Positions 1-63,981 are shown, counted from the first letter of the whole stretch. The stretch: 63,981 nt of DNA, filler included, from 6 parts of 6 records of this genome joined end to end with filler, not necessarily neighbours in it, one strand, 5' to 3'. Translations and numbers: made by a program. The notes: a model not told the origin generated them from the letters alone.

Positions 1-207
1 CATGTGGACCAGAACGTAACCGGGCATAAAACGACGCTCGGTCGAAACCTTCTTACCGCGACGAATTTCGATCACCTCTTCGGTGGGGACCAGCACTTCG
101 CCGAATTCTTCTTCAAGACCGTGCTCCGCGACCGAGGTCCGGATCTGTTCCGCGATCTTCTTTTCGAAGTTCGAGAGTACGCTCACCGAGTACCACCGTT
201 TCGCCAT
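1..207 (-). CDS. nusG: Transcription termination/antitermination factor NusG (5' part, runs off window)
   Basis: Manual translation MAKRWYSVSVLSNFEKKIAEQI...EVLVPTEEVIEIRRGKKVSTERRFMPGYVLVHM is the NusG N-terminal domain; lies downstream of secE. Not in the ORF track. Confidence 0.96.
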   Translation of the reverse strand, partial: MAKRWYSVSVLSNFEKKIAEQIRTSVAEHGLEEEFGEVLVPTEEVIEIRRGKKVSTERRFMPGYVLVHM

Positions 208-406
208 GCCGCTGTCGTCCTTGTTCTGCGTGGATCACCATAGATTGGCAGATCCCGAATTCACTAAATCTGTGGCAAATAAATTGCCCGCCCCCGGCCC
301 AAATCAGCACACAACTCGAATCGTTGCACACCATACCAAAGGTATCGCGTCACCTACTCTGCCAAGACCCTTTGCGCAAGAGGGCGCGGCGTCCTGACCG
401 TCTAAC

Positions 407-604
407 TTAGCCGAATGAAGTCAGGATCATCTGCAGACCACCACGGATCAGCAGGTCGACCATGGCAAAGAAAACAGCTGTCAACGCGGCCATGATAAAC
501 ACCATAACCGTCGTCAGCAGTACTTCGCGACGTGTCGGCCAGACAACCTTGGAGATCTCAGCACGGACCTGCTGGACGAATTGAACTGGATTGGTGGTGG
601 CCAT
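407..604 (-). CDS. secE: Preprotein translocase subunit SecE
   Basis: 65 aa with FVQQVRAEISKVVWPTRRE motif and one TM helix; upstream of nusG. Confidence 0.96.
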   Translation of the reverse strand: MATTNPVQFVQQVRAEISKVVWPTRREVLLTTVMVFIMAALTAVFFAMVDLLIRGGLQMILTSFG

Positions 605-735
605 GAGGCTGCATTTCCTTCTTTACCGACTGAACGGCACATAACGGGACTACGTGGCGAATTCAAGGCCGCTTTGTAGCCCAGCCATTTTCTAACCCTA
701 AACGATGGCCCGCAGGCCACCGCTGTGCACCCGCT

Positions 736-1140
736 CTAGTCTGCAGGCATCAGATAGTCGTCATCGCTGACCTTTTCCAACCAATCCGCGACCTGCCCGT
801 CTTGGGCTTCTTGGATGGCCAGATGCACCATGCCTGTTTCGGGTGTGGCCCCGTGCCAATGTTCTTCGCCCGGTGGGATCCAAACCGTGTCGCCCGCCCG
901 GATAAACCAAGGGGCCTCATCGCGCAGTCCAACCAGACCTACGCCCGACAACACATGCAGCGTCTGACCCAACGGGTGCGTGTGCCATGCAGTTCGTGCG
1001 CCCGGTTCAAATTCAACACGCAACGCGCGCACTCTTGCGGGCTCTGGCGCTTCGATCACCGGGTCCTGCAAGACAGTCCCGGTGAACCATTCCTCATTTG
1101 CACGACGGGTTGGCCGTGACCCTGCTTTGTAGATGTCCAT
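736..1140 (-). CDS. Small cupin-domain protein
   Basis: Cupin metal motifs WHTHPLGQTL and GEEHWHGA. Confidence 0.85.
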   Translation of the reverse strand: MDIYKAGSRPTRRANEEWFTGTVLQDPVIEAPEPARVRALRVEFEPGARTAWHTHPLGQTLHVLSGVGLVGLRDEAPWFIRAGDTVWIPPGEEHWHGATPETGMVHLAIQEAQDGQVADWLEKVSDDDYLMPAD

Positions 1141-1186
1141 TACCAGTCAGTCCCTTTTCTGCCCCAAACTGGGTGCGGTTCAATGA

Positions 1187-1345
1187 TCAGGGTTTGGGAT
1201 GATCATCCCACTCATCGCTCAAAATGCGCCGCGCGTCCCCTTCTGGGTCGTCGTACTGATTCGACCGCACCGTATAGATAAACGCGGCCAACCCGGCACT
1301 GCCGAGTATCAGAGAAATTGGGATCAAATACGTCAGGACACTCAT
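1187..1345 (-). CDS. ccoS: cbb3 oxidase maturation protein CcoS/FixS
   Basis: Manual translation MSVLTYLIPISLILGSAGLAAFIYTVRSNQYDDPEGDARRILSDEWDDHPKP (52 aa; QYDD..G.A.RIL motif), directly after ccoI. Below the ORF-track length cutoff. Confidence 0.93.
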   Translation of the reverse strand: MSVLTYLIPISLILGSAGLAAFIYTVRSNQYDDPEGDARRILSDEWDDHPKP

Positions 1346-1349
1346 CTGG

Positions 1350-3530
1350 TCACCTCAACCGCAATGCGTTTAGAGAAACGGTAATCGAAGAACTCGACAT
1401 CGCCAAGGCAGCAATCAACGGAGTCGCCAATCCAACAACAGCCAGCGGCACCGCAATCACATTGTACAACGTCGCGATCCTGAAATTTTCACGAATACGT
1501 TTGGTGGCCCGAACAGCCGTATCACAGGCATCCGAAATCGGAGACAGATCAGACCCCAACAATACGATATCCGAGGCCACGCGCGCCGCGTCCAAAGCCG
1601 ACGCCGGTGAAATCGAAACATGGGCCGCAGCCAAGGCCGCCGTATCATTCAACCCATCCCCAACCATCAGAACCTTGCGGCCTTCGTTTGCCAAGGCTTG
1701 GACTCGGTCGGCTTTCTCTTCTGGCAACGCTTCGGCTACCCAATCCGTAATGCCCAATCGTGCGGCCAAATCGGAAACTGCCCCGGTGGTATCCCCCGAA
1801 ATCAACAACACTGACTTGCCAGCGGTCTGAAGACCCTGCACCGCCTCTTCGGCTCCCGGACGCAACGCGTCGGTGAACAAAAAGGCAGCTGGGGCTATCT
1901 CACCAACCGCAAGCCAAGCCGACGTCTGCGTCCCTTGATCGGCGCCTGTCCATGCGGCACGTCCCAATCTTACGCGCTGACCTCGCAACATGCCTTCGGT
2001 GCCGAAACCGGGCACTTCGCGGATATCACTGACATCCGCTGGCTTAATCCCCGCGGCCCGCGCTGATCGCGTGACTGATACGGACAAAGGATGCGATGAT
2101 CCCTCAGCCAGCGCCAAGGCAATCGCCAGATCCTGCCGCCCGTGTTCGCCAAGGTTCACTAGCTCGGGCGTGCCTGCCGTCAACGTACCCGTCTTATCGA
2201 ACACAACCGTGTCGACCTCGGCCAGACGCTCCAACGCTGTTGCGTGTTTAATCAGCATCCCACGGCGAAACAAACGCCCCGACGCCGCTGTCGTCACCGC
2301 GGGAACCGCAAGCCCCAAGGCACACGGACAGGTGATAATCAAAACCGCCGCCGCAATGTTCAAAGCGACCCGAAAATCGCCAGAATACAGATACCAGCCA
2401 ACAAAGCTGAGCGCTGACAGAATATGCACCCCCGGCGCATAAAGCTTGGCGGCGCTGTCTGCCAACGAGGTATACCGCGACCGACCGCTTTCCGCGATTG
2501 CGACCAGATCCGCCATCCGATGCAAAGACGTATCCTGTCCCACAGCAGCGGCCCGAATGGTCAATGGCCCCGTCAGGTTCACCTCACCTGCGTTAACGGC
2601 CAAACCCGGTTCGGCAAAGACGGGCAAGGTTTCCCCAGTCAACAAGGACCGGTCCAATTCCGACTGCCCCAAGACGATTTCACCGTCCACCGGCATCCGC
2701 CCACCGGGGCGCACCAGTATCAGATCGCCCACTTCCAGCGCGGAAACTGCTACTTCCTCTTCAACTCCATCAACCACACGGATCGCGCGCGGCACCTCTA
2801 GCGCGGCCAGTTCCTCGGCCGCAGATCGCGCAACCGCCCGCGTGCGGTAATCCAGATAGCGCCCAATCAGCAGCAGAAACGTCAGCGTTAGGGCCGCATC
2901 GAAATAGGCATGTTCCCCAGACAGCGATGTTTCCCACAGTGATGTCACCAACGTCAGCACAATCGCCAACACAATCGGAACATCCATGTTCAACTGACGC
3001 ACCCGCAGCGCGCTCCAGGCGTTGCGGAAAAACGGCTGCGCACTAAAGGCAATCGCCGGCAAAGTGATCACAGCCGAAATCCAATGGAACATATCCCGCG
3101 TGGCATCTGTGGCCCCGGCCCAAACCGAAACCGACAACAGCATCACATTCATCGACGCAAAACCAGCAACCGCCAGCCGCATCAACAGATCACGCCCGAC
3201 TTTGTCGTTCTGTGTCGCCGACAGCGCCCCGGCGTCCAGCTCATGCGCCTCAAACCCGATGCCTTCCAGAACCGGGATCAGATCGCGCGCCTGAACCTCG
3301 GGCTCGGCCTGAATCATCGCACGTTTCAGCGTCAGATTAACCCGCGCGGATTCAATCCCCGGATAGGCGTTCAGCGTGCGTTCCACCTTGGAAATGCACG
3401 CCTGACAATGGATCGTCGGCAACGACAGCGCGATCTGCACATCCTCAGGAACCGGCCGTACCGCCTCTGCCGGGGCGGCCAAACACCCAGGACACGCCGC
3501 CGCAGACGGAGGACTCAACTGAGCCGTCAT
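1350..3530 (-). CDS. ccoI: Cu-transporting P1B-type ATPase CcoI/FixI
   Basis: N-terminal HMA CQAC, LTGET, CPCALGLA, DKTGTLT and GDGLND motifs; ccoGHIS context. Confidence 0.96.
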   Translation of the reverse strand: MTAQLSPPSAAACPGCLAAPAEAVRPVPEDVQIALSLPTIHCQACISKVERTLNAYPGIESARVNLTLKRAMIQAEPEVQARDLIPVLEGIGFEAHELDAGALSATQNDKVGRDLLMRLAVAGFASMNVMLLSVSVWAGATDATRDMFHWISAVITLPAIAFSAQPFFRNAWSALRVRQLNMDVPIVLAIVLTLVTSLWETSLSGEHAYFDAALTLTFLLLIGRYLDYRTRAVARSAAEELAALEVPRAIRVVDGVEEEVAVSALEVGDLILVRPGGRMPVDGEIVLGQSELDRSLLTGETLPVFAEPGLAVNAGEVNLTGPLTIRAAAVGQDTSLHRMADLVAIAESGRSRYTSLADSAAKLYAPGVHILSALSFVGWYLYSGDFRVALNIAAAVLIITCPCALGLAVPAVTTAASGRLFRRGMLIKHATALERLAEVDTVVFDKTGTLTAGTPELVNLGEHGRQDLAIALALAEGSSHPLSVSVTRSARAAGIKPADVSDIREVPGFGTEGMLRGQRVRLGRAAWTGADQGTQTSAWLAVGEIAPAAFLFTDALRPGAEEAVQGLQTAGKSVLLISGDTTGAVSDLAARLGITDWVAEALPEEKADRVQALANEGRKVLMVGDGLNDTAALAAAHVSISPASALDAARVASDIVLLGSDLSPISDACDTAVRATKRIRENFRIATLYNVIAVPLAVVGLATPLIAALAMSSSSITVSLNALRLR

Positions 3531-3535
3531 GTCCC

Positions 3536-3994
3536 CTACCCTTTCACGTGCAGAATAACGCGCTGGCTGAACTCAGTCCCATCCAACGCTTTGGCCGTCA
3601 TGCGAATGTTCCAATTCCCATCGCCCAATTCCGCCTTGGCAACATAGGTCGATCCATCAAATTTGAAATCCGGCTTTTGGTCGTCATTCACATGGGTTGC
3701 CCGACCCAAGGTGGCCTTTAGCTCAGACAGCTCAACCGGCTGACCCGCCCGATCTGTGATCGACAAGAAAACCAATCCTCCAGCCGCATCAGCACGGACA
3801 TTCCAGCCCAACGCCTCTTGCGCATCGCGCCGCACATCGAATTCCTGTGACGCAACATAGGAATTCTTGACCTCCAATCCGGGGAAGGTTTTCACCGCGC
3901 TATAAGCCAACACAAGGTTCACAGAAATGATGACCCCAAAGGCCCCGACAAACACAGCCAATGCATGTTTGCCGGTGAATTTACGCTCAGCCAT
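3536..3994 (-). CDS. ccoH: CcoH/FixH family protein
   Basis: N-terminal TM then FPGLEVKNSYVASQEF motif; lies between ccoG and ccoI. Confidence 0.92.
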   Translation of the reverse strand: MAERKFTGKHALAVFVGAFGVIISVNLVLAYSAVKTFPGLEVKNSYVASQEFDVRRDAQEALGWNVRADAAGGLVFLSITDRAGQPVELSELKATLGRATHVNDDQKPDFKFDGSTYVAKAELGDGNWNIRMTAKALDGTEFSQRVILHVKG

Positions 3995-3996
3995 GG

Positions 3997-5424
3997 TCAG
4001 TTCCCTCGCCCGTTAAAGGTGGTGTCCTTGTAGACACGTTCCCCATTGGTCAGATCCTCGACCCAGATCCGCACATCCGTCGCCTCGGCACCAGATGGGG
4101 CCGCCGTCTTAGGTGTCACAATATAGACCCGCTGCAAGAAAGATGCATCCGGCGGAACAGGGACAGATGTATAAGGCGTACCTTCCAACTGGATACGCAT
4201 CGCCGGATCCCCTTTCAGAGACAGCTTAAACTGGCGCTCTTCCCCATGTTTGTTGCGCAACCGCACGTCATAGGTGTTGCGGATCGATCCGTCAGACAAG
4301 GTCACAAACGTCGGGTTCCGCACCGGCGCCACCGTCAATTCGATCTCGGGACGAATAAACAAGGCAAAGACCAGTGCGATCCCAACAAAGGACCACAATG
4401 AGGTGTACATGATCGTGCGCGGACGCAAGATGTGTTTCCAGATGTTCTTGGGCGGCTTACCCGCCCGTTCATTGGCCTCGTCACTCAGCGCCATGTAATC
4501 GATCAAACCGCGCGGCTTGCCCACCTTGGCCATCATGTCATCACAGGCGTCAATGCACAGCGCACAGGTGATGCATTCCATCTGCTGCCCATCACGAATA
4601 TCAATGCCAACCGGGCAGACATTCACGCAGGCCATACAGTCAATGCAATCGCCCAATTCCGTATCGGTAGTGCGCTTGCCTTTACCGCGCGGTTCCCCGC
4701 GCCATTCGCGATAACCAACGACCAACGTGTCTTCGTCCATCATCGCGGCCTGAATACGTGGCCACGGGCAGGCGTAGATACAAATCTGTTCGCGCGCAAA
4801 CCCGCCAAAGAAAAAAGTCGTCAGCGTCAGAACCGCGACCGTGCCATAAGCAACCGGATGCGCGTTCATAGTGAACAGATCAACCAACAGCGTCGGCGCA
4901 TCCGCAAAGTAAAAGACCCAAGCCCCGCCAGTTGCCAAGCCAATGAACAGCCAGACAATCCACTTAGTCATCCGCAAACGTGCCTTGCGAAAATCCATTT
5001 TCTTTTGGTGATGCAATCTCAGACGCGCGTTTCGGTCGCCTTCGATCCATCGCTCCACAAGAATATAGAGATCCGTCCAAACCGTCTGGGGACAGGCATA
5101 GCCACACCACACGCGCCCAAGGGCCGAGGTGAACAAAAACAATCCCAACCCGGCCATGATCAACAGGCCCGCAACAAAATAGAATTCATGCGGCCAGATT
5201 TCGATCCAGAAGAAATAGAACCGCCGATTGGCCAAATCCAACAACACCGCCTGATCCGGCAAACTTGGACCGCGATCCCAACGGATCCACGGCGTCAGAT
5301 AGTAAATGCCCAGCGTCACAGCCAGGATCAACCACTTCAGATTGCGAAACATACCAGTTACCCGACGGGGAAAAATCGGCTCCCGGGCGGCGTATAAGCT
5401 AGGGGTGGGATTGGAATCGCTCAC
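3997..5424 (-). CDS. ccoG: CcoG/FixG/RdxB 4Fe-4S membrane protein
   Basis: GRVWCGYACPQ, CIYACPW, CIDCMACVNVCP and CITCALCIDAC motifs. Confidence 0.96.
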   Translation of the reverse strand: MSDSNPTPSLYAAREPIFPRRVTGMFRNLKWLILAVTLGIYYLTPWIRWDRGPSLPDQAVLLDLANRRFYFFWIEIWPHEFYFVAGLLIMAGLGLFLFTSALGRVWCGYACPQTVWTDLYILVERWIEGDRNARLRLHHQKKMDFRKARLRMTKWIVWLFIGLATGGAWVFYFADAPTLLVDLFTMNAHPVAYGTVAVLTLTTFFFGGFAREQICIYACPWPRIQAAMMDEDTLVVGYREWRGEPRGKGKRTTDTELGDCIDCMACVNVCPVGIDIRDGQQMECITCALCIDACDDMMAKVGKPRGLIDYMALSDEANERAGKPPKNIWKHILRPRTIMYTSLWSFVGIALVFALFIRPEIELTVAPVRNPTFVTLSDGSIRNTYDVRLRNKHGEERQFKLSLKGDPAMRIQLEGTPYTSVPVPPDASFLQRVYIVTPKTAAPSGAEATDVRIWVEDLTNGERVYKDTTFNGRGN

Positions 5425-5486
5425 GGACTCACTCCAGATATGGGGCTCTTCTCAGCGTGTTCTGTCAGATCCTATTCAGTCAAACT

Positions 5487-5500
5487 TTGACATGGGTCAA
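5487..5500. promoter_or_regulatory. FNR/FnrL binding site upstream of ccoGHIS
   Basis: TTGAC-ATGG-GTCAA, palindromic match to TTGAY-N4-RTCAA, ~63 bp before the ccoG start. Confidence 0.8.
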
Positions 5501-5736
5501 AAAGCGCATCTGAGTCACACGTTTTAGAAATCTGAGCACAGCGCGCCCGCTTTCATAGCATAAAACACCATAATCATTCTATGTTTGCTCAGACCCGCTT
5601 TGATATCGGATCAAAGAGGCATCTTAAAACACAAAACTCCGAAGCAGTTGCATCGGAGCGGCGTAATAGGCGTAAATATACAAATCAGCGTTGGCTATTC
5701 AGGAAACGCGCGAACAGATCGAATAGCCAACGCCGC

Positions 5737-5762
5737 ACCTTCGGGCCCTAAGGTCCGAAGGT
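5737..5762 (-). terminator. Stem-loop just after ccoP (terminator or mRNA-stability hairpin)
   Basis: ACCTTCGGGCC-CTAA-GGTCCGAAGGT, 14 bp past the ccoP stop; no clear U-tract. Confidence 0.5.
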
Positions 5763-5776
5763 ATCTCTTTTACCCG

Positions 5777-6646
5777 TTATTCACCGCCACCAAGCTGGTG
5801 AACATAGATCGACACGGCACGGATCTGTGCTTCGGTCAAACGAGTGTTCCATGCAGGCATCACACCGTAACGCGCATTGTATACGGTTTCGGTCAACGTC
5901 TCGTGATCCCCACCGTACAGCCAGATGGCATCCGTCAAGTTGGGCGCGCCTTGCTCACGATCGCCGGTGCCGTCTTCGGCATGGCAGGATGCACAGTTGT
6001 CAGCAAAGACCTCAGTCCCTGCGGCCACCTTGCTGGCATCCATCGGTTCACCCGACAACGACATCACGTAATTCACAACTTGATCGATTTCTTCATCTTC
6101 AAGCAGTTCATCACGACCAAAGGCTGGCATTTCAGAATAGCGTGCTTCGTCGCTATCTTCGTTGCGGATACCATGGGTGATCGTGGTGTGGATCGCCTCA
6201 ATGTCGCCCCCCCACAACCAGTTGTCATCCAACAGGTTGGGATAGCCCTTGAACCCAGCCGCACCAGAGCCGTGACACTGCGCACACCAAGTCTTGAACA
6301 CAGCCGACCCGGCAGAGGTGGCATAGCCATTCAGCTCAGGATTTCCTGCGATCGAGGCCAGCTCGACAGTTTCCAACTCAGTGTTGATTGCTGCGTTGGC
6401 TTCTTCGGCGGCTGCAATCTCATTTGCAACATCAGCCCGTGTCGACCAGCCGAGCACACCAGCAGTGGCCTTGTTGACCATCGGCCACGCCGGGTAAGCA
6501 ATCGAATACAACACAGCCCAGATGATACAGGCGTACAGTGTGTACAACCACCACCGTGGCATTGGGTTGTCGAATTCTTCGATCCCATCCCACACATGGC
6601 CGGTGGTGTTTGGATCGCCCTCTTGTTTCTTGGACGGTTTGGTCAT
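5777..6646 (-). CDS. ccoP: cbb3-type cytochrome c oxidase subunit III
   Basis: [20 protein letters not shown]; two heme c motifs CAQCH and CASCH. Confidence 0.97.
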
Positions 6647-6828
6647 TGCCTCGCCTCCTTGGATGTGGCGGGTTTATCTTCATGCCGGAACGGAATGTTG
6701 GCCGTATCCTCGTAGGTTTTGCTGCTACCTGGGCGAAACGCCCAGATAACGACAACAACAAAGACCGAGAACAAGAACAGCAACATCCAGCTGTCAGCGA
6801 ACTGTCTCAGGAGTGTATAGAGTTCCAT
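6643..6828 (-). CDS. ccoQ: cbb3-type cytochrome c oxidase subunit CcoQ
   Basis: [14 protein letters not shown]...WAFRPG...ANIPF; RBS AAGGGGGA precedes the ATG at 6828. Confidence 0.93.
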
Positions 6829-6838
6829 CCATTCCCCC

Positions 6839-7567
6839 TTAACGGCTCGCGTCCGGCGTGAAGGTCGAGAAATCAACCAACGTACCAAGCATTTGCAAAT
6901 AGGCGATCAAAGCATCCGCTTCGCTAACACCGGGTTTGCCATCAAAGTTACGCACATTGATCGCCTCCCCATAGCGTTCCAACAACCCGTCATAATCGCT
7001 GTCAGGATCGGCTTGCGCCAAGAAATCCGCCTGCGCTGCATCGACCATTTCGTCGCTATACGGTGCCCCCAGAATGGCATTTGTTGCCATCACGTCGCCA
7101 ACGTATTTGCCATCGATACGGGTGTTTTCCAGGAACCCGTATTTGGGCATCACCGATTCAGGCACCACAGATTGTGGATTGCGCAGGTGATCTGCCTGCC
7201 ACTCGTCCGAATACCGGCCACCCACACGCGCCAGATCAGGTCCGGTCCGTTTGGACCCCCACTGGAACGGGCGGTCATACATCGACTCTGCAGCCAACGA
7301 ATAGTGACCATAGCGTTCGACTTCGTCCCGCATGGGGCGGATCATTTGGCTGTGGCAGGTGTAACACCCTTCGCGGATGTAGATGTCACGCCCGGTCAAT
7401 TCGAGAGGGGTGTAAGGGCGCATGCCCTCCACCTTCTCGATTGTGTTTTCCAGCCAGAACAGAGGTGCAATCTGAACGATGCCCCCGATGCTCACAACCA
7501 GTAAACTCAGGACCAGCAACAAGGTCGCGTTGGTTTCGATAAGCTTGTGTTTGTCGAGAATAGACAT
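6839..7567 (-). CDS. ccoO: cbb3-type cytochrome c oxidase subunit II
   Basis: [20 protein letters not shown] and [14 protein letters not shown]. Confidence 0.97.
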
Positions 7568-7582
7568 AGCTACCAGCCCTCC

Positions 7583-7994
7583 TTATTCAGCTGGAACTGC
7601 AACGGTCAGGCTGGCTTCTTTTGCCGGCGCCTTTCGTACAGTCATCCACAGGTTGTAGCACATGATCAGCGCACCAGAGAGGAACATAACCCCACCCAGA
7701 CCACGAACCACATACATCGGGAATTTGGCGGCAACGGTGTCAGCGAACGAGTTCACAAGGAAACCATTGGCATCAACTTCACGCCACATCAGGCCTTCCA
7801 TAATACCGGTTACCCACATCGACGCGGCATACAGAACGATACCGATCGTGGCCAACCAGAAGTGCCAGCTTACCAGCGACAGCGAATACAGACGCTCACG
7901 CTTCCACAGAACCGGAACCAGATAGTACAGCGCACCAAAGGTGATCATGCCGTTCCAACCCAATGCACCGGAATGCACGTGGCCAATGGTCCAG
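7583..7994 (-). CDS. ccoN: cbb3-type cytochrome c oxidase subunit I (3' fragment)
   Basis: [13 protein letters not shown] heme-ligand motif and [12 protein letters not shown]; truncated by contig edge. Confidence 0.95.
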
Positions 7995-8094
7995 NNNNNN
8001 NNNNNNNNNNNNNNNNNNNNNNNNNNNNNNNNNNNNNNTTAATTAATTAANNNNNNNNNNNNNNNNNNNNNNNNNNNNNNNNNNNNNNNNNNNN
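7995..8094. other. Artificial contig linker
   Basis: 100 bp: N-run, TTAATTAATTAA (six-frame stop spacer), N-run. Confidence 0.98.
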
Positions 8095-8105
8095 TTCTGG
8101 CGAGA

Positions 8106-8172
8106 GATCGGAACCCAAGCCAAGTGGGCTAATCAAGATCGACGCGTGATCAGAACCCAAGCCGAGTGGGCT
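8106..8172. repeat. Two copies of a 25-bp direct repeat (42-bp period)
   Basis: GATCGGAACCCAAGCCAAGTGGGCT (8106-8130) and GATCAGAACCCAAGCCGAGTGGGCT (8148-8172), 2 mismatches. Confidence 0.7.
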
Positions 8173-8876
8173 CAAGCCGCCTTGCGCAGCTGAAATTGCC
8201 GCGTTCCCCACTGAATCAGGAATGGCACCAAGGCCAGCGCAGCCAGAGAAATGACCACTTCCAGTGAAATCAATTCTTCCAGCCGGTTTACTTTGGATAA
8301 CTCGTTGCCCGCATTTACATACAGCATGGTGCCGGGCAGCATACCCACAAAGCTTGTCCACAAGAATGTCCACGGCTTTACACGGCTCAGGCCAGCCAGC
8401 AAATTGAATGCGACAAAAGGAATGATGGGGGCCAGTCGAAGACTGAGCAGGTAGGCTACTTCGTTCTTGTCTATGCCCTTGTTGATCTCATCCAGCTTGT
8501 CGGCGAAGCGGGCCTCAACGGATGATCGAAAGAAGTGCCGCGCAAACAGCATCGTGAGCAGGGCACCCAAAGCCGATGCGGCGGTGGACACCACCATGCA
8601 CAGGCCAAACCCCATGCAGCCCCCACCCACCAGCATCAATACACCTGCACCTGGCAGGCACAAGGCGGTAATTACTACAAATACACCGAAGTAAATCAAA
8701 GTGATCAACGTGGGGTTATTCACAAAGTGCATGGCCAACTCGCGCTGTGCGGCCAGCATGTCTTGAAGTGATACATCGGCATTCATCCACACGAAGAGCA
8801 ACGCTGCTGCAATCAGCAGCAATGCTGTTTTCCTCCAGTGTTGTTGAACAGCCTGTGGCATTTGGTACTTCCTCAA
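8172..8876 (-). CDS. TVP38/TMEM64 (DedA/VTT family) membrane protein
   Basis: LPGAGVLMLVGG, LSLRLAPIIPF and SFVGMLPGT motifs; 4-bp overlap with the selD stop. Confidence 0.9.
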   Translation of the reverse strand: MRKYQMPQAVQQHWRKTALLLIAAALLFVWMNADVSLQDMLAAQRELAMHFVNNPTLITLIYFGVFVVITALCLPGAGVLMLVGGGCMGFGLCMVVSTAASALGALLTMLFARHFFRSSVEARFADKLDEINKGIDKNEVAYLLSLRLAPIIPFVAFNLLAGLSRVKPWTFLWTSFVGMLPGTMLYVNAGNELSKVNRLEELISLEVVISLAALALVPFLIQWGTRQFQLRKAA

Positions 8877-11161
8877 CCCTTCAATACAATCGGCTCAATG
8901 GCCTCGCCTTGCGGCAGTATGCGGCCAATAATGGCGGTGTGTTCATAGCCCAGTTGCTTCAATGCAGCCACACAGGCCTCTGCTTTTTCGCCGGGCACGG
9001 TGGCCAGCAAACCACCTGCGGTTTGCGGATCGAAAATCAGTGGGTAGCGCGGGTCATTCACATACTCAGCCTGATTTCGAATGGCTCGGCGCAAGCGCAC
9101 GTTCGCAGGTTGCAGAGAACTGACAATGCCTGCGCTGACCATGTCAAGCGCACCGTCCAGCAGGGGCAAGGCGCTTAAATCAAGTTCGGCATCCACTTCA
9201 GAGGGACGGGTCATTTCCACGAGGTGACCCAACAGGCCGAAACCAGTCAGGTCTGTACAAGCCTTCGATCCATATTCACGCAGGCACTGTGCGCCCAAGC
9301 GGTTGCTTTTCACCATCGATTCCAGCGCAGCATCTATCCAGCGGCCTTTGGTTCTCAACTGCGGCAGGGCGGCGAACAAGGTGCCAGTGCCAATGGGTTT
9401 GGTCAGCAAAATTGCATCGCCAGGCCGCATGCCGCCCTTGATCATCACGCCATCCAGGTTTTCATCCACCAAACCGTTGATGGCAAAACCCAAGGCCAAC
9501 TCGCGGCCTTCTCCGGTGTGGCCACCCACCAATGCGCAGCCTGCATCGTTCAAAACCTCCACTGCACCACTCATCATTTGGAACAGCAGTTCCTCTACTT
9601 TCGACTCAAGCCCAGGCGGCACGGTGACCACGGCGGTGGCCGATTGCGCCTCGCCACCCATGGCAAACACATCGCCCAGTGCGTGGTTGGCTGCAACCTT
9701 CCCGAATATATAGGGATCGTCCACAAAAGCCCGGAAGAAGTCGACGGTGTGCACCATCGCTTTGCCGGGTGGCACTTTCACAATCGCCGCATCGTCAGGT
9801 GCATGCAGGCCCACCAATACATCTTCGCGATCCACGGGCTTTAGGTTACCCAGTGCGCGAGATAAAACCGTGGAACCCACCTTGGCACCGCAGCCGCCAC
9901 AGCGCATCGCAATGGCAGAAATGGCCTGCAGGCTTTCCTCCTGCGTCAGTGCCAAATTCGGTGTGCTGTTGCCCCCTGCTGGTTTTGCAGTTGGATCCAT
10001 GTCTGGAAAGTCGCTGAATTTCGCCATGAAGCGGCGGTCAATCCAGTCCTTCCACTGCCACACCCAGGCGCCCGCAAAGCCAAGTGAGCCCTTGGAGGCC
10101 ACTGCATATTTGTCACCAGTGCTGATCAAGGCCAGCCAGGTTTTCTGGGGGCGGTATTCGAGCAGGTCGGTACCCTGTACAAACAGGTGCAAATTTTTGG
10201 TCAAGGGTTTGCCCATGCGCACCGCGAATACACCAGCTTTTTCAAGTGGTGTACTGGTCAAATTCGCAATGTCGCCCGCTGCAAAAATTTTTGGATCACG
10301 TGTGGTTTGCAGGGTGGGGCCCACATTGATGAAGCCGCGTGAATCCAGTTCAAGGTCGGTGTTTTTCAGCCAAGCTGCGCCACCTGCTTGCGTCACCCAC
10401 ATGATTTCGTCAGCATGCAGGCGTTCACCTCGCTTGGTCTGCAGGGTGTGGCCATCCAGTTGAACCACCTCTGCATCCCGGTGAAGTACCACGCCACGTT
10501 CATTCAATACTTTTTCGAAGCGAGCGCGCACGCCCGGGTTGTGGGTGGGCAGTACCTCGGCGTCTGCGGTGAACAGGTGAAATTCCAGTTCATCCGGATT
10601 GCGGCCCATGGTGCTCAGTTCATTGCGCAATCGGAATTGCATGGCCAAGGCCAGTTCAACACCGCCTGCACCACCACCCACCACAGCAATGGTAGTTTTG
10701 CCGGCATGGGTTTTTACTCGGTCCAGCAAGTTAACCCAGCGCTGATTGAATCGAGCAATCGGTTTCACGGGCACTGCATTTTCCAACGCACCTGGCACCA
10801 GCTGAACTTGTGGAGTGCTGCCAATATTGATGGACAGCGCATCATAAGCCACAGGTGGGCGGTTCTTGCAGATCACTTTTTGATTGACGCGATCAATACC
10901 CACCACTTCATCCTTGAACAGGCGTGCACCTGCAAAGGCACATAAGCGACCCAGGTCAATGTGTACATCGTCGTAACTGTAGTGGCCTGCAATATAGCCA
11001 GGCAGCATGCCGGAATAGGGGGTGTGAATATCGGTACAAATCAGGGTAAGGCGCACACCGGGCCAAGGCTTCATGCCAAACATGCGCAGCACACCCACAT
11101 GACTGTGGCCACCGCCTACCAGCACAATGTCACGAAGAATGGGTTGATCAGATGTTTGCAT
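8873..11161 (-). CDS. selD: Selenide, water dikinase SelD (SenC-type) fused to an N-terminal FAD/NAD oxidoreductase domain
   Basis: N-terminal VLVGGGHSH, VGGGAGGVEL, FAAGD. C-terminal MRCGGCGAKVG, DDAA, TVDFF, ALVGGHT, TDLTGFGLLGHL, DPQTAGGLL. Catalytic residue is Cys, not Sec. Confidence 0.95.
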   Translation of the reverse strand: MQTSDQPILRDIVLVGGGHSHVGVLRMFGMKPWPGVRLTLICTDIHTPYSGMLPGYIAGHYSYDDVHIDLGRLCAFAGARLFKDEVVGIDRVNQKVICKNRPPVAYDALSINIGSTPQVQLVPGALENAVPVKPIARFNQRWVNLLDRVKTHAGKTTIAVVGGGAGGVELALAMQFRLRNELSTMGRNPDELEFHLFTADAEVLPTHNPGVRARFEKVLNERGVVLHRDAEVVQLDGHTLQTKRGERLHADEIMWVTQAGGAAWLKNTDLELDSRGFINVGPTLQTTRDPKIFAAGDIANLTSTPLEKAGVFAVRMGKPLTKNLHLFVQGTDLLEYRPQKTWLALISTGDKYAVASKGSLGFAGAWVWQWKDWIDRRFMAKFSDFPDMDPTAKPAGGNSTPNLALTQEESLQAISAIAMRCGGCGAKVGSTVLSRALGNLKPVDREDVLVGLHAPDDAAIVKVPPGKAMVHTVDFFRAFVDDPYIFGKVAANHALGDVFAMGGEAQSATAVVTVPPGLESKVEELLFQMMSGAVEVLNDAGCALVGGHTGEGRELALGFAINGLVDENLDGVMIKGGMRPGDAILLTKPIGTGTLFAALPQLRTKGRWIDAALESMVKSNRLGAQCLREYGSKACTDLTGFGLLGHLVEMTRPSEVDAELDLSALPLLDGALDMVSAGIVSSLQPANVRLRRAIRNQAEYVNDPRYPLIFDPQTAGGLLATVPGEKAEACVAALKQLGYEHTAIIGRILPQGEAIEPIVLKG

Positions 11162-12221
11162 GGTTTACTTCTTGTGGGTTGAGTTTGTTGTTGTATTGAA
11201 CTGCTCGTTGTACGAGTGCAATTAACTGGTTTTGTTCGTTTACTGGGGCAAATAGTTTGGCCCGCTCGGCGCATTGGTTTTTCAGCTTGGCATACAAACT
11301 GGATTTACCCGGTGGCAGGGGTTTCGGATTCACAATGTCCTCCTGCAACTGGGTTAGCACATTGGCCAACGCATGCGCATTGCCCAGGGGAAAATAACCG
11401 GGGTAGCCTGCGCCCAACATGCCAATGTTGCCGTCGATGTAACTCGCCACTACAGGTGTCCCACTGCACACAGCTTCCATGATCACATGTGCGCCCCCCT
11501 CCATTTTGCTGGCGTGTACCAGCACATGGGCACGTTGAATTCGTGCTCGGGTTGTACTGTGCGGCTGGTTGCCCAGCCACCGGTAATTGGGGCAAGCCTG
11601 CATGGTCTCCTCAGCGGCTTGGGCCAACTCCGGGTCGAGTGGACCACCAATGTGGTCGATGAAAATATCGGGGTAAGCACGCAGCAATACCGCTGCCTCC
11701 ATGAGGGTTTGGGGCATTTTTTCATCCCGAAGATGCCCCACCATGACAACCTTCAATCGGCGTTTTGCCTTCGCGAGCGTTTTGCGTGAAGAGGTGGATT
11801 GAAAAATTACCGATGTTTTTTCTTGCAGGGCTTCGCCCAGTTTCTCGGTGCCTTTTTCTTGCAGCACGATCAGATGCCGTGCCAACTCCAGCGATTTTTG
11901 GGCTGTTTCGTCGGTGTCAATGTCGCGATACAGGTCGGTGCCTGTCAGCGCCAGTATTAGCCCCAGGCTTCCTTGCGCATCTGTGCCGCGGCTTTGCGCC
12001 CAAGCTGCGATTGAATCGGCAGAACGCCGCGCATGCAGCGCAATCATTGCAACATCGTTTTGTGTGGCCAGGTTGCTTTCCCAATGCTTCACAATGCGCA
12101 CATTAAAATGCCCGGATAAAAACAATTGCCATCGGCGGGCGGTTTGCCAGTTGCCGTTGTTGGAATCGGCAAGAGCGGGGCTTACGATGGCGACGGACGG
12201 TTTAATCAAGACAACAGCCAC
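11148..12221 (-). CDS. senB: Selenosugar synthase SenB-type glycosyltransferase (start approximate: GTG 12221 or TTG 12209)
   Basis: IVSPALADSNNGNWQTARRW, ALHARRS, LTGTDLYRD, GHLRDEK and MEGGAHV motifs; overlaps the selD start. Confidence 0.88.
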   Translation of the reverse strand: MAVVLIKPSVAIVSPALADSNNGNWQTARRWQLFLSGHFNVRIVKHWESNLATQNDVAMIALHARRSADSIAAWAQSRGTDAQGSLGLILALTGTDLYRDIDTDETAQKSLELARHLIVLQEKGTEKLGEALQEKTSVIFQSTSSRKTLAKAKRRLKVVMVGHLRDEKMPQTLMEAAVLLRAYPDIFIDHIGGPLDPELAQAAEETMQACPNYRWLGNQPHSTTRARIQRAHVLVHASKMEGGAHVIMEAVCSGTPVVASYIDGNIGMLGAGYPGYFPLGNAHALANVLTQLQEDIVNPKPLPPGKSSLYAKLKNQCAERAKLFAPVNEQNQLIALVQRAVQYNNKLNPQEVNHANI

Positions 12222-12326
12222 TTCATTGGATAGGGGTGAATTTGGGGTGCCAACCACCCAAGGTGGTACACTGCGACCCTGAAGAAGTTTACACGATACA
12301 ACCCGCCACTCACCGCGAGAACCCGC

Positions 12327-13520
12327 ATGCACTCAGCTCAAGAAAACCCTGTGATCCAATGGACCAAAGGCGATGAAACCTTCAGTGCGCGCTGGCAGTC
12401 GGAGCGCAATTTGGCGGTGCCGGGCAAAGTGATGTTGGCCGACGACACACTGACCGCGGACATGGCGTACCGCCTGGCCTGTGAGGGCAACGTGTTTTTG
12501 TGGCAAAGCGATTTCCAGAATGCACGCCAATTGATGCAGGCCCTGGTGCGACGGGTCGACAAAAATGCCGAGCATAAAAAGAGCAAGGCCGCCAAGTCAG
12601 GCAAGGCCGATGTGGAGTATCCGCAAAAGTTTCACCTGTACCGCCAGGCACAAGCCCAACGTGCACGAATTCTGGGTTCCATCCTGATTCCTTTCAACGC
12701 GGATTACAGCATTCCTTTGCGCCGTGCACCCGACGTGCTGACTGCTTGCAGCGAAGCATGGGGGGAACCGCAAGCCGGAGGCCCAATGATTGTGACCTCA
12801 CTGCGCGAGATGATGGGCGTGGTGGGTGCGCATGAATGGCGCAAGAAGGGTGTGGATGTACCAGCCCTTGGCGACCCACCCAACAACCGAATTCATCCGT
12901 ATTACGGTGTTTTTTCGCCTGTGCGCGGCGAGTATGTGGATTTGGTACTCAAAGCACCTTTACCCAAAGCTTGTGAGGTCAATGGCTCGGCCGTGGATGT
13001 GGGTACAGGCACTGGCGTGTTGGCTGCGGTGTTGGCCCAGCGCTGGTTGAGCAATATTGTGGCCACCGACAACGACCCACGCGCACTGGAATGTGCGCAA
13101 TTCAATATCCAGAATTTGGGCATGGGCAAGCAGGTGAAAGTGGTACAGGCTGACTTGTTTCCCGACAGCAAAGCCGATTTGATTGTGTGCAACCCGCCTT
13201 GGTTGCCTGGCAAGCCCACTTCACCGATTGAACGCGCCATTTACGATGAAAACAGTGGCATGTTGAAAGCTTACCTGGCGGGCCTGGCTGCGCATTTGAA
13301 TGCGGGCGGAGAAGGCTGGTTGATCTTGTCGGATTTGGCGGAACATTTAAAGTTGCGCACACGGGAAGAGTTGCTGGGCTGGATTGAGCTGGCGGGCCTG
13401 AAAGTATTGGGCCGCACAGATGCAAAGCCCAAACATGGCAAGGCCTTTGATGCCAGTGATGCGTTGTTTGATGCACGATCGAAGGAAGTGACCAGTTTGT
13501 GGCGACTTGCTGCTGGCTAA
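12327..13520 (+). CDS. Class I SAM-dependent methyltransferase (MTS/PrmC-like)
   Basis: DVGTGTGVLA motif I and CNPPW motif IV. Confidence 0.88.
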   Translation: MHSAQENPVIQWTKGDETFSARWQSERNLAVPGKVMLADDTLTADMAYRLACEGNVFLWQSDFQNARQLMQALVRRVDKNAEHKKSKAAKSGKADVEYPQKFHLYRQAQAQRARILGSILIPFNADYSIPLRRAPDVLTACSEAWGEPQAGGPMIVTSLREMMGVVGAHEWRKKGVDVPALGDPPNNRIHPYYGVFSPVRGEYVDLVLKAPLPKACEVNGSAVDVGTGTGVLAAVLAQRWLSNIVATDNDPRALECAQFNIQNLGMGKQVKVVQADLFPDSKADLIVCNPPWLPGKPTSPIERAIYDENSGMLKAYLAGLAAHLNAGGEGWLILSDLAEHLKLRTREELLGWIELAGLKVLGRTDAKPKHGKAFDASDALFDARSKEVTSLWRLAAG

Positions 13521-13623
13521 TTGGCATGCCTGTTGTCGCTATCGTTGCGCATTGCTTATCGCTTAATCAGCGCGAATCCCAATGCGTTCGCCTGAAAACC
13601 TGTATTTCCCTTTTTGATATTCA

Positions 13624-13723
13624 NNNNNNNNNNNNNNNNNNNNNNNNNNNNNNNNNNNNNNNNNNNNTTAATTAATTAANNNNNNNNNNNNNNNNNNNNN
13701 NNNNNNNNNNNNNNNNNNNNNNN
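13624..13723. other. Artificial contig linker
   Basis: N-run, TTAATTAATTAA, N-run. Confidence 0.98.
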
Positions 13724-13880
13724 CACGGAACGCCCGGTTGCGGGTATATGGTTCGCACCCCTTTTGCGTGCGCTTTGCGCCCGCGTCAAGGCGCTTTGCA
13801 AAGGGAAATGGTGCAAGGGCGGTTGCACAGGGCGGCGCTGCATGCCCTTATGGGCGCAGCGCCAACTACAGGAGAAACCG

Positions 13881-14642
13881 ATGCCTGCCGCCCAATTTCT
13901 GCACACACCCGAGGGCCGCCAAATTGCCTATCACCGCAGCGCGGGGCAGGGGCCGGGCATTGTATTTTTGGGTGGGTTCAAATCCGATATGGAAGGCACC
14001 AAGGCGCTGTTTTTGCAGCAATGGGCGCAGCAGCAGGGCCGGGCGTTTTTGCGCTTTGATTATTCGGGCCATGGCCAAAGCAGCGGCGCCTTTGACGAGG
14101 GCGCCATCGGCGATTGGGCCAGTGATGCGCGCGCTGCCATCACCCAATTAACCGAGGGCCCGCAGGTGATTGTTGGCTCTAGCATGGGGGGGTGGATTGC
14201 GCTGTTGATCTGCCGCTCTATGCCGGAAAAAGTGGCGGGCCTTGTCACGATTGCCGCGGCGCCTGATTTCACCGAAGACAGTATGTGGGCCAGCTTTGAT
14301 GCCGGCCAGCGTGCTGCACTTGCCGAAAACGGGCGGATCGAGCTGCCCAGCGATTACGACGATGGCCCCTATGTGATCACCCAGCGCCTGATCGAAGAGG
14401 GGCGCCGCAACCTGGTGCTGCGCAGCCCCCTGGCGCTGCCAATGCCCGTGCGGTTTTTGCAAGGCACCGCAGATGAGGCGGTAGAAACCGCCGTGGCGCT
14501 GCGCCTGCTTGATCATGCCACGGGGCCAGATATGCGCCTGTCGTTGGTCAAAGGCGCCGATCACCGCTTTTCCACGCCCGATTGCCTGGCCATGATGGCC
14601 GGGGCCATTGCCGAGGTCAGCGAGGCCGCGCGCAGTTCCTAA
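13881..14642 (+). CDS. Alpha/beta hydrolase (ABHD10-like)
   Basis: RBS AGGAG; FLGGFKSDMEGTKA, GSSMGG nucleophile, ADHRFS. Confidence 0.9.
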   Translation: MPAAQFLHTPEGRQIAYHRSAGQGPGIVFLGGFKSDMEGTKALFLQQWAQQQGRAFLRFDYSGHGQSSGAFDEGAIGDWASDARAAITQLTEGPQVIVGSSMGGWIALLICRSMPEKVAGLVTIAAAPDFTEDSMWASFDAGQRAALAENGRIELPSDYDDGPYVITQRLIEEGRRNLVLRSPLALPMPVRFLQGTADEAVETAVALRLLDHATGPDMRLSLVKGADHRFSTPDCLAMMAGAIAEVSEAARSS

Positions 14643-14699
14643 TTGCAAGGGGGCCGGGGCTGGGCCATATCTGGGGGGTGTAAGCGTAAGGGGTTCCCA

Positions 14700-15422
14700 A
14701 TGACCGAGCCGGTGGTGTTTTTGCCCGCAATGATGTGCGACGCGCGGTTGTTTCAGGCGCAGATCACCCCGTTGTCGCGCCAACGCCCAGTTATGGTGGC
14801 GCCCATTTCGGGTGCCGAGCGGGTGGATGAAATTGCCACCACCTTGCTAGATATGTTGCCGCATAAATTTGCCTTGGCCGGGCACAGTATGGGCGGGATC
14901 GTGGCGCTAGAGCTGCTGCGCCGCGCCCCCAATCGCGTGACGCGGCTGGCCTTGATGGCCACCAGCCCCTTGGGTGAAACCCCCCAGGCCAGCGCCGCCT
15001 ACGAGCCGCTGATCGTGGCGGCGCGGGCGGGGCGCTTGGATCAGGCGTTAGAGGGGGTGGTGCCGCGCGCGGCCCTGGCGCCGGGGCCCGGGCGCGCGGG
15101 TGTTTTGGCCCAGTTTCACGCCATGGCCCATGATGCGGGGGCCGGGCAATTTGTGGCGCAGTTGCGCGCGCTGCAGCGCCGCCGCGATCAGCAAGGCACG
15201 CTGCGCCGCTGCAAGGTGCCCACCACCATTATTTGCGGCGCCCATGATACGCTGACGCCCCCGCGCCGACATGCGTTGATGGCGGGGCTGGTGCCCTGTG
15301 CCCGCCTCGAGGTGATCGAGCAGGCCGGCCATTTCATGCCCCTCGAGGCCCCCCAGGCGCTGACCGAGATTTTGCAAAACTGGTTAGCCCAGCCCTATGT
15401 TCTGCAGGACCGGCGGGCATAA
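14700..15422 (+). CDS. Alpha/beta hydrolase
   Basis: GHSMGG nucleophile, GAHDTLTP, AGHFMPLE. Confidence 0.9.
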   Translation: MTEPVVFLPAMMCDARLFQAQITPLSRQRPVMVAPISGAERVDEIATTLLDMLPHKFALAGHSMGGIVALELLRRAPNRVTRLALMATSPLGETPQASAAYEPLIVAARAGRLDQALEGVVPRAALAPGPGRAGVLAQFHAMAHDAGAGQFVAQLRALQRRRDQQGTLRRCKVPTTIICGAHDTLTPPRRHALMAGLVPCARLEVIEQAGHFMPLEAPQALTEILQNWLAQPYVLQDRRA

Positions 15423-15454
15423 AAAAGCCCAAACCGCGCGCGGCGGCTTGGGCT
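15421..15454 (-). terminator. Rho-independent terminator for phaZ (between convergent genes)
   Basis: AGCCCAAACCGC...GCGGCTTGGGCT stem, followed on the minus strand by a T-run. Confidence 0.7.
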
Positions 15455-15475
15455 GCGTTTGCAGATGGGGCCGGT

Positions 15476-16759
15476 TTATTTCGCTGCGGTGGATTTGGCC
15501 ACTTTCAGCTTGGCGCCGCGGCGTGGGCGCTCGGCGTTGGCATCCATGAAATCCAAAATCAGTGGGCGGATGTTGTTACGCCAGCTTTTGCCGGCAAAAA
15601 TGCCGTAATGGCCTGCGCCCGGTTCCACATGGTTGGCTTTCATACTGTCGGGCAGGCCGGTCAGCAGGCCCAGCGCCGCCACGCATTGGCCGGGGGCGGA
15701 AATATCGTCATTGGCCCCTTCTACCGTGTGCACAGCCACATCGGTGATTTTGCCAATATCCACTTTGTGGCCCTTTACCGTGAACACGTTGCGGGCAATC
15801 TCGCGGTTTTTGAAGATGCGTTCGACGGTTGATAGGTAGAATTCGGCGGTCATGTCCATAACGGCCAGATATTCATCGTAAAAGCGGTTATGTGCGTCGT
15901 GGTCGCTGGCCTCGCCGCGGGCGACTGCGGCGATTTGGTTGTTGAAAGCCTTGGAATGGCGATCGGCATTCATCGACATGAACGACGCCAGCTGCAAAAG
16001 CCCAGGGTATACCATGCGCCCGACGCCTGGGTATTTGAACCCGACGCGCTGGATCATCATTTCCTCAAGCTGGCCCATGGTGACGCGGTTGCCGAAATCG
16101 GTCACGTCGGTGGGGGTGGCATCGGGGTCGATCGGGCCGCCAATCAGGGTTAGGGTGCGGGGCTGGGCCTGCGGCTCTTGCTCGGCCAGATAGGCGGTGG
16201 CGGCCAGCGTCAGCGGGGCGGGTTGGCAGACGGCGATAACATGGGTGTCTGGCCCCAGTTCTTTCATGAAATCAACCAGATAGAGCGTGTAATCCTCGAC
16301 GTCGAATTTACCCTCGCTGACGGGAATATCGCGGGCGTTGTGCCAATCGGTGATATAGACCTCGTTATTCACCAACAGCGATTTCACCGTCGAGCGCAGC
16401 AGCGTGGCATAATGGCCCGACATCGGCGCCACCAGCAAAACCTTGCGTTTTTGCGGCTCGCGGCCGGACACGTTAAAATGGATCAAATCGCCAAATGCGC
16501 GTTCTACGACCGTGTCAATTTTCACCAGATGGTCTTTGCCATCTTCGCAGGTAAAGGTGCGAATGCCCCAATCTGGCTTGGCCACCATGCGCTGGAATGT
16601 GCGCTCGGTCACCTCGCCCCAGGCGGCCATCCATTTCAACGCAGGGTTTGGCACCATCGAAAAAACCGGGTATGATGCCATTGCAAGGGCGGAGGCACCC
16701 AACCATTGGTTTGTATTGCGCATCGTTTCCATCAAGTCATAGGTCGCCATATAGCGCAT
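15476..16759 (-). CDS. phaZ: Intracellular polyhydroxyalkanoate depolymerase
   Basis: VAPMSGHYATLLR, AVCQP, YDEYLAVMD and GHYGIF motifs; pha cluster. Confidence 0.95.
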   Translation of the reverse strand: MRYMATYDLMETMRNTNQWLGASALAMASYPVFSMVPNPALKWMAAWGEVTERTFQRMVAKPDWGIRTFTCEDGKDHLVKIDTVVERAFGDLIHFNVSGREPQKRKVLLVAPMSGHYATLLRSTVKSLLVNNEVYITDWHNARDIPVSEGKFDVEDYTLYLVDFMKELGPDTHVIAVCQPAPLTLAATAYLAEQEPQAQPRTLTLIGGPIDPDATPTDVTDFGNRVTMGQLEEMMIQRVGFKYPGVGRMVYPGLLQLASFMSMNADRHSKAFNNQIAAVARGEASDHDAHNRFYDEYLAVMDMTAEFYLSTVERIFKNREIARNVFTVKGHKVDIGKITDVAVHTVEGANDDISAPGQCVAALGLLTGLPDSMKANHVEPGAGHYGIFAGKSWRNNIRPLILDFMDANAERPRRGAKLKVAKSTAAK

Positions 16760-16837
16760 TTTGGTGTCTCCTTGCTTTTGGGCGGCAGTCCTGCGACTCG
16801 GGGGGCGAGGGGCGGGTCTGGCAGTATCAGCTTAATG

Positions 16838-16848
16838 CTGCATAGCAG
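16838..16848. promoter_or_regulatory. PhaR-type operator between phaZ and phaC
   Basis: CTGC-ATA-GCAG matches the CTGC-N3-4-GCAG PhaR motif. Confidence 0.6.
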
Positions 16849-16872
16849 AAAATCTACGAGGAATTAATTCAT

Positions 16873-18666
16873 ATGGCAACTAAAGAGGATGTCGCACCGG
16901 CAAACCTTGACAAGATGAGCGCCAATTTGGCCCGTGTCGAGGAGCTTTCCAAGCGGCTGATCGAGGCGCTTTCCGCCCGCAAACCCGCCAACGTCACCTT
17001 GAATGGCCCCTCGCAAGAGCTGTTTTTGAAGGCCAGCCAGTCTTACATGAGCGAAGTCATGCAAAACCCGGGCCGCATTTTTGAACATCAGGTCGAATTT
17101 TGGGGCAAATCGGTGAAACATTTCATGGATGCCCAGGTGGCACTGGCCCAAGGCAAATTGTCTGCCCCCCCAGATGATACCCCAAGCGATCGGCGTTTTT
17201 CCAACCCGCTTTGGGCCACAAACCCCTATTTCAACTATGTAAAACAACAATATATGCTAAATGCCGAGGCCCTGCGCACCGCTGTGGCCGATATTGAAGA
17301 TCTGGATGCGGTGGAAAAGCGCCGGCTGCAATATTTCTCGGATCAGATCATTGATATGATGGCGCCCACCAATTTCCTGGGCACCAACCCAGATGCGTTA
17401 GAACGCGCGGTGGCCACCGATGGCGAAAGCCTGGTGCGTGGCTTGGAAAACCTTGTATCCGATCTCGAGGCCAATAACGGCGAAATGCTGGTGCGGCTGG
17501 CCGATTCGGATGCGTTCAAACTGGGCGAAAACATCGCCGCTACAGAAGGCGCGGTTGTCTATCGCAACCATATGTTCGAGCTTTTGCAATATGCCCCGAC
17601 CACCAAAGAGGTGCATGCCACACCGCTGATTATTTTCCCGCCGTGGATCAACAAGTTCTACATTTTGGATCTGAAACCCGAAAACAGCCTGATCAAATGG
17701 ATCACCGATCAGGGCTATACGCTGTTTGTTGTCTCGTGGGTGAACCCCGATGCAAGCTATGCCAATATCGGCATGTCCGACTATATCGAAGATGGCTATC
17801 TGGCGGCCTTTCGCGAGGTTAAGGCGATCACCGGGCAAGAGCAGGTCAACGCCGTGGGCTATTGCATTGCCGGCACCACGCTGAACATGACATTGGCGCT
17901 GATGAAGCATCGCGGTGATACATCGGTGAATTCGGCCACGTTCTTTACCACACTGACCGATTTCAGCGAGCAGGGGGAATTTACCCCGTTTTTGCAAAAT
18001 GATTTCATCGACGGCATCGAAGACGAGGTGAAAGAACAAGGCGTGCTGCGCAGCTTTATCATGGCGCGCACCTTCAGCTTTCTGCGCTCGAACGATCTGA
18101 TTTATGGGCCGGCGATCCGGTCTTACATGCTGGGCGAAACGCCGCCGGCGTTCGATTTGCTGCATTGGAATGGCGATGGCACCAACCTGCCTGCGAAAAT
18201 GGCGATGGAATATTTGCGCGGCCTTTGCCAGGACAATAAATTCGCCGATGGCGGGATCGAGCTGTGCAACGACCGTTTAAGCATCGAAGATGTCGATGTG
18301 CCGGTGTTCTTTGTGGCCTGCGAAACCGATCATATCGCGGCGTGGAAAGACAGCTACCGCGGGGCGCAGAAACTGGGGGCGGGCGATAAAACCTTTATCG
18401 TGTCGCAATCGGGCCATGTGGCCGGCATTGTGAACCCGCCTTCGAAAAAGAAATATGGCCATTATCACAACCCCGATCTGGGGCTTGATGCGCAGGGCTG
18501 GATGCAGGGCGCCAGTTTTACCGAAGGGTCGTGGTGGCCGCGTTGGCAGGAATGGCTGGCGGCACGCTCGGGCGAGATGGTCAAGGCCCGCACGCCTGGT
18601 GATTCGAGCCATCCTGTGCTGTGCCCGGCGCCCGGCACCTATGTGAACGGCTCAAAAAGCCTGTAG
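16873..18666 (+). CDS. phaC: Class I PHA synthase
   Basis: PPWINKFYILDL, GYCIAG (catalytic Cys), DHIA, SGHVAGIVNPP, GSWWPRW. Confidence 0.97.
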   Translation: MATKEDVAPANLDKMSANLARVEELSKRLIEALSARKPANVTLNGPSQELFLKASQSYMSEVMQNPGRIFEHQVEFWGKSVKHFMDAQVALAQGKLSAPPDDTPSDRRFSNPLWATNPYFNYVKQQYMLNAEALRTAVADIEDLDAVEKRRLQYFSDQIIDMMAPTNFLGTNPDALERAVATDGESLVRGLENLVSDLEANNGEMLVRLADSDAFKLGENIAATEGAVVYRNHMFELLQYAPTTKEVHATPLIIFPPWINKFYILDLKPENSLIKWITDQGYTLFVVSWVNPDASYANIGMSDYIEDGYLAAFREVKAITGQEQVNAVGYCIAGTTLNMTLALMKHRGDTSVNSATFFTTLTDFSEQGEFTPFLQNDFIDGIEDEVKEQGVLRSFIMARTFSFLRSNDLIYGPAIRSYMLGETPPAFDLLHWNGDGTNLPAKMAMEYLRGLCQDNKFADGGIELCNDRLSIEDVDVPVFFVACETDHIAAWKDSYRGAQKLGAGDKTFIVSQSGHVAGIVNPPSKKKYGHYHNPDLGLDAQGWMQGASFTEGSWWPRWQEWLAARSGEMVKARTPGDSSHPVLCPAPGTYVNGSKSL

Positions 18667-18690
18667 AAATCATGGGATAGCAGATTTTTT

Positions 18691-18729
18691 CTGCAGTGCA
18701 GCAAAAACACTTGATTTGCTGCGCCGCAG
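18691..18729. promoter_or_regulatory. Two PhaR operators in the phaP promoter
   Basis: CTGC-AGT-GCAG (18691-18701) and CTGC-GCC-GCAG (18719-18729). Confidence 0.7.
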
Positions 18730-18797
18730 CATGCATATTGTTTGCAGACGCAGAAAGCTGGGGTGGGCCTGGCTGAGCGCAAGCAAGGAATAGCACG

Positions 18798-19244
18798 ATG
18801 GCTAAAACCCAAGATTTCACCGCGATGTTCAAAGACGTCATGGGCGCCTTCCCCGTAGATACCAAAGCCATGGAAGACGCGTTCAAAACGCAGGCGGCTT
18901 TCAATGAAAAGCTGACCGCCGTTGCGCTGGAAGCGGCCGAGAAATCCTCGGAAGTGTCGGCAAAATGGACCAAAGAAACCCTGGCCAAGCTGACCGAAGT
19001 GTCGAAATCGAAAGCCGAGCCTGCAGATTACGCCAAAGCCATGACCGATTTTGCATCGGCCACCGCTGAAGTTGCTGCTGAAAACATGGCCGCTTTTGCC
19101 GAAATCGCCAAAAAAGTGCAGATGGACACCGTCGAGCTGCTGATGGCTGCTGGCAAAGACATGACCGACGAGGCATCGGCCGCAGTTCAAAAAGCTACCA
19201 AAGAAGCCACCGCAGTTGCCAAGAAAGCCGCTGCTGCCAAGTAA
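18798..19244 (+). CDS. phaP: Phasin
   Basis: 148 aa Ala/Lys-rich helical protein between phaC and phaR (MAKTQDF...ENMAAFAEIAKKVQMDTVELLMAAG). Confidence 0.92.
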   Translation: MAKTQDFTAMFKDVMGAFPVDTKAMEDAFKTQAAFNEKLTAVALEAAEKSSEVSAKWTKETLAKLTEVSKSKAEPADYAKAMTDFASATAEVAAENMAAFAEIAKKVQMDTVELLMAAGKDMTDEASAAVQKATKEATAVAKKAAAAK

Positions 19245-19253
19245 GGCAAAGAA

Positions 19254-19326
19254 ATATCTGCATCCCCTCCCTCCTCCCTTTAGGATGCAGACATTTGGGC
19301 GGGCGCAAGCCCGCCCTTTCTTTTTT
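19254..19326 (+). ncRNA. Candidate 3'UTR-derived cuckoo-like sRNA (CCUCCUCCC loop hairpin plus terminator)
   Basis: Stem TCTGCATCC/GGATGCAGA closes loop CCTCCCTCCTCCCTTTA and is followed by a terminator. Confidence 0.45.
19297..19326 (+). terminator. Rho-independent terminator after phaP
   Basis: GGGCGGGC-GCAA-GCCCGCCC then TTTCTTTTTT. Confidence 0.88.
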
Positions 19327-19378
19327 GTTTCGGCTGTCCTAGTGTTTTTCTGCACTGCTGCATTGGGGAGGGCTGATT

Positions 19379-19930
19379 GTGGCCGAAGACAAAAAACCGC
19401 TGCTGATCAAACGCTATGCCAGCCGACGGCTCTATAATACCGAAACCAGTGATTATGTTACGCTAGAAGATATCGCTGGCTTTATCCGCGAAGGCCGCGA
19501 TGTGCAGATCGTTGATCTGAAATCGGGCGATGATCTGACCCGCCAATATTTGCTGCAAATCATCGCCGAGCATGAAAGCCGCGGCGAAACCATGCTGCCC
19601 GTGGGTGTGCTGACCGATCTGGTGCGCAGCTATACCACCAGCGCAGGTGCGATGATGCCTCAGTTTTTGCAAATGTCGTTTGACATGCTGCGCGATGGCC
19701 AATCGAAAATGATGGAAAACATGGCCCGCGTCAGCCCCTTGGCTAAGATGCCGGGGTTCGAGGCCATGCAGGCGCAGCAAGAGGCGTTTATCAAGGCCAT
19801 GACCGGCGGCAAATGGGGGGGCGCCACCACCCAGCCAACCCCGGCCGACGAGGGCAAAGACGAAGACCTGACCGAAATTCGCCGTCAGCTGGCCGATCTG
19901 CAAACCAAACTGTCGCGCATGGGAAAATAA
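19379..19930 (+). CDS. phaR: PHA synthesis repressor PhaR
   Basis: IKRYASRRLYNTETSDYVTL...DLTRQYLLQII motif; GTG start. Confidence 0.95.
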   Translation: MAEDKKPLLIKRYASRRLYNTETSDYVTLEDIAGFIREGRDVQIVDLKSGDDLTRQYLLQIIAEHESRGETMLPVGVLTDLVRSYTTSAGAMMPQFLQMSFDMLRDGQSKMMENMARVSPLAKMPGFEAMQAQQEAFIKAMTGGKWGGATTQPTPADEGKDEDLTEIRRQLADLQTKLSRMGK

Positions 19931-19934
19931 CCCC

Positions 19935-20915
19935 ATGGTCGACAGCCCCGGCAAAATCACGCTCTGGGGGGTCGAGGTGTTTGTGGCCACTGCCGAGGAA
20001 GGCTCTATCTCTGCCGCGGCGCGGCGTTTGGGGGCCAGCCCCTCGGCGGTCAGCCAACAACTGACCAATCTGGAAGGCGCCATTGGCACAACCTTGCTGC
20101 AGCGCAACACGCGCCCCGTTGTGTTGACCCCGGCAGGAGAGATCTTTCGCCGCCGCGCCAGCGCCATTTTGAACGAGGCGGCATTGGCGCGGGCCGAATT
20201 GGCCATGGCCGATCTGTCGCGGTTAACCCGGTTTCGCCTCGGTATGGTGGAAGATTTCGAAGTGGATGTAACCCCGCGGCTGTTGGCAGGGCTGGCCGCG
20301 CAGCTGAAGGGCTGCCAGTTTTTGCTGGAAACCGGCGCCAGCCATCACCTGCATGATTTGCTGGATGCGCGCGCCTTAGATGTGATCGTGGCCGCGGAAA
20401 TGGGGGCCGAGGCCGATTGGATGGAACTGCACCCGCTGTTGACCGAGGGCTTTGTGGTGGCCGCCCCCCGCGGCCTGTGCGCCCCCGGGCGCGACCCTTT
20501 GCGCCAGCTTAAGGGGCTGCCGCTGATCCAATACACCACCCGCCACTATATGGGCCGCCTGATTGCCGCGCATTTGGCCCGCCAGAACCTTAGGCTGGCC
20601 CAACAATTCGAATTGGATAGCTACCATGCCATTTTGGCGATGGTCGGGCAGGGGGCTGGCTGGACAATTCTACCCCCCCTGGCGCTGATGCGCGCGCGCC
20701 GCTTTGCCAGCCAGTTGGATGTCATGCCGCTGCCCTTTCAGCCGCTCTCGCGCCGCATCAGCCTGATTGCCCGGCGCGGCATTTTACAAGATATGCCAGC
20801 CCGTGTGGCAGAAACCCTGCGCCCGTTGGTGCAAAGCGCGGTGTTGGATCCGGCGGTGGCGGCTTATCCGTTTATGGCCGATGTTGTGCAGCTGCACCCG
20901 GGCGAACCCGCCTAA
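19935..20915 (+). CDS. LysR family transcriptional regulator
   Basis: N-terminal HTH GSISAAARRLGASPSAVSQQLTNLE...LTPAG; LysR substrate-binding domain. Confidence 0.93.
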   Translation: MVDSPGKITLWGVEVFVATAEEGSISAAARRLGASPSAVSQQLTNLEGAIGTTLLQRNTRPVVLTPAGEIFRRRASAILNEAALARAELAMADLSRLTRFRLGMVEDFEVDVTPRLLAGLAAQLKGCQFLLETGASHHLHDLLDARALDVIVAAEMGAEADWMELHPLLTEGFVVAAPRGLCAPGRDPLRQLKGLPLIQYTTRHYMGRLIAAHLARQNLRLAQQFELDSYHAILAMVGQGAGWTILPPLALMRARRFASQLDVMPLPFQPLSRRISLIARRGILQDMPARVAETLRPLVQSAVLDPAVAAYPFMADVVQLHPGEPA

Positions 20916-22216
20916 AACCCCAGCCTGTCGCGCAGGGCAAACCAGCTCATGGCCAGGGCCAGCAGCGGTTGGCGCAGGCCCGGCCCGCCGGGAAATGGCG
21001 CCACGGGCAGGCGCGCCATCACATCAAAGCCAGCTGATTGCCCCATAATGGCCTTGGCAATCAGCTGGCCTGCATGGGTGGCGGTGCCCACGCCATGGCC
21101 CGAATAGCCGCTGGCCGACCACATATTGGGCGCAAGCCGCGCCAGATAGGGCAGGCGTTTTGTGGTGATGGCCAGCGTGCCGCCCCAGGCATATTCGATG
21201 GGCACATCGGCCAGATGCGGAAAGATCTGCAGCATCGGCTTGCGCACGGTGGCGGCAATGTCTTTCGGGAAACGATCACCATAGCTTTCGCCGCCGCCAA
21301 ACAGCAGCCGGCCATCATGGCTGAGGCGGAAGTAATTCACCACAAATTTGGTATCGGCCACAGCCACGTCGCGGGTTAGCACCGTTGCCGCGCGCGGGCC
21401 CAGCGGGGCGGTGGCCACGATAAAGTTGTTAATCGGCATCACGCGGCTGGCCACCTGCCGGTTCAAACCGCCCAGATAGCCATTGGCGGCCAGAATAACC
21501 TGATCTGCCAGGATATGGCCCCGGGCGGTTTCAACACGCGCGGGCGTGCCGGGGGTTATTTGGGTAACGGCGGTATTTTCATACAGGCGCACCCCCGCCT
21601 GTTGCGCCGCGCGGGCCAGCCCAAGGGCAAAGTTGAGCGGGTGCAAATGGCCCGCCCCCATATCCAGAATGCCGCCATGATAGGCGGGCGAGGGGCACAG
21701 CGCCTGTGCGGCTTGCGCGTCAAGCGGCTGGATCTGATCATAGCCATAATCGCGCGCCAAGGTTTCGGCATAGCTGTGCATCTTGGCGGTTTCGCCGGCG
21801 CCAAACCCCAGCCAGGCCACACCGGGCCGATAGGCGCAATCGATCTGGTGCTGCGCGATCAGGGCATGCACCAGCGCTTTGGCCTCTTCGCCCAGATCCC
21901 ACAGCAGCTGCGCTGCCTGCGCGCCCACCATTTTGCGCAAATTGTCTTGGTCTTGGCGCTGGCCGCTGCCCAGCTGCCCACCATTGCGCCCCGAGGCACC
22001 AAAGCCCACGCGATGGGCATCCACCAACACCACCTCTAGCCCCTCTTGGGCCAGATGCAGGGCGGCCGACAGGCCGGTAAACCCGGCCCCCACCACCACG
22101 GCATCGGCGCGCGTTGCGCCCTGCAATTGCGGGTGCGAGGGGCTGGCATGGGCCGTGGCGGCATACCAGCTGGGGGGCCATTGGCCTGGGGTGTCGTTGC
22201 GGTAAAGCAGGCTCAT
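20912..22216 (-). CDS. FAD-dependent oxidoreductase (gamma-glutamylputrescine oxidase PuuB-like)
   Basis: VVGAGFTGLSAA, GASGRNGGQ, GYSGHGV; its ATG overlaps the stop of the upstream glutamine synthetase-like gene. Confidence 0.88.
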   Translation of the reverse strand: MSLLYRNDTPGQWPPSWYAATAHASPSHPQLQGATRADAVVVGAGFTGLSAALHLAQEGLEVVLVDAHRVGFGASGRNGGQLGSGQRQDQDNLRKMVGAQAAQLLWDLGEEAKALVHALIAQHQIDCAYRPGVAWLGFGAGETAKMHSYAETLARDYGYDQIQPLDAQAAQALCPSPAYHGGILDMGAGHLHPLNFALGLARAAQQAGVRLYENTAVTQITPGTPARVETARGHILADQVILAANGYLGGLNRQVASRVMPINNFIVATAPLGPRAATVLTRDVAVADTKFVVNYFRLSHDGRLLFGGGESYGDRFPKDIAATVRKPMLQIFPHLADVPIEYAWGGTLAITTKRLPYLARLAPNMWSASGYSGHGVGTATHAGQLIAKAIMGQSAGFDVMARLPVAPFPGGPGLRQPLLALAMSWFALRDRLGF

Positions 22217-22594
22217 CAGACGTTTAGCAGCAGATGCTTGCGCTCCCAAGGGCTGATGACCTGTAAGAATTCTTCGTATTCGGTGCGTTTGACAATGGCA
22301 TAGACGCGGGCAAATTCCTCGCCCATCACATCGTGCAGCGCGGTTGCGCCTTCGAAAAGATCCAGCGCCTCGCCCATCACGCGGGGGATTTCGCCCTCGC
22401 CCTCGTAGGCATCGCCCTTGAATTGCTTGTCGGGCCATTCTTCGTTCATCAGCCCCAGATAGCCACAGGCCAGGCTGGCGGCGATGCCCAGATAGGGGTT
22501 GCAATCCATGCCCGCTATACGGTTTTCGATGCGCCGGCTTTCAGGGCGCGACAGCGGCACGCGAATGCCGGTGGTGCGGTTGTCGCGGCCCCAT
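22216..22594 (-). CDS. Glutamine synthetase family protein (PuuA-like), 3' fragment
   Basis: WGRDNRTTGIRVP, RRIENRIAGMDCNPYL, ISPWERKHLLLNV C-terminus. Confidence 0.9.
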
Positions 22595-22694
22595 NNNNNN
22601 NNNNNNNNNNNNNNNNNNNNNNNNNNNNNNNNNNNNNNTTAATTAATTAANNNNNNNNNNNNNNNNNNNNNNNNNNNNNNNNNNNNNNNNNNNN
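22595..22694. other. Artificial contig linker
   Basis: N-run, TTAATTAATTAA, N-run. Confidence 0.98.
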
Positions 22695-22821
22695 TGGTTT
22701 TGCCCGCCCCGTTTGGCCCGCGCAAAACCAGCGCCGCACCGGCCGATAGCTGGAAACTGATGCCTTCCAGCACCGGCACACCCCCACGGGCCACAGCAAG
22801 ATCGCGCACGATTAATTCCAT
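22695..22821 (-). CDS. ccmA: Heme exporter ATP-binding protein CcmA (5' fragment)
   Basis: [23 protein letters not shown]...[10 protein letters not shown] Walker A. Confidence 0.8.
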
Positions 22822-22903
22822 GGCACTGGGCTTACCCCATGTTTGCACGGCGGAAAAGCACCATATGCGCCGCGCCCCCGGGTGACATAGCCGCGCAGGG
22901 GGC

Positions 22904-24136
22904 CTAGCGAAAATCGTCGGGCCGCAGCCCGTAGCGCGCCAATTTATCGTAAAAGGTTTTGCGCGGCAGCTTCAGCCGCTCGGCAGCCACTGCGGCGCGC
23001 CCCTCGGCGCGGCTGAGCGCGGCAATCAAAAGCGAGCGTTCGACCCGCGCCATTTGATCGGCCAGGCCCAAATCGGTATCGGCGCGGTCTTGCTCGACCG
23101 CCAGCCCAAGGGCAAAACGCATGGCCGCGCTCATCAATGCGCGCGCATTGCCCGGCCAATCGCGCGCCATCAGCCCGGCAATCACCTGCGGTGTAATTTC
23201 CGGCGCCCTTAGCCCCGCCTGTTCACAGGCCTGGGCCACGTAATGGCGAAAGAGCACTGGGATATCCTCGGGGCGTTCGGCCAATGAGGGAATGCGCACG
23301 CGCATCACATCGAGGCGATAAAACAGATCAGGCATCACCCGGCCATCGGCCACGGCCTGTTCTAGATCGGTGCTGGCGCCCGCAATCAGGCGGGTTTGCA
23401 GGCCCGCCTCGAGCCGATCGAGCACGTGAAACTGGGTTTCAGGCGGCAGATTGGCCAATTCATCCAAAAACAGCGCACCACCGGCTGCATGCAGGCAGGC
23501 ATCTGCAAATGTGTCAGGGTCAAGCCCTGCCGCCGCACGTTTGACAAACGGGCCCTTGGCATGGGCCGAGCACAGATGCACCACCTCGGCCACTTTTGAT
23601 ATGCCGCTGCCGGGTGGCCCGCACACCAAAACCTCGGCCTGGGTTTGGGCCACCATACGCACCCGTGCGCGCAAGGCATCGGCCTGTGATGAGGTGCCAA
23701 AAAGCAGCCGCGCTGCGGGATCGCCTGCCTCGAGCTGGGCTTTCAACAGGCGGTTTTCCAATACCAAGGCCCGGGTTTTCAGCGCCCGCTCGACCTCGGC
23801 CAGCAGGTCATTGGCCGGGCATGGCTTTTCCAAAAACCCAAAAGCGCCCTGCCCCATGGCACGCACCGCCATGGGGATATCGCCCTCGCCGGTCAGCAAG
23901 ATCACCGGCAATTCAGCATCGATACCCTGTGCAAAGCTTAACAAATGAAACCCATCGCGCCCCGGCATGCGGATATCTGACACGATTACGCCATCGAAAC
24001 TGGCGCTAATGTGATCTTTTGCCTCGATAAAGCTGCCCGCGGCAATGGGCTGCAAATTGCCCAATTCCAGCGTTTGCACCAAGGCCCCCCGCACGGCTGC
24101 ATCATCATCAACCACCAAAACCTTATGCAGGCTCAT
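22904..24136 (-). CDS. dctD: DctD-like response regulator (REC, degenerate AAA+, Fis HTH)
   Basis: VSDIRMPG receiver, [30 protein letters not shown]; no GAFTGA. Confidence 0.85.
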
Positions 24137-25854
24137 GCTGCTTGTTCCTCGTTCCATGGCTCTAGCTCTACCGTGAATTCTGCCCCCTCAGGGCCGTTGG
24201 CACCACGGATTTTGCCACCAAAGCTTTGCACCAAACCATAAGAAATAGATAGGCCCAGCCCCATGCCTTGCGCAGCCCCCACGGCCTTGGTGGTGTAGAA
24301 CGGATCGAAAATTTTGTCGGGTTCTTCGATGCCGGGGCCGGTATCTGCGATACGCAACCGCACGGGGCTGCCGGGCTCGAGCACAATTGAAATGCGCCGC
24401 TGCGTGGCATCGGCCATGGCATCGGCGGCATTGCCCAGCAAATTCACCAGCACCTGGCCCAGCCGCACCTCGCCGCCGCGCACCCATATGGGCCCCGAGG
24501 GGCGATGCCAATTGACCAAAATGCCGTCTTGGCGCAGGCGCGGCGCCAGCAAATCAAGCGCCGTTTCCACCACCGCCACGATATCGACCCGGCCCATCGG
24601 CTCGGCCTCGTTGCGGGCAAAGGCGCGCAGGTTTTTGATGATCCGCGCCGCCCGCGCCGCCAAGGCCGATATGCGGCCCAAGTTTTCGGCGGCCAAGTCG
24701 GGCTTGCCGCGCTCTAACACCATCGCACCATTTTCGGCATATTGCTGAATGGCCATCAAAGGCTGGTTCAATTCGTGGCTGATGCCCGCGCTCATTTGCC
24801 CAAGCGCCGAAAGTTTGCCCGCCTGCACCAAATCGCTTTGCGCCTTTTTCAGCGCCGCTTCGGCCGCGATCCGTTCTGCCACCTCGCGCAGCAGCTGCGC
24901 ATTGGTTTCGCTTAGCTCTGCCGTGCGTTCGGCCACCCGCCCCTCTAGCCGGGCATTGGCCTGCGCCAAAACCCGTCGCCGGCCTGTTAGCCAAAACAGC
25001 AGCACGCCAAAGGCCATCAAAAGCGCCGCCAGCGCCGCCGCTTGCAACGCAGCCAACCGCCGCGCCGGGCTGACATCGATGAGCGCCTGCGCCACCATCC
25101 CAATCACCGGCAGATTGCGTTGCAGGTGCAGCGCATGGCCCGGCACATAGGGCGACCAGTTTTCCACCCAAATATCATGCGGGCCCACCTGGCGCAGTTC
25201 GAAATCTAATGTGCTGTCTTGGTGCGGGCGCAGCCCCTGCCCCTCTTGGCGCCAAAACAGCAGCTCGGAGCGGTTCGAGATAAACACCTCGCCGCCGCGG
25301 TCGGTGAAAAACACCACCGGGCGCCCACCGCGCCATTCGGCCTCGACCCGGTCGATATTGGCCACCACAATCAGCGCCCCCGATACCGCACCGCTGGCGT
25401 CAAAACGCGGCGCGGCAAAATAATAGGCGCGCAGGGCGGCATCGCCGATCACCCCATGCGCCTCGCCCAGGGCACCCTGCATGGCGCGCTGAAAATACTG
25501 GGTTTGCGCCACATCGGGCCCGATAATGCCATTGGCGCTGGCCAAGACACGGCCCTGGTGGTTGACCAACATCATATCCAAGGCCGCGGTTTTATCGGCC
25601 GCCGCCTGCAACAGCGCCTGCGCCCCCTGGCCCATCAAGGCCGGGTGATCAGCCATCAAAACGGCCATTTGCTGATAAAGCTGCAATTGGCCCGTCAGGC
25701 GATCGGCGGCCAATGACAAATCGGCCTCGCCGCGCTGCGCCAATTGATCGAGTGCGCGCAAATAGCCATAGCTCCACACCGCAGCGGCGGCCCCAGCCAC
25801 CACCACCAGATAAAGCGCAAAAGCCGCGCGAGGAAAAAACCGATCTGCCCGCAT
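24133..25854 (-). CDS. dctB: DctB-like C4-dicarboxylate sensor histidine kinase
   Basis: Two TMs around a Cache-like region; KLSALGQMSAGISHELNQPL, NLLGNA, DTGPG, GMGLGL. Confidence 0.88.
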   Translation of the reverse strand: MRADRFFPRAAFALYLVVVAGAAAAVWSYGYLRALDQLAQRGEADLSLAADRLTGQLQLYQQMAVLMADHPALMGQGAQALLQAAADKTAALDMMLVNHQGRVLASANGIIGPDVAQTQYFQRAMQGALGEAHGVIGDAALRAYYFAAPRFDASGAVSGALIVVANIDRVEAEWRGGRPVVFFTDRGGEVFISNRSELLFWRQEGQGLRPHQDSTLDFELRQVGPHDIWVENWSPYVPGHALHLQRNLPVIGMVAQALIDVSPARRLAALQAAALAALLMAFGVLLFWLTGRRRVLAQANARLEGRVAERTAELSETNAQLLREVAERIAAEAALKKAQSDLVQAGKLSALGQMSAGISHELNQPLMAIQQYAENGAMVLERGKPDLAAENLGRISALAARAARIIKNLRAFARNEAEPMGRVDIVAVVETALDLLAPRLRQDGILVNWHRPSGPIWVRGGEVRLGQVLVNLLGNAADAMADATQRRISIVLEPGSPVRLRIADTGPGIEEPDKIFDPFYTTKAVGAAQGMGLGLSISYGLVQSFGGKIRGANGPEGAEFTVELEPWNEEQAA

Positions 25855-25907
25855 ATGCGCAATCTGCCTGTTTTTCAGCGCCTTGGCCAGCGCTGCTTGG
25901 CCATGTT

Positions 25908-26369
25908 TTACAGCGGCAATGCGGTGGTTGATTTGATCTCTTCCATCGACAACAGCGCAGTCACATTGTGCACTTTGACCTCGGAGATCAGCGCCTGGTA
26001 AAAGGCATCATAGGCGCGGGCATTGGCCACGCGCACCTTGAGAATATAATCGATATCACCAGCCAGGCGATGCGCCTCCATCACCTCGGGGCGGTTTTGC
26101 AGCGCGTGCAGGAAACGCGCCTGCCAGTCTGCCTCGTGTTCTGATGTGCGGATCAGCACGAAAAAACACGCATCAAACCCCAGCTTTTCGGCATCAAGGA
26201 TCACCGTCTGCGCCCCCATCACGCCCGCCTCGCGCATTTTGCGAATCCGGTTCCAAACCGGCGTTTTCGACGAGCCCACCTTGCGGGCAATTTCATCTAA
26301 AGACTGGCCCGCATCGCGCTGCATCTCGCGCAGAATTTTCTTATCTGTCGCGTCCAAACGAACCGGCAT
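25908..26369 (-). CDS. Lrp/AsnC family regulator
   Basis: MPVRLDATDKKILREMQRDA...EAHRLAGDIDYILKV. Confidence 0.93.
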   Translation of the reverse strand: MPVRLDATDKKILREMQRDAGQSLDEIARKVGSSKTPVWNRIRKMREAGVMGAQTVILDAEKLGFDACFFVLIRTSEHEADWQARFLHALQNRPEVMEAHRLAGDIDYILKVRVANARAYDAFYQALISEVKVHNVTALLSMEEIKSTTALPL

Positions 26370-26510
26370 TTTCCCAACCTCTTGTTTTGCAGAACCACGT
26401 TGCCCAGGCAGGGCCGCGGCGGAATATAATTCCTTATTTACCGGGGTATCTAGCAAATTACTAGAACATTTTCCTATTATAGTGGCAATATTTTCATCCA
26501 AAGGTGCCCC

Positions 26511-26834
26511 ATGCCCCAGCCCAAACAGCCCAGCAATGCCCCCCAGTTTGCCCCGCATGTGCTGACCGCAAACCACCTGTTGCGTGGCCATGTGGTGTAT
26601 CTATGCGCGCGCAATACCTGGGGTGCAGACTTGGCCCAGGCGCAGGTATTCACCGATGCCACCCAGGCCCATGCCGCCCTAAAGCGCGCGCAGGCGCAGC
26701 CCGATCTTTTGGTGGGTGCCTATCTGGCGCCCGTTCAGCCCGGCCCCACCGGCCCCCGCGCCATTCATTTTCGCGAGGCGTTTCGCGCCACCGGCCCATC
26801 GGCCCGCGCGCGCGGCCTACGCCCCCAAGCTTAA
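26511..26834 (+). CDS. DUF2849 family protein
   Basis: VLTANHLLRGHVVYL...VGAYL...HFREAFRATGPS; typical position upstream of sulfite reductase. Confidence 0.85.
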   Translation: MPQPKQPSNAPQFAPHVLTANHLLRGHVVYLCARNTWGADLAQAQVFTDATQAHAALKRAQAQPDLLVGAYLAPVQPGPTGPRAIHFREAFRATGPSARARGLRPQA

Positions 26835-26845
26835 GGAGCACGTCT

Positions 26846-28219
26846 ATGTATCGCTATGGCGAATTTGACACCGCCTTCCTTGCCGCCCGCAATGCCCAGT
26901 TTCGGGCGCAGGTGGCGCGGCGCATTTCTGGCGCGCTCAGCGAAGATGAATTCAAGCCGCTGCGCCTGATGAACGGGGTCTATCTGCAATTGCACGCCTA
27001 TATGCTGCGCGTGGCCATCCCCTATGGCACGCTAAACAGCGCGCAGATGCATATGCTGGCCCATCTGGCAGAACGCTGGGACCGGGGCTATGGCCATTTC
27101 ACCACGCGCCAGAACATTCAGTTCAACTGGCCCGCGCTGGAAGATATCCCCGATATGTTGGATGCATTGGCAACGGTGGGCATGCATGCCATCCAAACCA
27201 GCGGCAACACCATCCGCAACATCACCGCCGATCACTTTGCCGGTGCCAGCGCCGATGAAATCGCCGATCCGCGGCCGGTGGCGGAATTGATCCGCCAATG
27301 GTCTACCGACCACCCTGAGTTTCAGTTTTTGCCCCGCAAATTCAAAATCGCCATCACCGGCAGCCCCACCGACCGCGCGGTGACACGCGCCCATGATATT
27401 GGCTTGCGGATGGTTTTGGAAAACGGCCAACCCGGCTTCGAGGTGGTGGTGGGCGGTGGCCTGGGGCGCACGCCCGTTGTGGGCAAAGTGCTGCGCCCGT
27501 TTTTGCCCCAGGCCGATCTGCTGCCCTATCTCGAGGCGATCGTGGCGGTCTATAACCACTTGGGCCGGCGCGATAATAAATACAAAGCCCGTATCAAGAT
27601 TACAGTGAATGAAACCGGGCTAGACACCATCCGCAGCCTGGTCGAGGCCGAATATGCCCTGCGCCGCCCGCATTTCAGCGGGACGGATCAGCAGATCTTG
27701 GCCGATATCCGCGCACAATTCGCGCCGCCCCAGCTGGCCCGAAAATCAAGCGCGCCCTTTGCTGCGGCCTATCAGGGCAACCCGGTGTTTCGCGCCTGGG
27801 CCGATACCAACCTGCACCCCCACCGCGATGCAGATCACGCCATCGTCACCATCAGCCTAAAGGCGCATGGCCAAACACCGGGCGATGCCACAGCCCAGCA
27901 AATGCGCGCCATGGCCGATTTGGCGCAGCGCTTTGGCTATGACGAATTGCGCATCAGCCACGAACAAAACGTCATTCTGCCCCATGTGCACCGCGCAGAT
28001 CTGCCCGCTTTGCACGCCGAATTGCGCGCCCATGGCTTGGCTACGGCCAATATCGGCTTGCTGTCTGATATCATCGCCTGCCCCGGCATGGATTATTGCG
28101 CGCTGGCCACGGCCCGCTCTATCCCCGTGGCCCAAGATATTGCGCTGCATTTCCAACAGCTGGGGCTAGAGCAAGAGATTGGCGCGCTAAAGATCAAGAT
28201 CTCGGGCTGCATCAACGCC
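26846..28219 (+). CDS. cysI: Nitrite/sulfite reductase (siroheme), 5' part
   Basis: RBS AAGGAG; RLMNGVYLQ, HFTTRQN, LPRKFKIA, IACPGMDYC, KISGCINA. Confidence 0.92.
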
Positions 28220-28319
28220 NNNNNNNNNNNNNNNNNNNNNNNNNNNNNNNNNNNNNNNNNNNNTTAATTAATTAANNNNNNNNNNNNNNNNNNNNNNNNN
28301 NNNNNNNNNNNNNNNNNNN
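28220..28319. other. Artificial contig linker
   Basis: N-run, TTAATTAATTAA, N-run. Confidence 0.98.
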
Positions 28320-29117
28320 CGCGTTGAATCCAAACCAGCCAAACCAGAGCATACCAGTTCCGAGGAGTACATAGGTGATATTCGAAGGTTCGTGATGAGG
28401 CTTGTTTCTTTTACCCAAAAATAAAGCCCCAGCCAAGGAAGCAAGACCCGCGCTGATATGTACAACTGTCCCGCCGGCGAAATCAAGCACACCAAAGTAG
28501 GAACCGATCAGCCCATTTGGATGCCAAACCATGTGTGCCAGAGGTGCATAGACAAATATGCAGAAGATGCCAATGAAGAAAAGGTAGCCTATAAAGCGAA
28601 CCCGCTCCGCAAAAGATCCTGTGATGATCGCAGGAGTAATCACAGCGAATTTCATCTGAAATAAGGCGAACAGGATAAATGGAATCGAGGAACCAAGCGC
28701 CTTATGCGGTAATTCTGCTACCTGATCAAAGAACATGTACTGGAATGGGTTGCCAAAAAGACCATACTTTACCCCATCGATGGTAATGCCGATAGGATCC
28801 CCAAAGGCGATACTGAAACCTACCACTACCCAGAGCATGGTGACTACTCCCAGCGAGATGAAGCTCTGCAACATGGTGGAAATAAGATTTTTCTTGCCGA
28901 CCATCCCGCCGTAAAACAATGAGAGCCCAGGCGTCATCAGTAAAACCAGACAGGATGCGGTGAGTAGCCAAGCTATATCCGCATAATTCAGATCACTCTC
29001 AGTTCCAAAGTTTTCCAGTACAGGTTGACTATGCTTCCAAAAAAGACCTAGTACAGGTGCCGCAATCGTTATCAGAAATGCAACCTTCCACTTGAATTTC
29101 ATTCCACTTTTTTCCAT
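28320..29117 (-). CDS. amtB: Ammonium transporter (5' part)
   Basis: LMTPGLSLFYGG, FQMKFA, DFAGGTVVHISAG, LWFGWFGFNA. Confidence 0.95.
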
Positions 29118-29367
29118 GCCACAAAAATAAAATAATTAATCTTTTATTCTGTGTTATTTAATTAATACAGAATAAAAACTTACAATAAAAGGCAAAAAGT
29201 TAATAAAGTAGGGTTTTTAAAAACTGGTAATTATACGCTTTAAGGTGTTATAAAACAGGAGATTACTACTTGTGTTCTGCATTTTCTTATCACCCCTAAT
29301 TCCTGTTTAAGATTTATTTCTTGGTGGTTTTTTTAACCGCTTCTATGGATTCTATGTCAGAATACTC

Positions 29368-31584
29368 TTAATTGATGATTAATTTTGAAGTAAGTAATTC
29401 TAAGTTTGAAGAGATTTTTAGAATGTAGATACCTTTTTTAGTCACTCTGTTCAATTCTAGAATTCGCTGATTTTGGCCTGCTTTAGTTTCTATAAGATCA
29501 CTTGCCACTAGATTTCCGTCAAGATTATAAACGCCTAATTGCATCTGCCCTCCAAATTTTGACTCAAACTGAATATTAGTCTTTTCCTGGAATGGGTTTG
29601 GGTAAGCTTTTATCGATAAGACAGAGTTCTTTTGATTTTCATTTCTATTTGAAAAGCGAATCTCACTCAGGTTCATAGCTATTAAGCCCTGATTTTGAGA
29701 GGTAAAGGAAAGGATGACCAAATCATCAAGTTTCACATTTTCTGAAAACTCATTTGATCGAAAATTACTCAAGGGTATACTATAGCTTTTGATTTCTTTG
29801 CTTAGGTTAAAAGTATAGTAGTAATGAGCGTCGAAGTTCTCTACTGATTTTTTCACAAAACGTATGGTCATTTCTCCTTGACCGGAAGCTTTAAAATTTA
29901 AGAAGTTGAACTCACTCAAGTCCTCAGGTACTGCCCCTCCTTTTATGGTCTTATACACAGTGGCATAATCAGATCCAGAAGCAGAAAACGCTACATTTCG
30001 TAAAATAGGATAGTCGCCGTCCAAAACTTCAAAATTGTCTGTGTTGCTAATTTGATTTTGAATGATACTACCACCCGTTGGGATGTAATGTGCCCAAATC
30101 CCATCACTTTGATAGAGGTAATCATTTTTGATGCTTTTATCTATCAAACTTATACTTACCTCAGAATAATCTTTTGCATCGATTTCCACTGAAGATGTTC
30201 CCATGGGGGTCAATTCCACCTCCATAGTACTCGTAATCATAGTCTGTGAATTTTCATTTGGTTTGGAAGTAAGTTGGATTGTAGCTGAGGTTTCAAGCGT
30301 TCGGTTCCAGATTTTTAAAGACACCTTGCTTGGATCATTTGTGATTCTATAGGTTTTGCTCACAAAAATTCCCGGTGTTGTTTTAGACACTGTCTGATGC
30401 AGTGATCCGAAGTTTTTCACTTGGGATAAAATATTTTCAATCATCAACTGAAGGAGTTTTCCATCAGCACTCCAAAATTGGAAGTTGTAAAAACTTGGCT
30501 CTGAAACATAATCTTCCAAAAGCCATGCGGATTGCAAATGCATTTCATTCGAAGCTGGAGTAATTCCGATGGAAAAAGAGATTGAATATTCATTTAGGCC
30601 AGAGGTTGGTTTCAGCAAGCTCCTGATCAAATTAAATTCACCAATCTGAATACTGTCAATTGCCAAAATTTCAGCCCCCTTTAACCTATCACACACGTAT
30701 TTGGAGTGCTCGTAAACCTTTTCCGATGTTTTAGTAGCAAAGAAAGTCGCAAGGTTATTTCCTTGATTCAGAAAGTCAACTGATACAACTTCCTCGGCAT
30801 TGGTGATAGCTAACAACTCTTCTGGACTGGTAAGGTACCCCACAAAATTCTCTCCCAGGATTTGTTCATCTGGGATTAAAGAAGAGAGTTCAAATCCGTT
30901 TACTTTAGCTTTTCTATAATTTTTTAGAGTTTCTTTCTCTTTGTAGTTCAAGGTGTTTTTTCCACTGGAGAATCTTTCAAAAACCTGCTCTACCACTGCA
31001 GTACCCAGACTTCTACTTTCCAATCCACCGTCATTTCCAGAGCTTACCCGCAAATTTTCTTCAGAAACTAACTTTACTTCAGCTGATGAGCCCGAAGTCA
31101 ATGGGTAGGTACAGGTGCAATAAGGTAATCCGTCAATTGGGTCTGTTAATTCTAAAGTGATTAGACCTGCGGTGGGAAGGTTATTGTTGTAAAAAGTATA
31201 TTTCACCTCATTTCCATTTGGAATTCCTGGAGGATTAAATGGACTTCCAGATTCATTGTTGCCAAATTCCCAATCTAAGTAAGTATTGCCGTCGGTAGTT
31301 GTGATCCATGATTTAGTCACAACTGGTGGAAAAATGATTGGCTCCGCCCAGCCAAAGGTGAAATTCCCTTGATTTGATTTGGAAAGTGCACTTAGGAAAT
31401 AAATGCTTGCAGGACTGATGTTTGAGGCATATTCAGTAACCTTCTGTCCGTTCCCGTTATTTCTTTTGTAAAGCTCAGGACAACGTCTGTTTCCAACTTG
31501 CTGGCTTAAAGCCATATGACTTATGCTTGTTATTAAAGTCCAAAGCACAATGAAAATTAGTTTGGAAAGTAGTTTTTTTAGCAT
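29368..31584 (-). CDS. Secreted protein with T9SS type A C-terminal sorting domain; possible CBM11/CIA30-like module before the CTD
   Basis: Signal peptide MLKKLLSKLIFIVLW...ALS-QQ; C-terminus IKAYPNPF...VYNLDG...GIYILKI...KLIIN. Confidence 0.85.
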   Translation of the reverse strand: MLKKLLSKLIFIVLWTLITSISHMALSQQVGNRRCPELYKRNNGNGQKVTEYASNISPASIYFLSALSKSNQGNFTFGWAEPIIFPPVVTKSWITTTDGNTYLDWEFGNNESGSPFNPPGIPNGNEVKYTFYNNNLPTAGLITLELTDPIDGLPYCTCTYPLTSGSSAEVKLVSEENLRVSSGNDGGLESRSLGTAVVEQVFERFSSGKNTLNYKEKETLKNYRKAKVNGFELSSLIPDEQILGENFVGYLTSPEELLAITNAEEVVSVDFLNQGNNLATFFATKTSEKVYEHSKYVCDRLKGAEILAIDSIQIGEFNLIRSLLKPTSGLNEYSISFSIGITPASNEMHLQSAWLLEDYVSEPSFYNFQFWSADGKLLQLMIENILSQVKNFGSLHQTVSKTTPGIFVSKTYRITNDPSKVSLKIWNRTLETSATIQLTSKPNENSQTMITSTMEVELTPMGTSSVEIDAKDYSEVSISLIDKSIKNDYLYQSDGIWAHYIPTGGSIIQNQISNTDNFEVLDGDYPILRNVAFSASGSDYATVYKTIKGGAVPEDLSEFNFLNFKASGQGEMTIRFVKKSVENFDAHYYYTFNLSKEIKSYSIPLSNFRSNEFSENVKLDDLVILSFTSQNQGLIAMNLSEIRFSNRNENQKNSVLSIKAYPNPFQEKTNIQFESKFGGQMQLGVYNLDGNLVASDLIETKAGQNQRILELNRVTKKGIYILKISSNLELLTSKLIIN

Positions 31585-31612
31585 GACTCCGATTGTTAAG
31601 TGGTAATACTTA

Positions 31613-31629
31613 TTCAATCTGTAAGCCAA
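31613..31629 (-). promoter_or_regulatory. sigma54-like promoter of the T9SS cargo gene
   Basis: Minus strand TTGGCTTACAGATTGAA (GG-N10-GA), 28 bp before the ATG; IHF-like AATCAATAAGTTG at 31646-31658. Confidence 0.65.
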
Positions 31630-31671
31630 CTCATAAAAACCTTAAAATCAATAAGTTGCATTTGGCACACC

Positions 31672-31715
31672 TTCCATTATTAGGAATATTTGGTGAAATA
31701 TTCCAAAATATGGAA
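31672..31715. promoter_or_regulatory. Tandem palindromic operator pair 1 (putative bEBP enhancer)
   Basis: TTCCATTATTAGGAA (31672-31686) and TTCCAAAATATGGAA (31701-31715). Confidence 0.7.
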
Positions 31716-31720
31716 AATAC

Positions 31721-32212
31721 TTAGTGGTTTTTAAATGTAAAATACTTTTGAAGTAAAAAATTCACTGTCAATACGATGACTGTAGAGAAGATTTTGGCCA
31801 GGGTGGGTTCCATTTCAAAAAATACAATCAATCCTTTGAGGATCAGGTAATCACTGCCAAGGCCTTGCCCAACTACTAATATGTACTTAAATAGTTGTTT
31901 TGTGGTTTTCTTGCCTCCAGAGGGAGCGCTCTTAAAAGCGAAATTTTTACTCAACCAAAACCCTGTAGGAATGGTGACGAAAAAAGCAATAAGTAAGGCA
32001 AGCGTGTAAGAGGCTATTGAGTAGTCAAGTATTACCCAACCTTCTTTAGGAAGGATAAACTCATACAAAACTGCAAATAATAGGATGTTTAAAGCGGTAT
32101 TGATCGCTCCTACAGCCAAATAGGCATAGACATCATAGGCAAGCCATTTTCTGAAAAGAGGATAAAATAGCTGCAGGAAAGCTTCTATCGCCCGGCTAAG
32201 TAGTGAGATCAT
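31721..32212 (-). CDS. GtrA family membrane protein (lipid-P-sugar flippase-like)
   Basis: Four TMs; YLAVGAINT, FWLSKNFAF, AKIFSTVIV..NFLLQKYFTF; ATGA overlap with the GT4 gene. Confidence 0.88.
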   Translation of the reverse strand: MISLLSRAIEAFLQLFYPLFRKWLAYDVYAYLAVGAINTALNILLFAVLYEFILPKEGWVILDYSIASYTLALLIAFFVTIPTGFWLSKNFAFKSAPSGGKKTTKQLFKYILVVGQGLGSDYLILKGLIVFFEMEPTLAKIFSTVIVLTVNFLLQKYFTFKNH

Positions 32213-33390
32213 TTTCTTTGGTTCAAGAGAGTGTGGATGTGGCTTAAGTACCATTGTGCGAGTTCTCCCATAGGTAGCCCTTTGGCGGCTTTGTAGTTTT
32301 GGTCTTCGATCTTCTTACGTTCTTCTGGGTTATCTATCAAGCTAGCAACTGCCTGAGCGAGACTCGCAGCATCATCAGTTTCGAAATAGGCTCCACCATA
32401 TCCTTCTTCGTCTACCACCCGTTCGAGATCATCAATTTTTGGTAGTATGCACGCTCGTCCATAACTTCCTGCCTGATGCAGAATGCCTGAGCTTCCTGTA
32501 GTAGTAGTGTAAGGGAAAATTACAAATGTGCTTTCCCAGAAGATTTGAGAGACCTTTTCCTCCGGGATATATCCGGTGTACTCTACATTGGGTAGATGAG
32601 CATATTTATTTTTTAGGCTGTCGATATAGCCTTTCACGTTGGGATTATCTGTGCCTGCTACGGTGGAGGTGAATTCCAATTCAGGATATTTTTTCTGAAG
32701 AATTTCCATTGCATCTATCATCACCTCAGCTTTTTTGTAGGTACCAAATTTCCCAAAAGCCATCAAGTTGATCTTGTTTGAGCCTTCTGGAACGTAGTTA
32801 CGCTCGGGAAGCTCGAAGTTTCCATGAGGAAGAAGAATCACATTCTCAGCCTTATATTTTTCCTTGAGAATGGTGACATATTGGGAAATCGTAACACCCA
32901 CTAGATCTGCCTTGAGAATGAATTTGGTGAGTTGCTCACCTATCCAAAGGAAAAGATTGCCTTTCAATTTGCTATCAGCCATCCCTATGGTATCCAATTT
33001 TACCGTTTCGGTAATATTATGAAGGATGACTACGGAGGGTATATTCAGCTTTTTAAACATCCAGGGAGTAAGTAAACCTAATGCCGCAGGAATTTTGCCA
33101 GCACCAAAAGTCATGAACTGTAGGTTTAAAATTACTGCGTCTGGAGCCAGCTCTTTTAGCTTTTTCTTCAGATTCAAAACTGTAAACCAGCTATCAAAAT
33201 CCCAACACGGGATAATTTCCAGTCCATCCGTAGCGTACCTGGAATATTGGCTATTGTCCTCCAGATTGTTGGTGAGAATATAGATCTTTTCTATGCCCTT
33301 TTTGCCGATGAAGCTTCGGGAAAGATGGTACCCGTATTCATTAAGGGTCACTTGACTTGGTGGGTAGGGAGTAATGAAGGCTAATTTCAT
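32209..33390 (-). CDS. GT4 family glycosyltransferase
   Basis: ITPYPPS..LNEY, AFGKFGTYKK, IFPYTTTTGSSGILHQA; GT-B fold pattern. Confidence 0.88.
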   Translation of the reverse strand: MKLAFITPYPPSQVTLNEYGYHLSRSFIGKKGIEKIYILTNNLEDNSQYSRYATDGLEIIPCWDFDSWFTVLNLKKKLKELAPDAVILNLQFMTFGAGKIPAALGLLTPWMFKKLNIPSVVILHNITETVKLDTIGMADSKLKGNLFLWIGEQLTKFILKADLVGVTISQYVTILKEKYKAENVILLPHGNFELPERNYVPEGSNKINLMAFGKFGTYKKAEVMIDAMEILQKKYPELEFTSTVAGTDNPNVKGYIDSLKNKYAHLPNVEYTGYIPEEKVSQIFWESTFVIFPYTTTTGSSGILHQAGSYGRACILPKIDDLERVVDEEGYGGAYFETDDAASLAQAVASLIDNPEERKKIEDQNYKAAKGLPMGELAQWYLSHIHTLLNQRK

Positions 33391-33947
33391 AGTGTCGGGG
33401 GTGTGGTTTTTTCCTCTATAAATCTGATGGCATCTAATCTCCAGTTGTCTCCTTGGAATAGAAGGCTAACTGCAATTTTTGCTTCGCTGGTTTGGCTGGT
33501 GTTATCAGGAAACTGATACTGGAATACAGCTAAACTGTCTAGTATATTACATGCTAGTCCGTCTTTTGACCAAGTTTTTATCTGAATAGCATGACTTAAG
33601 TTCGTTCGTCGGATGGGACCGGGTGGGCCTTCTTGATAGTTCTCAGCAAGATTGACGTAGAATCGTTCTGTAAATCGTTCTTTATTGGGCTTAGGGTTAG
33701 AATGCTGATAGAGCTCGTTCAGATGAGCCCAAATTGCTGCATAATCTTCCAAAAGCTTTTCTATTTGCTGTTCAAAAGGAACAATAACTGATTCAATTTC
33801 TAGGTCAATTTGAGGGTTAGAATTAGCTGCAATCGAATCATATCTAAGAAAATAGGGGACATCATCATTTTTTACCTGAAGTCGGGACATGGAGATCAGT
33901 AATGCCCCAACTATCAGTAGAAATCCTAGGAATATCCATCTGGTCAT
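33387..33947 (-). CDS. Hypothetical membrane-anchored protein, probable NTF2-like fold
   Basis: N-terminal TM; helix-helix-strand pattern ending VSLLFQGDNWRLD; 4-bp overlaps at both ends. Confidence 0.7.
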   Translation of the reverse strand: MTRWIFLGFLLIVGALLISMSRLQVKNDDVPYFLRYDSIAANSNPQIDLEIESVIVPFEQQIEKLLEDYAAIWAHLNELYQHSNPKPNKERFTERFYVNLAENYQEGPPGPIRRTNLSHAIQIKTWSKDGLACNILDSLAVFQYQFPDNTSQTSEAKIAVSLLFQGDNWRLDAIRFIEEKTTPPTL

Positions 33948-34765
33948 AGCTTCTGGATAGTTAAGGTTTGAGAATAAATGTGAGCAATTCTTACTTTTAT
34001 TTTACCATTTTCTACTTCGGAGTAGGGTGAAGTCAGAATACTGTAACCATCTTTTACTACTGCTTCAATTCTTTTTTGGTAGTTGTCTTTTTCAAAGAGA
34101 AATAACACGAGAGTACCATCTGCTACCTCGTTTTTATATTGATCTACTAGTGGGCCAGCTTTGAATGTAACCGTGCTTGCATAATCATCAATTGAAATAC
34201 TTAGGGGAATTTCAGTGACAGTTCCAGGGTCTACATAGAAACTGGATTGTCTGCTTGCTGTTATGCCTTTGAATGTTCCTGTTTTTGGATTTAATCCTAT
34301 TGAATTTTCCTTGAAGTATACCCCTTCTTCCAAAACAGATAGGTTACCTGAATGGTCGTAGGAATATAGAATTTGTTGCTGAATCATTGAAGAATCAGTA
34401 TTGACAGTTTTCGGACTTCGCAGATCTACCAAATTGCGCGTTTCTTTAGGGTTTCTGAGATAAATAGGATAAACAAATTGATCCTCTCCTGCCTGAAGCG
34501 TAAGGTAAGCAGAGCCTTCTATTACTCCATTTTTCGGATTGATAGAAATGCTTAATTGTTGCTCATGTTGGGTTACTTCAGGATAAATAACCTGAACTGC
34601 CGTACTCACCCAGGCCTGCCATTCACGTGCTTCTGCCTCAAATAGAAGACTGTCTCGGTTGACCACAAATGTTGTTTTTGGATTCAATATCTCAGGTTTT
34701 GTAACCTTTTCTTGCTGGCAGCCAAAAAGTAAGTTACCTATCATGAATAATAGTAGTCGTTTCAT
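33944..34765 (-). CDS. Hypothetical lipoprotein with Ig-like C-terminal module
   Basis: MKRLLLFMIGNLLFG-C lipobox; LVDQYKNEVADGTLVLF resembles the Big-1 'D..GN.V.DGT.V.F' pattern. Confidence 0.7.
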   Translation of the reverse strand: MKRLLLFMIGNLLFGCQQEKVTKPEILNPKTTFVVNRDSLLFEAEAREWQAWVSTAVQVIYPEVTQHEQQLSISINPKNGVIEGSAYLTLQAGEDQFVYPIYLRNPKETRNLVDLRSPKTVNTDSSMIQQQILYSYDHSGNLSVLEEGVYFKENSIGLNPKTGTFKGITASRQSSFYVDPGTVTEIPLSISIDDYASTVTFKAGPLVDQYKNEVADGTLVLFLFEKDNYQKRIEAVVKDGYSILTSPYSEVENGKIKVRIAHIYSQTLTIQKL

Positions 34766-37700
34766 TGAAGGTAGATTTCTTGAGATAAAAAACAATGAGG
34801 CAATAAGCTGATTCTTTCATTTGGGGAAGGTTGACTTGCTGGTAATTCGTCTAGCATTTGTCTCCTTTGACCGTTAATTTGAAGTTCTATCGGTAGGTGG
34901 GTGAGGACCTTTGAGTTTGAACCTATTTTTTGGAAAGGAATTTCAAAATTACCTTCCAGCCCGCTACGTATAGATTTAGGATAGGTCCATAGGTCTACCT
35001 GAAGGATCCTTCCTAGATCGTCTTTTTCAGAAATAAGTACACCCGGGATAGTTATTTCTACGGTAAAGGGATTTTTCATGGAAGCTTCAAACAGCATTTC
35101 ATCTGGAGTTTCTGTGAGTGTCTTATAGCCTAATTCGCCACCTCTGATATAGCCACGCTCACTGATGTCAGTTTCTAACTCCAGCCTGATTGATGTAATT
35201 TTCTTTTGGTCTTCCAACTCTTGCATTCCCAGTGGTAACTGAAACCAGGTAGAAGCCTTTGGTGCAAGATTGTAATGGAAATTTGTTTTCGGGAAAAATG
35301 TAGCTGAGCTATCATTTTCATAAGTTACCACGGCTTTTAGTGCTAAAGTGATCGGGATATTATCGGCGTTGATCAGCTCTCCGGTAAGGTTATATTCTTC
35401 ACCTACTTGAATCAAATTTGCCTGATAAAATCCAGCAAATGGCTTCTTGATCCGGTCGTCTTTTACGGTTGGAAAACTACTGATTTTACGCTTCCCCATT
35501 TTCTTGAATAGTGTGTAATTGTAAGTAATTACTTGTTCTTCAGGGATTTCCAAATCAAGTTTAGGAGGGGTGATGTACCATTTGGACCCTAGTTTTTCCA
35601 AGTTCATCACTTCTTGCTTCTCCCTATTGCCTAAAGAAGTTCTCCAAGTGCTTAGGACGTTCATTTTGGCTGAATTTTCCTCTAGCTCTAGCGTATCTAT
35701 TTTGAGTGCATCTAGCTTTGCAAAAGATGGCAATAAACCTCCATCGCTTACTGATTTTTCCAGTAAATATTGATCAAGACTATAGGAAGGCCCGGGGGTA
35801 AAAAATTGAAATGCTTCTTCAAATCGCTGGAAATCTAAATCATCAAAATGGGAATAAATTGTAGTCGTAGGGTCCTTTTGCTCATCGATCAGTAAAAGCT
35901 CATAGATCTGAAAGACCAAAAAGCTGCTGAACATAACAAAGGGCAGCCATGCTGTCAAATAAATTACCGGTTTGGGATATATGCTCACTTCTTCATCTGC
36001 TACCAGCTCTTCCTGAGTTTTTTTGAAATAGAATAAGTAAACAAAAGTGAGACCTATAGCAACCAGTAAAGTAGATATGGGGAGAATTCCCCAAGCTTTT
36101 TTAAGCAAAGGATTTAGCTCTTTCGGTTTGATGGGTTGTATGGTGGAAATATTGCCTTTTTCCCAAACCATGATCCCATTTTCTAAACTAATGGTTCTAT
36201 TCCAGCCAGTGTAAAAGAGGAGAGGATCATAATACCTGTCATTGCTGAACACGTATTTCAGCTGGTATTTTTCTGCTACGGTGAGGAAGTCGTTCAATGA
36301 AGCCATGCCTTCTTCCATTAGGTATTTTGCATTTTCCAATCTTTCCACTGCGCGGGAAGTCATTTCGGGAAGCCTTCTGGCGGAGTGGTAGTTGCCATCA
36401 ATTGTAGCTGCCAGAGTATTGGAAGAAAGCCAGGCCATTTGGTCCCCGAAGCCAAGCGTCAGAAAGCGCCAACGCATGTGATCGTCCCGGTTTAGAAAAT
36501 TGATGATGGGCTCAATCTCCACAGATTTGGGCTGTAGCGGGCGAAAACTAGCCAAATGAAAAATGTATATGATAAATAGCAGATAGGAAAAACCGCTCAC
36601 TCCTGAGATAAGGAAGTGTGAAGTTTCCCCGTATTTTTTTGTCCAATAATTTTTGATGTTTCCGCCTAAAAAGGAAACCAGCAAATGACTCATGTATGGT
36701 ATGGCGATGATAGAAGCCCAAAATCCAAAACGATCCAGGGTCAAGATATTGAATGCGGCTTCGCCTAGCATAAGTCTGGGAAGGGGGGTGGTGCCGCCAC
36801 TTCCAAGTAAAAGGCAGATATAGAAGGAAACTGCCCATCCTAGGTGTCTTTTCTTTCGGGTGATCAAAAAGGAGATCGCCGGAAGCAAGGCGAAAATCAG
36901 TAGTAGAGGGATGATATAAAAAACCAATCCTGAGCTGGTAACCTCGAGAAAATTATCTCTCGATCCATGAGGAATTGATACTTGACTGATAGGGTCCGTT
37001 CGACTCCAATACCAATACGGGAAAATCAGCGTAATAGTCAAGATGATTGTTGTAACACCGAAGAGTAGTATTCGCCACATATTACCCCAAATGACTTTTA
37101 GCAAATCAGGGAAAAACCTTCCAAATAGATTCTTTTTTCCCAACTCTGGGTGTCTGTCTATCAGCGCCATTAGTACTGTAGGAGCTATAAAAAACACCAT
37201 TCCAAAAATAGCAGTAACATGATGGGAGCTCACGACTACGCCGATAAAAGCCCAAGCCATGATTAGGTACCTCCAATCAGATGTTTTGAAATATTGGTAA
37301 AGAAAAGGTAATGAGTTTAGCAAGAAAGCCAGTCCTGTGAGCGTGGGTACTTGACCATAAACGTGAAGTGTCTCTACTAGCGAGCTCAATACCACTGCCA
37401 GAATAGCTGCGACTCCAGCAGTCTGCTTCGAATAGAACATCTTGGTGAATCGATAGATTCCGATGATCAAAGCTTCAAAAATCACTATTGAATAGATGCT
37501 AAAGGCAATTTTCAGCGGAAATACTTTACTGATCAGAGCTAGAAGCTGGTGAACTAAAGGTGGATAGCTGATGGTCAGAAAACCCGTATACCAGCGATAT
37601 TCCCACGGCTCAAACCAAAACCTGGAATAATGATCCGCGAAAAACATATGCACATAGGCGTCATAGGTCTGGGGCAAGGTGAAGTAGACAATTATCCCAT

Positions 37701-37785
37701 GAGTAATTAGTCCAAGAGATAAGGCTACCAAAAGCAGCCTTTTCCCTATAAATTCCTCCCATAACATAGTGTCTTGACTCTTCAC
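34762..37785 (-). CDS. 1007-aa multi-pass membrane protein, GT-C-like (PTPS-related) with large extracytoplasmic C-terminus
   Basis: TM1, then TYDAYVH...WYTGF...YPPL loop, more than 10 hydrophobic helices, then soluble domains. Confidence 0.72.
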   Translation of the reverse strand: MKSQDTMLWEEFIGKRLLLVALSLGLITHGIIVYFTLPQTYDAYVHMFFADHYSRFWFEPWEYRWYTGFLTISYPPLVHQLLALISKVFPLKIAFSIYSIVIFEALIIGIYRFTKMFYSKQTAGVAAILAVVLSSLVETLHVYGQVPTLTGLAFLLNSLPFLYQYFKTSDWRYLIMAWAFIGVVVSSHHVTAIFGMVFFIAPTVLMALIDRHPELGKKNLFGRFFPDLLKVIWGNMWRILLFGVTTIILTITLIFPYWYWSRTDPISQVSIPHGSRDNFLEVTSSGLVFYIIPLLLIFALLPAISFLITRKKRHLGWAVSFYICLLLGSGGTTPLPRLMLGEAAFNILTLDRFGFWASIIAIPYMSHLLVSFLGGNIKNYWTKKYGETSHFLISGVSGFSYLLFIIYIFHLASFRPLQPKSVEIEPIINFLNRDDHMRWRFLTLGFGDQMAWLSSNTLAATIDGNYHSARRLPEMTSRAVERLENAKYLMEEGMASLNDFLTVAEKYQLKYVFSNDRYYDPLLFYTGWNRTISLENGIMVWEKGNISTIQPIKPKELNPLLKKAWGILPISTLLVAIGLTFVYLFYFKKTQEELVADEEVSIYPKPVIYLTAWLPFVMFSSFLVFQIYELLLIDEQKDPTTTIYSHFDDLDFQRFEEAFQFFTPGPSYSLDQYLLEKSVSDGGLLPSFAKLDALKIDTLELEENSAKMNVLSTWRTSLGNREKQEVMNLEKLGSKWYITPPKLDLEIPEEQVITYNYTLFKKMGKRKISSFPTVKDDRIKKPFAGFYQANLIQVGEEYNLTGELINADNIPITLALKAVVTYENDSSATFFPKTNFHYNLAPKASTWFQLPLGMQELEDQKKITSIRLELETDISERGYIRGGELGYKTLTETPDEMLFEASMKNPFTVEITIPGVLISEKDDLGRILQVDLWTYPKSIRSGLEGNFEIPFQKIGSNSKVLTHLPIELQINGQRRQMLDELPASQPSPNERISLLPHCFLSQEIYLQ

Positions 37786-37802
37786 GTGCTAATCCTTTTT
37801 TA

Positions 37803-38888
37803 CTAAATATAAAGTTCTCCTTTTACTTTCCTGACTTTAGCGACGTATTCCTTGATTTGTTGCTCATTTTCTTTTTTACAGATAAGCAGTGCCTCGGGTG
37901 TATTGACGATGATCAAATCTTCTAGACCGCCGATCACCATGAGCTTTTGTTCGTTTGAATGAACCAAGCAACCTTTGCTATCTACTAGAATTGTGCTGTT
38001 GCTATTGCTGGCATTCATTTCTTCATCTTTTGAGAAGTTTTCCCAAGCACTATTCCAAGTTCCTAAATCATTCCATGAGAAATCCGAAGGAATTAGAAAG
38101 ACGTTATTAGCTTTCTCCATTATGGCATAATCAATAGAAGTAGAAGGACAAACTTCATAGACTTTTTGGATTGCCTCAGCTTCTTTTTCAGTATTTAAGT
38201 CTGCCTCAATATCTTTAAATAAATCATATATGTATTGAGAATGCTCCCAAAATGAATCAATAATGTCTTCAGCCTTCCAAATAAATATTCCTGAATTCCA
38301 GAGGTAATTTCCTTCTGACAAAAATTCTCTAGCGGTGGATAGGTCAGGCTTCTCCGTGAATCGGTTTACCTGAAAGATTCCTTCGGAGCTTTTGTTCTCA
38401 TCGTACTGAATATAGCCATATCCAGTATTTGGGTGTGTAGGCTTAATACCTAGTGTCACAAAAGAATAGCTACTTGAAGTATAATCTAAAGCCTTTTGGC
38501 AAGTCTGGGTAAACAAATCCAAATCTCCAATCAGGTGGTCACTGGGTGCCACAATTATATTAGCATTTGGGTTGATTTTCTGCAGTTTGAAGGAAATATA
38601 GGCTACACAAGCAGCAGTGTTTTTTCGTTGTGGTTCTGCCACTATGTTTTCTGCAGGGAGCATGGGCAATTGTTCTCTCACGATAGAGACATATTCTTCT
38701 GACGTGACCACGAAAATATTCTCTTCAGGGATAAACGAAGTGTATCGATCATATGTGGACTGGATCAATGTTTTTCCTGTATTTAGTATATCCAAAAATT
38801 GCTTTGGATAGCTGGTTTTGCTCATTGGCCAAAATCTGCTTCCAACTCCTCCGGCCATAATTGCGACGTAATTATTTTGATTTTTCAT
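37803..38888 (-). CDS. manC: Mannose-1-phosphate guanylyltransferase (monofunctional)
   Basis: IMAGGVGSRFWPMS...PKQF, TGYGYI, FTEKP, WNSGIF, SIDYAIMEK, WNDLG; no C-terminal PMI cupin. Confidence 0.95.
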   Translation of the reverse strand: MKNQNNYVAIMAGGVGSRFWPMSKTSYPKQFLDILNTGKTLIQSTYDRYTSFIPEENIFVVTSEEYVSIVREQLPMLPAENIVAEPQRKNTAACVAYISFKLQKINPNANIIVAPSDHLIGDLDLFTQTCQKALDYTSSSYSFVTLGIKPTHPNTGYGYIQYDENKSSEGIFQVNRFTEKPDLSTAREFLSEGNYLWNSGIFIWKAEDIIDSFWEHSQYIYDLFKDIEADLNTEKEAEAIQKVYEVCPSTSIDYAIMEKANNVFLIPSDFSWNDLGTWNSAWENFSKDEEMNASNSNSTILVDSKGCLVHSNEQKLMVIGGLEDLIIVNTPEALLICKKENEQQIKEYVAKVRKVKGELYI

Positions 38889-38895
38889 AAGATTA

Positions 38896-39777
38896 TTAAT
38901 TGGCTTTTGGAAGTGATACACTTGATTTATTGGCGGTTATGATTCCCTTAGGTTTGCTTTTTATTTGATAGTGATAGTATAGCCCTAGAAGTTGAACAGG
39001 GATCTTGATGGTGTCTTTTAGCTTTAACCTAGAATCACCGATCTCGGACCAGTAAAGCAGTGGGTATTCAAGCACTCCTTTTTGCAAGGTGGTTTTACCG
39101 AATTTTCCTTGTAGTCTGAGGAAGATTTCCACATCAAAAAGCCAAGGTGTCTGGAACTGGGTTTTAAATAAAAATGGGACGAGGTTTCTTTGGAAAATTT
39201 TAGCCCCGCATTGGGTGTCTTGAAAATTTGCTTTTAGAATAGACTTGATGATTTTTTTTATCACTTTACTAGCTAATGATCTACTATCGTCGCGTTTAAT
39301 CTCTGCACCCAAACGCTGAATTCTACTACCTACTATAGCACCGTATTTAGGATGATTTTCTTTATACTTTGCCATCATCAACCATTCCTCAGGCGTGGTA
39401 GCTAAATCTGCATCCAAAAATCCAATCAGGTTAGAATCGTAATTCTTATGGACAAATAACATTCCTTGTCTTACTGCCTCTGATTTACCTCCATTTTGAG
39501 GCATATCAAAAACCACAATATTCCCCGGGCTTTCAGTTTGAATACCTCTGAGCACCGCTAAGGTTTTATCCTTGCTGCCATCATTCACTAAGCAAAGCAA
39601 TACTTCAGGGTGGCTCTGGGCAAACGTTTTAAACTCTTGATACGCAAATCTTTTTTCCTCATTGTAGCAAGGGACTACGATGGCGTACCTATGCTGAATC
39701 TCTGGCTCGTATTTCAAAGCACTCTGAAGTAAATGATTGATTTCGTTTTGGTGTTTTTGAATTTGTATCGTTGTCAT
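38896..39777 (-). CDS. GT2 polyprenol-phosphate glycosyltransferase (DPM1/ALG5-like)
   Basis: VVPCYNE, VNDGSKD, NGGKSEAV, FLDADL, DTQCGAKIF, WLFDVE. Confidence 0.9.
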   Translation of the reverse strand: MTTIQIQKHQNEINHLLQSALKYEPEIQHRYAIVVPCYNEEKRFAYQEFKTFAQSHPEVLLCLVNDGSKDKTLAVLRGIQTESPGNIVVFDMPQNGGKSEAVRQGMLFVHKNYDSNLIGFLDADLATTPEEWLMMAKYKENHPKYGAIVGSRIQRLGAEIKRDDSRSLASKVIKKIIKSILKANFQDTQCGAKIFQRNLVPFLFKTQFQTPWLFDVEIFLRLQGKFGKTTLQKGVLEYPLLYWSEIGDSRLKLKDTIKIPVQLLGLYYHYQIKSKPKGIITANKSSVSLPKAN

Positions 39778-39807
39778 CCCAGTTGTTTTTCGGTGTGCCA
39801 ACATTTA

Positions 39808-39823
39808 TTCAAATCATAAACCA
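39808..39823 (-). promoter_or_regulatory. sigma54-like promoter of the glycosylation operon
   Basis: Minus strand TGGTTTATGATTTGAA (GG-N10-GA); IHF-like AATCAGCAACTTA on the minus strand at 39830-39842. Confidence 0.55.
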
Positions 39824-39876
39824 TTCTCATAAGTTGCTGATTAATAATAGCATAGGTATTTTCACTAATCTGTATT

Positions 39877-39910
39877 TTCCATATAATGGAAAAAATTCCA
39901 AAAAATGTAT
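39877..39910. promoter_or_regulatory. Tandem palindromic operator pair 2
   Basis: TTCCATATAATGGAA (39877-39891) and degenerate TTCCAAAAAATGTAT (39896-39910). Confidence 0.65.
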
Positions 39911-39954
39911 CCCTTCTATTTCCTTTTTGTAACTTATTGGACTAATGAAACGCT

Positions 39955-41307
39955 ATGAGCCAGTTTAAAATATTTATCGTGGAAGATGACCCTTGGTATG
40001 GTCAGATACTCGAATATCATTTGAGTTTAAATCCAGATTATAATGTCAATCTGTTTTCAACTGCCAAAGCTTGCCTTACAAAGCTCCACGAGAAGCCGGA
40101 CCTTATTACCGTAGATTTTTCCCTACCTGACTTATCTGGGGATAAGCTTTTTCAAAAGATCAAAGAGTTTGATCCTACTATTCCAGTCGTTGTAATTAGC
40201 TCCCAGGAGGATATAAGTGTAGCTGTGGGGCTACTTAAGGCAGGAGTCAGTGATTACCTGGTAAAAGATGAGGCAACAAAAGACCTGCTCTGGAACAGCG
40301 TAATTAAGATCAGGGAAAATCAATCGCTAAAAAAAGAAGTAGAGACTTTAAAAGAGGAGTTAGGACAAAAATTTTCTTTTGAAAAATCAATTCTGGGAAA
40401 TAGCCCAGTGCTGAAGAAAGTCTTCACATTGATCGAAAAGTCTATTCGAACCAATATCAATGTGTCTATCACCGGTGAGACTGGTACAGGTAAAGAGGTG
40501 GTGGCAAAAGCAATCCATTATAATAGCGATCGAAAGAAAAAGAGCTTCGTGGCAGTAAACATGGCTGCTATACCAAAAGATCTAATTGAAAGTGAGCTGT
40601 TCGGATATGAAAAAGGAGCTTTCACTGGAGCAATGAGTCGTAAAATAGGCAAGTTTGAGGAGGCTATAGGAGGTACAATTTTTCTGGACGAAATCGCTGA
40701 AATGGACCTTAATCTTCAATCAAAATTGCTCAGGGTTTTGCAAGAGCGAGAGTTGACCAGGGTGGGAGGGAATGAATCCGTGAAGTTGGATGTAAGGGTG
40801 ATTACTGCGACGCATAAGAATCTCTCTGAAGAGGTGCGAAAAGGGAATTTTAGAGAAGATCTATTTTTCAGGGTGATGGGATTGCCGATAGATTTGCCTC
40901 CCTTGAGAGAGCGAGGTTCCGATGTGCTGATATTGGCGAAGCATTTTATAAGCGAATTTGCCAAGAGCAATAAAATCCCGCCACTTTCGCTTTCAACAGA
41001 CGCAAAGGATAAACTATTGAAATATCCATTCCCAGGGAATATACGAGAGCTGAAAGCGGTGATAGACTTGGCTGCTGTAATGGCTGATGAGGGAGAAATC
41101 AAAGGAGAAGATATTAGTTTCTTTTCTCTGCAGAAAGAGAATGTTTTTCTAATGGAAAATAAAACACTCAGGCAACACACCTGTGATATCGTCAATCACT
41201 ATTTAAAGAAAAATAATGGCGATGTGATAGAAACGGCTAAGGTTTTGGATATTGGGAAAAGTACGATTTATAAAATGATTCAGGAGGGGGAAATTAACAC
41301 TGAGTGA
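39955..41307 (+). CDS. NtrC-family sigma54-dependent response regulator
   Basis: REC (VEDD...TVDFSLP), [37 protein letters not shown]-terminal HTH. Confidence 0.95.
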
Positions 41308-41342
41308 TTCCAGAATCTGGAATGATCTTCCAGTATTAGGAA
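41308..41342. promoter_or_regulatory. Tandem palindromic operator pair 3 (upstream of the H-NOX operon)
   Basis: TTCCAGAATCTGGAA (41308-41322) and TTCCAGTATTAGGAA (41328-41342); weak sigma54-like TTGGCTTGATTTTTCT at 41405-41420. Confidence 0.7.
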
Positions 41343-41450
41343 TTTGAAGTGGTTTTATAGTTAGTAATCCTTAGTAAATACCCAAATAGGAGGGGGTAGT
41401 GGACTTGGCTTGATTTTTCTTTAGGTAAATGAAATACAACCTAAAGCACT

Positions 41451-41993
41451 ATGTACGGATTAGTAAATAAATCAATTCAGGAACTCATTACCACTAATTT
41501 TGGAGAGGAGAAGTGGGATATTATCAAATTAAACAGTGGGATAGAAATTGATTATTTCATCAGTACTGAGCCCTATGATGATTCAATAACTTTTAAATTA
41601 GCACAAGCTGCCTCGGAAGAATTAAATGTCTCAGTAGATGAAATTTTGTTTGTCTTTGGAGAATGGTGGATTTTAAAAACCGGCAATGAGAAGTATGGAG
41701 GCTTAATGAAAGCTGGCGGGAATAATCTAAAAGAGTTTTTAATTAACCTACCACTCTTTCATGATCGAATTATGTTGCTTTATCCAAAGCTGACTCCTCC
41801 GGAGTTTGAAATAGCAGAGATTGAGGAGAATTCATTAGTACTATATTACATTTCAAAACGAGATGGATTGGTGGGTTTTATGAAAGGATTACTTTCAGGA
41901 TTAGGGAAATTGTTTGAAACCCCTGTAGAAATTGACCATATTAACAGTAAAGAAAATGGACATGATAATGAAGTTTTTAAAGTAAGCTGGTGA
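41451..41993 (+). CDS. H-NOX (heme nitric oxide/oxygen binding) protein
   Basis: MYGLVN start, YDD, proximal His104, Pro117, Y133-x-S-x-R137 heme motif. Confidence 0.95.
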   Translation: MYGLVNKSIQELITTNFGEEKWDIIKLNSGIEIDYFISTEPYDDSITFKLAQAASEELNVSVDEILFVFGEWWILKTGNEKYGGLMKAGGNNLKEFLINLPLFHDRIMLLYPKLTPPEFEIAEIEENSLVLYYISKRDGLVGFMKGLLSGLGKLFETPVEIDHINSKENGHDNEVFKVSW

Positions 41994-44900
41994 GCAAGGA
42001 TGATTTAAATATTGAAGTAAAAAAAAGTCATATTGATCGGACTTTTCCTTTTCACTTCGCGGTTTTAAAGAGTGGAACTATTGGTTTTTTTGGTTCTAGT
42101 TTTCTAAAAATGATGGGCGATGTCAAAGGGAAATTATTTAGTGACATTTTTCTTATTGAGCGCCCGCGAGATACGAAGTTCGAGTTTGATCAACTCGCAA
42201 AAACACAGCAAAAAACTTTCTTATTAAGGACAAAGTCATCTAACTCCACTCTTTTTAGGGGACAGTTCGAATATTTTGAAGATAATGACATTCTGCTATT
42301 CCTTGGTTCACCTTGGTTCAGTTCTATCGAAGAGTTAGTGGCTAACGATTTGTCAATCTCTGACTTTGCGCCCCTAGATCCTTTAGTTGACCTCCTGCAT
42401 TTAATCAAAAATCAAGAGTTGGTTACTTCTGACTTGAAAGAACTCCTAGGGACGATTACTCAGCAAAAAGAGAGGCTTGAAAACTTGTCGTATGTCGCTA
42501 GTGCAAATGCAGACGGGATCATATTCACAGATGAGAATGGCTTAATAACTTATGTGAATAAAGGATATCTGGATGAAACTGGGTACCAAATAGATGAGGT
42601 GCTAGGTAAAACTCCCATTGAAATCGGTATTGGAGATCAAACTGAAAAGCCTGAAATCCATAAAATGATAGATGCTTTTTATAATAAAGAGCAATTTAAA
42701 ATAGAACTAAAGCATTACCGCAAGGATGGTACTTGGTTTTGGTCTAGAGTTAAAGGGCAGGTGGTTCTTGATAAAAAAGGTAATTTTCTACACTTCTTCA
42801 CGCTGTTGGAAAATGTCACGGAAGAAAAAGAATCCAAGAATAAGATTAAAGTATTTGAAGATACCTTTAGACAGGTATTGGAATTTTCTGGGGATAATAT
42901 TTGGGAACATGATTTTAGGACTGGAAAGACAAGTTTTTCTAATCAGGCAAAAAACTTCCTAGGTCTTAAATTTGACCAAAACACAAATCTTGAAGATGTG
43001 TGGTATGCTCACGTATACTCTGAAGATTTGATTTTACTAGAAGAAAACGATAAGAAATACAAAAACGGGGAGATTTCATCACATCAGCTAGAATACAGGA
43101 TGCTGCATGAAGATGGAAGTATAAAATGGGTAAAGGACAGAGGAATCGTAATTGAAAAGGATAAAAATGGGGTTCCTCTTAAAATTATAGGAACTCATTC
43201 TGATATCACTGATCAGAAAGACTCAGAAAAAGAGCTGGTAAACCTCAATACTAAATTGGGTAGCGTTTTAAATGAATTGAGAGATGTAATCTGGTCAGTC
43301 AGCTATCCTAATATGAACAGTATATTTTTTACACCTTCAGCCGAAGATCTTTTCGAGTTGCACCTGGACACCATGATGAATGATAAATCCTGGTGGGAAA
43401 AATCAATTCATCCAGAGGATAAACATGTCTTAAGCGATATCATTAAGGAGGTAGGTATTAATCATGAATATGTCAAAGAATACCGCATTGTTACTACATC
43501 CCAGAAGGTAAAATGGGTTCAAAATAAAGGGAAGCTAATTTTTGAGGATGGCATACCAGTAAGAATGAATGGGATTTTGGTGGATATCACCGAGCGTAAA
43601 AAGACGGAAGCACTCATAAAATCCCAAGAACAACTCAAAAATATTTTAATCGACATCTCCTCGACCTATATCAATATTGATTTAGAGGAGGTGGATATGA
43701 AAATAAATGCTTCATTGGAGAAAATCGGAGAGTTTGTCAATGCTGACCGTGCTTATCTTTTTTCCTATGATTTAAATGCTTTGACATGCTCCTGCACACA
43801 TGAGTGGTGTGCCCCTGGAATATCCCAAGAAATAGAAAATACTCAAAACGTTCCTTTGGAATATGTTCCTCAATGGTTTGAAGTCCATTCTAAAGGAGAA
43901 TCCTTCTTAGTGGAAGATGTCTCCTTGTTAAAAGAACAGGGGATGGATGGTTTATATGATGTTCTTGAGCCTCAAGGGATCAAAAGCCTAATCACAATTC
44001 CGATGATGATTAAAGACGAACTTTTGGGTTTTGTCGGCTTTGATTCAGTTAAAAAACAACATTCATACTCCAAAAAAGAAGTTGAGTTATTATTTGTATT
44101 TGCACAAATGCTAGTCAATGTGCAAAAGAGAAAGCAATCCGAAAAAAGACTCTTCCAACAGGAAGAAAAATTCAGAAATATTATTTCAAATATGAATTTG
44201 GGTCTTTTGGAAGTAGACCTTGAAGAGAATGTACTCCATGCAAATCAAACATTCTGTAAAATGGCTGATCGTAAATTGGAGGAGTTGGTAGGGAAGAAGG
44301 CTACAGATTTACTTTTGAATCCTGGAGATAAAGAAAGGCTCTTACAAAAGTCAGAAAGCAGAAAAACCGGGATTTCAGATTCATATGAGTTAAAGTACAA
44401 GAGGCCAAATGGAGAATATAGATGGTGGTTTATCAGTGGAGCGCCTAATTACAACGATAACAATGAGCTAATCGGCTCTATAGGTATACATCTTGATATC
44501 ACCGATCAGAAGAGGTTGGAAGAGGAATTAATCAGGCAAAAAGAGGAGGCGGAAAAGTCGAAACGAGCAAAGGAAATTTTCTTTGCAAATATGAGTCATG
44601 AGATAAGAACGCCAATGAATGCTATTGTAGGAATGGGTGAGCAATTGGCGAAAATCAGTCAAAATGATCAACAGACGAAATACATAAAAGCTATCCAAAA
44701 TTCCGCAAGCCATTTGATGGTCGTTATCAAAGATATTTTGGATTTGTCCAAACTCGAAGCCGGTAAGATGACTATTGAATCAATAGGATTTAAACCTAAA
44801 AACATTGTGGACCATGTGTTTGCCATGATGAATGACAAGGCAGAGATGAAAGGGTTGGATTTCGCTATTTTAAATTTCGACAGCAGAATTAAAGAGGTTT

Positions 44901-46066
44901 TGATAGGGGATCCTATTAGAATTAGCCAAATCCTGCTTAACCTTCTGTCTAATGCTGTAAAGTTTACTGAAAAAGGCAAAGTATACATTACATGTGATCT
45001 TATTTCTGAAAACAATCAGAAGCAGGAAATCAAGTTTACCGTAGTAGATACGGGAATAGGCATGGAGGAGTCTTTTATCAAAAGTAATTTCGAGAAATAC
45101 GTCCAGGAGGATACCACTATAACAAGAAAATATGGAGGTACTGGCTTAGGGTTGAGTATATCAAAGGAGCTTACCCAGCTTATGGGAGGGGAAATGCAGA
45201 TTGAATCCGAAAAAGGAGTTGGAACAAAAATTTCAGTGAAATTAGCGTTACTAAAAGGCAGCTCGAATGATCTTCCAAAGGATCTTCCTGTTTCCATAGA
45301 CTATGGGATGCTGAAAGGAAAGAAAGTGTTAATCGTAGATGATAATGAATTCAACCGACTTCTGGCAAGCACTATTTTGGAGCAGCATGATATTATTACT
45401 ACCTCTGCTGTCAATGGACAAGACGCCGTAGATTTATTAAGGGAAGAAGTTTTCGATATAGTTTTGATGGACGTTCAGATGCCAATAATGGATGGGATTA
45501 TGGCTACCAAAATAATAAGAGAAGACTTAAAGCTTGAAGTGCCAATCGTTGCTTTGACTGCTTTTGCGATGAAAGGAGATATGGAGAAATACCTTTCTAA
45601 AGGAATGAATAGTTTTTTGGCTAAACCATTTAAGGAGAGTGAGCTACTGCATATTGTTTCCCAATTGTTAAAAGGCAAGCCAGTTCAGAATTACATCGGC
45701 AGTTTGAAGGTGAAAGAGGAAAAGGAGAGATATTCTTTAGATGAGTTAAAGGCTATTTCTAAGGGTAATTCGGAGTTCATGGCGAAAATGATCGAAACAT
45801 TCCATACAAGCATACTGGAGTCGGTAGACCAGGCTGTTGAAGCTTTTGAACGGGAAGATTTTGATCAAGTAAGAAAACTGGCTCATAAGATCAAGCCCTC
45901 TATTAAGATGTTGAATATTCATGAAATCATTGACGAAGTCGTTGAAGTAGAGCTGGAAGTAATGAGCCAAAAACGGTCTGAAAGAATGGTTTATTTAATG
46001 GGTCATATCGATCAAGTTCTCAAGTGGGTAGCTAAGGACATGAAATCAATTAACAATGAAAAGTAA
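41990..46066 (+). CDS. Cytoplasmic hybrid histidine kinase: HNOBA, multiple PAS, GAF, PAS, HisKA/HATPase, REC, Hpt
   Basis: N-terminal FPFH...LFLGSPW...SDFAPLD (HNOBA); PAS/PAC repeats; NADRAYLF (GAF); ANMSHEIRTP, NLLSNAVKFT, GGTGLGL; LMDVQMP; AHKIKPS; GTGA overlap with H-NOX. Confidence 0.93.
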   Translation: MSKDDLNIEVKKSHIDRTFPFHFAVLKSGTIGFFGSSFLKMMGDVKGKLFSDIFLIERPRDTKFEFDQLAKTQQKTFLLRTKSSNSTLFRGQFEYFEDNDILLFLGSPWFSSIEELVANDLSISDFAPLDPLVDLLHLIKNQELVTSDLKELLGTITQQKERLENLSYVASANADGIIFTDENGLITYVNKGYLDETGYQIDEVLGKTPIEIGIGDQTEKPEIHKMIDAFYNKEQFKIELKHYRKDGTWFWSRVKGQVVLDKKGNFLHFFTLLENVTEEKESKNKIKVFEDTFRQVLEFSGDNIWEHDFRTGKTSFSNQAKNFLGLKFDQNTNLEDVWYAHVYSEDLILLEENDKKYKNGEISSHQLEYRMLHEDGSIKWVKDRGIVIEKDKNGVPLKIIGTHSDITDQKDSEKELVNLNTKLGSVLNELRDVIWSVSYPNMNSIFFTPSAEDLFELHLDTMMNDKSWWEKSIHPEDKHVLSDIIKEVGINHEYVKEYRIVTTSQKVKWVQNKGKLIFEDGIPVRMNGILVDITERKKTEALIKSQEQLKNILIDISSTYINIDLEEVDMKINASLEKIGEFVNADRAYLFSYDLNALTCSCTHEWCAPGISQEIENTQNVPLEYVPQWFEVHSKGESFLVEDVSLLKEQGMDGLYDVLEPQGIKSLITIPMMIKDELLGFVGFDSVKKQHSYSKKEVELLFVFAQMLVNVQKRKQSEKRLFQQEEKFRNIISNMNLGLLEVDLEENVLHANQTFCKMADRKLEELVGKKATDLLLNPGDKERLLQKSESRKTGISDSYELKYKRPNGEYRWWFISGAPNYNDNNELIGSIGIHLDITDQKRLEEELIRQKEEAEKSKRAKEIFFANMSHEIRTPMNAIVGMGEQLAKISQNDQQTKYIKAIQNSASHLMVVIKDILDLSKLEAGKMTIESIGFKPKNIVDHVFAMMNDKAEMKGLDFAILNFDSRIKEVLIGDPIRISQILLNLLSNAVKFTEKGKVYITCDLISENNQKQEIKFTVVDTGIGMEESFIKSNFEKYVQEDTTITRKYGGTGLGLSISKELTQLMGGEMQIESEKGVGTKISVKLALLKGSSNDLPKDLPVSIDYGMLKGKKVLIVDDNEFNRLLASTILEQHDIITTSAVNGQDAVDLLREEVFDIVLMDVQMPIMDGIMATKIIREDLKLEVPIVALTAFAMKGDMEKYLSKGMNSFLAKPFKESELLHIVSQLLKGKPVQNYIGSLKVKEEKERYSLDELKAISKGNSEFMAKMIETFHTSILESVDQAVEAFEREDFDQVRKLAHKIKPSIKMLNIHEIIDEVVEVELEVMSQKRSERMVYLMGHIDQVLKWVAKDMKSINNEK

Positions 46067-46550
46067 GGAGGAAATATTTGAATACGCAGAATCTCTTGTC
46101 CTAAACCTAGGATTTGAAATTAAAGAACAGGACAGAATGCGTCCCTGGGGCGGTTTTCTTGTCCTGAATGAAAGCCAAGCCTCGCAATTTGCCAAGGAGT
46201 TTTTCCCAGAAGAGGATTTTGAATCCTTGAAGATTTCCGAAAAGCTGAGTCCAAAGATTTTATTGGTGGCTCCTAACAAACGGCTGAGTTGGCAATATCA
46301 TTTTAGAAGAGCTGAGATTTGGAGATGTATTGCGGGTGAAGTGGCAGTTGCCAAAAGTGATAATGATGTTGAAAAAGAAATCATTACTCTTTCCAAGGGA
46401 GATAAAGTTAAACTGAAACAAGGGGAAAGGCATAGACTGATTGGATTGGATGATTGGGGAGTTGTAGCTGAAATCTGGCAACATACAGATGCTTCCAATC
46501 CGTCGGACGAAGAAGATATAGTTAGGCTGGAAGATGATTTCGGCAGGTGA
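46056..46550 (+). CDS. Stand-alone type II phosphomannose isomerase-like cupin
   Basis: RPWGGF, LSWQYHFRRAEIW, HRL, EEDIVRLEDDFGR match the C-terminal domain of bifunctional PMI-GMP. Confidence 0.85.
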   Translation: MKSKEEIFEYAESLVLNLGFEIKEQDRMRPWGGFLVLNESQASQFAKEFFPEEDFESLKISEKLSPKILLVAPNKRLSWQYHFRRAEIWRCIAGEVAVAKSDNDVEKEIITLSKGDKVKLKQGERHRLIGLDDWGVVAEIWQHTDASNPSDEEDIVRLEDDFGR

Positions 46551-46566
46551 ACTAGCCAGGATATGA

Positions 46567-46601
46567 TTCCAATTTCTAGAAATTAATTCCAAATACTGGA
46601 A
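46567..46601. promoter_or_regulatory. Tandem palindromic operator pair 4
   Basis: TTCCAATTTCTAGAA (46567-46581) and TTCCAAATACTGGAA (46587-46601); sigma54-like TTGGTCTCAATTTGGAA at 46652-46668. Confidence 0.68.
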
Positions 46602-46607
46602 TACTGT

Positions 46608-46652
46608 AACTAAAAAAGTGCCTTATAGCTATTCTAAGGCACTTTTTTAGTT
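46608..46652. terminator. Perfect 18-bp inverted repeat, probable bidirectional terminator
   Basis: AACTAAAAAAGTGCCTTA-N9-TAAGGCACTTTTTTAGTT. Confidence 0.75.
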
Positions 46653-46691
46653 TGGTCTCAATTTGGAATATAGAGATAGAAATTGGAAAAC

Positions 46692-47078
46692 ATGAAAAAC
46701 ATAAAAATTTTACCAGCCTTTATAGTAGATGACGATCCTTTCTGGACTGCTATCCTAAAGCAAATCCTCACCGAGCTAGGATTTACGAAAATCCACACAT
46801 TTGAGGACGGTGTAGATTGTCTAAATCACATCCACCTCAATCCAGGATTGATTTTTTTGGATTACCAGATGGAAAATTCAAATGGACTGGAAATCCTCCA
46901 GGAAGTGAAAAATTACTTTCCAGGAATTGAAGTTGTTTTTTGCACGGCCTTAGAAAGTCTTGAGGTGGCAATTGCCGCCATAGAACACGGGTCAGTGGAG
47001 TATTTGCTGAAAAGTAACGTCACTGAGGAGTTGGTGAAAGATATAGTAAACAACTTCCAATCCGCCAAACTAGCCTAA
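46692..47078 (+). CDS. Single-domain response regulator
   Basis: IVDDD...FLDYQM...CTA...YLLKS receiver motifs. Confidence 0.9.
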   Translation: MKNIKILPAFIVDDDPFWTAILKQILTELGFTKIHTFEDGVDCLNHIHLNPGLIFLDYQMENSNGLEILQEVKNYFPGIEVVFCTALESLEVAIAAIEHGSVEYLLKSNVTEELVKDIVNNFQSAKLA

Positions 47079-47091
47079 ACCACAAGTCTCC

Positions 47092-47814
47092 ATGCCATTT
47101 ACATTTTCACATCCAGCAGCTGTTCTTCCTTTTACTAAGCCTAACAAGCGTCTTTCTCAGACGGGATTGGTGATAGGAAGTCTTGTGCCTGATCTGGAGT
47201 TTTACTTCAAACTAAAACTTGGTGAAAATATAGGGCATACACTTCCCGGGGTGATATTATTCGATCTTCCGGTGGCGCTACTGGTCGCTTTTCTATTTCA
47301 TGGTTTGGTGAAAAAACCATTGTATAACGCAAGTCCTGCTAAGATTCAGATGAAAGTCGCAGGGCAGGTCAACTTGGATTGGAATAAATTCTTTACGCAA
47401 AATTGGACCTGGGTAGTGATGTCTATAACAATTGGAATCGCTACTCATTTGATTTTGGACGGTATGACTCACTATGATGGTTGGGTGGTGGCTTTGTTGC
47501 CTTTATTACAGCATGAGATTTTCACTATTGCGGTATATGATCTATTACAATATGGTCTTAGTGTCCTAGGGTTGGTCATGGTGGCCGGGGTACTTATTTC
47601 ATTGGAATCCATGCCAGAGGCTAATGCTGCCAAGTTTGGGAAAAACAGATTTTGGTTATTGGTGTCAATAGGATTCACAGCAGCAATCCTGTCAAGAATT
47701 TATTTGTTTCCCGAGTTTATTTCCTTTTGGGATGTGTTTATGATGTGTGTAGGGGGGCTATTTTATGGGTTGATCTTAGCTGCTTTGATTTTAAGGATTG
47801 CAGACAATTCACGT
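47092..47814 (+). CDS. DUF4184 family membrane protein (putative metal-dependent hydrolase); no stop codon, frame stays open to 49782
   Basis: MPFTFSHPAAVLP, GSLVPD, GHT, THLILDGMTH motifs; end coordinate approximate. Confidence 0.8.
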
Positions 47815-48147
47815 TTAAGCCGTCATAGCAAGAGCAATAAACTTATCAATTCCCGAGGTACTAATCCAGGGTTCAAAAGTAGAGCCCTTTTGATAGAGAA
47901 GAATGAATTTAATGGAAAGTTCGGTCAAGGTATAGTGCAGGTGAATGACTTCATTGACAAACCCCAAATCGTTGTCGGTCAAGTTTCTGATGTCCAGGTA
48001 AACCAAATTTGTATCACTGGCAGTAATTTCTGGAAGTCTGCTTCTGAGAAGTTCAGTCGCATTGCCTTTAGCCTCTCCTCTTATTTGAACTTTAAGCGCG
48101 GGTTTGTTTTCTCCTGTGATCAAAAATTCGCTGATCTGAATATCCAT
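47815..48147 (-). CDS. STAS-domain protein (anti-anti-sigma-like), nested antisense in the 47092-49782 ORF
   Basis: KVQIRGE..ELLRSRL..LVYLDIRNLTDNDLGFVNEVIHLH..KFILL..ISTSGIDKFI follows the STAS consensus; phospho-acceptor Ser replaced by Leu. Confidence 0.75.
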   Translation of the reverse strand: MDIQISEFLITGENKPALKVQIRGEAKGNATELLRSRLPEITASDTNLVYLDIRNLTDNDLGFVNEVIHLHYTLTELSIKFILLYQKGSTFEPWISTSGIDKFIALAMTA

Positions 48148-49782
48148 ATGAATAAGAATTTGAAGAAATATATTAATTCTCCAGTTAAACTTATACTCTT
48201 TTTAGGATTAATATCTATGCCTTTGTTTGCCTTAGGTCAAAGCGAAGCCTTAGATCCAGCAAAGCGTGAGGGGTTTATTCAAGAAGCAACTCAATTGAGA
48301 AGTAAGGAAAATTATGTTGGCGCGATTGCTCAGTTGGATAGCATTCTAGTTCATAATCCTCTGGATGCACAAATTTTACTTTTCAAAGGAGACCTTTGTC
48401 TTCAGAATCAGGATTTTGCTCAAGCCGTGGAGGTTTATTCTTCGTTGGTGCCATTAGAATTTGAAAGCACAATAGTTCGGGTAAACTTGTCCTATGCACT
48501 TTTTATGAGTAAAAAGCCATCCAAAGCGCTGGAAGCTGCTTATAGTGCGTGGAACCAGGATCAGGAAAACAAAAGTGCTGTGGTCAACTATTTCAATGCG
48601 CTTCTGTGGAATGTAAAAACTAAAGATGCTGAAGCGTTTTTAAATGATAATGCCGGCTTCGTAGATGAAGATCAGGTTTTGGTGATGAAAGCCAGATTAT
48701 ACACTACAGGCGGTGCTTATACCCAAGGTCAACTTTATTACGATTCCTTAATCCAAAGATTTCCAAAAGCTCCTTATATACAGGAGTTTACCGAGGTGCT
48801 CGCTGGGAAAAAACAGTGGGATAAGGCAGCTAAGATCCTGAACGATTATGAAGATGAATTGTCAGATTCCCAAAAGGAAAAGCTGGGTGGCCTCCTAAGT
48901 CAGGGAGATAAGCAAATTGCCGGAATTGCAGTAGGGTACTTTGCGGATGTGGCTAAAAACACAAGAACAGAGCAATCTATTTTCTGGCAAAACCAATTAA
49001 GTGCTCCTTTACAAGTAAATGTAAGAGCGGGTGCAAATCAGGTAAAAGCACCGGAAGGTCAGTTGACTAAGACAAAGTTTATTGCTGCAGGAGTAGGAAT
49101 CAATTGGAGCCAGGCCTTACAAAGTAGTGCTGAGATTGTTGCGCAGCAAGTTTCCCCTGAAGAAGGCGATTCTTTTACAGGAGTGACTGGAAAATTTGAA
49201 ACTAAATATCAGCCCAATGATAGAAGGATGGTTGGGCTTACCTATAGTTCTGAGATACTAAATTTTACAGCAGATTTGCTAGGAAAAGATATCAGAAGTC
49301 AAAGTCTGGGGTATGTGACTCATATTATGTTTGGCGGTAAAACAGGCTTCTTTTCTCAGGGAAATGTAGGTTTTCTAAATGATCAGAATTCCAGACTTCA
49401 GTTTTTCGGTTCAGTTTACAGGTTGTTGAGAACAGAGCCTACTTTGAAAACTGGGTTGAACTTTTCTGCACTCAGCTTTAGTGATTCTGAGACCACGTTG
49501 TATTTCGCACCTGATCAGTTTTTAAGCACTGAAGTATTTGTTGACTATAGTACTCCATTGCCTTTGGTGTCAAAGATGGCGCTCAAAATTCAAGCTGCGG
49601 CAGGATTGCAACAAATAGAAAAGCAAGGATGGGATCCATCTTTTAGAGCGCAAGCTGAGATTAATTATAGAGTTAATGGATTTGATTTTGGCCTCAACGG
49701 GCAATTCAGCAATGTGGCAGCTGCCTCAGGAACGGGCTACAGCTTTCATTATATCACACTTAAAGTGCTAAAAAGTTTCTAA
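48148..49782 (+). CDS. Secreted TPR plus outer-membrane beta-barrel protein
   Basis: Own signal peptide MNKNLKKY...LFALG-QS; TPR helices; amphipathic beta strands with LYFAPDQF; terminal Phe. Confidence 0.75.
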   Translation: MNKNLKKYINSPVKLILFLGLISMPLFALGQSEALDPAKREGFIQEATQLRSKENYVGAIAQLDSILVHNPLDAQILLFKGDLCLQNQDFAQAVEVYSSLVPLEFESTIVRVNLSYALFMSKKPSKALEAAYSAWNQDQENKSAVVNYFNALLWNVKTKDAEAFLNDNAGFVDEDQVLVMKARLYTTGGAYTQGQLYYDSLIQRFPKAPYIQEFTEVLAGKKQWDKAAKILNDYEDELSDSQKEKLGGLLSQGDKQIAGIAVGYFADVAKNTRTEQSIFWQNQLSAPLQVNVRAGANQVKAPEGQLTKTKFIAAGVGINWSQALQSSAEIVAQQVSPEEGDSFTGVTGKFETKYQPNDRRMVGLTYSSEILNFTADLLGKDIRSQSLGYVTHIMFGGKTGFFSQGNVGFLNDQNSRLQFFGSVYRLLRTEPTLKTGLNFSALSFSDSETTLYFAPDQFLSTEVFVDYSTPLPLVSKMALKIQAAAGLQQIEKQGWDPSFRAQAEINYRVNGFDFGLNGQFSNVAAASGTGYSFHYITLKVLKSF

Positions 49783-49813
49783 AGAGTACCCGCTTAAGTT
49801 GTTTAATTCACCC

Positions 49814-49844
49814 AAGTCCCTTTCCATTTGGAGAGGGCTTTTTT
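49814..49844 (+). terminator. Rho-independent terminator ending the cluster
   Basis: AAGTCCCTTTCC-ATTT-GGAGAGGGCTT then TTTT. Confidence 0.7.
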
Positions 49845-49983
49845 AATCTAAATAACTATCCGCAATGGAGCTCGCCGCCTTAGATTCCCATCGGACACAC
49901 CGACCCCAAGTATTATGGCTACTACCATCATTGCGAAAAATCAAATCTATTTTTAACTTGAATGAAACAAAACGTACTAGCAG

Positions 49984-50823
49984 ATGAGATTTTTTGAGTT
50001 TGTCCAAATTAGTAGAAAGGTTGTCGTTGTTTTAATTTTTTGTGGTTTAGGCGCCTGCGAGCAAAAAGAAGCGGAAGCCCCCATTCCAAAGATGCCTTTT
50101 TTAGAAAGTGAATGGATTGACTTGTCGTATGCTTTTGATTCTACCACCTTGTACTGGCCTAATAATCCTGATGGATTTCAGCACAGAGTTGATGCGGAAG
50201 GTGTGACTGACTTGGGGTATTATTATTCTTCCTATACGATTTTGACCCCCGAACATGGTGGTACGCATCTGGATGCGCCTATTCACTTTTTTGCAAAAGG
50301 AGAAACGGTAGACGAACTTCCTTTGTCCAAATTGACGGGAGAGGCAGTGGTAATAGATGTGAGTGGAAAAGCCTTGGAAGACCGGGATTATTTGATCGAT
50401 TCTGTAGCTATTTTGAATTGGGAAGCAGAGCATGGAAAAATCCCAGCCCAGGCGATGGTGTTATTTCGCACTGGATATGGGAAATTTTATCCTGATCGGG
50501 AAGCTTATTTTGGCACTGCTAAATCGGGCGCAGAAGCGATTCCCGAGCTCCATTTTCCGGGGATTCAGCCCGAAACGGCTACTTGGCTTGCCAAAACACG
50601 TAAAGTGAAAGCAGTGGGGTTGGATACCCCAAGTTTAGACTTTGGTCAGTCCAAGGACTTTGCAGCGCATCAAGCCTTGATGGAAAACCAAATTCCCGGA
50701 TTTGAAAATGTCGCCAACTTGGATTTACTTCCCCCGACTGGCATTTACGTAGTTGCACTTCCTATGAAAATCAAAGGAGGGAGTGGAGGTCCCTTAAGGA
50801 TTATAGCCACTATAATTGAATGA
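49984..50823 (+). CDS. Cyclase family (kynurenine formamidase-like) metallohydrolase, probable lipoprotein
   Basis: EHGGTHLDAP, GLDTPSLD, ALPMKIKGGSGGPLR; LGAC lipobox. Confidence 0.9.
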   Translation: MRFFEFVQISRKVVVVLIFCGLGACEQKEAEAPIPKMPFLESEWIDLSYAFDSTTLYWPNNPDGFQHRVDAEGVTDLGYYYSSYTILTPEHGGTHLDAPIHFFAKGETVDELPLSKLTGEAVVIDVSGKALEDRDYLIDSVAILNWEAEHGKIPAQAMVLFRTGYGKFYPDREAYFGTAKSGAEAIPELHFPGIQPETATWLAKTRKVKAVGLDTPSLDFGQSKDFAAHQALMENQIPGFENVANLDLLPPTGIYVVALPMKIKGGSGGPLRIIATIIE

Positions 50824-50827
50824 TATT

Positions 50828-51490
50828 TTAGGAGCCTAGCTTCTCAAGTGCTTCTCGGATTTTGTCCTGTCCTTTTATCATCTCAAATGATATGATCGAA
50901 GCGAGTTTGGAATCCAAAACTTCCACCAGGGTTTCAGCGACATCTTCCCGTGATATTTCACCACGCTTACCAAGGATTTGGGCAGCTTCAATTTTGCCTG
51001 TTCCAGTCTCGTTTGTCAATGTTCCCGGGCGAACGATAGTGTAATTCAAATCGCTTTTTATCAAGTGCTCGTCTGCTTTATGCTTGGCAAGCAAATATCC
51101 ATGCATTTTTGAATCTTCGAAATCTTCAGGATTACCAGCCCCCATGGAGCTTAGCATGACAAATTTTTCAATTTTATGATTTTGAGCGAAGTCAATACTC
51201 TTTATAGCACCATCCTGGTCAACCGCTATGGTTTTTTCTGGACCTGTTGAACCTCCAGAGCCTGCGGCAAAAATTACTTTTGAAACGCCAGTAAAAGCAG
51301 ATTCAAAATCTTTTTCCAGATCGCCCATCACGGTTTCTATTCCCTTATCCTCAAAATATTCCTTCTGAGCTTCCTTTCTGATCATGGCGAGAGGAGAATA
51401 AGAAGAAGAGGACTTTAATAAATTACATATGAGTTTACCAGTGCTTCCATTAGCACCGATGATCAATACTTTTTGCTTTTCGGTATTCAT
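50828..51490 (-). CDS. Atypical SDR / NAD(P)H-binding protein
   Basis: IIGANGSTG, FAAGSGG, YLLAKHKAD, IVRPG, ISREDVA. Confidence 0.9.
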   Translation of the reverse strand: MNTEKQKVLIIGANGSTGKLICNLLKSSSSYSPLAMIRKEAQKEYFEDKGIETVMGDLEKDFESAFTGVSKVIFAAGSGGSTGPEKTIAVDQDGAIKSIDFAQNHKIEKFVMLSSMGAGNPEDFEDSKMHGYLLAKHKADEHLIKSDLNYTIVRPGTLTNETGTGKIEAAQILGKRGEISREDVAETLVEVLDSKLASIISFEMIKGQDKIREALEKLGS

Positions 51491-51699
51491 GAGTTTTTTT
51501 TATTGGCAAAAGTCCAATAAGCAAGCCACTACTTGTATTTGTTAGATTCTAAGGTTCTCATTTCAACAAAAAACCCAGGTAAATTGAAGTAAAATGCAAT
51601 TTCCCATGGGTCGAAGATGTAGTATGGAATGGTGAGAATGAATGCCAGTATATGCTAAAAAGGTTCTAAGAGAAAAGGCTTAAAAATAAGCGTATAGGC

Positions 51700-52554
51700 T
51701 TAATAGGCTGTTTTGATCAGCCTAGAAACGATAATTCCGGATTGAGTTTTATTGCCTGCGAGATACTCACTCAAGGGTTTTTCGGATATCTCCACTTCTC
51801 TGTTTTTAGAGCTTGCGTGCATCAAATGAATTCTTCCATTTTTCTCAATAGCGAAGCCCGTGTGCACAACGTCTAGATTAGTCATGGAGGTGGTGATGGC
51901 AATGATATCCCCAGATTGTATATTTTTTTCAAGGGATTGAATATCCGCCTTCGGAACATAGTAATACCCACGCTCGTTAATTTTTGACTCAGTTTCTTTG
52001 ATGGCGTCCAAGTTCTCGGATTCACTTAGTTGCCTGTAAAATTGAGGGTTTTCAGACATAAAAGTAGGAGCATTGGTATAAGGAGACCCCCCGATTTCCT
52101 TGGTAACATCCTTCAAAATGCCCTTAAGTTCGTTTTCAAAAATCCAGTCAGAAAAATAATGAAGTCGGGTAGCATACCCTTCGTTGGTTCCATCTCTATA
52201 CCTAAGATTTTCCAACTCCTTTTCGAATTCCTGGAAAGTGAATTCACCCTCTTCTGCAATTCGTGTAAGTGTGATAACAGTCTCCACATAAGTGGTGCAG
52301 TCCAGACCAGTCAAGTTGATTACCAACTTTTCTTCACCCGGAAGCTCCAGCGTTTTTTCCACATAGGGAGTTTTAAGGAATTTCTTTCCGATCTCGATTA
52401 CCCGCTCATTTAAAGTTTTATCGCTAAGACCTTCCAATGCGAGTTGGTCCAGCATCTCCTCAAGTTTTTCTCTGCTCTCTAAAGTGCAGACCGTTTGGGC
52501 AGGGGAGAGGAATGGTAGGATGAGAAATAGGACTAACGGAATAATCTTGTTCAT
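51700..52554 (-). CDS. DUF1460 NlpC/P60-like N-acetylmuramoyl-L-alanine amidase (AmiA-like)
   Basis: Signal peptide; LDCTTYVE (Cys), RLHYFSDW, LDVVHTG, LMHASS. Confidence 0.88.
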   Translation of the reverse strand: MNKIIPLVLFLILPFLSPAQTVCTLESREKLEEMLDQLALEGLSDKTLNERVIEIGKKFLKTPYVEKTLELPGEEKLVINLTGLDCTTYVETVITLTRIAEEGEFTFQEFEKELENLRYRDGTNEGYATRLHYFSDWIFENELKGILKDVTKEIGGSPYTNAPTFMSENPQFYRQLSESENLDAIKETESKINERGYYYVPKADIQSLEKNIQSGDIIAITTSMTNLDVVHTGFAIEKNGRIHLMHASSKNREVEISEKPLSEYLAGNKTQSGIIVSRLIKTAY

Positions 52555-53095
52555 AAATGGAATTATTTAGGATGAGCAATCTATCTCATACCACATAACA
52601 TCTAAATAACTCCCAAATAAACAGAATCTGAAAGTTTTCTTTTGTTGGTTCTGCGGTTTTCTTGACTGAACGCTAAATAAGCGTGCCATTTACCGTTCTT
52701 ACAGCCATGGATTCCGCGGCATCCATAAGTGCTTCCCTGCTTATTTTGAAAAGGGAAGGATCAATATTATTCCTGTATCACATATTTATGATCTGATAGC
52801 AAACTTCATAGGTGTTTTGACAGATGAAGAAAGAGACAGATATATTGAGATCTACATGGGGTTTATGCATAGGAGCTTTGCTTTTCCGATTTCATCAAGA
52901 GGGGATGAGCTAAAGTAACTGAGCTAGGAATGCTTTAGGTAGATAGTGTGCAAATAAGGAAAACTTATTTTATGTACATCCTTTTCTACCAATAAAGAGC
53001 CAAAAGCAATTTAAATTATAACAATAAATAATTGAGGCACCTGCGGTCTCCGGTTTCTTCCATCCAAGTAAGCAGGGAATCAAAGACGATTGGCA

Positions 53096-55922
53096 TCATT
53101 GCGAATATTCAAATTTTATTTTATAAAAATTATCCTCCCGATTAGCATCCGGCCTCGTGCCCCAGGGATCAATTCCAACCCATTGCGGTTTTACCTTGGA
53201 AATGATAATCAAGTCACCATTTCCGTTTTTTAGTGGTGATTTATAGGTAGAGATGATTTCAGAGTCTGATTCGATTTGTTCTGGATGATCAGATAAAAGG
53301 GATATAGTAAGAGGTTCATCCATCGCGATTTCTTGAACAGAACCGTCGATTAATGTCTCTAGCTTTTTTGCTGCATAGGCTATTTTCAATTCGTATTCGC
53401 CACTATGCAAGACCTGTATAGTAACGTCCTCAATTTTGATGTCGTAGTGAATTACTTTTTCAAACCAATCGCTAATCAATGCATTTTCGGAAGGCTTGCA
53501 TACTGCGCTTAGTTCGCTTAGAAAATCGCTCACCTTCACCTTTGGTTGGGTATTCTCTCGATTGGTTTCCACAATTTTGTGAATTACTGAATTGAGTTTT
53601 TCCTCATCGATCAATTCCTGAGTTCCTAGCAAACTCAAAAGACTTTTTCCGTAGGATAAATAGCCTTGGTTTTCAACACTGGAGAGCGCTGGCTCTGTTT
53701 CTGAAGCGAAAGCCCTTCCTGAAAAGTAAGTTCTGGTAGCATTGTCGGTCAAGTGCCAAAGTGCTGATTTTCCGATTTCTTTCTCCATCACCATCGCCTC
53801 GGCATATTTTGCAAATCCTTCCACGAAAAGGGAAGCGCCAGGTAGATTTCTTGGTGCTAGAAGATGCCCAAACCATTGATGTGCAACTTCGTGAATTACC
53901 CGCTTGCGCTTTAAATCAAATTGATTCTCGGGCTCGGATCTCACCAGAAAGTAATTGTCCTCAACCATACTGATAATTCCGGGATGGGCAAAGCCTCCAA
54001 ATGCCCAGTAGGATGGTACTTCTACTATTTTAAGATGCTCATCAGGGTATTCACCAAAAGTCTCAGAGAGCATCTCCAAACTGGTTTTCATGATCGCCAA
54101 AGTCTCTTTGGAGCTCAGGTGATGGGCTGGAATTGAGTAAACTTCCAGAAGTTTTCCTTCTAGATTCAATCGTTCTACCTGGTAGATTCCGGAGAAAAAA
54201 GCGATGGCAGGCATTATTTTATGAGGGCTCTTAAACATGAAAGTGGTACGGCTCCCATGGGTTTTTTGCGCGATTAAATCACCTGAGGTTAATGCAATCT
54301 GATTTGAATCTGTACTGATTTCTGCTTCAAAATCAATTTTAGCCAAGTTTCTTTCTAATTGCTCTTTGTGCTCTTGTAAACCGTAAAGATTTGGTTTAAG
54401 AGTTAAACCTCGCTTTTTCCTTTCCTGATTGTCGCTAATTTCCCTCCCTTCAGAATAGCCAAAATAAGGTGAGAAATCACGGAAATTGAGGTAAGTGCCA
54501 TCTTTGATAATAGCAGGATTTGTGGAGAAGATGGAAGGTTTGGTCTGGACTTCAAACGAAAATTCAATCTCTTCCTTAGGTAATAAGGGGATTTCAAACT
54601 CTACTACATAAACTCCCAATGACTCATCTTTTGTGATCTCAGTGGCTTTTTGCAAGCTTAAATTCTTCAATTCCTCTTTTTCAGTTAGCAGCATTTTACT
54701 GATTGGGCTGTCACTGTTGTTTATCAGCTTTCCCTTTACCATTGCGGAATAGGTTCCTTTGGATGGGAAAATGTCCACCTTCATATTCAAAGCTGAGTAA
54801 CTTAAAACAGGGCTTTTTTGCAGGTGCTTATATTTCAATTCATAATCCTGTTTTGCTAAAAGAATCTCATCTCTGCTTTGATAATTTTCCTCATAATTGA
54901 TTTGATGGAAGCTGAACCCAATCACTGCAGTAGATGCCGCCAAGCAGATTAATCCAGCCTTATTGAACTTGTTCCAAGTAAATTTTCCTGATATTCTATC
55001 CAGTGATCCACGCCAATCAGTAATAGAAAATAGCGTGGCGCTTCCTATAAGTAGTACCCAAAGCAAGGCCAAAATCCAAAAACCGGGTGCGTTCATTTCC
55101 CATCCTGCTTGCTCACTATAGGCCAGAGCAGGAAGGTCTCCGATTTTTAGTAAGGGATGATTAAGTCCCAATGCGGTGCCCAATGGGCCTGCGAATAAGG
55201 CGAATGCAAGGACTGACAGTCCCATTCCAAGGTAATTGCTTCGAGAGAAATTCTGAATCAAAAGAAAAAAGCAAGCATAGAAGAGAAGGGGGATTCCGGG
55301 ATAAATCAACAGGCTTAAAATCGCTAGACTATCCATATTTAGGTAGCCTTGCAGCAATTGGAAACTTAAGGAAATAACCACCGTCATTCCGATCAAAAGC
55401 ATTACTAGAATTGAGAGTGAACCCAGTTTAGAAAGGAAAAAATAGGTATTTGGAATAGGAGTGGCACTTATGATTTCATGTGACTTTACATTTTTCACTC
55501 GCCAGACTAATTCACCTGAGAAAAACACCAGCAGCAAGATTCCAAATAGATACAAAGGCTGTTGAACCTGCTCCAAAAGCAGTTGGCTGGCAGGAAAGTA
55601 ATTCTCATCATAGGCTCCTCCTGCATAGATTTTTGAATAAATTTCGGTTACAGCCAGTACTATCCAAATCCCCAACACAGCCCAAAAGGCAATGCTTTGG
55701 AATATGAATTTCAGATCCATTCGGATCAGAGAAGTAAGGATTGGGAAGTAATTACAGATTGAACTAGAAGCCGTTTTTGGTTTAGGGAGTGAAAGACGAT
55801 TTAGACTTTCATCTTCTTTGAGAGGTTCAGTTTTTTGCTGTTTTTGATGGGAGGATCTAAAAGAGAATTTGCGATAGCAAGCTGTCAAAACCAATCCGCT
55901 GATCCCTAGCCAGATTAATCTG
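53096..55922 (-). CDS. ABC-2 permease / M1 aminopeptidase fusion (5' truncated by contig edge)
   Basis: Multi-TM region with FFSGELVWR; HEVAHQWFG plus downstream EGFA (HEXXH-18-E); frame open to the contig end. Confidence 0.88.
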
Positions 55923-56022
55923 NNNNNNNNNNNNNNNNNNNNNNNNNNNNNNNNNNNNNNNNNNNNTTAATTAATTAANNNNNNNNNNNNNNNNNNNNNN
56001 NNNNNNNNNNNNNNNNNNNNNN
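55923..56022. other. Artificial contig linker
   Basis: N-run, TTAATTAATTAA, N-run. Confidence 0.98.
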
Positions 56023-56155
56023 CTGAAAGCTCCTCGGAACGCACCGACGACAAATACTCTGCCAGTGGCACCAGCCAGTCCGGACAACGTGTGGGCACCC
56101 CGTTATCCAGTAAAGATTGAATCTGTTGTTCTGCTCGTTTTTCAGACAGGAACAT
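56023..56155 (-). CDS. Hypothetical protein, 5' fragment
   Basis: ATG ORF running into the linker; no recognisable motif. Confidence 0.45.
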
Positions 56156-56278
56156 AGCTCTTACTCACGCAGATCCGGCAGTCGGAATTATTGGACTTGT
56201 TTGAACTTGATAACTGTCAATATTAACGGCATATGCGCCAGATCCTGCAGAACCCAGATCAATTTTTCTGACGGGTTT

Positions 56279-57802
56279 TCAGGGCAACCGGTAGCGGCTG
56301 ATCAACTCGTCCACCCGGACCACGCTGTTCTCCAGCTCACCCGCCATGTTCTGCACACTGTCGGCCTCTTTGGCCACCTCAGCGTTACGGGTCGCAACCG
56401 CATGAATGTTCTCGTTGATCTGCAACGACGTGGCTGCCTGTTGCTCGCAGGCCGCCGCGATCTGGTTGTTCATACTGCTGACCGAATCAATGGCCTGTTC
56501 AATGCGGTTAATAGCCTCCGCGGCTTGCTGAATCGCCCGGTTGGATTCTGTGGAGCGCGTCTGCCCCATTTCCATGGCGGCAGTGGTGGCCTCGGACAGG
56601 TTCTTCAACTCATCCACTGTGGCACGAATTTCCTCGGTGAATTCCTGAGTGCGGCGCGACAGAGATCGAACCTCATCGGCGACCACAGCAAATCCGCGGC
56701 CATGCTCTCCTGCCCGGGCTGCCTCGATAGCCGCATTCAGCGCCAGCAGATTAGTCTGGTCGGAGATATCGTGAATCGAACCGGTAACCCGCGCGATGGA
56801 TTCCACCTTGCCTGCCAACTGTTCCACCATTCGGGCACTGTCTTCCAGTGCCTTGTTAGTTGCATCCGTCATGGTTCGGGCACTGGTCATGGCCTGGCTG
56901 CCTGCGGAAGCGGAATCCGCCGCATCGCTGGCGGCTTCCGACGCCAGTTGAGCATTGTGCGCCACTTCCTGCACGCTGGCCGACATCTCGTTGGTGGCGG
57001 TGGCTACCTGATCAGCCTGCTGTTGCTGCTCATCTACAAATCGACGAGTGCTCTCGCTCGCCCGCAACAGCTGTTCGGAATTCCGACGCAGCTCCAGCGA
57101 GAACTCTCGCATTTGCCGGATCAGCTCGCAGGACTTTTCCATCATGTCGTTGAAGGATTTGGCACTGGCGTTACCGTCTGTGGCGGGCAGGCGGCCGGAC
57201 AGATCATGTTCCCGGTCAAAGTCGCGGACAATGGCCATCATGCGAAATGCCTGATGTCTCTCCTGTTTCATCTGCACCGCAAAGAACACCAGAATGCCGG
57301 CCTCAAACACCACAAAGGCGGCGTGAAGGAAGGCGATACCCCAGCTACAGCCATAGTTGAAAATCATCAATGGCATTCCGCCCACCTCAGCTTCTGAAAG
57401 CTGCAAAGCGGTCAATAACAGATGGTGGGCGGCAATGGTGACGGCCGCAGCAACAACCGGCACCCAGTCCCGGTAAATGATCACCAGAGCCAGGGCCGAG
57501 AAGATGTGGAAATGCATTTCGATACGGCCCATCTGGGCCTGAATCATAATGGCCGAATACAGCATCAGGCAGGCCGCGAACAGAACAGAACTCGCCCGGG
57601 TGCCCCGCAGCAGGTAGTAGCCCGCCAGTGTCACCACACCCACCAACACCGAAGCCGCCAGTGCAAAACTATGGGTACCATAACCCCAGGGCACCCACAG
57701 CCCCACCACAGGTACATGGGCCAACAGAATAAAGAGCATCTGGCGGTCGGTTACCAGCGCCTGTTCTTTCGCCAGATCGTCAATCGCAATGCTGTTTGCC
57801 AC
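56279..57802 (-). CDS. Methyl-accepting chemotaxis protein with His-rich multi-TM integral membrane sensor domain
   Basis: GTG after GAGG; TM region with EMHFHIF, AAHHLL and LHAAFVVFE; signalling motif [31 protein letters not shown]. Confidence 0.93.
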
Positions 57803-57813
57803 GGCTGAAACCC

Positions 57814-58383
57814 TCAAAATTGCGACAGAAGCCGCTGAATGTCTTGCTCAACCCGGGCCAGATCCAGCGCCGGGGAGCTGTAAAGCAAATGGCGCCGATT
57901 ATCTGCGGTGACGGCGTAAATCCGTGCACTGTGGTCGAAATCGTACTGATCACCGTTACCCACTTTCGCGGCATATTCGGCAAACCCCATCGCCAGTTCT
58001 TGCGCAGCGGCCTGAGATACGGGCCGGACGGCCTGAAAACCCTCGCCCATACTGGCCATAATCCGGTCAAGCTCCTGCTGGCTGTCTCGTTCGGGATCCA
58101 GTGTTACAAATACGAAGCGCACCGGTTCGTCGGCCATTCGGTCGTGAAGCTCCTTCAAGTTGACCAGTTGCAGCGGACAGACCGTGCCGCAATGCTGGTA
58201 GCCGAAAAACACCAGCCGAATCTCCTCGCTGCCACGCTGATACCCGGGTAACGGAGGTACTTCAATATTAGTTTTGAAGCCGTAGTAATCGCCATCACGG
58301 GTGATATGGCCCAGCAACGGTAAAGACACCAACAGACCGATCACCAACAAGATGACACCGGTAATCGCAGAACGTGTTCGCAT
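57814..58383 (-). CDS. SCO1/SenC family copper chaperone
   Basis: N-terminal [14 protein letters not shown] (CxxxC), [12 protein letters not shown] (His ligand). Confidence 0.92.
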
Positions 58384-58413
58384 TGAGTCATCTCCTGAGC
58401 AACGGTAAACAGG

Positions 58414-58440
58414 TTATCGGCTGAAGGAACCATGGGCTTA
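58414..58440 (-). promoter_or_regulatory. sigma28 (FliA) promoter of the SCO-MCP operon
   Basis: Minus strand TAAG-N15-GCCGATAA, 30 bp upstream of the SCO ATG. Confidence 0.8.
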
Positions 58441-58647
58441 TAAGGTTATTCCGAGATATTCCTTACAGGGTGATGATACGTTGCGAAGGCTCAGGGGTTC
58501 ACATACATACCCGGCAGATGCGTAGATATAACCATCGTCACGACAACAAGGCGGACCGAGACCCAACTGTGAACACAGCGGGTGCGGCAACTGTCGAGTT
58601 CTGTCATGATTGGCGGCTGATTTCTGACGGATCAGGAACTGTCTCAC

Positions 58648-60102
58648 GTGAAGCACGATTGTCATTACCATCCGGGTGACCCTGCCAAGTGGCATTGTGG
58701 CGAATGCCAGATGCACTACTGCAGCCGTTGTATGCCGGATGCCGATACCCGCCAGCGTCGGGGGCTTTGTCCCCGCTGCAGTAAAGCCATGCGTTATCTG
58801 GGCGCCGCCACCGAAGTGGTGCCCTTCTGGCAGCGGGTCGGGGCCTTTTTCCGTTACCCCTTCCACACCGATCCGCTGATTGTCATCGCCATCTGCACGT
58901 TGGTTCCTGTAGTGGCGCCAGCCAATATTATTGGCCTGATCATCTGGCTGGTGCTGGCGCTGGCGCTGTTCAAGTACACCTATGCGGTGATCAATCACAC
59001 CGCTGAAGGCCATCTGAAACCGCCAGCAGTGTCGGTGGCGTTTACCGGCAGCGGTTTTGACATTGTGGTGCTGCAACTGCTGGTGTTTGTGCTTATGGGC
59101 GGCCTGGTAGGCGCCGCCGCCATGCTGGGCGGGCCGATACTGATGATGCTTGCGATGGCGTTTGTAGTGCTGGCACTGCCGGCCAGCATCATGGTACTGG
59201 CCATGGAGCGCTCGGTCGGCGCAGCTGTAAACCCCATGAACCTGGCGGTGCTGATCTCGCGCATCGGCACGCCCTACTTCCTGCTTTACGGGTACCTGAT
59301 TCTGCTCACCCTGGCCTCCGGCGCGGCGCAGGACTTTGCCGTGAATCATTTCCCCATGTGGGTGGCCCAACCGCTGGCCGGTTTCCTGAACAGTACCTTT
59401 ACCCTGATCCTGTTTCACATGCTGGGTTATCTGCTATTCCAGTATCAGGAAGAACTCGGCTTTGCCTCAGACCTTCAGGACGAGATCTCGGAAACCGACC
59501 AACACCAGCGGGATCGCAGCAGCCGGTTTGATGCCGATCTGGATATGAACCTGAAGGATGGCAACTACGACCGTGTGCAGAGCATGCTCAAGGAAGCCCT
59601 CAAACGGGACCGGACCAACCCTGCCCGCATCGGCCAGCTTTACCAGCTGCTGACCGCCCGCAATGATGCCGAAGAGCTGTACCGCTACCACCCCAGGATT
59701 ATGGCCTGGCTGGCCCAACGGCATGATGGAGACGGGCTGAATCAACTGTTACAGACGCTGCAGATGGTGGAGCCGAAGTTCCAGCTGGACGACCCGGAAC
59801 TGGCGGTGCAGTGTGCCGGCACCCTGTACCATCGGGGCCACCACAAAGCGGCCATCCGTTTGCTGCAGGATTTCCACAAACGCTTCCCGGACAGCGATCA
59901 GCTGGCACCGGCCTATCTGATCGTGGCCCAGGCCCTCGCTAATGGCCTGCAGCAGTGGGAAAAAGCCAGTGCGTTCCTGTCGTTCATCAAGAAGCGCTGC
60001 GTGAACCATCCGGCCCACGAGCACATTGATGTCTGGCTGGAACAGGCGGCGAACCAGCAACCGTTGAAAGGGCCAAAAGCGAGCTTTCAGGTTTCAGACT
60101 GA
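58648..60102 (+). CDS. Membrane protein with N-terminal B-box-like Zn finger, DUF4013-like TM region and C-terminal TPR-like helices
   Basis: CHYHP...CGEC...CSRC...CPRC; about 6 TMs; helical C-terminus. Confidence 0.75.
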   Translation: MKHDCHYHPGDPAKWHCGECQMHYCSRCMPDADTRQRRGLCPRCSKAMRYLGAATEVVPFWQRVGAFFRYPFHTDPLIVIAICTLVPVVAPANIIGLIIWLVLALALFKYTYAVINHTAEGHLKPPAVSVAFTGSGFDIVVLQLLVFVLMGGLVGAAAMLGGPILMMLAMAFVVLALPASIMVLAMERSVGAAVNPMNLAVLISRIGTPYFLLYGYLILLTLASGAAQDFAVNHFPMWVAQPLAGFLNSTFTLILFHMLGYLLFQYQEELGFASDLQDEISETDQHQRDRSSRFDADLDMNLKDGNYDRVQSMLKEALKRDRTNPARIGQLYQLLTARNDAEELYRYHPRIMAWLAQRHDGDGLNQLLQTLQMVEPKFQLDDPELAVQCAGTLYHRGHHKAAIRLLQDFHKRFPDSDQLAPAYLIVAQALANGLQQWEKASAFLSFIKKRCVNHPAHEHIDVWLEQAANQQPLKGPKASFQVSD

Positions 60103-60120
60103 GGGCGTGCCTGCCATGCC

Positions 60121-61572
60121 TCAGCCGTGCAGCTGCAACAGCTGCCGGTAATGGCGCGCTTTCGGCTCCATTTGCAGTTTCTCGAACTCCGCCACCAGAA
60201 GCCGGCAGGCTTCGTTCACCATGTCCGGTTCGGCTTTGGCTCGCATGCGCTCAAACGCCTTCTCCGCAGCTTTGAAATCATGGCGCTTCAGGCTGGCGAA
60301 CAGCACACGGTTGTGCGCCTCCGGTGCCAACGGATGATAGGCCTCACCCTTGCTCAGGTACTCCTGCCAGATATCCACCATCTGTTCCGGCTGCCGCCGG
60401 GCGATGGCGTCGGCCATCATTTCCTCGGCGAGCAGACGGTAGCTGTCCAGGTCCGGCCTTAATTTAGCCAGTTGGTACAGGTGTTCCAGCAGCACGGGCC
60501 GTTCCGGATAACGTTCCCGCAACGCCTCGAACTGGCGCCGGGCCAGGTCGAACTCCATGCGGCCGAGGCTGGCCATGGCCTGGCCATAGGCTTTGGTGAA
60601 CTGTTCGTCCTGCTCTTCCTGCTCCGGTTCGAAGAACTCTTCTTTCACCTGCAGCCAGCTCTGGCCCAACAGCCACACCAGCCCGGCACCGGCCGCCAGG
60701 CCACCGGCGTGGGCCATGTAGGCAATACCGGTGGCACCGGCAAACCAGTAGTCATAGATTTCCTTGCCCAGCCAGACCGGCAGCATGGCAATAGCCGGCG
60801 CCCGGAAATAGTTGAAGTAAACGCCCAGGAAGTAGAAGAAGCGGATGCGCTGCAGCCCGTATATGGCGACGTACATGCCCATCAACCCGGAAATGGAGCC
60901 GGATGCGCCCACCAGCGGTACCTGACTGCCCATGGAAAAGGCGGTAAACACCAGGCCGGACAGGGCACCACACACCAGATAAGCCACCAGAAAGCGCCCC
61001 GGTCCCAGCGCTTTTTCCACGGTAAACCCCAGCAGGAAAAGGAACAGCAGGTTACCGATGATATGGCCCCAGCCGCCGTGCAGGAACTGGTAGGTAATGA
61101 GCGTGTACAGCGAAAGCTCCGCGGGCACCAGTCCCAGCTGATAGGCGCTCATCCGGCTGATCCACTGCTGCTCGATCGCCGAGCGCTGCTCCAGCCAAAG
61201 GTTGCGCTCGGCCGGGGCCCAGATCAGATCCCGGTTCTGCTGCAGATACTGGTAAAACTCACGATCCAGCAGCAGCGTCACCGCCTGCCAGAGTTCCTCC
61301 TCATTTTCCTGAAGCTGCTGGAACTCCTGCAACTCCAGAACCCGCTGCTGGTTGCCTTCGAACTGGATTTCCCGCTGCAGGTAGTCCTCATAGGCGGGGG
61401 CCTCCAGGGCCAGCAGATCGCTCTCCAGATAGTCTTCCAGGGCGGCTTCGAGCTTGCGGTCGTCTCCGCCCTGGTAGAACAGAAACACCAGCAAACAGGC
61501 CATGATCAGGCCCAGGGTTACCCAGGGCGGGCGTTTCCAGTTAACGGCATTCTCGGCAGGAATAATCAGCAT
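60121..61572 (-). CDS. Rhomboid intramembrane serine protease with C-terminal TPR-like domain
   Basis: FLHGGWGHIIGN, GASG (Ser), AHAGG (His). Confidence 0.92.
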   Translation of the reverse strand: MLIIPAENAVNWKRPPWVTLGLIMACLLVFLFYQGGDDRKLEAALEDYLESDLLALEAPAYEDYLQREIQFEGNQQRVLELQEFQQLQENEEELWQAVTLLLDREFYQYLQQNRDLIWAPAERNLWLEQRSAIEQQWISRMSAYQLGLVPAELSLYTLITYQFLHGGWGHIIGNLLFLFLLGFTVEKALGPGRFLVAYLVCGALSGLVFTAFSMGSQVPLVGASGSISGLMGMYVAIYGLQRIRFFYFLGVYFNYFRAPAIAMLPVWLGKEIYDYWFAGATGIAYMAHAGGLAAGAGLVWLLGQSWLQVKEEFFEPEQEEQDEQFTKAYGQAMASLGRMEFDLARRQFEALRERYPERPVLLEHLYQLAKLRPDLDSYRLLAEEMMADAIARRQPEQMVDIWQEYLSKGEAYHPLAPEAHNRVLFASLKRHDFKAAEKAFERMRAKAEPDMVNEACRLLVAEFEKLQMEPKARHYRQLLQLHG

Positions 61573-61797
61573 GGGCGGTCACAATTCATCATAATCTGTC
61601 CCTGAAAAGCTGCTTTTTACCACAGCGGGGCCTTCTTTTCCCGATGTAATCACACAGTCACACAAATGCCATTCAATCGGTAGCTACAGAACCCGGGTGG
61701 CTATCGACCATTCGCCAATTGCCGTTATGGCCTCTGACATCAATAGTGAAGGGGACATAACAAAAAACGCCGGGCACTCGACTCGAGGAAGCAGCAA

Positions 61798-62238
61798 ATG
61801 ACCGTACTTGTTCTGGACAACCCCGATATGCTGGCCAAGGCCGCCCTGGCCTTCGCCGGCGCCAACGGGCAACTGTCGGCCGACGCCGACCGTCCCCACC
61901 GTACCCGATTCCACTACGGTTTCAACAAACACACGCTGGATGCCCCGGATATCGATATGCTCAAGCGGCACGCGGCCTATATCAAAGGGCACCCCGGCAT
62001 GCAGGTTCGCATCCACGGCCATGCCGACAATTTTGGCTCTGCCGAATACAACCGGTTTCTGGCCCGACTCAGGGCCAACGCCGTGGCCCGGCTACTGATT
62101 CAGGAAGGCGTGTCGCAATCGTCCATCCTGCTTGCCACCTGGGGCTCGGATCGCCCGCTGACCCGGCCGGAGGACCACGCCGCCAACCGGCGTGTGGAAC
62201 TGGAATACCTGAGCCTGGACGTCGCCCGGGCGCTGTAA
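61798..62238 (+). CDS. OmpA C-terminal (Pal-like) domain protein lacking a signal peptide
   Basis: IHGHADNFGSAEYNRFLARLRANAV...ANRRVE; RBS GAGGA. Confidence 0.88.
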   Translation: MTVLVLDNPDMLAKAALAFAGANGQLSADADRPHRTRFHYGFNKHTLDAPDIDMLKRHAAYIKGHPGMQVRIHGHADNFGSAEYNRFLARLRANAVARLLIQEGVSQSSILLATWGSDRPLTRPEDHAANRRVELEYLSLDVARAL

Positions 62239-62252
62239 TCGACAGAAACACA

Positions 62253-62274
62253 AACGGGGCCCCAAGGCCCCGTT
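62253..62274. terminator. Hairpin between convergent OmpA_C and MAPEG genes
   Basis: AACGGGGCC-CCAA-GGCCCCGTT. Confidence 0.65.
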
Positions 62275-62295
62275 CTTCAATGGCTGGACACTGTT

Positions 62296-62697
62296 TCAGC
62301 CATATACCTGCCAGACGTTCCAGAACAGCAACAGTGCCGCAACCAGAATCGCCAGCCAGGTTAGCAGGATCCCAATCATGCGTGCCCAATGCGGCCCGCC
62401 CTTACCGTTGATCATTCCCCAGGCATGGAGAATGCGGCCGACCACCAACGCCATCCCGGTCCAGTAGATCAGCGAACCGGAAACGCCATTGAGCTCCGCA
62501 ATGGCGAGCATGATCAAACCCAGCGGTGCGTATTCCACAAGATTAGCGTGGGCCCGGACGGCAGCTTCGAACTCCGGATCCTCATTGACGCCCAGACCCT
62601 TGCGGTATTTCAGCCGGTACTTGACCACCTGAGCCGACAGCACCAGCAACAGCAGGCCAGTGACAGCCGCAAAAACAGCAGTGACAGGTACGATCAT
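62296..62697 (-). CDS. MAPEG family membrane protein
   Basis: AVRAHANLVEYAP and GRILHAWG motifs. Confidence 0.9.
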   Translation of the reverse strand: MIVPVTAVFAAVTGLLLLVLSAQVVKYRLKYRKGLGVNEDPEFEAAVRAHANLVEYAPLGLIMLAIAELNGVSGSLIYWTGMALVVGRILHAWGMINGKGGPHWARMIGILLTWLAILVAALLLFWNVWQVYG

Positions 62698-62698
62698 G

Positions 62699-62941
62699 TC
62701 AGCCCTTCTTGATCTTGTTGACGATGGCCAGCAGCAGCACGGCCCCGACTGTTGCGGTAACCAGGCGACCAATGGCACCGTGGGCCGACAGCTGCAACAG
62801 GCCAAACAGGAAGCCGCCAATAAACGAGCCGACAATCCCGATACCAATGTTGGCCAACACGCCAAAGCCCTTGCCCTTCATGATCAGCCCGGCCAGCCAG
62901 CCGGCCAGACCACCAATGATCAGAAACCAGATCAGGTTCAT
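62699..62941 (-). CDS. GlsB/YeaQ/YmgE (transglycosylase-associated) membrane protein
   Basis: IIGGLAGWLAG...GIVGSFIGG...ATVGAVLLL. Confidence 0.9.
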   Translation of the reverse strand: MNLIWFLIIGGLAGWLAGLIMKGKGFGVLANIGIGIVGSFIGGFLFGLLQLSAHGAIGRLVTATVGAVLLLAIVNKIKKG

Positions 62942-63012
62942 TATGTCACTCCCCAGATGTCCAGAATCAGCGTCAGTTTCGTCCGAAAGACTGCCCTGTT
63001 TTCACTGGCTGT

Positions 63013-63732
63013 TCAAGCAGTTCCGTGGGTAAGTGCGAGGTCAGCAATGGCCTCTTCCATCTGTTGGCGACAACGGTGCATCAGTTCGGGAATGTCTTCG
63101 CTGGTCATGCCCTGTGTTTCGACTGGCGGGAGAATCCGCAAAGGCACAGGCTCCCGTCGTCCGGTCCAGCCTCTGGATTTGCCATGGTATTCGCCCGCAC
63201 ACACCATGGTAATGGGTGCGCCAGCGGCAACGGCCATGTGAAATGCCCCTTTCTTGAAGCTACCCAGGCCACGGCCACGGCTGCGGGTTCCCTCCGGAAA
63301 TACCCAGATGCTCTTGCGTTCCCGGTTAATGGCGTCGCTGGTGGCCTGCATGGTGGCCACAGCTTTCGCCGCACGGCCGCGATTCAGGATGATGTTGCCT
63401 CCCAGCCAGAATACCTGCCCGAAGAATGGCACCCAAACCAGTGAAGATTTACCAACCGCCACCCCACGCGGCGGTAGCAAATCACCCATCACAAACAGAT
63501 CATCGTTCTGCTGATGATTGGCGATAATCACGGTCGGCCGATCCTTGGGCATGTTTTCAGCGCCGTAGAGAGGGCGCTTCATACCCAGAATACATCGGCC
63601 GATTCTTGCCACGACCCAGCCCAGGATACGGTTGTTGTCAGGATTGAAAGGCCGTAAGAGGTAGAGCAACATCATAACCAGGCATACGACAGGAACACTG
63701 AGCCAGGCCAGGATTTTTCGAACTTGTGACAT
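63013..63732 (-). CDS. plsC: 1-acyl-sn-glycerol-3-phosphate acyltransferase
   Basis: ANHQQNDD (HX4D), FPEGTRS, FKKGAF. Confidence 0.92.
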   Translation of the reverse strand: MSQVRKILAWLSVPVVCLVMMLLYLLRPFNPDNNRILGWVVARIGRCILGMKRPLYGAENMPKDRPTVIIANHQQNDDLFVMGDLLPPRGVAVGKSSLVWVPFFGQVFWLGGNIILNRGRAAKAVATMQATSDAINRERKSIWVFPEGTRSRGRGLGSFKKGAFHMAVAAGAPITMVCAGEYHGKSRGWTGRREPVPLRILPPVETQGMTSEDIPELMHRCRQQMEEAIADLALTHGTA

Positions 63733-63781
63733 TCTGTTTGATCCGATCCACTGCATTTTGGCGCACAAGTGTACGCCAACA

Positions 63782-63981
63782 TCACAGAGCGGCGACAGTA
63801 TCAATTTGTTCCATACCGTAAGCCGGCTTTGCCTCCACCACATAACGCAACGTGCCGGAAGCGTCCAGGCTGTCAAACGGGTAACAGGTGATCAATACCA
63901 GGGTATCCCGGGCCAGAGACCGGGCATCCAGAGACTCACGGGAACTGTCCACCACCCGGGTGGCTGTCACCTGATAACGTC
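63782..63981 (-). CDS. Proteobacterial (marine-type) sortase, 3' fragment
   Basis: DTLVLITCYPFD...TLRYVVEA sortase active-site Cys/Arg motif. Confidence 0.85.
   Translation of the reverse strand, partial: RYQVTATRVVDSSRESLDARSLARDTLVLITCYPFDSLDASGTLRYVVEAKPAYGMEQIDTVAAL

Follow-up and report, generated by a model that had tools for sequence, protein, structure and literature searches.

The analysed stretch of DNA (the window, 63,981 nucleotides with filler) consists of joined contigs, and the locus described here, a 20-kb island of a marine Bacteroidota bacterium (Algoriphagus), is confined to the contig at 28320-55922. The genes of a T9SS cargo, GtrA, GT4, an NTF2-like protein, a lipoprotein, a membrane protein of 1007 amino acids, ManC and GT2 are located on the minus strand, while a REC-AAA-HTH activator, H-NOX, a hybrid kinase, a PMI-type cupin, a single REC and a TPR/beta-barrel protein are encoded on the plus strand. 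Every gene named in the original prediction is present within 29368..49844; the block itself was confirmed, while its interpretation is only partly supported. The coordinates bear out the reported 4-bp overlaps for H-NOX/kinase, lipoprotein/NTF2 and NTF2/GT4, and GT-C/lipoprotein is a fourth, provided that an in-frame ATG of the lipoprotein is used. The 1007-aa protein is identical to one from Algoriphagus winogradskyi, and the island is present in named culture-collection strains. Genome-wide tests were run on related genomes, e.g. the L001 genome. No description of the locus or of the family was found in the main texts of the open-access literature.

The soluble GT2 (38896..39804, (-), with the ATG at 39777 as probable start codon) is of the ArnC/GtrB type, i.e. 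a polyprenol-phosphate sugar synthase; it matches ArnC and sll0501/GtrB at E 6e-7 to 1e-5 and has no transmembrane segment. The GtrA-family flippase (31721..32254, (-), PF04138 E 1.3e-21) occurs in 40 of 41 clade-A loci; in clade B a Wzx-type flippase takes its place. A GT-A synthase, a GtrA flippase and a GT-C protein are encoded together, which is the combination defining three-component systems; family profiles detected neither a processive synthase nor Wzy in the locus. Within the core, no gene is better conserved than that of the GT4 glycosyltransferase (32209..33390, (-), PF00534/PF13692), which shares 39-44% identity with Deinococcus homologues. The lipobox Cys of the lipoprotein (33944..34795, (-)) is conserved, and its clade-B homologue bears Invasin/Big_1 Ig domains. 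The membrane-anchored protein at 33387..33947 (-), whose NTF2-like label was taken over from the original prediction, corresponds to the N-terminal portion of a clade-B protein that also bears a GH5-type barrel. ManC (37803..38921, (-)) is the mannose-1-phosphate guanylyltransferase half of a GMP/PMI enzyme and covers positions 4-347 of TIGR01479 (E 1.9e-91, under the equivalog cut-off), the other half being the cupin (46056..46550, (+), PF01050 E 1.7e-11; positions 352-466). Since the proposed mannosylation rests on these two genes, and both are accessory (ManC in 25/32 and cupin in 10/32 clade-A loci, both 0/15 in clade B), that part of the interpretation was not supported in the form given.

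The 1007-aa glycosyltransferase (34762..37785, (-)) is composed of a GT-C domain (residues 1-590), an NTF2-like domain (matches at 633-742) and two beta-sandwich domains. The GT-C domain was modelled with a pLDDT of 96, and this model resolved residues 413-553, which the full-length model had left unresolved. The predicted structure superposed best on STT3B (Z 20.2, rmsd 4.0, 462 aligned), then on AglB (15.9), PglB (15.7) and Pmt4 (15.4), with ArnT at 14.5, and the top 20 matches were GT-C enzymes or GT-C-fold subunits of GPI transamidase. The model thus agrees with the suggested GT-C-like nature of the protein and places it nearest to the oligosaccharyltransferases. Besides the fold, the Asp in the first outer loop that is catalytic in GT-C enzymes, here Asp42, is conserved in at least 90%. 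The WWD of WWDYG, the motif of N-oligosaccharyltransferases, was present in 0/90 rows of the stretch examined, which reads GFGDQ, and HH stands where a DxD-type motif would be expected, both correspondences being judged by eye. Compared with solved sequences, the alignment profile found no glycosyltransferase and only one chance match.

On the sensory side, the H-NOX protein (41451..41993, (+), PF07700 E 2.5e-47) has the HNOB domain, the proximal His, the conserved Pro and the YxSxR motif of its family. H104, P117, Y133, S135, R137 and the distal F143 are invariant in 27/27 rows, and W73 is also present. The closest solved structure is Nostoc Alr2278 (E 3e-46), in which M144 aligns with F143. 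The distal Tyr of the O2-binding H-NOX proteins (Tyr140 in the Caldanaerobacter protein) is replaced by F143 in all 27 rows, and this subgroup was ruled out. The haem-ligand and distal residues conform to the NO type, as had been suggested. The hybrid kinase (41990..46066, (+)), predicted to be soluble, has the order HNOBA-PAS(4)-GAF-HisKA(H870)-HATPase-REC(D1161)-Hpt(H1299); among the window proteins no match to the SpoIIE/anti-sigma kinase family was found. The sigma-54 activator (39955..41307, (+); REC with D54, AAA, HTH) possesses Walker A/B, the R-finger and the predicted intact GAFTGA at 221 (27/28 rows); its recognition helix is identical among the rows displayed, and rpoN is present in the related L001 genome. 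The single-domain response regulator (D60) lies at 46683..47078 (+). The GT2 of clade B carries a fused REC domain; the clade-A REC is nearer to the REC of the activator than to this fused domain, so the REC-GT2 link is treated as a lead.

The operator motif reported for four intergenic regions is the palindrome TTCC-N7-GGAA, with 6 exact copies there and none elsewhere in the 27.6-kb contig, for which the simulated mean is 0.875 (maximum 3 in 200 simulations). Two palindromes (31672-31686 and 31701-31715, together 31672..31715) lie between cargo and GtrA, one (39877..39891, with a weaker second copy 19 nt off) belongs to the GT2 operon, and tandem operators precede hnox-kinase (41308..41342, 20-nt spacing) and the REC operon (46567..46601). 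Candidate sigma-54 promoters were judged by GG at -24, GC at -12 and ten bases between. A sigma-54-like site of the GT2 operon is found at 39810..39823 (-), 53 nt from the operator, its -12 element being TTGA, not TTGC; that of the cargo gene (GG-N10-GA) is at 31615..31628 (-) and has a composite-pattern match in the L001 genome (window positions of both sites were counted by hand). Between operator and promoter of the cargo gene, 31646..31658 matches the IHF consensus perfectly, and IHF-like sites also occur within many GT2 spacers. The candidate hnox-kinase promoter (41406-41419) has a weak -12, and no clean -24/-12 site was found behind the tandem operator of the REC operon. When 40-95 nt were allowed, the candidate GT2 promoter was situated 52-54 nt downstream of the operator in 22/24 loci; GG, spacing and TTG were retained, but the -12 C only in 1/24, with A in 16. 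Two of the three genome-wide operator-promoter composite matches in the L001 genome fall in the island. A sigma-70 scan gave chance level (44 found, 50 expected).

Tandem operators were observed in 23/30 activator-bearing loci as against 2/32 without activator, and in both of the latter an activator and H-NOX are encoded elsewhere in the same genome. The operator travels with a relocated REC and remains ahead of an inserted FIST gene; in 7/31 activator-bearing loci no operator (at most 1 mismatch) was detected within 500 nt of GT2.

The plus-strand frame at 47092..49782 encodes 896 amino acids: a DUF4184 membrane domain (1-231), which is missing from the original prediction, TPR repeats and an outer-membrane beta-barrel. 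The predicted STAS gene is present; its place differs, being on the minus strand (47815..48147), antisense and wholly inside this frame. The frame runs through 111 codons antisense to STAS, then a signal-like segment, the TPR repeats and the barrel. It is open in 17/17 copies, where about 84 stops would be expected, thus a sequencing accident was rejected. That STAS is a shadow frame was likewise rejected, since elsewhere it is co-oriented and Pfam-positive, with third-position divergence in the STAS frame. Selection holds the strand opposite STAS stop-free without keeping its amino acids, and this arrangement is what is new here. The STAS motif reads DLGF in the window and the Algoriphagus copies, which lack the phosphorylatable Ser of D-x-S-G, and DLSG in most other relatives. 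The TPR-barrel has an aromatic C-terminus, and its match to BcsC-C (E 4e-4, 20 bits) is below the cut-off of 23.5.

Among 123 Algoriphagus genomes, H-NOX was found in 15, GT-C in 16 and STAS in 16, all 15 being within the 16, so the expected co-occurrence of the two arms is all-or-none in the genus. Of the clade-A loci with enough upstream DNA (n=32), 26 have the activator and 25 H-NOX. The activator is not in the locus of four of them with upstream DNA present (L018, L026, L028, L030), and no close H-NOX was found in their genomes, three of which are MAGs. An obligate linkage does not hold: no sensor was found in 15 clade-B loci, clade B and Deinococcus having the sugar core with a GH5 hydrolase but no sensor, and in G314 and G411 the same sensor and operator precede a Wza/Wzc/Wzx/Wzy locus and a T9SS protein. 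The sensor and sugar arms are separable modules. Pairwise identities of activator and GT-C correlated (Spearman 0.71 in 23 loci, 0.77 in 91 non-Algoriphagus pairs), but they are confounded by kinship and were excluded as proof of co-evolution, and related genomes in all counts are not independent samples. Co-occurrence, operator and promoter geometry point to a unit inherited and regulated together, whose direct sigma-54 output goes to glycosylation and T9SS genes, as originally put forward. The missing GGDEF/EAL genes, also cited there, have little meaning for the cluster, as GGDEF was unmatched in 5/5 Algoriphagus genomes searched.

We consider it somewhat more probable than the contrary that this accessory island is a gas-controlled system for the synthesis of a glycan of the surface or matrix. 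An intact H-NOX, hybrid kinase, sigma-54 activator, four-unit operator, operator-IHF-promoter geometry and GT set can be read from sequence and comparison, while NO, mannose and the product are inferred. Ferrous H-NOX, which without the distal Tyr would not bind O2, would bind NO and dock on the HNOBA domain of the kinase; phosphate would pass from H870 to D1161, H1299 and then to D54 of the activator and D60 of the single REC. The phosphorylated activator would open the sigma-54 promoters of the glycan operon, the T9SS cargo, the REC-DUF4184-barrel unit and hnox-kinase, the last giving positive feedback. By analogy with V. fischeri, NO may inhibit the kinase and turn the matrix off, a direction slightly favoured over its opposite. 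GT2 would load a hexose, probably mannose from ManC/PMI, onto undecaprenyl phosphate, GT4 would extend it or build an acceptor, and GtrA would flip it. In the periplasm, GT-C would then add the sugar to a polysaccharide chain while the lipoprotein/NTF2 scaffold holds it, and the TPR-barrel would export the product. In Algoriphagus, translation would run from DUF4184 through the stretch antisense to STAS into the barrel, giving a fusion from which the barrel is freed at the internal signal sequence. The cargo (29368..31629, (-), type A, Por_Secre_tail E 1.6e-11) is probably an adhesin of the cell surface or a protein of the matrix; its listed TTG start overlaps the promoter, which makes the ATG at 31584 the more probable one. 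Its best Atlas match, a DUF4114-T9SS cluster at 0.85, is a lead only. A polymer product is favoured because of the GH5-type barrel of clade B and Deinococcus, the acetylation genes (MBOAT/AlgX/AlgF) adjoining, once only, the Deinococcus KNUC1210 core, and the weak BcsC-C match. Against the main reading as a whole stand the loss of the GH5 barrel in clade A, the best fold matches being protein N-glycosylation enzymes, the accessory ManC and cupin, the off-consensus -12, the weak or missing hnox and REC promoters, the seven activator-bearing loci in which no operator was detected near GT2 and the four clade-A loci that lack the activator.

These fold matches, from STT3B to Pmt4, would suit the same regulation with a GT-C that glycosylates proteins (T9SS cargo, lipoprotein or other envelope proteins) in an OST- or Pmt-like manner, and in many loci a T9SS gene lies inside the locus or bears the operator. 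We regard this as rather unlikely, since WWD is missing in 90/90 rows with GFGDQ in its place (by eye), the cargo varies from locus to locus or is absent and holds one D-(S/T)-x site, and a polymer is the better match for the TPR-barrel, the GH5 and the acetylation genes. The ArnC/GtrB-like GT2, the textbook triad of GT2, GtrA and GT-C (PMC13390465), the ArnT match and the lack of a processive synthase or Wzy in the locus would also fit a GtrABC/ArnT-like system that adds single sugars to an envelope polymer already present (LPS, capsule or an EPS synthesised elsewhere). This is unlikely, as it leaves the conserved GT4, lipoprotein, NTF2/GH5 and TPR-barrel unexplained, and in clade B and Deinococcus the place of GtrA is taken by an oligosaccharide flippase. 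It is still less probable that the circuit works as described with CO, haem, redox or O2 tension as signal via H-NOX, FIST or PAS/GAF: the kinase has four PAS stretches and a GAF, L012 and L015 retain kinase and activator without H-NOX, and the FIST proteins of 14 related loci (FIST N and C domains) were rejected as NosP at 64 bits against the NCBIfam equivalog cut-off of 450 (2/2 tested), but the haem ligands and the non-polar F143 are invariant and, among solved structures, the Nostoc H-NOX is nearest. A chance neighbourhood of two unlinked operons, although either arm occurs alone in other lineages, is highly improbable given the common operator with fixed promoter geometry, its retention where the regulators sit on another contig, and the all-or-none presence in the genus.

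Taken together, the favoured glycan reading may tentatively be extended to an undescribed class of EPS pathway (not Wzy, ABC or synthase), in which an OST-like GT-C would polymerise polyprenol-linked sugars in the periplasm and the TPR-barrel would export the chain. It would span Bacteroidota, Deinococcus, Chloroflexota and Actinomycetota. Its control in Bacteroidota would come from a portable NO-sensing sigma-54 cassette that has a promoter variant to itself; the Algoriphagus exporter would be an inner-/outer-membrane polyprotein, its linker being encoded by the strand opposite a working STAS gene. The island offers Bacteroidota a compact testable NO-to-matrix circuit with predicted operator and sigma-54 promoter variant, where 5/5 Algoriphagus genomes searched show no diguanylate cyclase. 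The uncharacterised cross-phylum GT-C pathway may add another route of polysaccharide synthesis and export, and among bacterial antisense genes STAS stands out as an unusually clean example of full nesting.

The synthase-dependent exporters BcsC, PgaA and PelB have TPR repeats followed by an outer-membrane barrel; the island shares this order and the aromatic C-terminus, with hydrolase and acetylation genes beside homologous cores, but it is without processive synthase and the BcsC-C match is below cut-off. The modelled GT-C membrane and periplasmic domains superpose on STT3/PglB/AglB (Z 15.7-20.2) with Asp42 conserved, in contrast to the missing WWD, about 10% identity, HH instead of a DxD-type motif and the extra NTF2-like and beta-sandwich domains. 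Three-component systems include GtrABC and ArnC/ArnT, and a polyprenol-phosphate sugar synthase, a GtrA flippase and a GT-C transferase in one operon are common to them and the island; the latter adds conserved GT4, lipoprotein, NTF2(/GH5) and TPR-beta-barrel, and clade B swaps the flippase for Wzx. In Myxococcus xanthus the single-domain response regulator of EpsW-EpsZ is associated with a polysaccharide pathway (PMC12802240); the island likewise has such a regulator, with the REC-GT2 fusion in clade B, but no phosphoglycosyl transferase.

The statement that no characterised system has this architecture was too strong. In Vibrio fischeri, whose biofilm switch follows a similar logic, HnoX/HahK signals via SypF to the sigma-54 activator SypG and on to the syp polysaccharide locus; a STAS protein is encoded there too (PMC12369376, PMC8738867, PMC10162802, PMC4517449). 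The comparison, drawn by architecture and description, shows differences: all regulators are here in one island, in which family profiles detected no kinase/phosphatase like SypE of the V. fischeri partner switch, and the kinase includes an HNOBA domain and an Hpt, the latter being supplied separately by SypF in V. fischeri. The operator is unlike the SypG site that PMC10162802 quotes, the -12 element is non-canonical, and the output is GT2/GT4/GtrA/GT-C/TPR-barrel with a T9SS cargo. Both systems would share an NO-binding H-NOX by a hybrid kinase, a relay to a REC-type sigma-54 activator with no c-di-GMP step, a STAS protein tied to the locus, and a polysaccharide locus whose transcription is driven directly from upstream sites present in several copies.

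The island on the contig at 28320-55922 of the window, which is joined from several contigs, is a real, co-regulated and accessory unit. Its regulatory logic is known and its glycan machine uncharacterised, and it contains a variant promoter and a nested gene on which selection acts; its signal, direction of response, sugar and product we infer. The contig has a GC content of about 39%, and the 1007-aa membrane protein GT-C has a counterpart of 100% identity in Algoriphagus winogradskyi DSM 15360 (locus L001), where the gene order of the island is entirely matched. Every gene listed in the original prediction was found. In the case of STAS, the presence of the gene had been recognized, but its placement on the minus strand (47815-48147) within an 896-aa plus-strand frame (47092-49782) had been overlooked, together with the DUF4184 domain at which this frame begins. 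One border of the island is marked by an ammonium transporter gene (28320-29117, downstream, truncated by the contig end), since this gene also adjoins the island in L001 and in the related loci L003 and L036. The other contigs of the window (1-28219 and 56023-63981, 52-64% GC) carry genes unrelated to the island, including a DctB/DctD-like pair and a sulfite-reductase-like gene, and appear to derive from other organisms. In the related locus L006 the island adjoins an apparent nitrous-oxide reductase cluster (18490-23000; nosZ, nosL, nosD, nosF and nosY, assigned by eye), and ABC genes similar to those of this cluster are present in L007 and L034; the nos-like neighbours in L006 may merely mark an insertion site.

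The species-genome scan gave 611 stretches coding for a GT-C relative, and the best 80 of these 611, which yielded 62 loci, form the selected set to which the clade counts refer. In this best-80 set, clade A comprises 45 loci with at least 54% GT-C identity (Cyclobacteriaceae, Spirosomataceae, Chitinophagaceae, Sphingobacteriaceae and others) and clade B 17 loci with about 40% identity, from Flavobacteriaceae for the most part. Among the 32 clade-A loci of the set with at least 7.5 kb of upstream DNA, the activator was found in 26, H-NOX in 25, GT2 in 32, ManC in 25 and the cupin in 10; downstream, the lipoprotein, the NTF2 protein and GT4 were each present in 41 of the 41 loci with enough DNA, and GtrA in 40. 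Neither activator, H-NOX nor ManC could be detected in any of the 15 comparable clade-B loci of the same set, and H-NOX occurred in 1 of 37 metagenome loci of at least 19 kb, clade B for the most part. The island is rare, being present in 3/301 genomes of the class and 9/251 of the family. Within the genus Algoriphagus (123 genomes) its presence is all-or-none: GT-C and STAS were each found in 16 genomes and H-NOX in 15, all within the 16 with GT-C, the odd one being a 510-contig assembly. The predicted co-occurrence of the sensor and sugar arms holds in Algoriphagus and is not seen in the comparable clade-B loci of the set. Three Segetibacter MAGs carry the activator and H-NOX as a pair on a contig other than that of the GT-C locus. 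No close H-NOX could be found in the genomes of L018, L026, L028, L030, L033, L039 and L015, which are mostly MAGs. A remnant of the island was observed in L099 (G477:C30, 8981-12738), where REC, H-NOX, GT2, a shortened ManC and operators are retained, with activator, kinase and GT-C absent nearby.

Six exact copies of the operator, TTCC-N7-GGAA, were found in the island contig, each within one of the four intergenic regions for which a common motif had been proposed, versus a simulated expectation of 0.875. In the best-80 set, tandem operators were present in 23 of the 30 activator-bearing loci, intergenic without exception, and in 2 of the 32 loci without activator; both of the latter have an activator elsewhere in the genome, and one of these two matches lies within a coding region. 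The tandem operator stays with REC where the REC unit was relocated and stands before FIST where FIST was inserted. Promoters were searched for in 58 GT2 upstream regions, allowing 40-95 nt between the operator and a TGG-N8-TT(A/T)(G/C/T) candidate. Both elements were detected in 24 regions, 52-54 nt apart in 22 of them; the operator alone was seen in 2 and neither in 32, which include 17/17 of clade B and 7/31 with an activator in the locus. The canonical sigma-54 -12 element is TTGC. In the 24 GT2 candidates TTG is followed by A 16 times, by T 4 times, by G 3 times and by C once, and their -12 element thus departs from the canonical one. Many operator-promoter spacers contain IHF-like sites. 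The composite promoter pattern matches three places in the L001 genome. Two are the predicted GT2 and cargo promoters, whose sites in the window are at 39810-39823 and 31615-31628, respectively. Four other genomes have 3-8 matches each, one or two within the island; the reversed control gave 0-1 matches in these four. The hnox and REC promoter candidates are weak or ambiguous.

H-NOX retains H104, P117 and Y133-x-S135-x-R137, with Phe at the distal position, in 27/27 aligned rows; among solved structures Nostoc Alr2278 comes closest to it (E 3e-46). According to established H-NOX chemistry such residues predict binding of NO/CO, not O2, and the same is predicted for the island protein. The kinase, in which no transmembrane segment was found, has HNOBA, PAS, GAF, HisKA, ATPase, REC and Hpt domains, with H870, D1161 and H1299 present. 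In the activator D54 and Walker A/B are present, the recognition helix is unchanged, and GAFTGA, originally described as intact, occurs in 27 of 28 rows; rpoN is present in the L001 genome. A FIST protein is added after the activator in 14 loci of the best-80 set, and the FIST proteins of related loci score far under the NosP cut-off. GGDEF gave no match in 5/5 Algoriphagus genomes searched. In genomes G314 and G411, where GT-C was not found, the arrangement is activator-H-NOX-kinase, operator, a 1537-aa FG-GAP T9SS protein, operator, REC and a Wza/Wzc/Wzx/GT4/Wzy locus, inside which the operator recurs. Judging from such arrangements, the sensor cassette is portable. Five other family members have H-NOX at 38-45% identity in contexts unrelated to the island. 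In L115 (12404-14740) a 778-aa protein with a thymidylate-kinase-like C-terminus and its own operator lies inside a Wzy-type locus.

The GT-C-like label of the 1007-aa protein agrees with its predicted fold: the domain model (pLDDT 96) matches STT3B (Z 20.2, rmsd 4.0, 462 residues) and further AglB, PglB, Pmt4, DPY19, ArnT and AftA. Residues 633-742 are NTF2-like, D42 is conserved, and the WWD motif was found in 0/90 rows. The profile search gave 1055 relatives at E <= 0.001; the small number that are named include Caldilineaceae and Acidimicrobiia. GT2 resembles ArnC and GtrB, and ManC matches one half of the bifunctional GMP/PMI model and the cupin the other; mannose is plausible as the sugar in clade A only. 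Clade B has a Wzx-like flippase, Ig domains in the lipoprotein, a GH5/GH2-type barrel on the NTF2 protein and, frequently, an N-terminal REC on GT2. This fusion was observed in L050 (8568-9752) and five other clade-B loci, and it suggests that the first sugar step may be under phosphorylation control. GT-C is also encoded on four Deinococcus plasmids; in the two inspected it is preceded by flippase-GT2-GT4-STAS-PP2C phosphatase-kinase, and Deinococcus KNUC1210 has additional GH5, MBOAT, AlgX and AlgF genes. A Deinococcus aquaticus plasmid (L216, 11866-23075) carries two GT-C paralogues with a lipoprotein-like gene behind each of them. It also has a GT2-GT4 fusion and STAS/PP2C partner-switch genes, with GGDEF genes on the flanks. 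Because of the hydrolase, the acetylation genes and the TPR-barrel with its aromatic C-terminus, we favour an exported polysaccharide as the probable product rather than a glycosylated protein.

Judged by its relatives, STAS is a real gene, because these match the Pfam family and, in 7 loci, run in the same direction as the genes around them. In 13 loci outside Algoriphagus the gene stands in reverse orientation between DUF4184 and the barrel, the stops and frames being separate. In the codon-aligned comparison the STAS antisense frame contains at least one stop in 19 of these 20 loci. L011 (17731-18165) is the sole non-Algoriphagus locus where it is stop-free, and there it is unconnected to DUF4184 or the barrel. 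In Algoriphagus and the close relatives L108 and L110 the frame is open and links DUF4184 to the barrel in 17/17 copies, in which about 84 stops would be expected from local codon use; the per-copy probabilities of an open frame are 0.002-0.005 and, the copies being related, cannot be multiplied. A frameshift-ridden assembly (L134/L135) and duplicate loci were left out of this count. Also absent from it is L036, a complete-genome record with frameshifts in most island genes, which are probably sequencing errors. In the codon comparison (16 copies, the near-duplicate L130 dropped) TTA or CTA was used for 0 of 211 Leu and TCA for 0 of 130 Ser, even though identity at four-fold sites was only 42% versus 35-36% in controls; the antisense peptide was poorly conserved, at 41% versus 68% for STAS. 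The first 15 codons past STAS contain no ATG, GTG or TTG in 4/16 copies, therefore the barrel there seemingly has no start of its own. The simplest reading would be selection for read-through, giving a DUF4184-linker-signal-TPR-barrel polyprotein cleaved at the internal signal. Alternatively, the open antisense frame might keep ribosomes on the message and so avoid polarity.

Bacterial antisense genes under selection are already known (PMC8850804), and Algoriphagus is not named in the accessible part of a sigma-54 regulon survey (PMC12316311). In open-access texts, supplements excluded, no report of the nested STAS/DUF4184-barrel pair, of DUF4184 or of the GT-C cluster was found. In its working the island circuit resembles HnoX-HahK-SypF-SypG-syp of Vibrio fischeri. 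There, as reported, HahK is inhibited by NO-bound HnoX and acts via SypF upon SypG and the syp locus (PMC12369376, PMC8738867), SypG is a sigma-54 activator of syp (PMC10162802) and SypA is a STAS protein required for biofilm (PMC4517449). On the grounds of this relay, the sigma-54 activator SypG and the STAS protein SypA, the island circuit may be likened to the syp circuit, the likeness being one of logic and not in itself a sign of membership.
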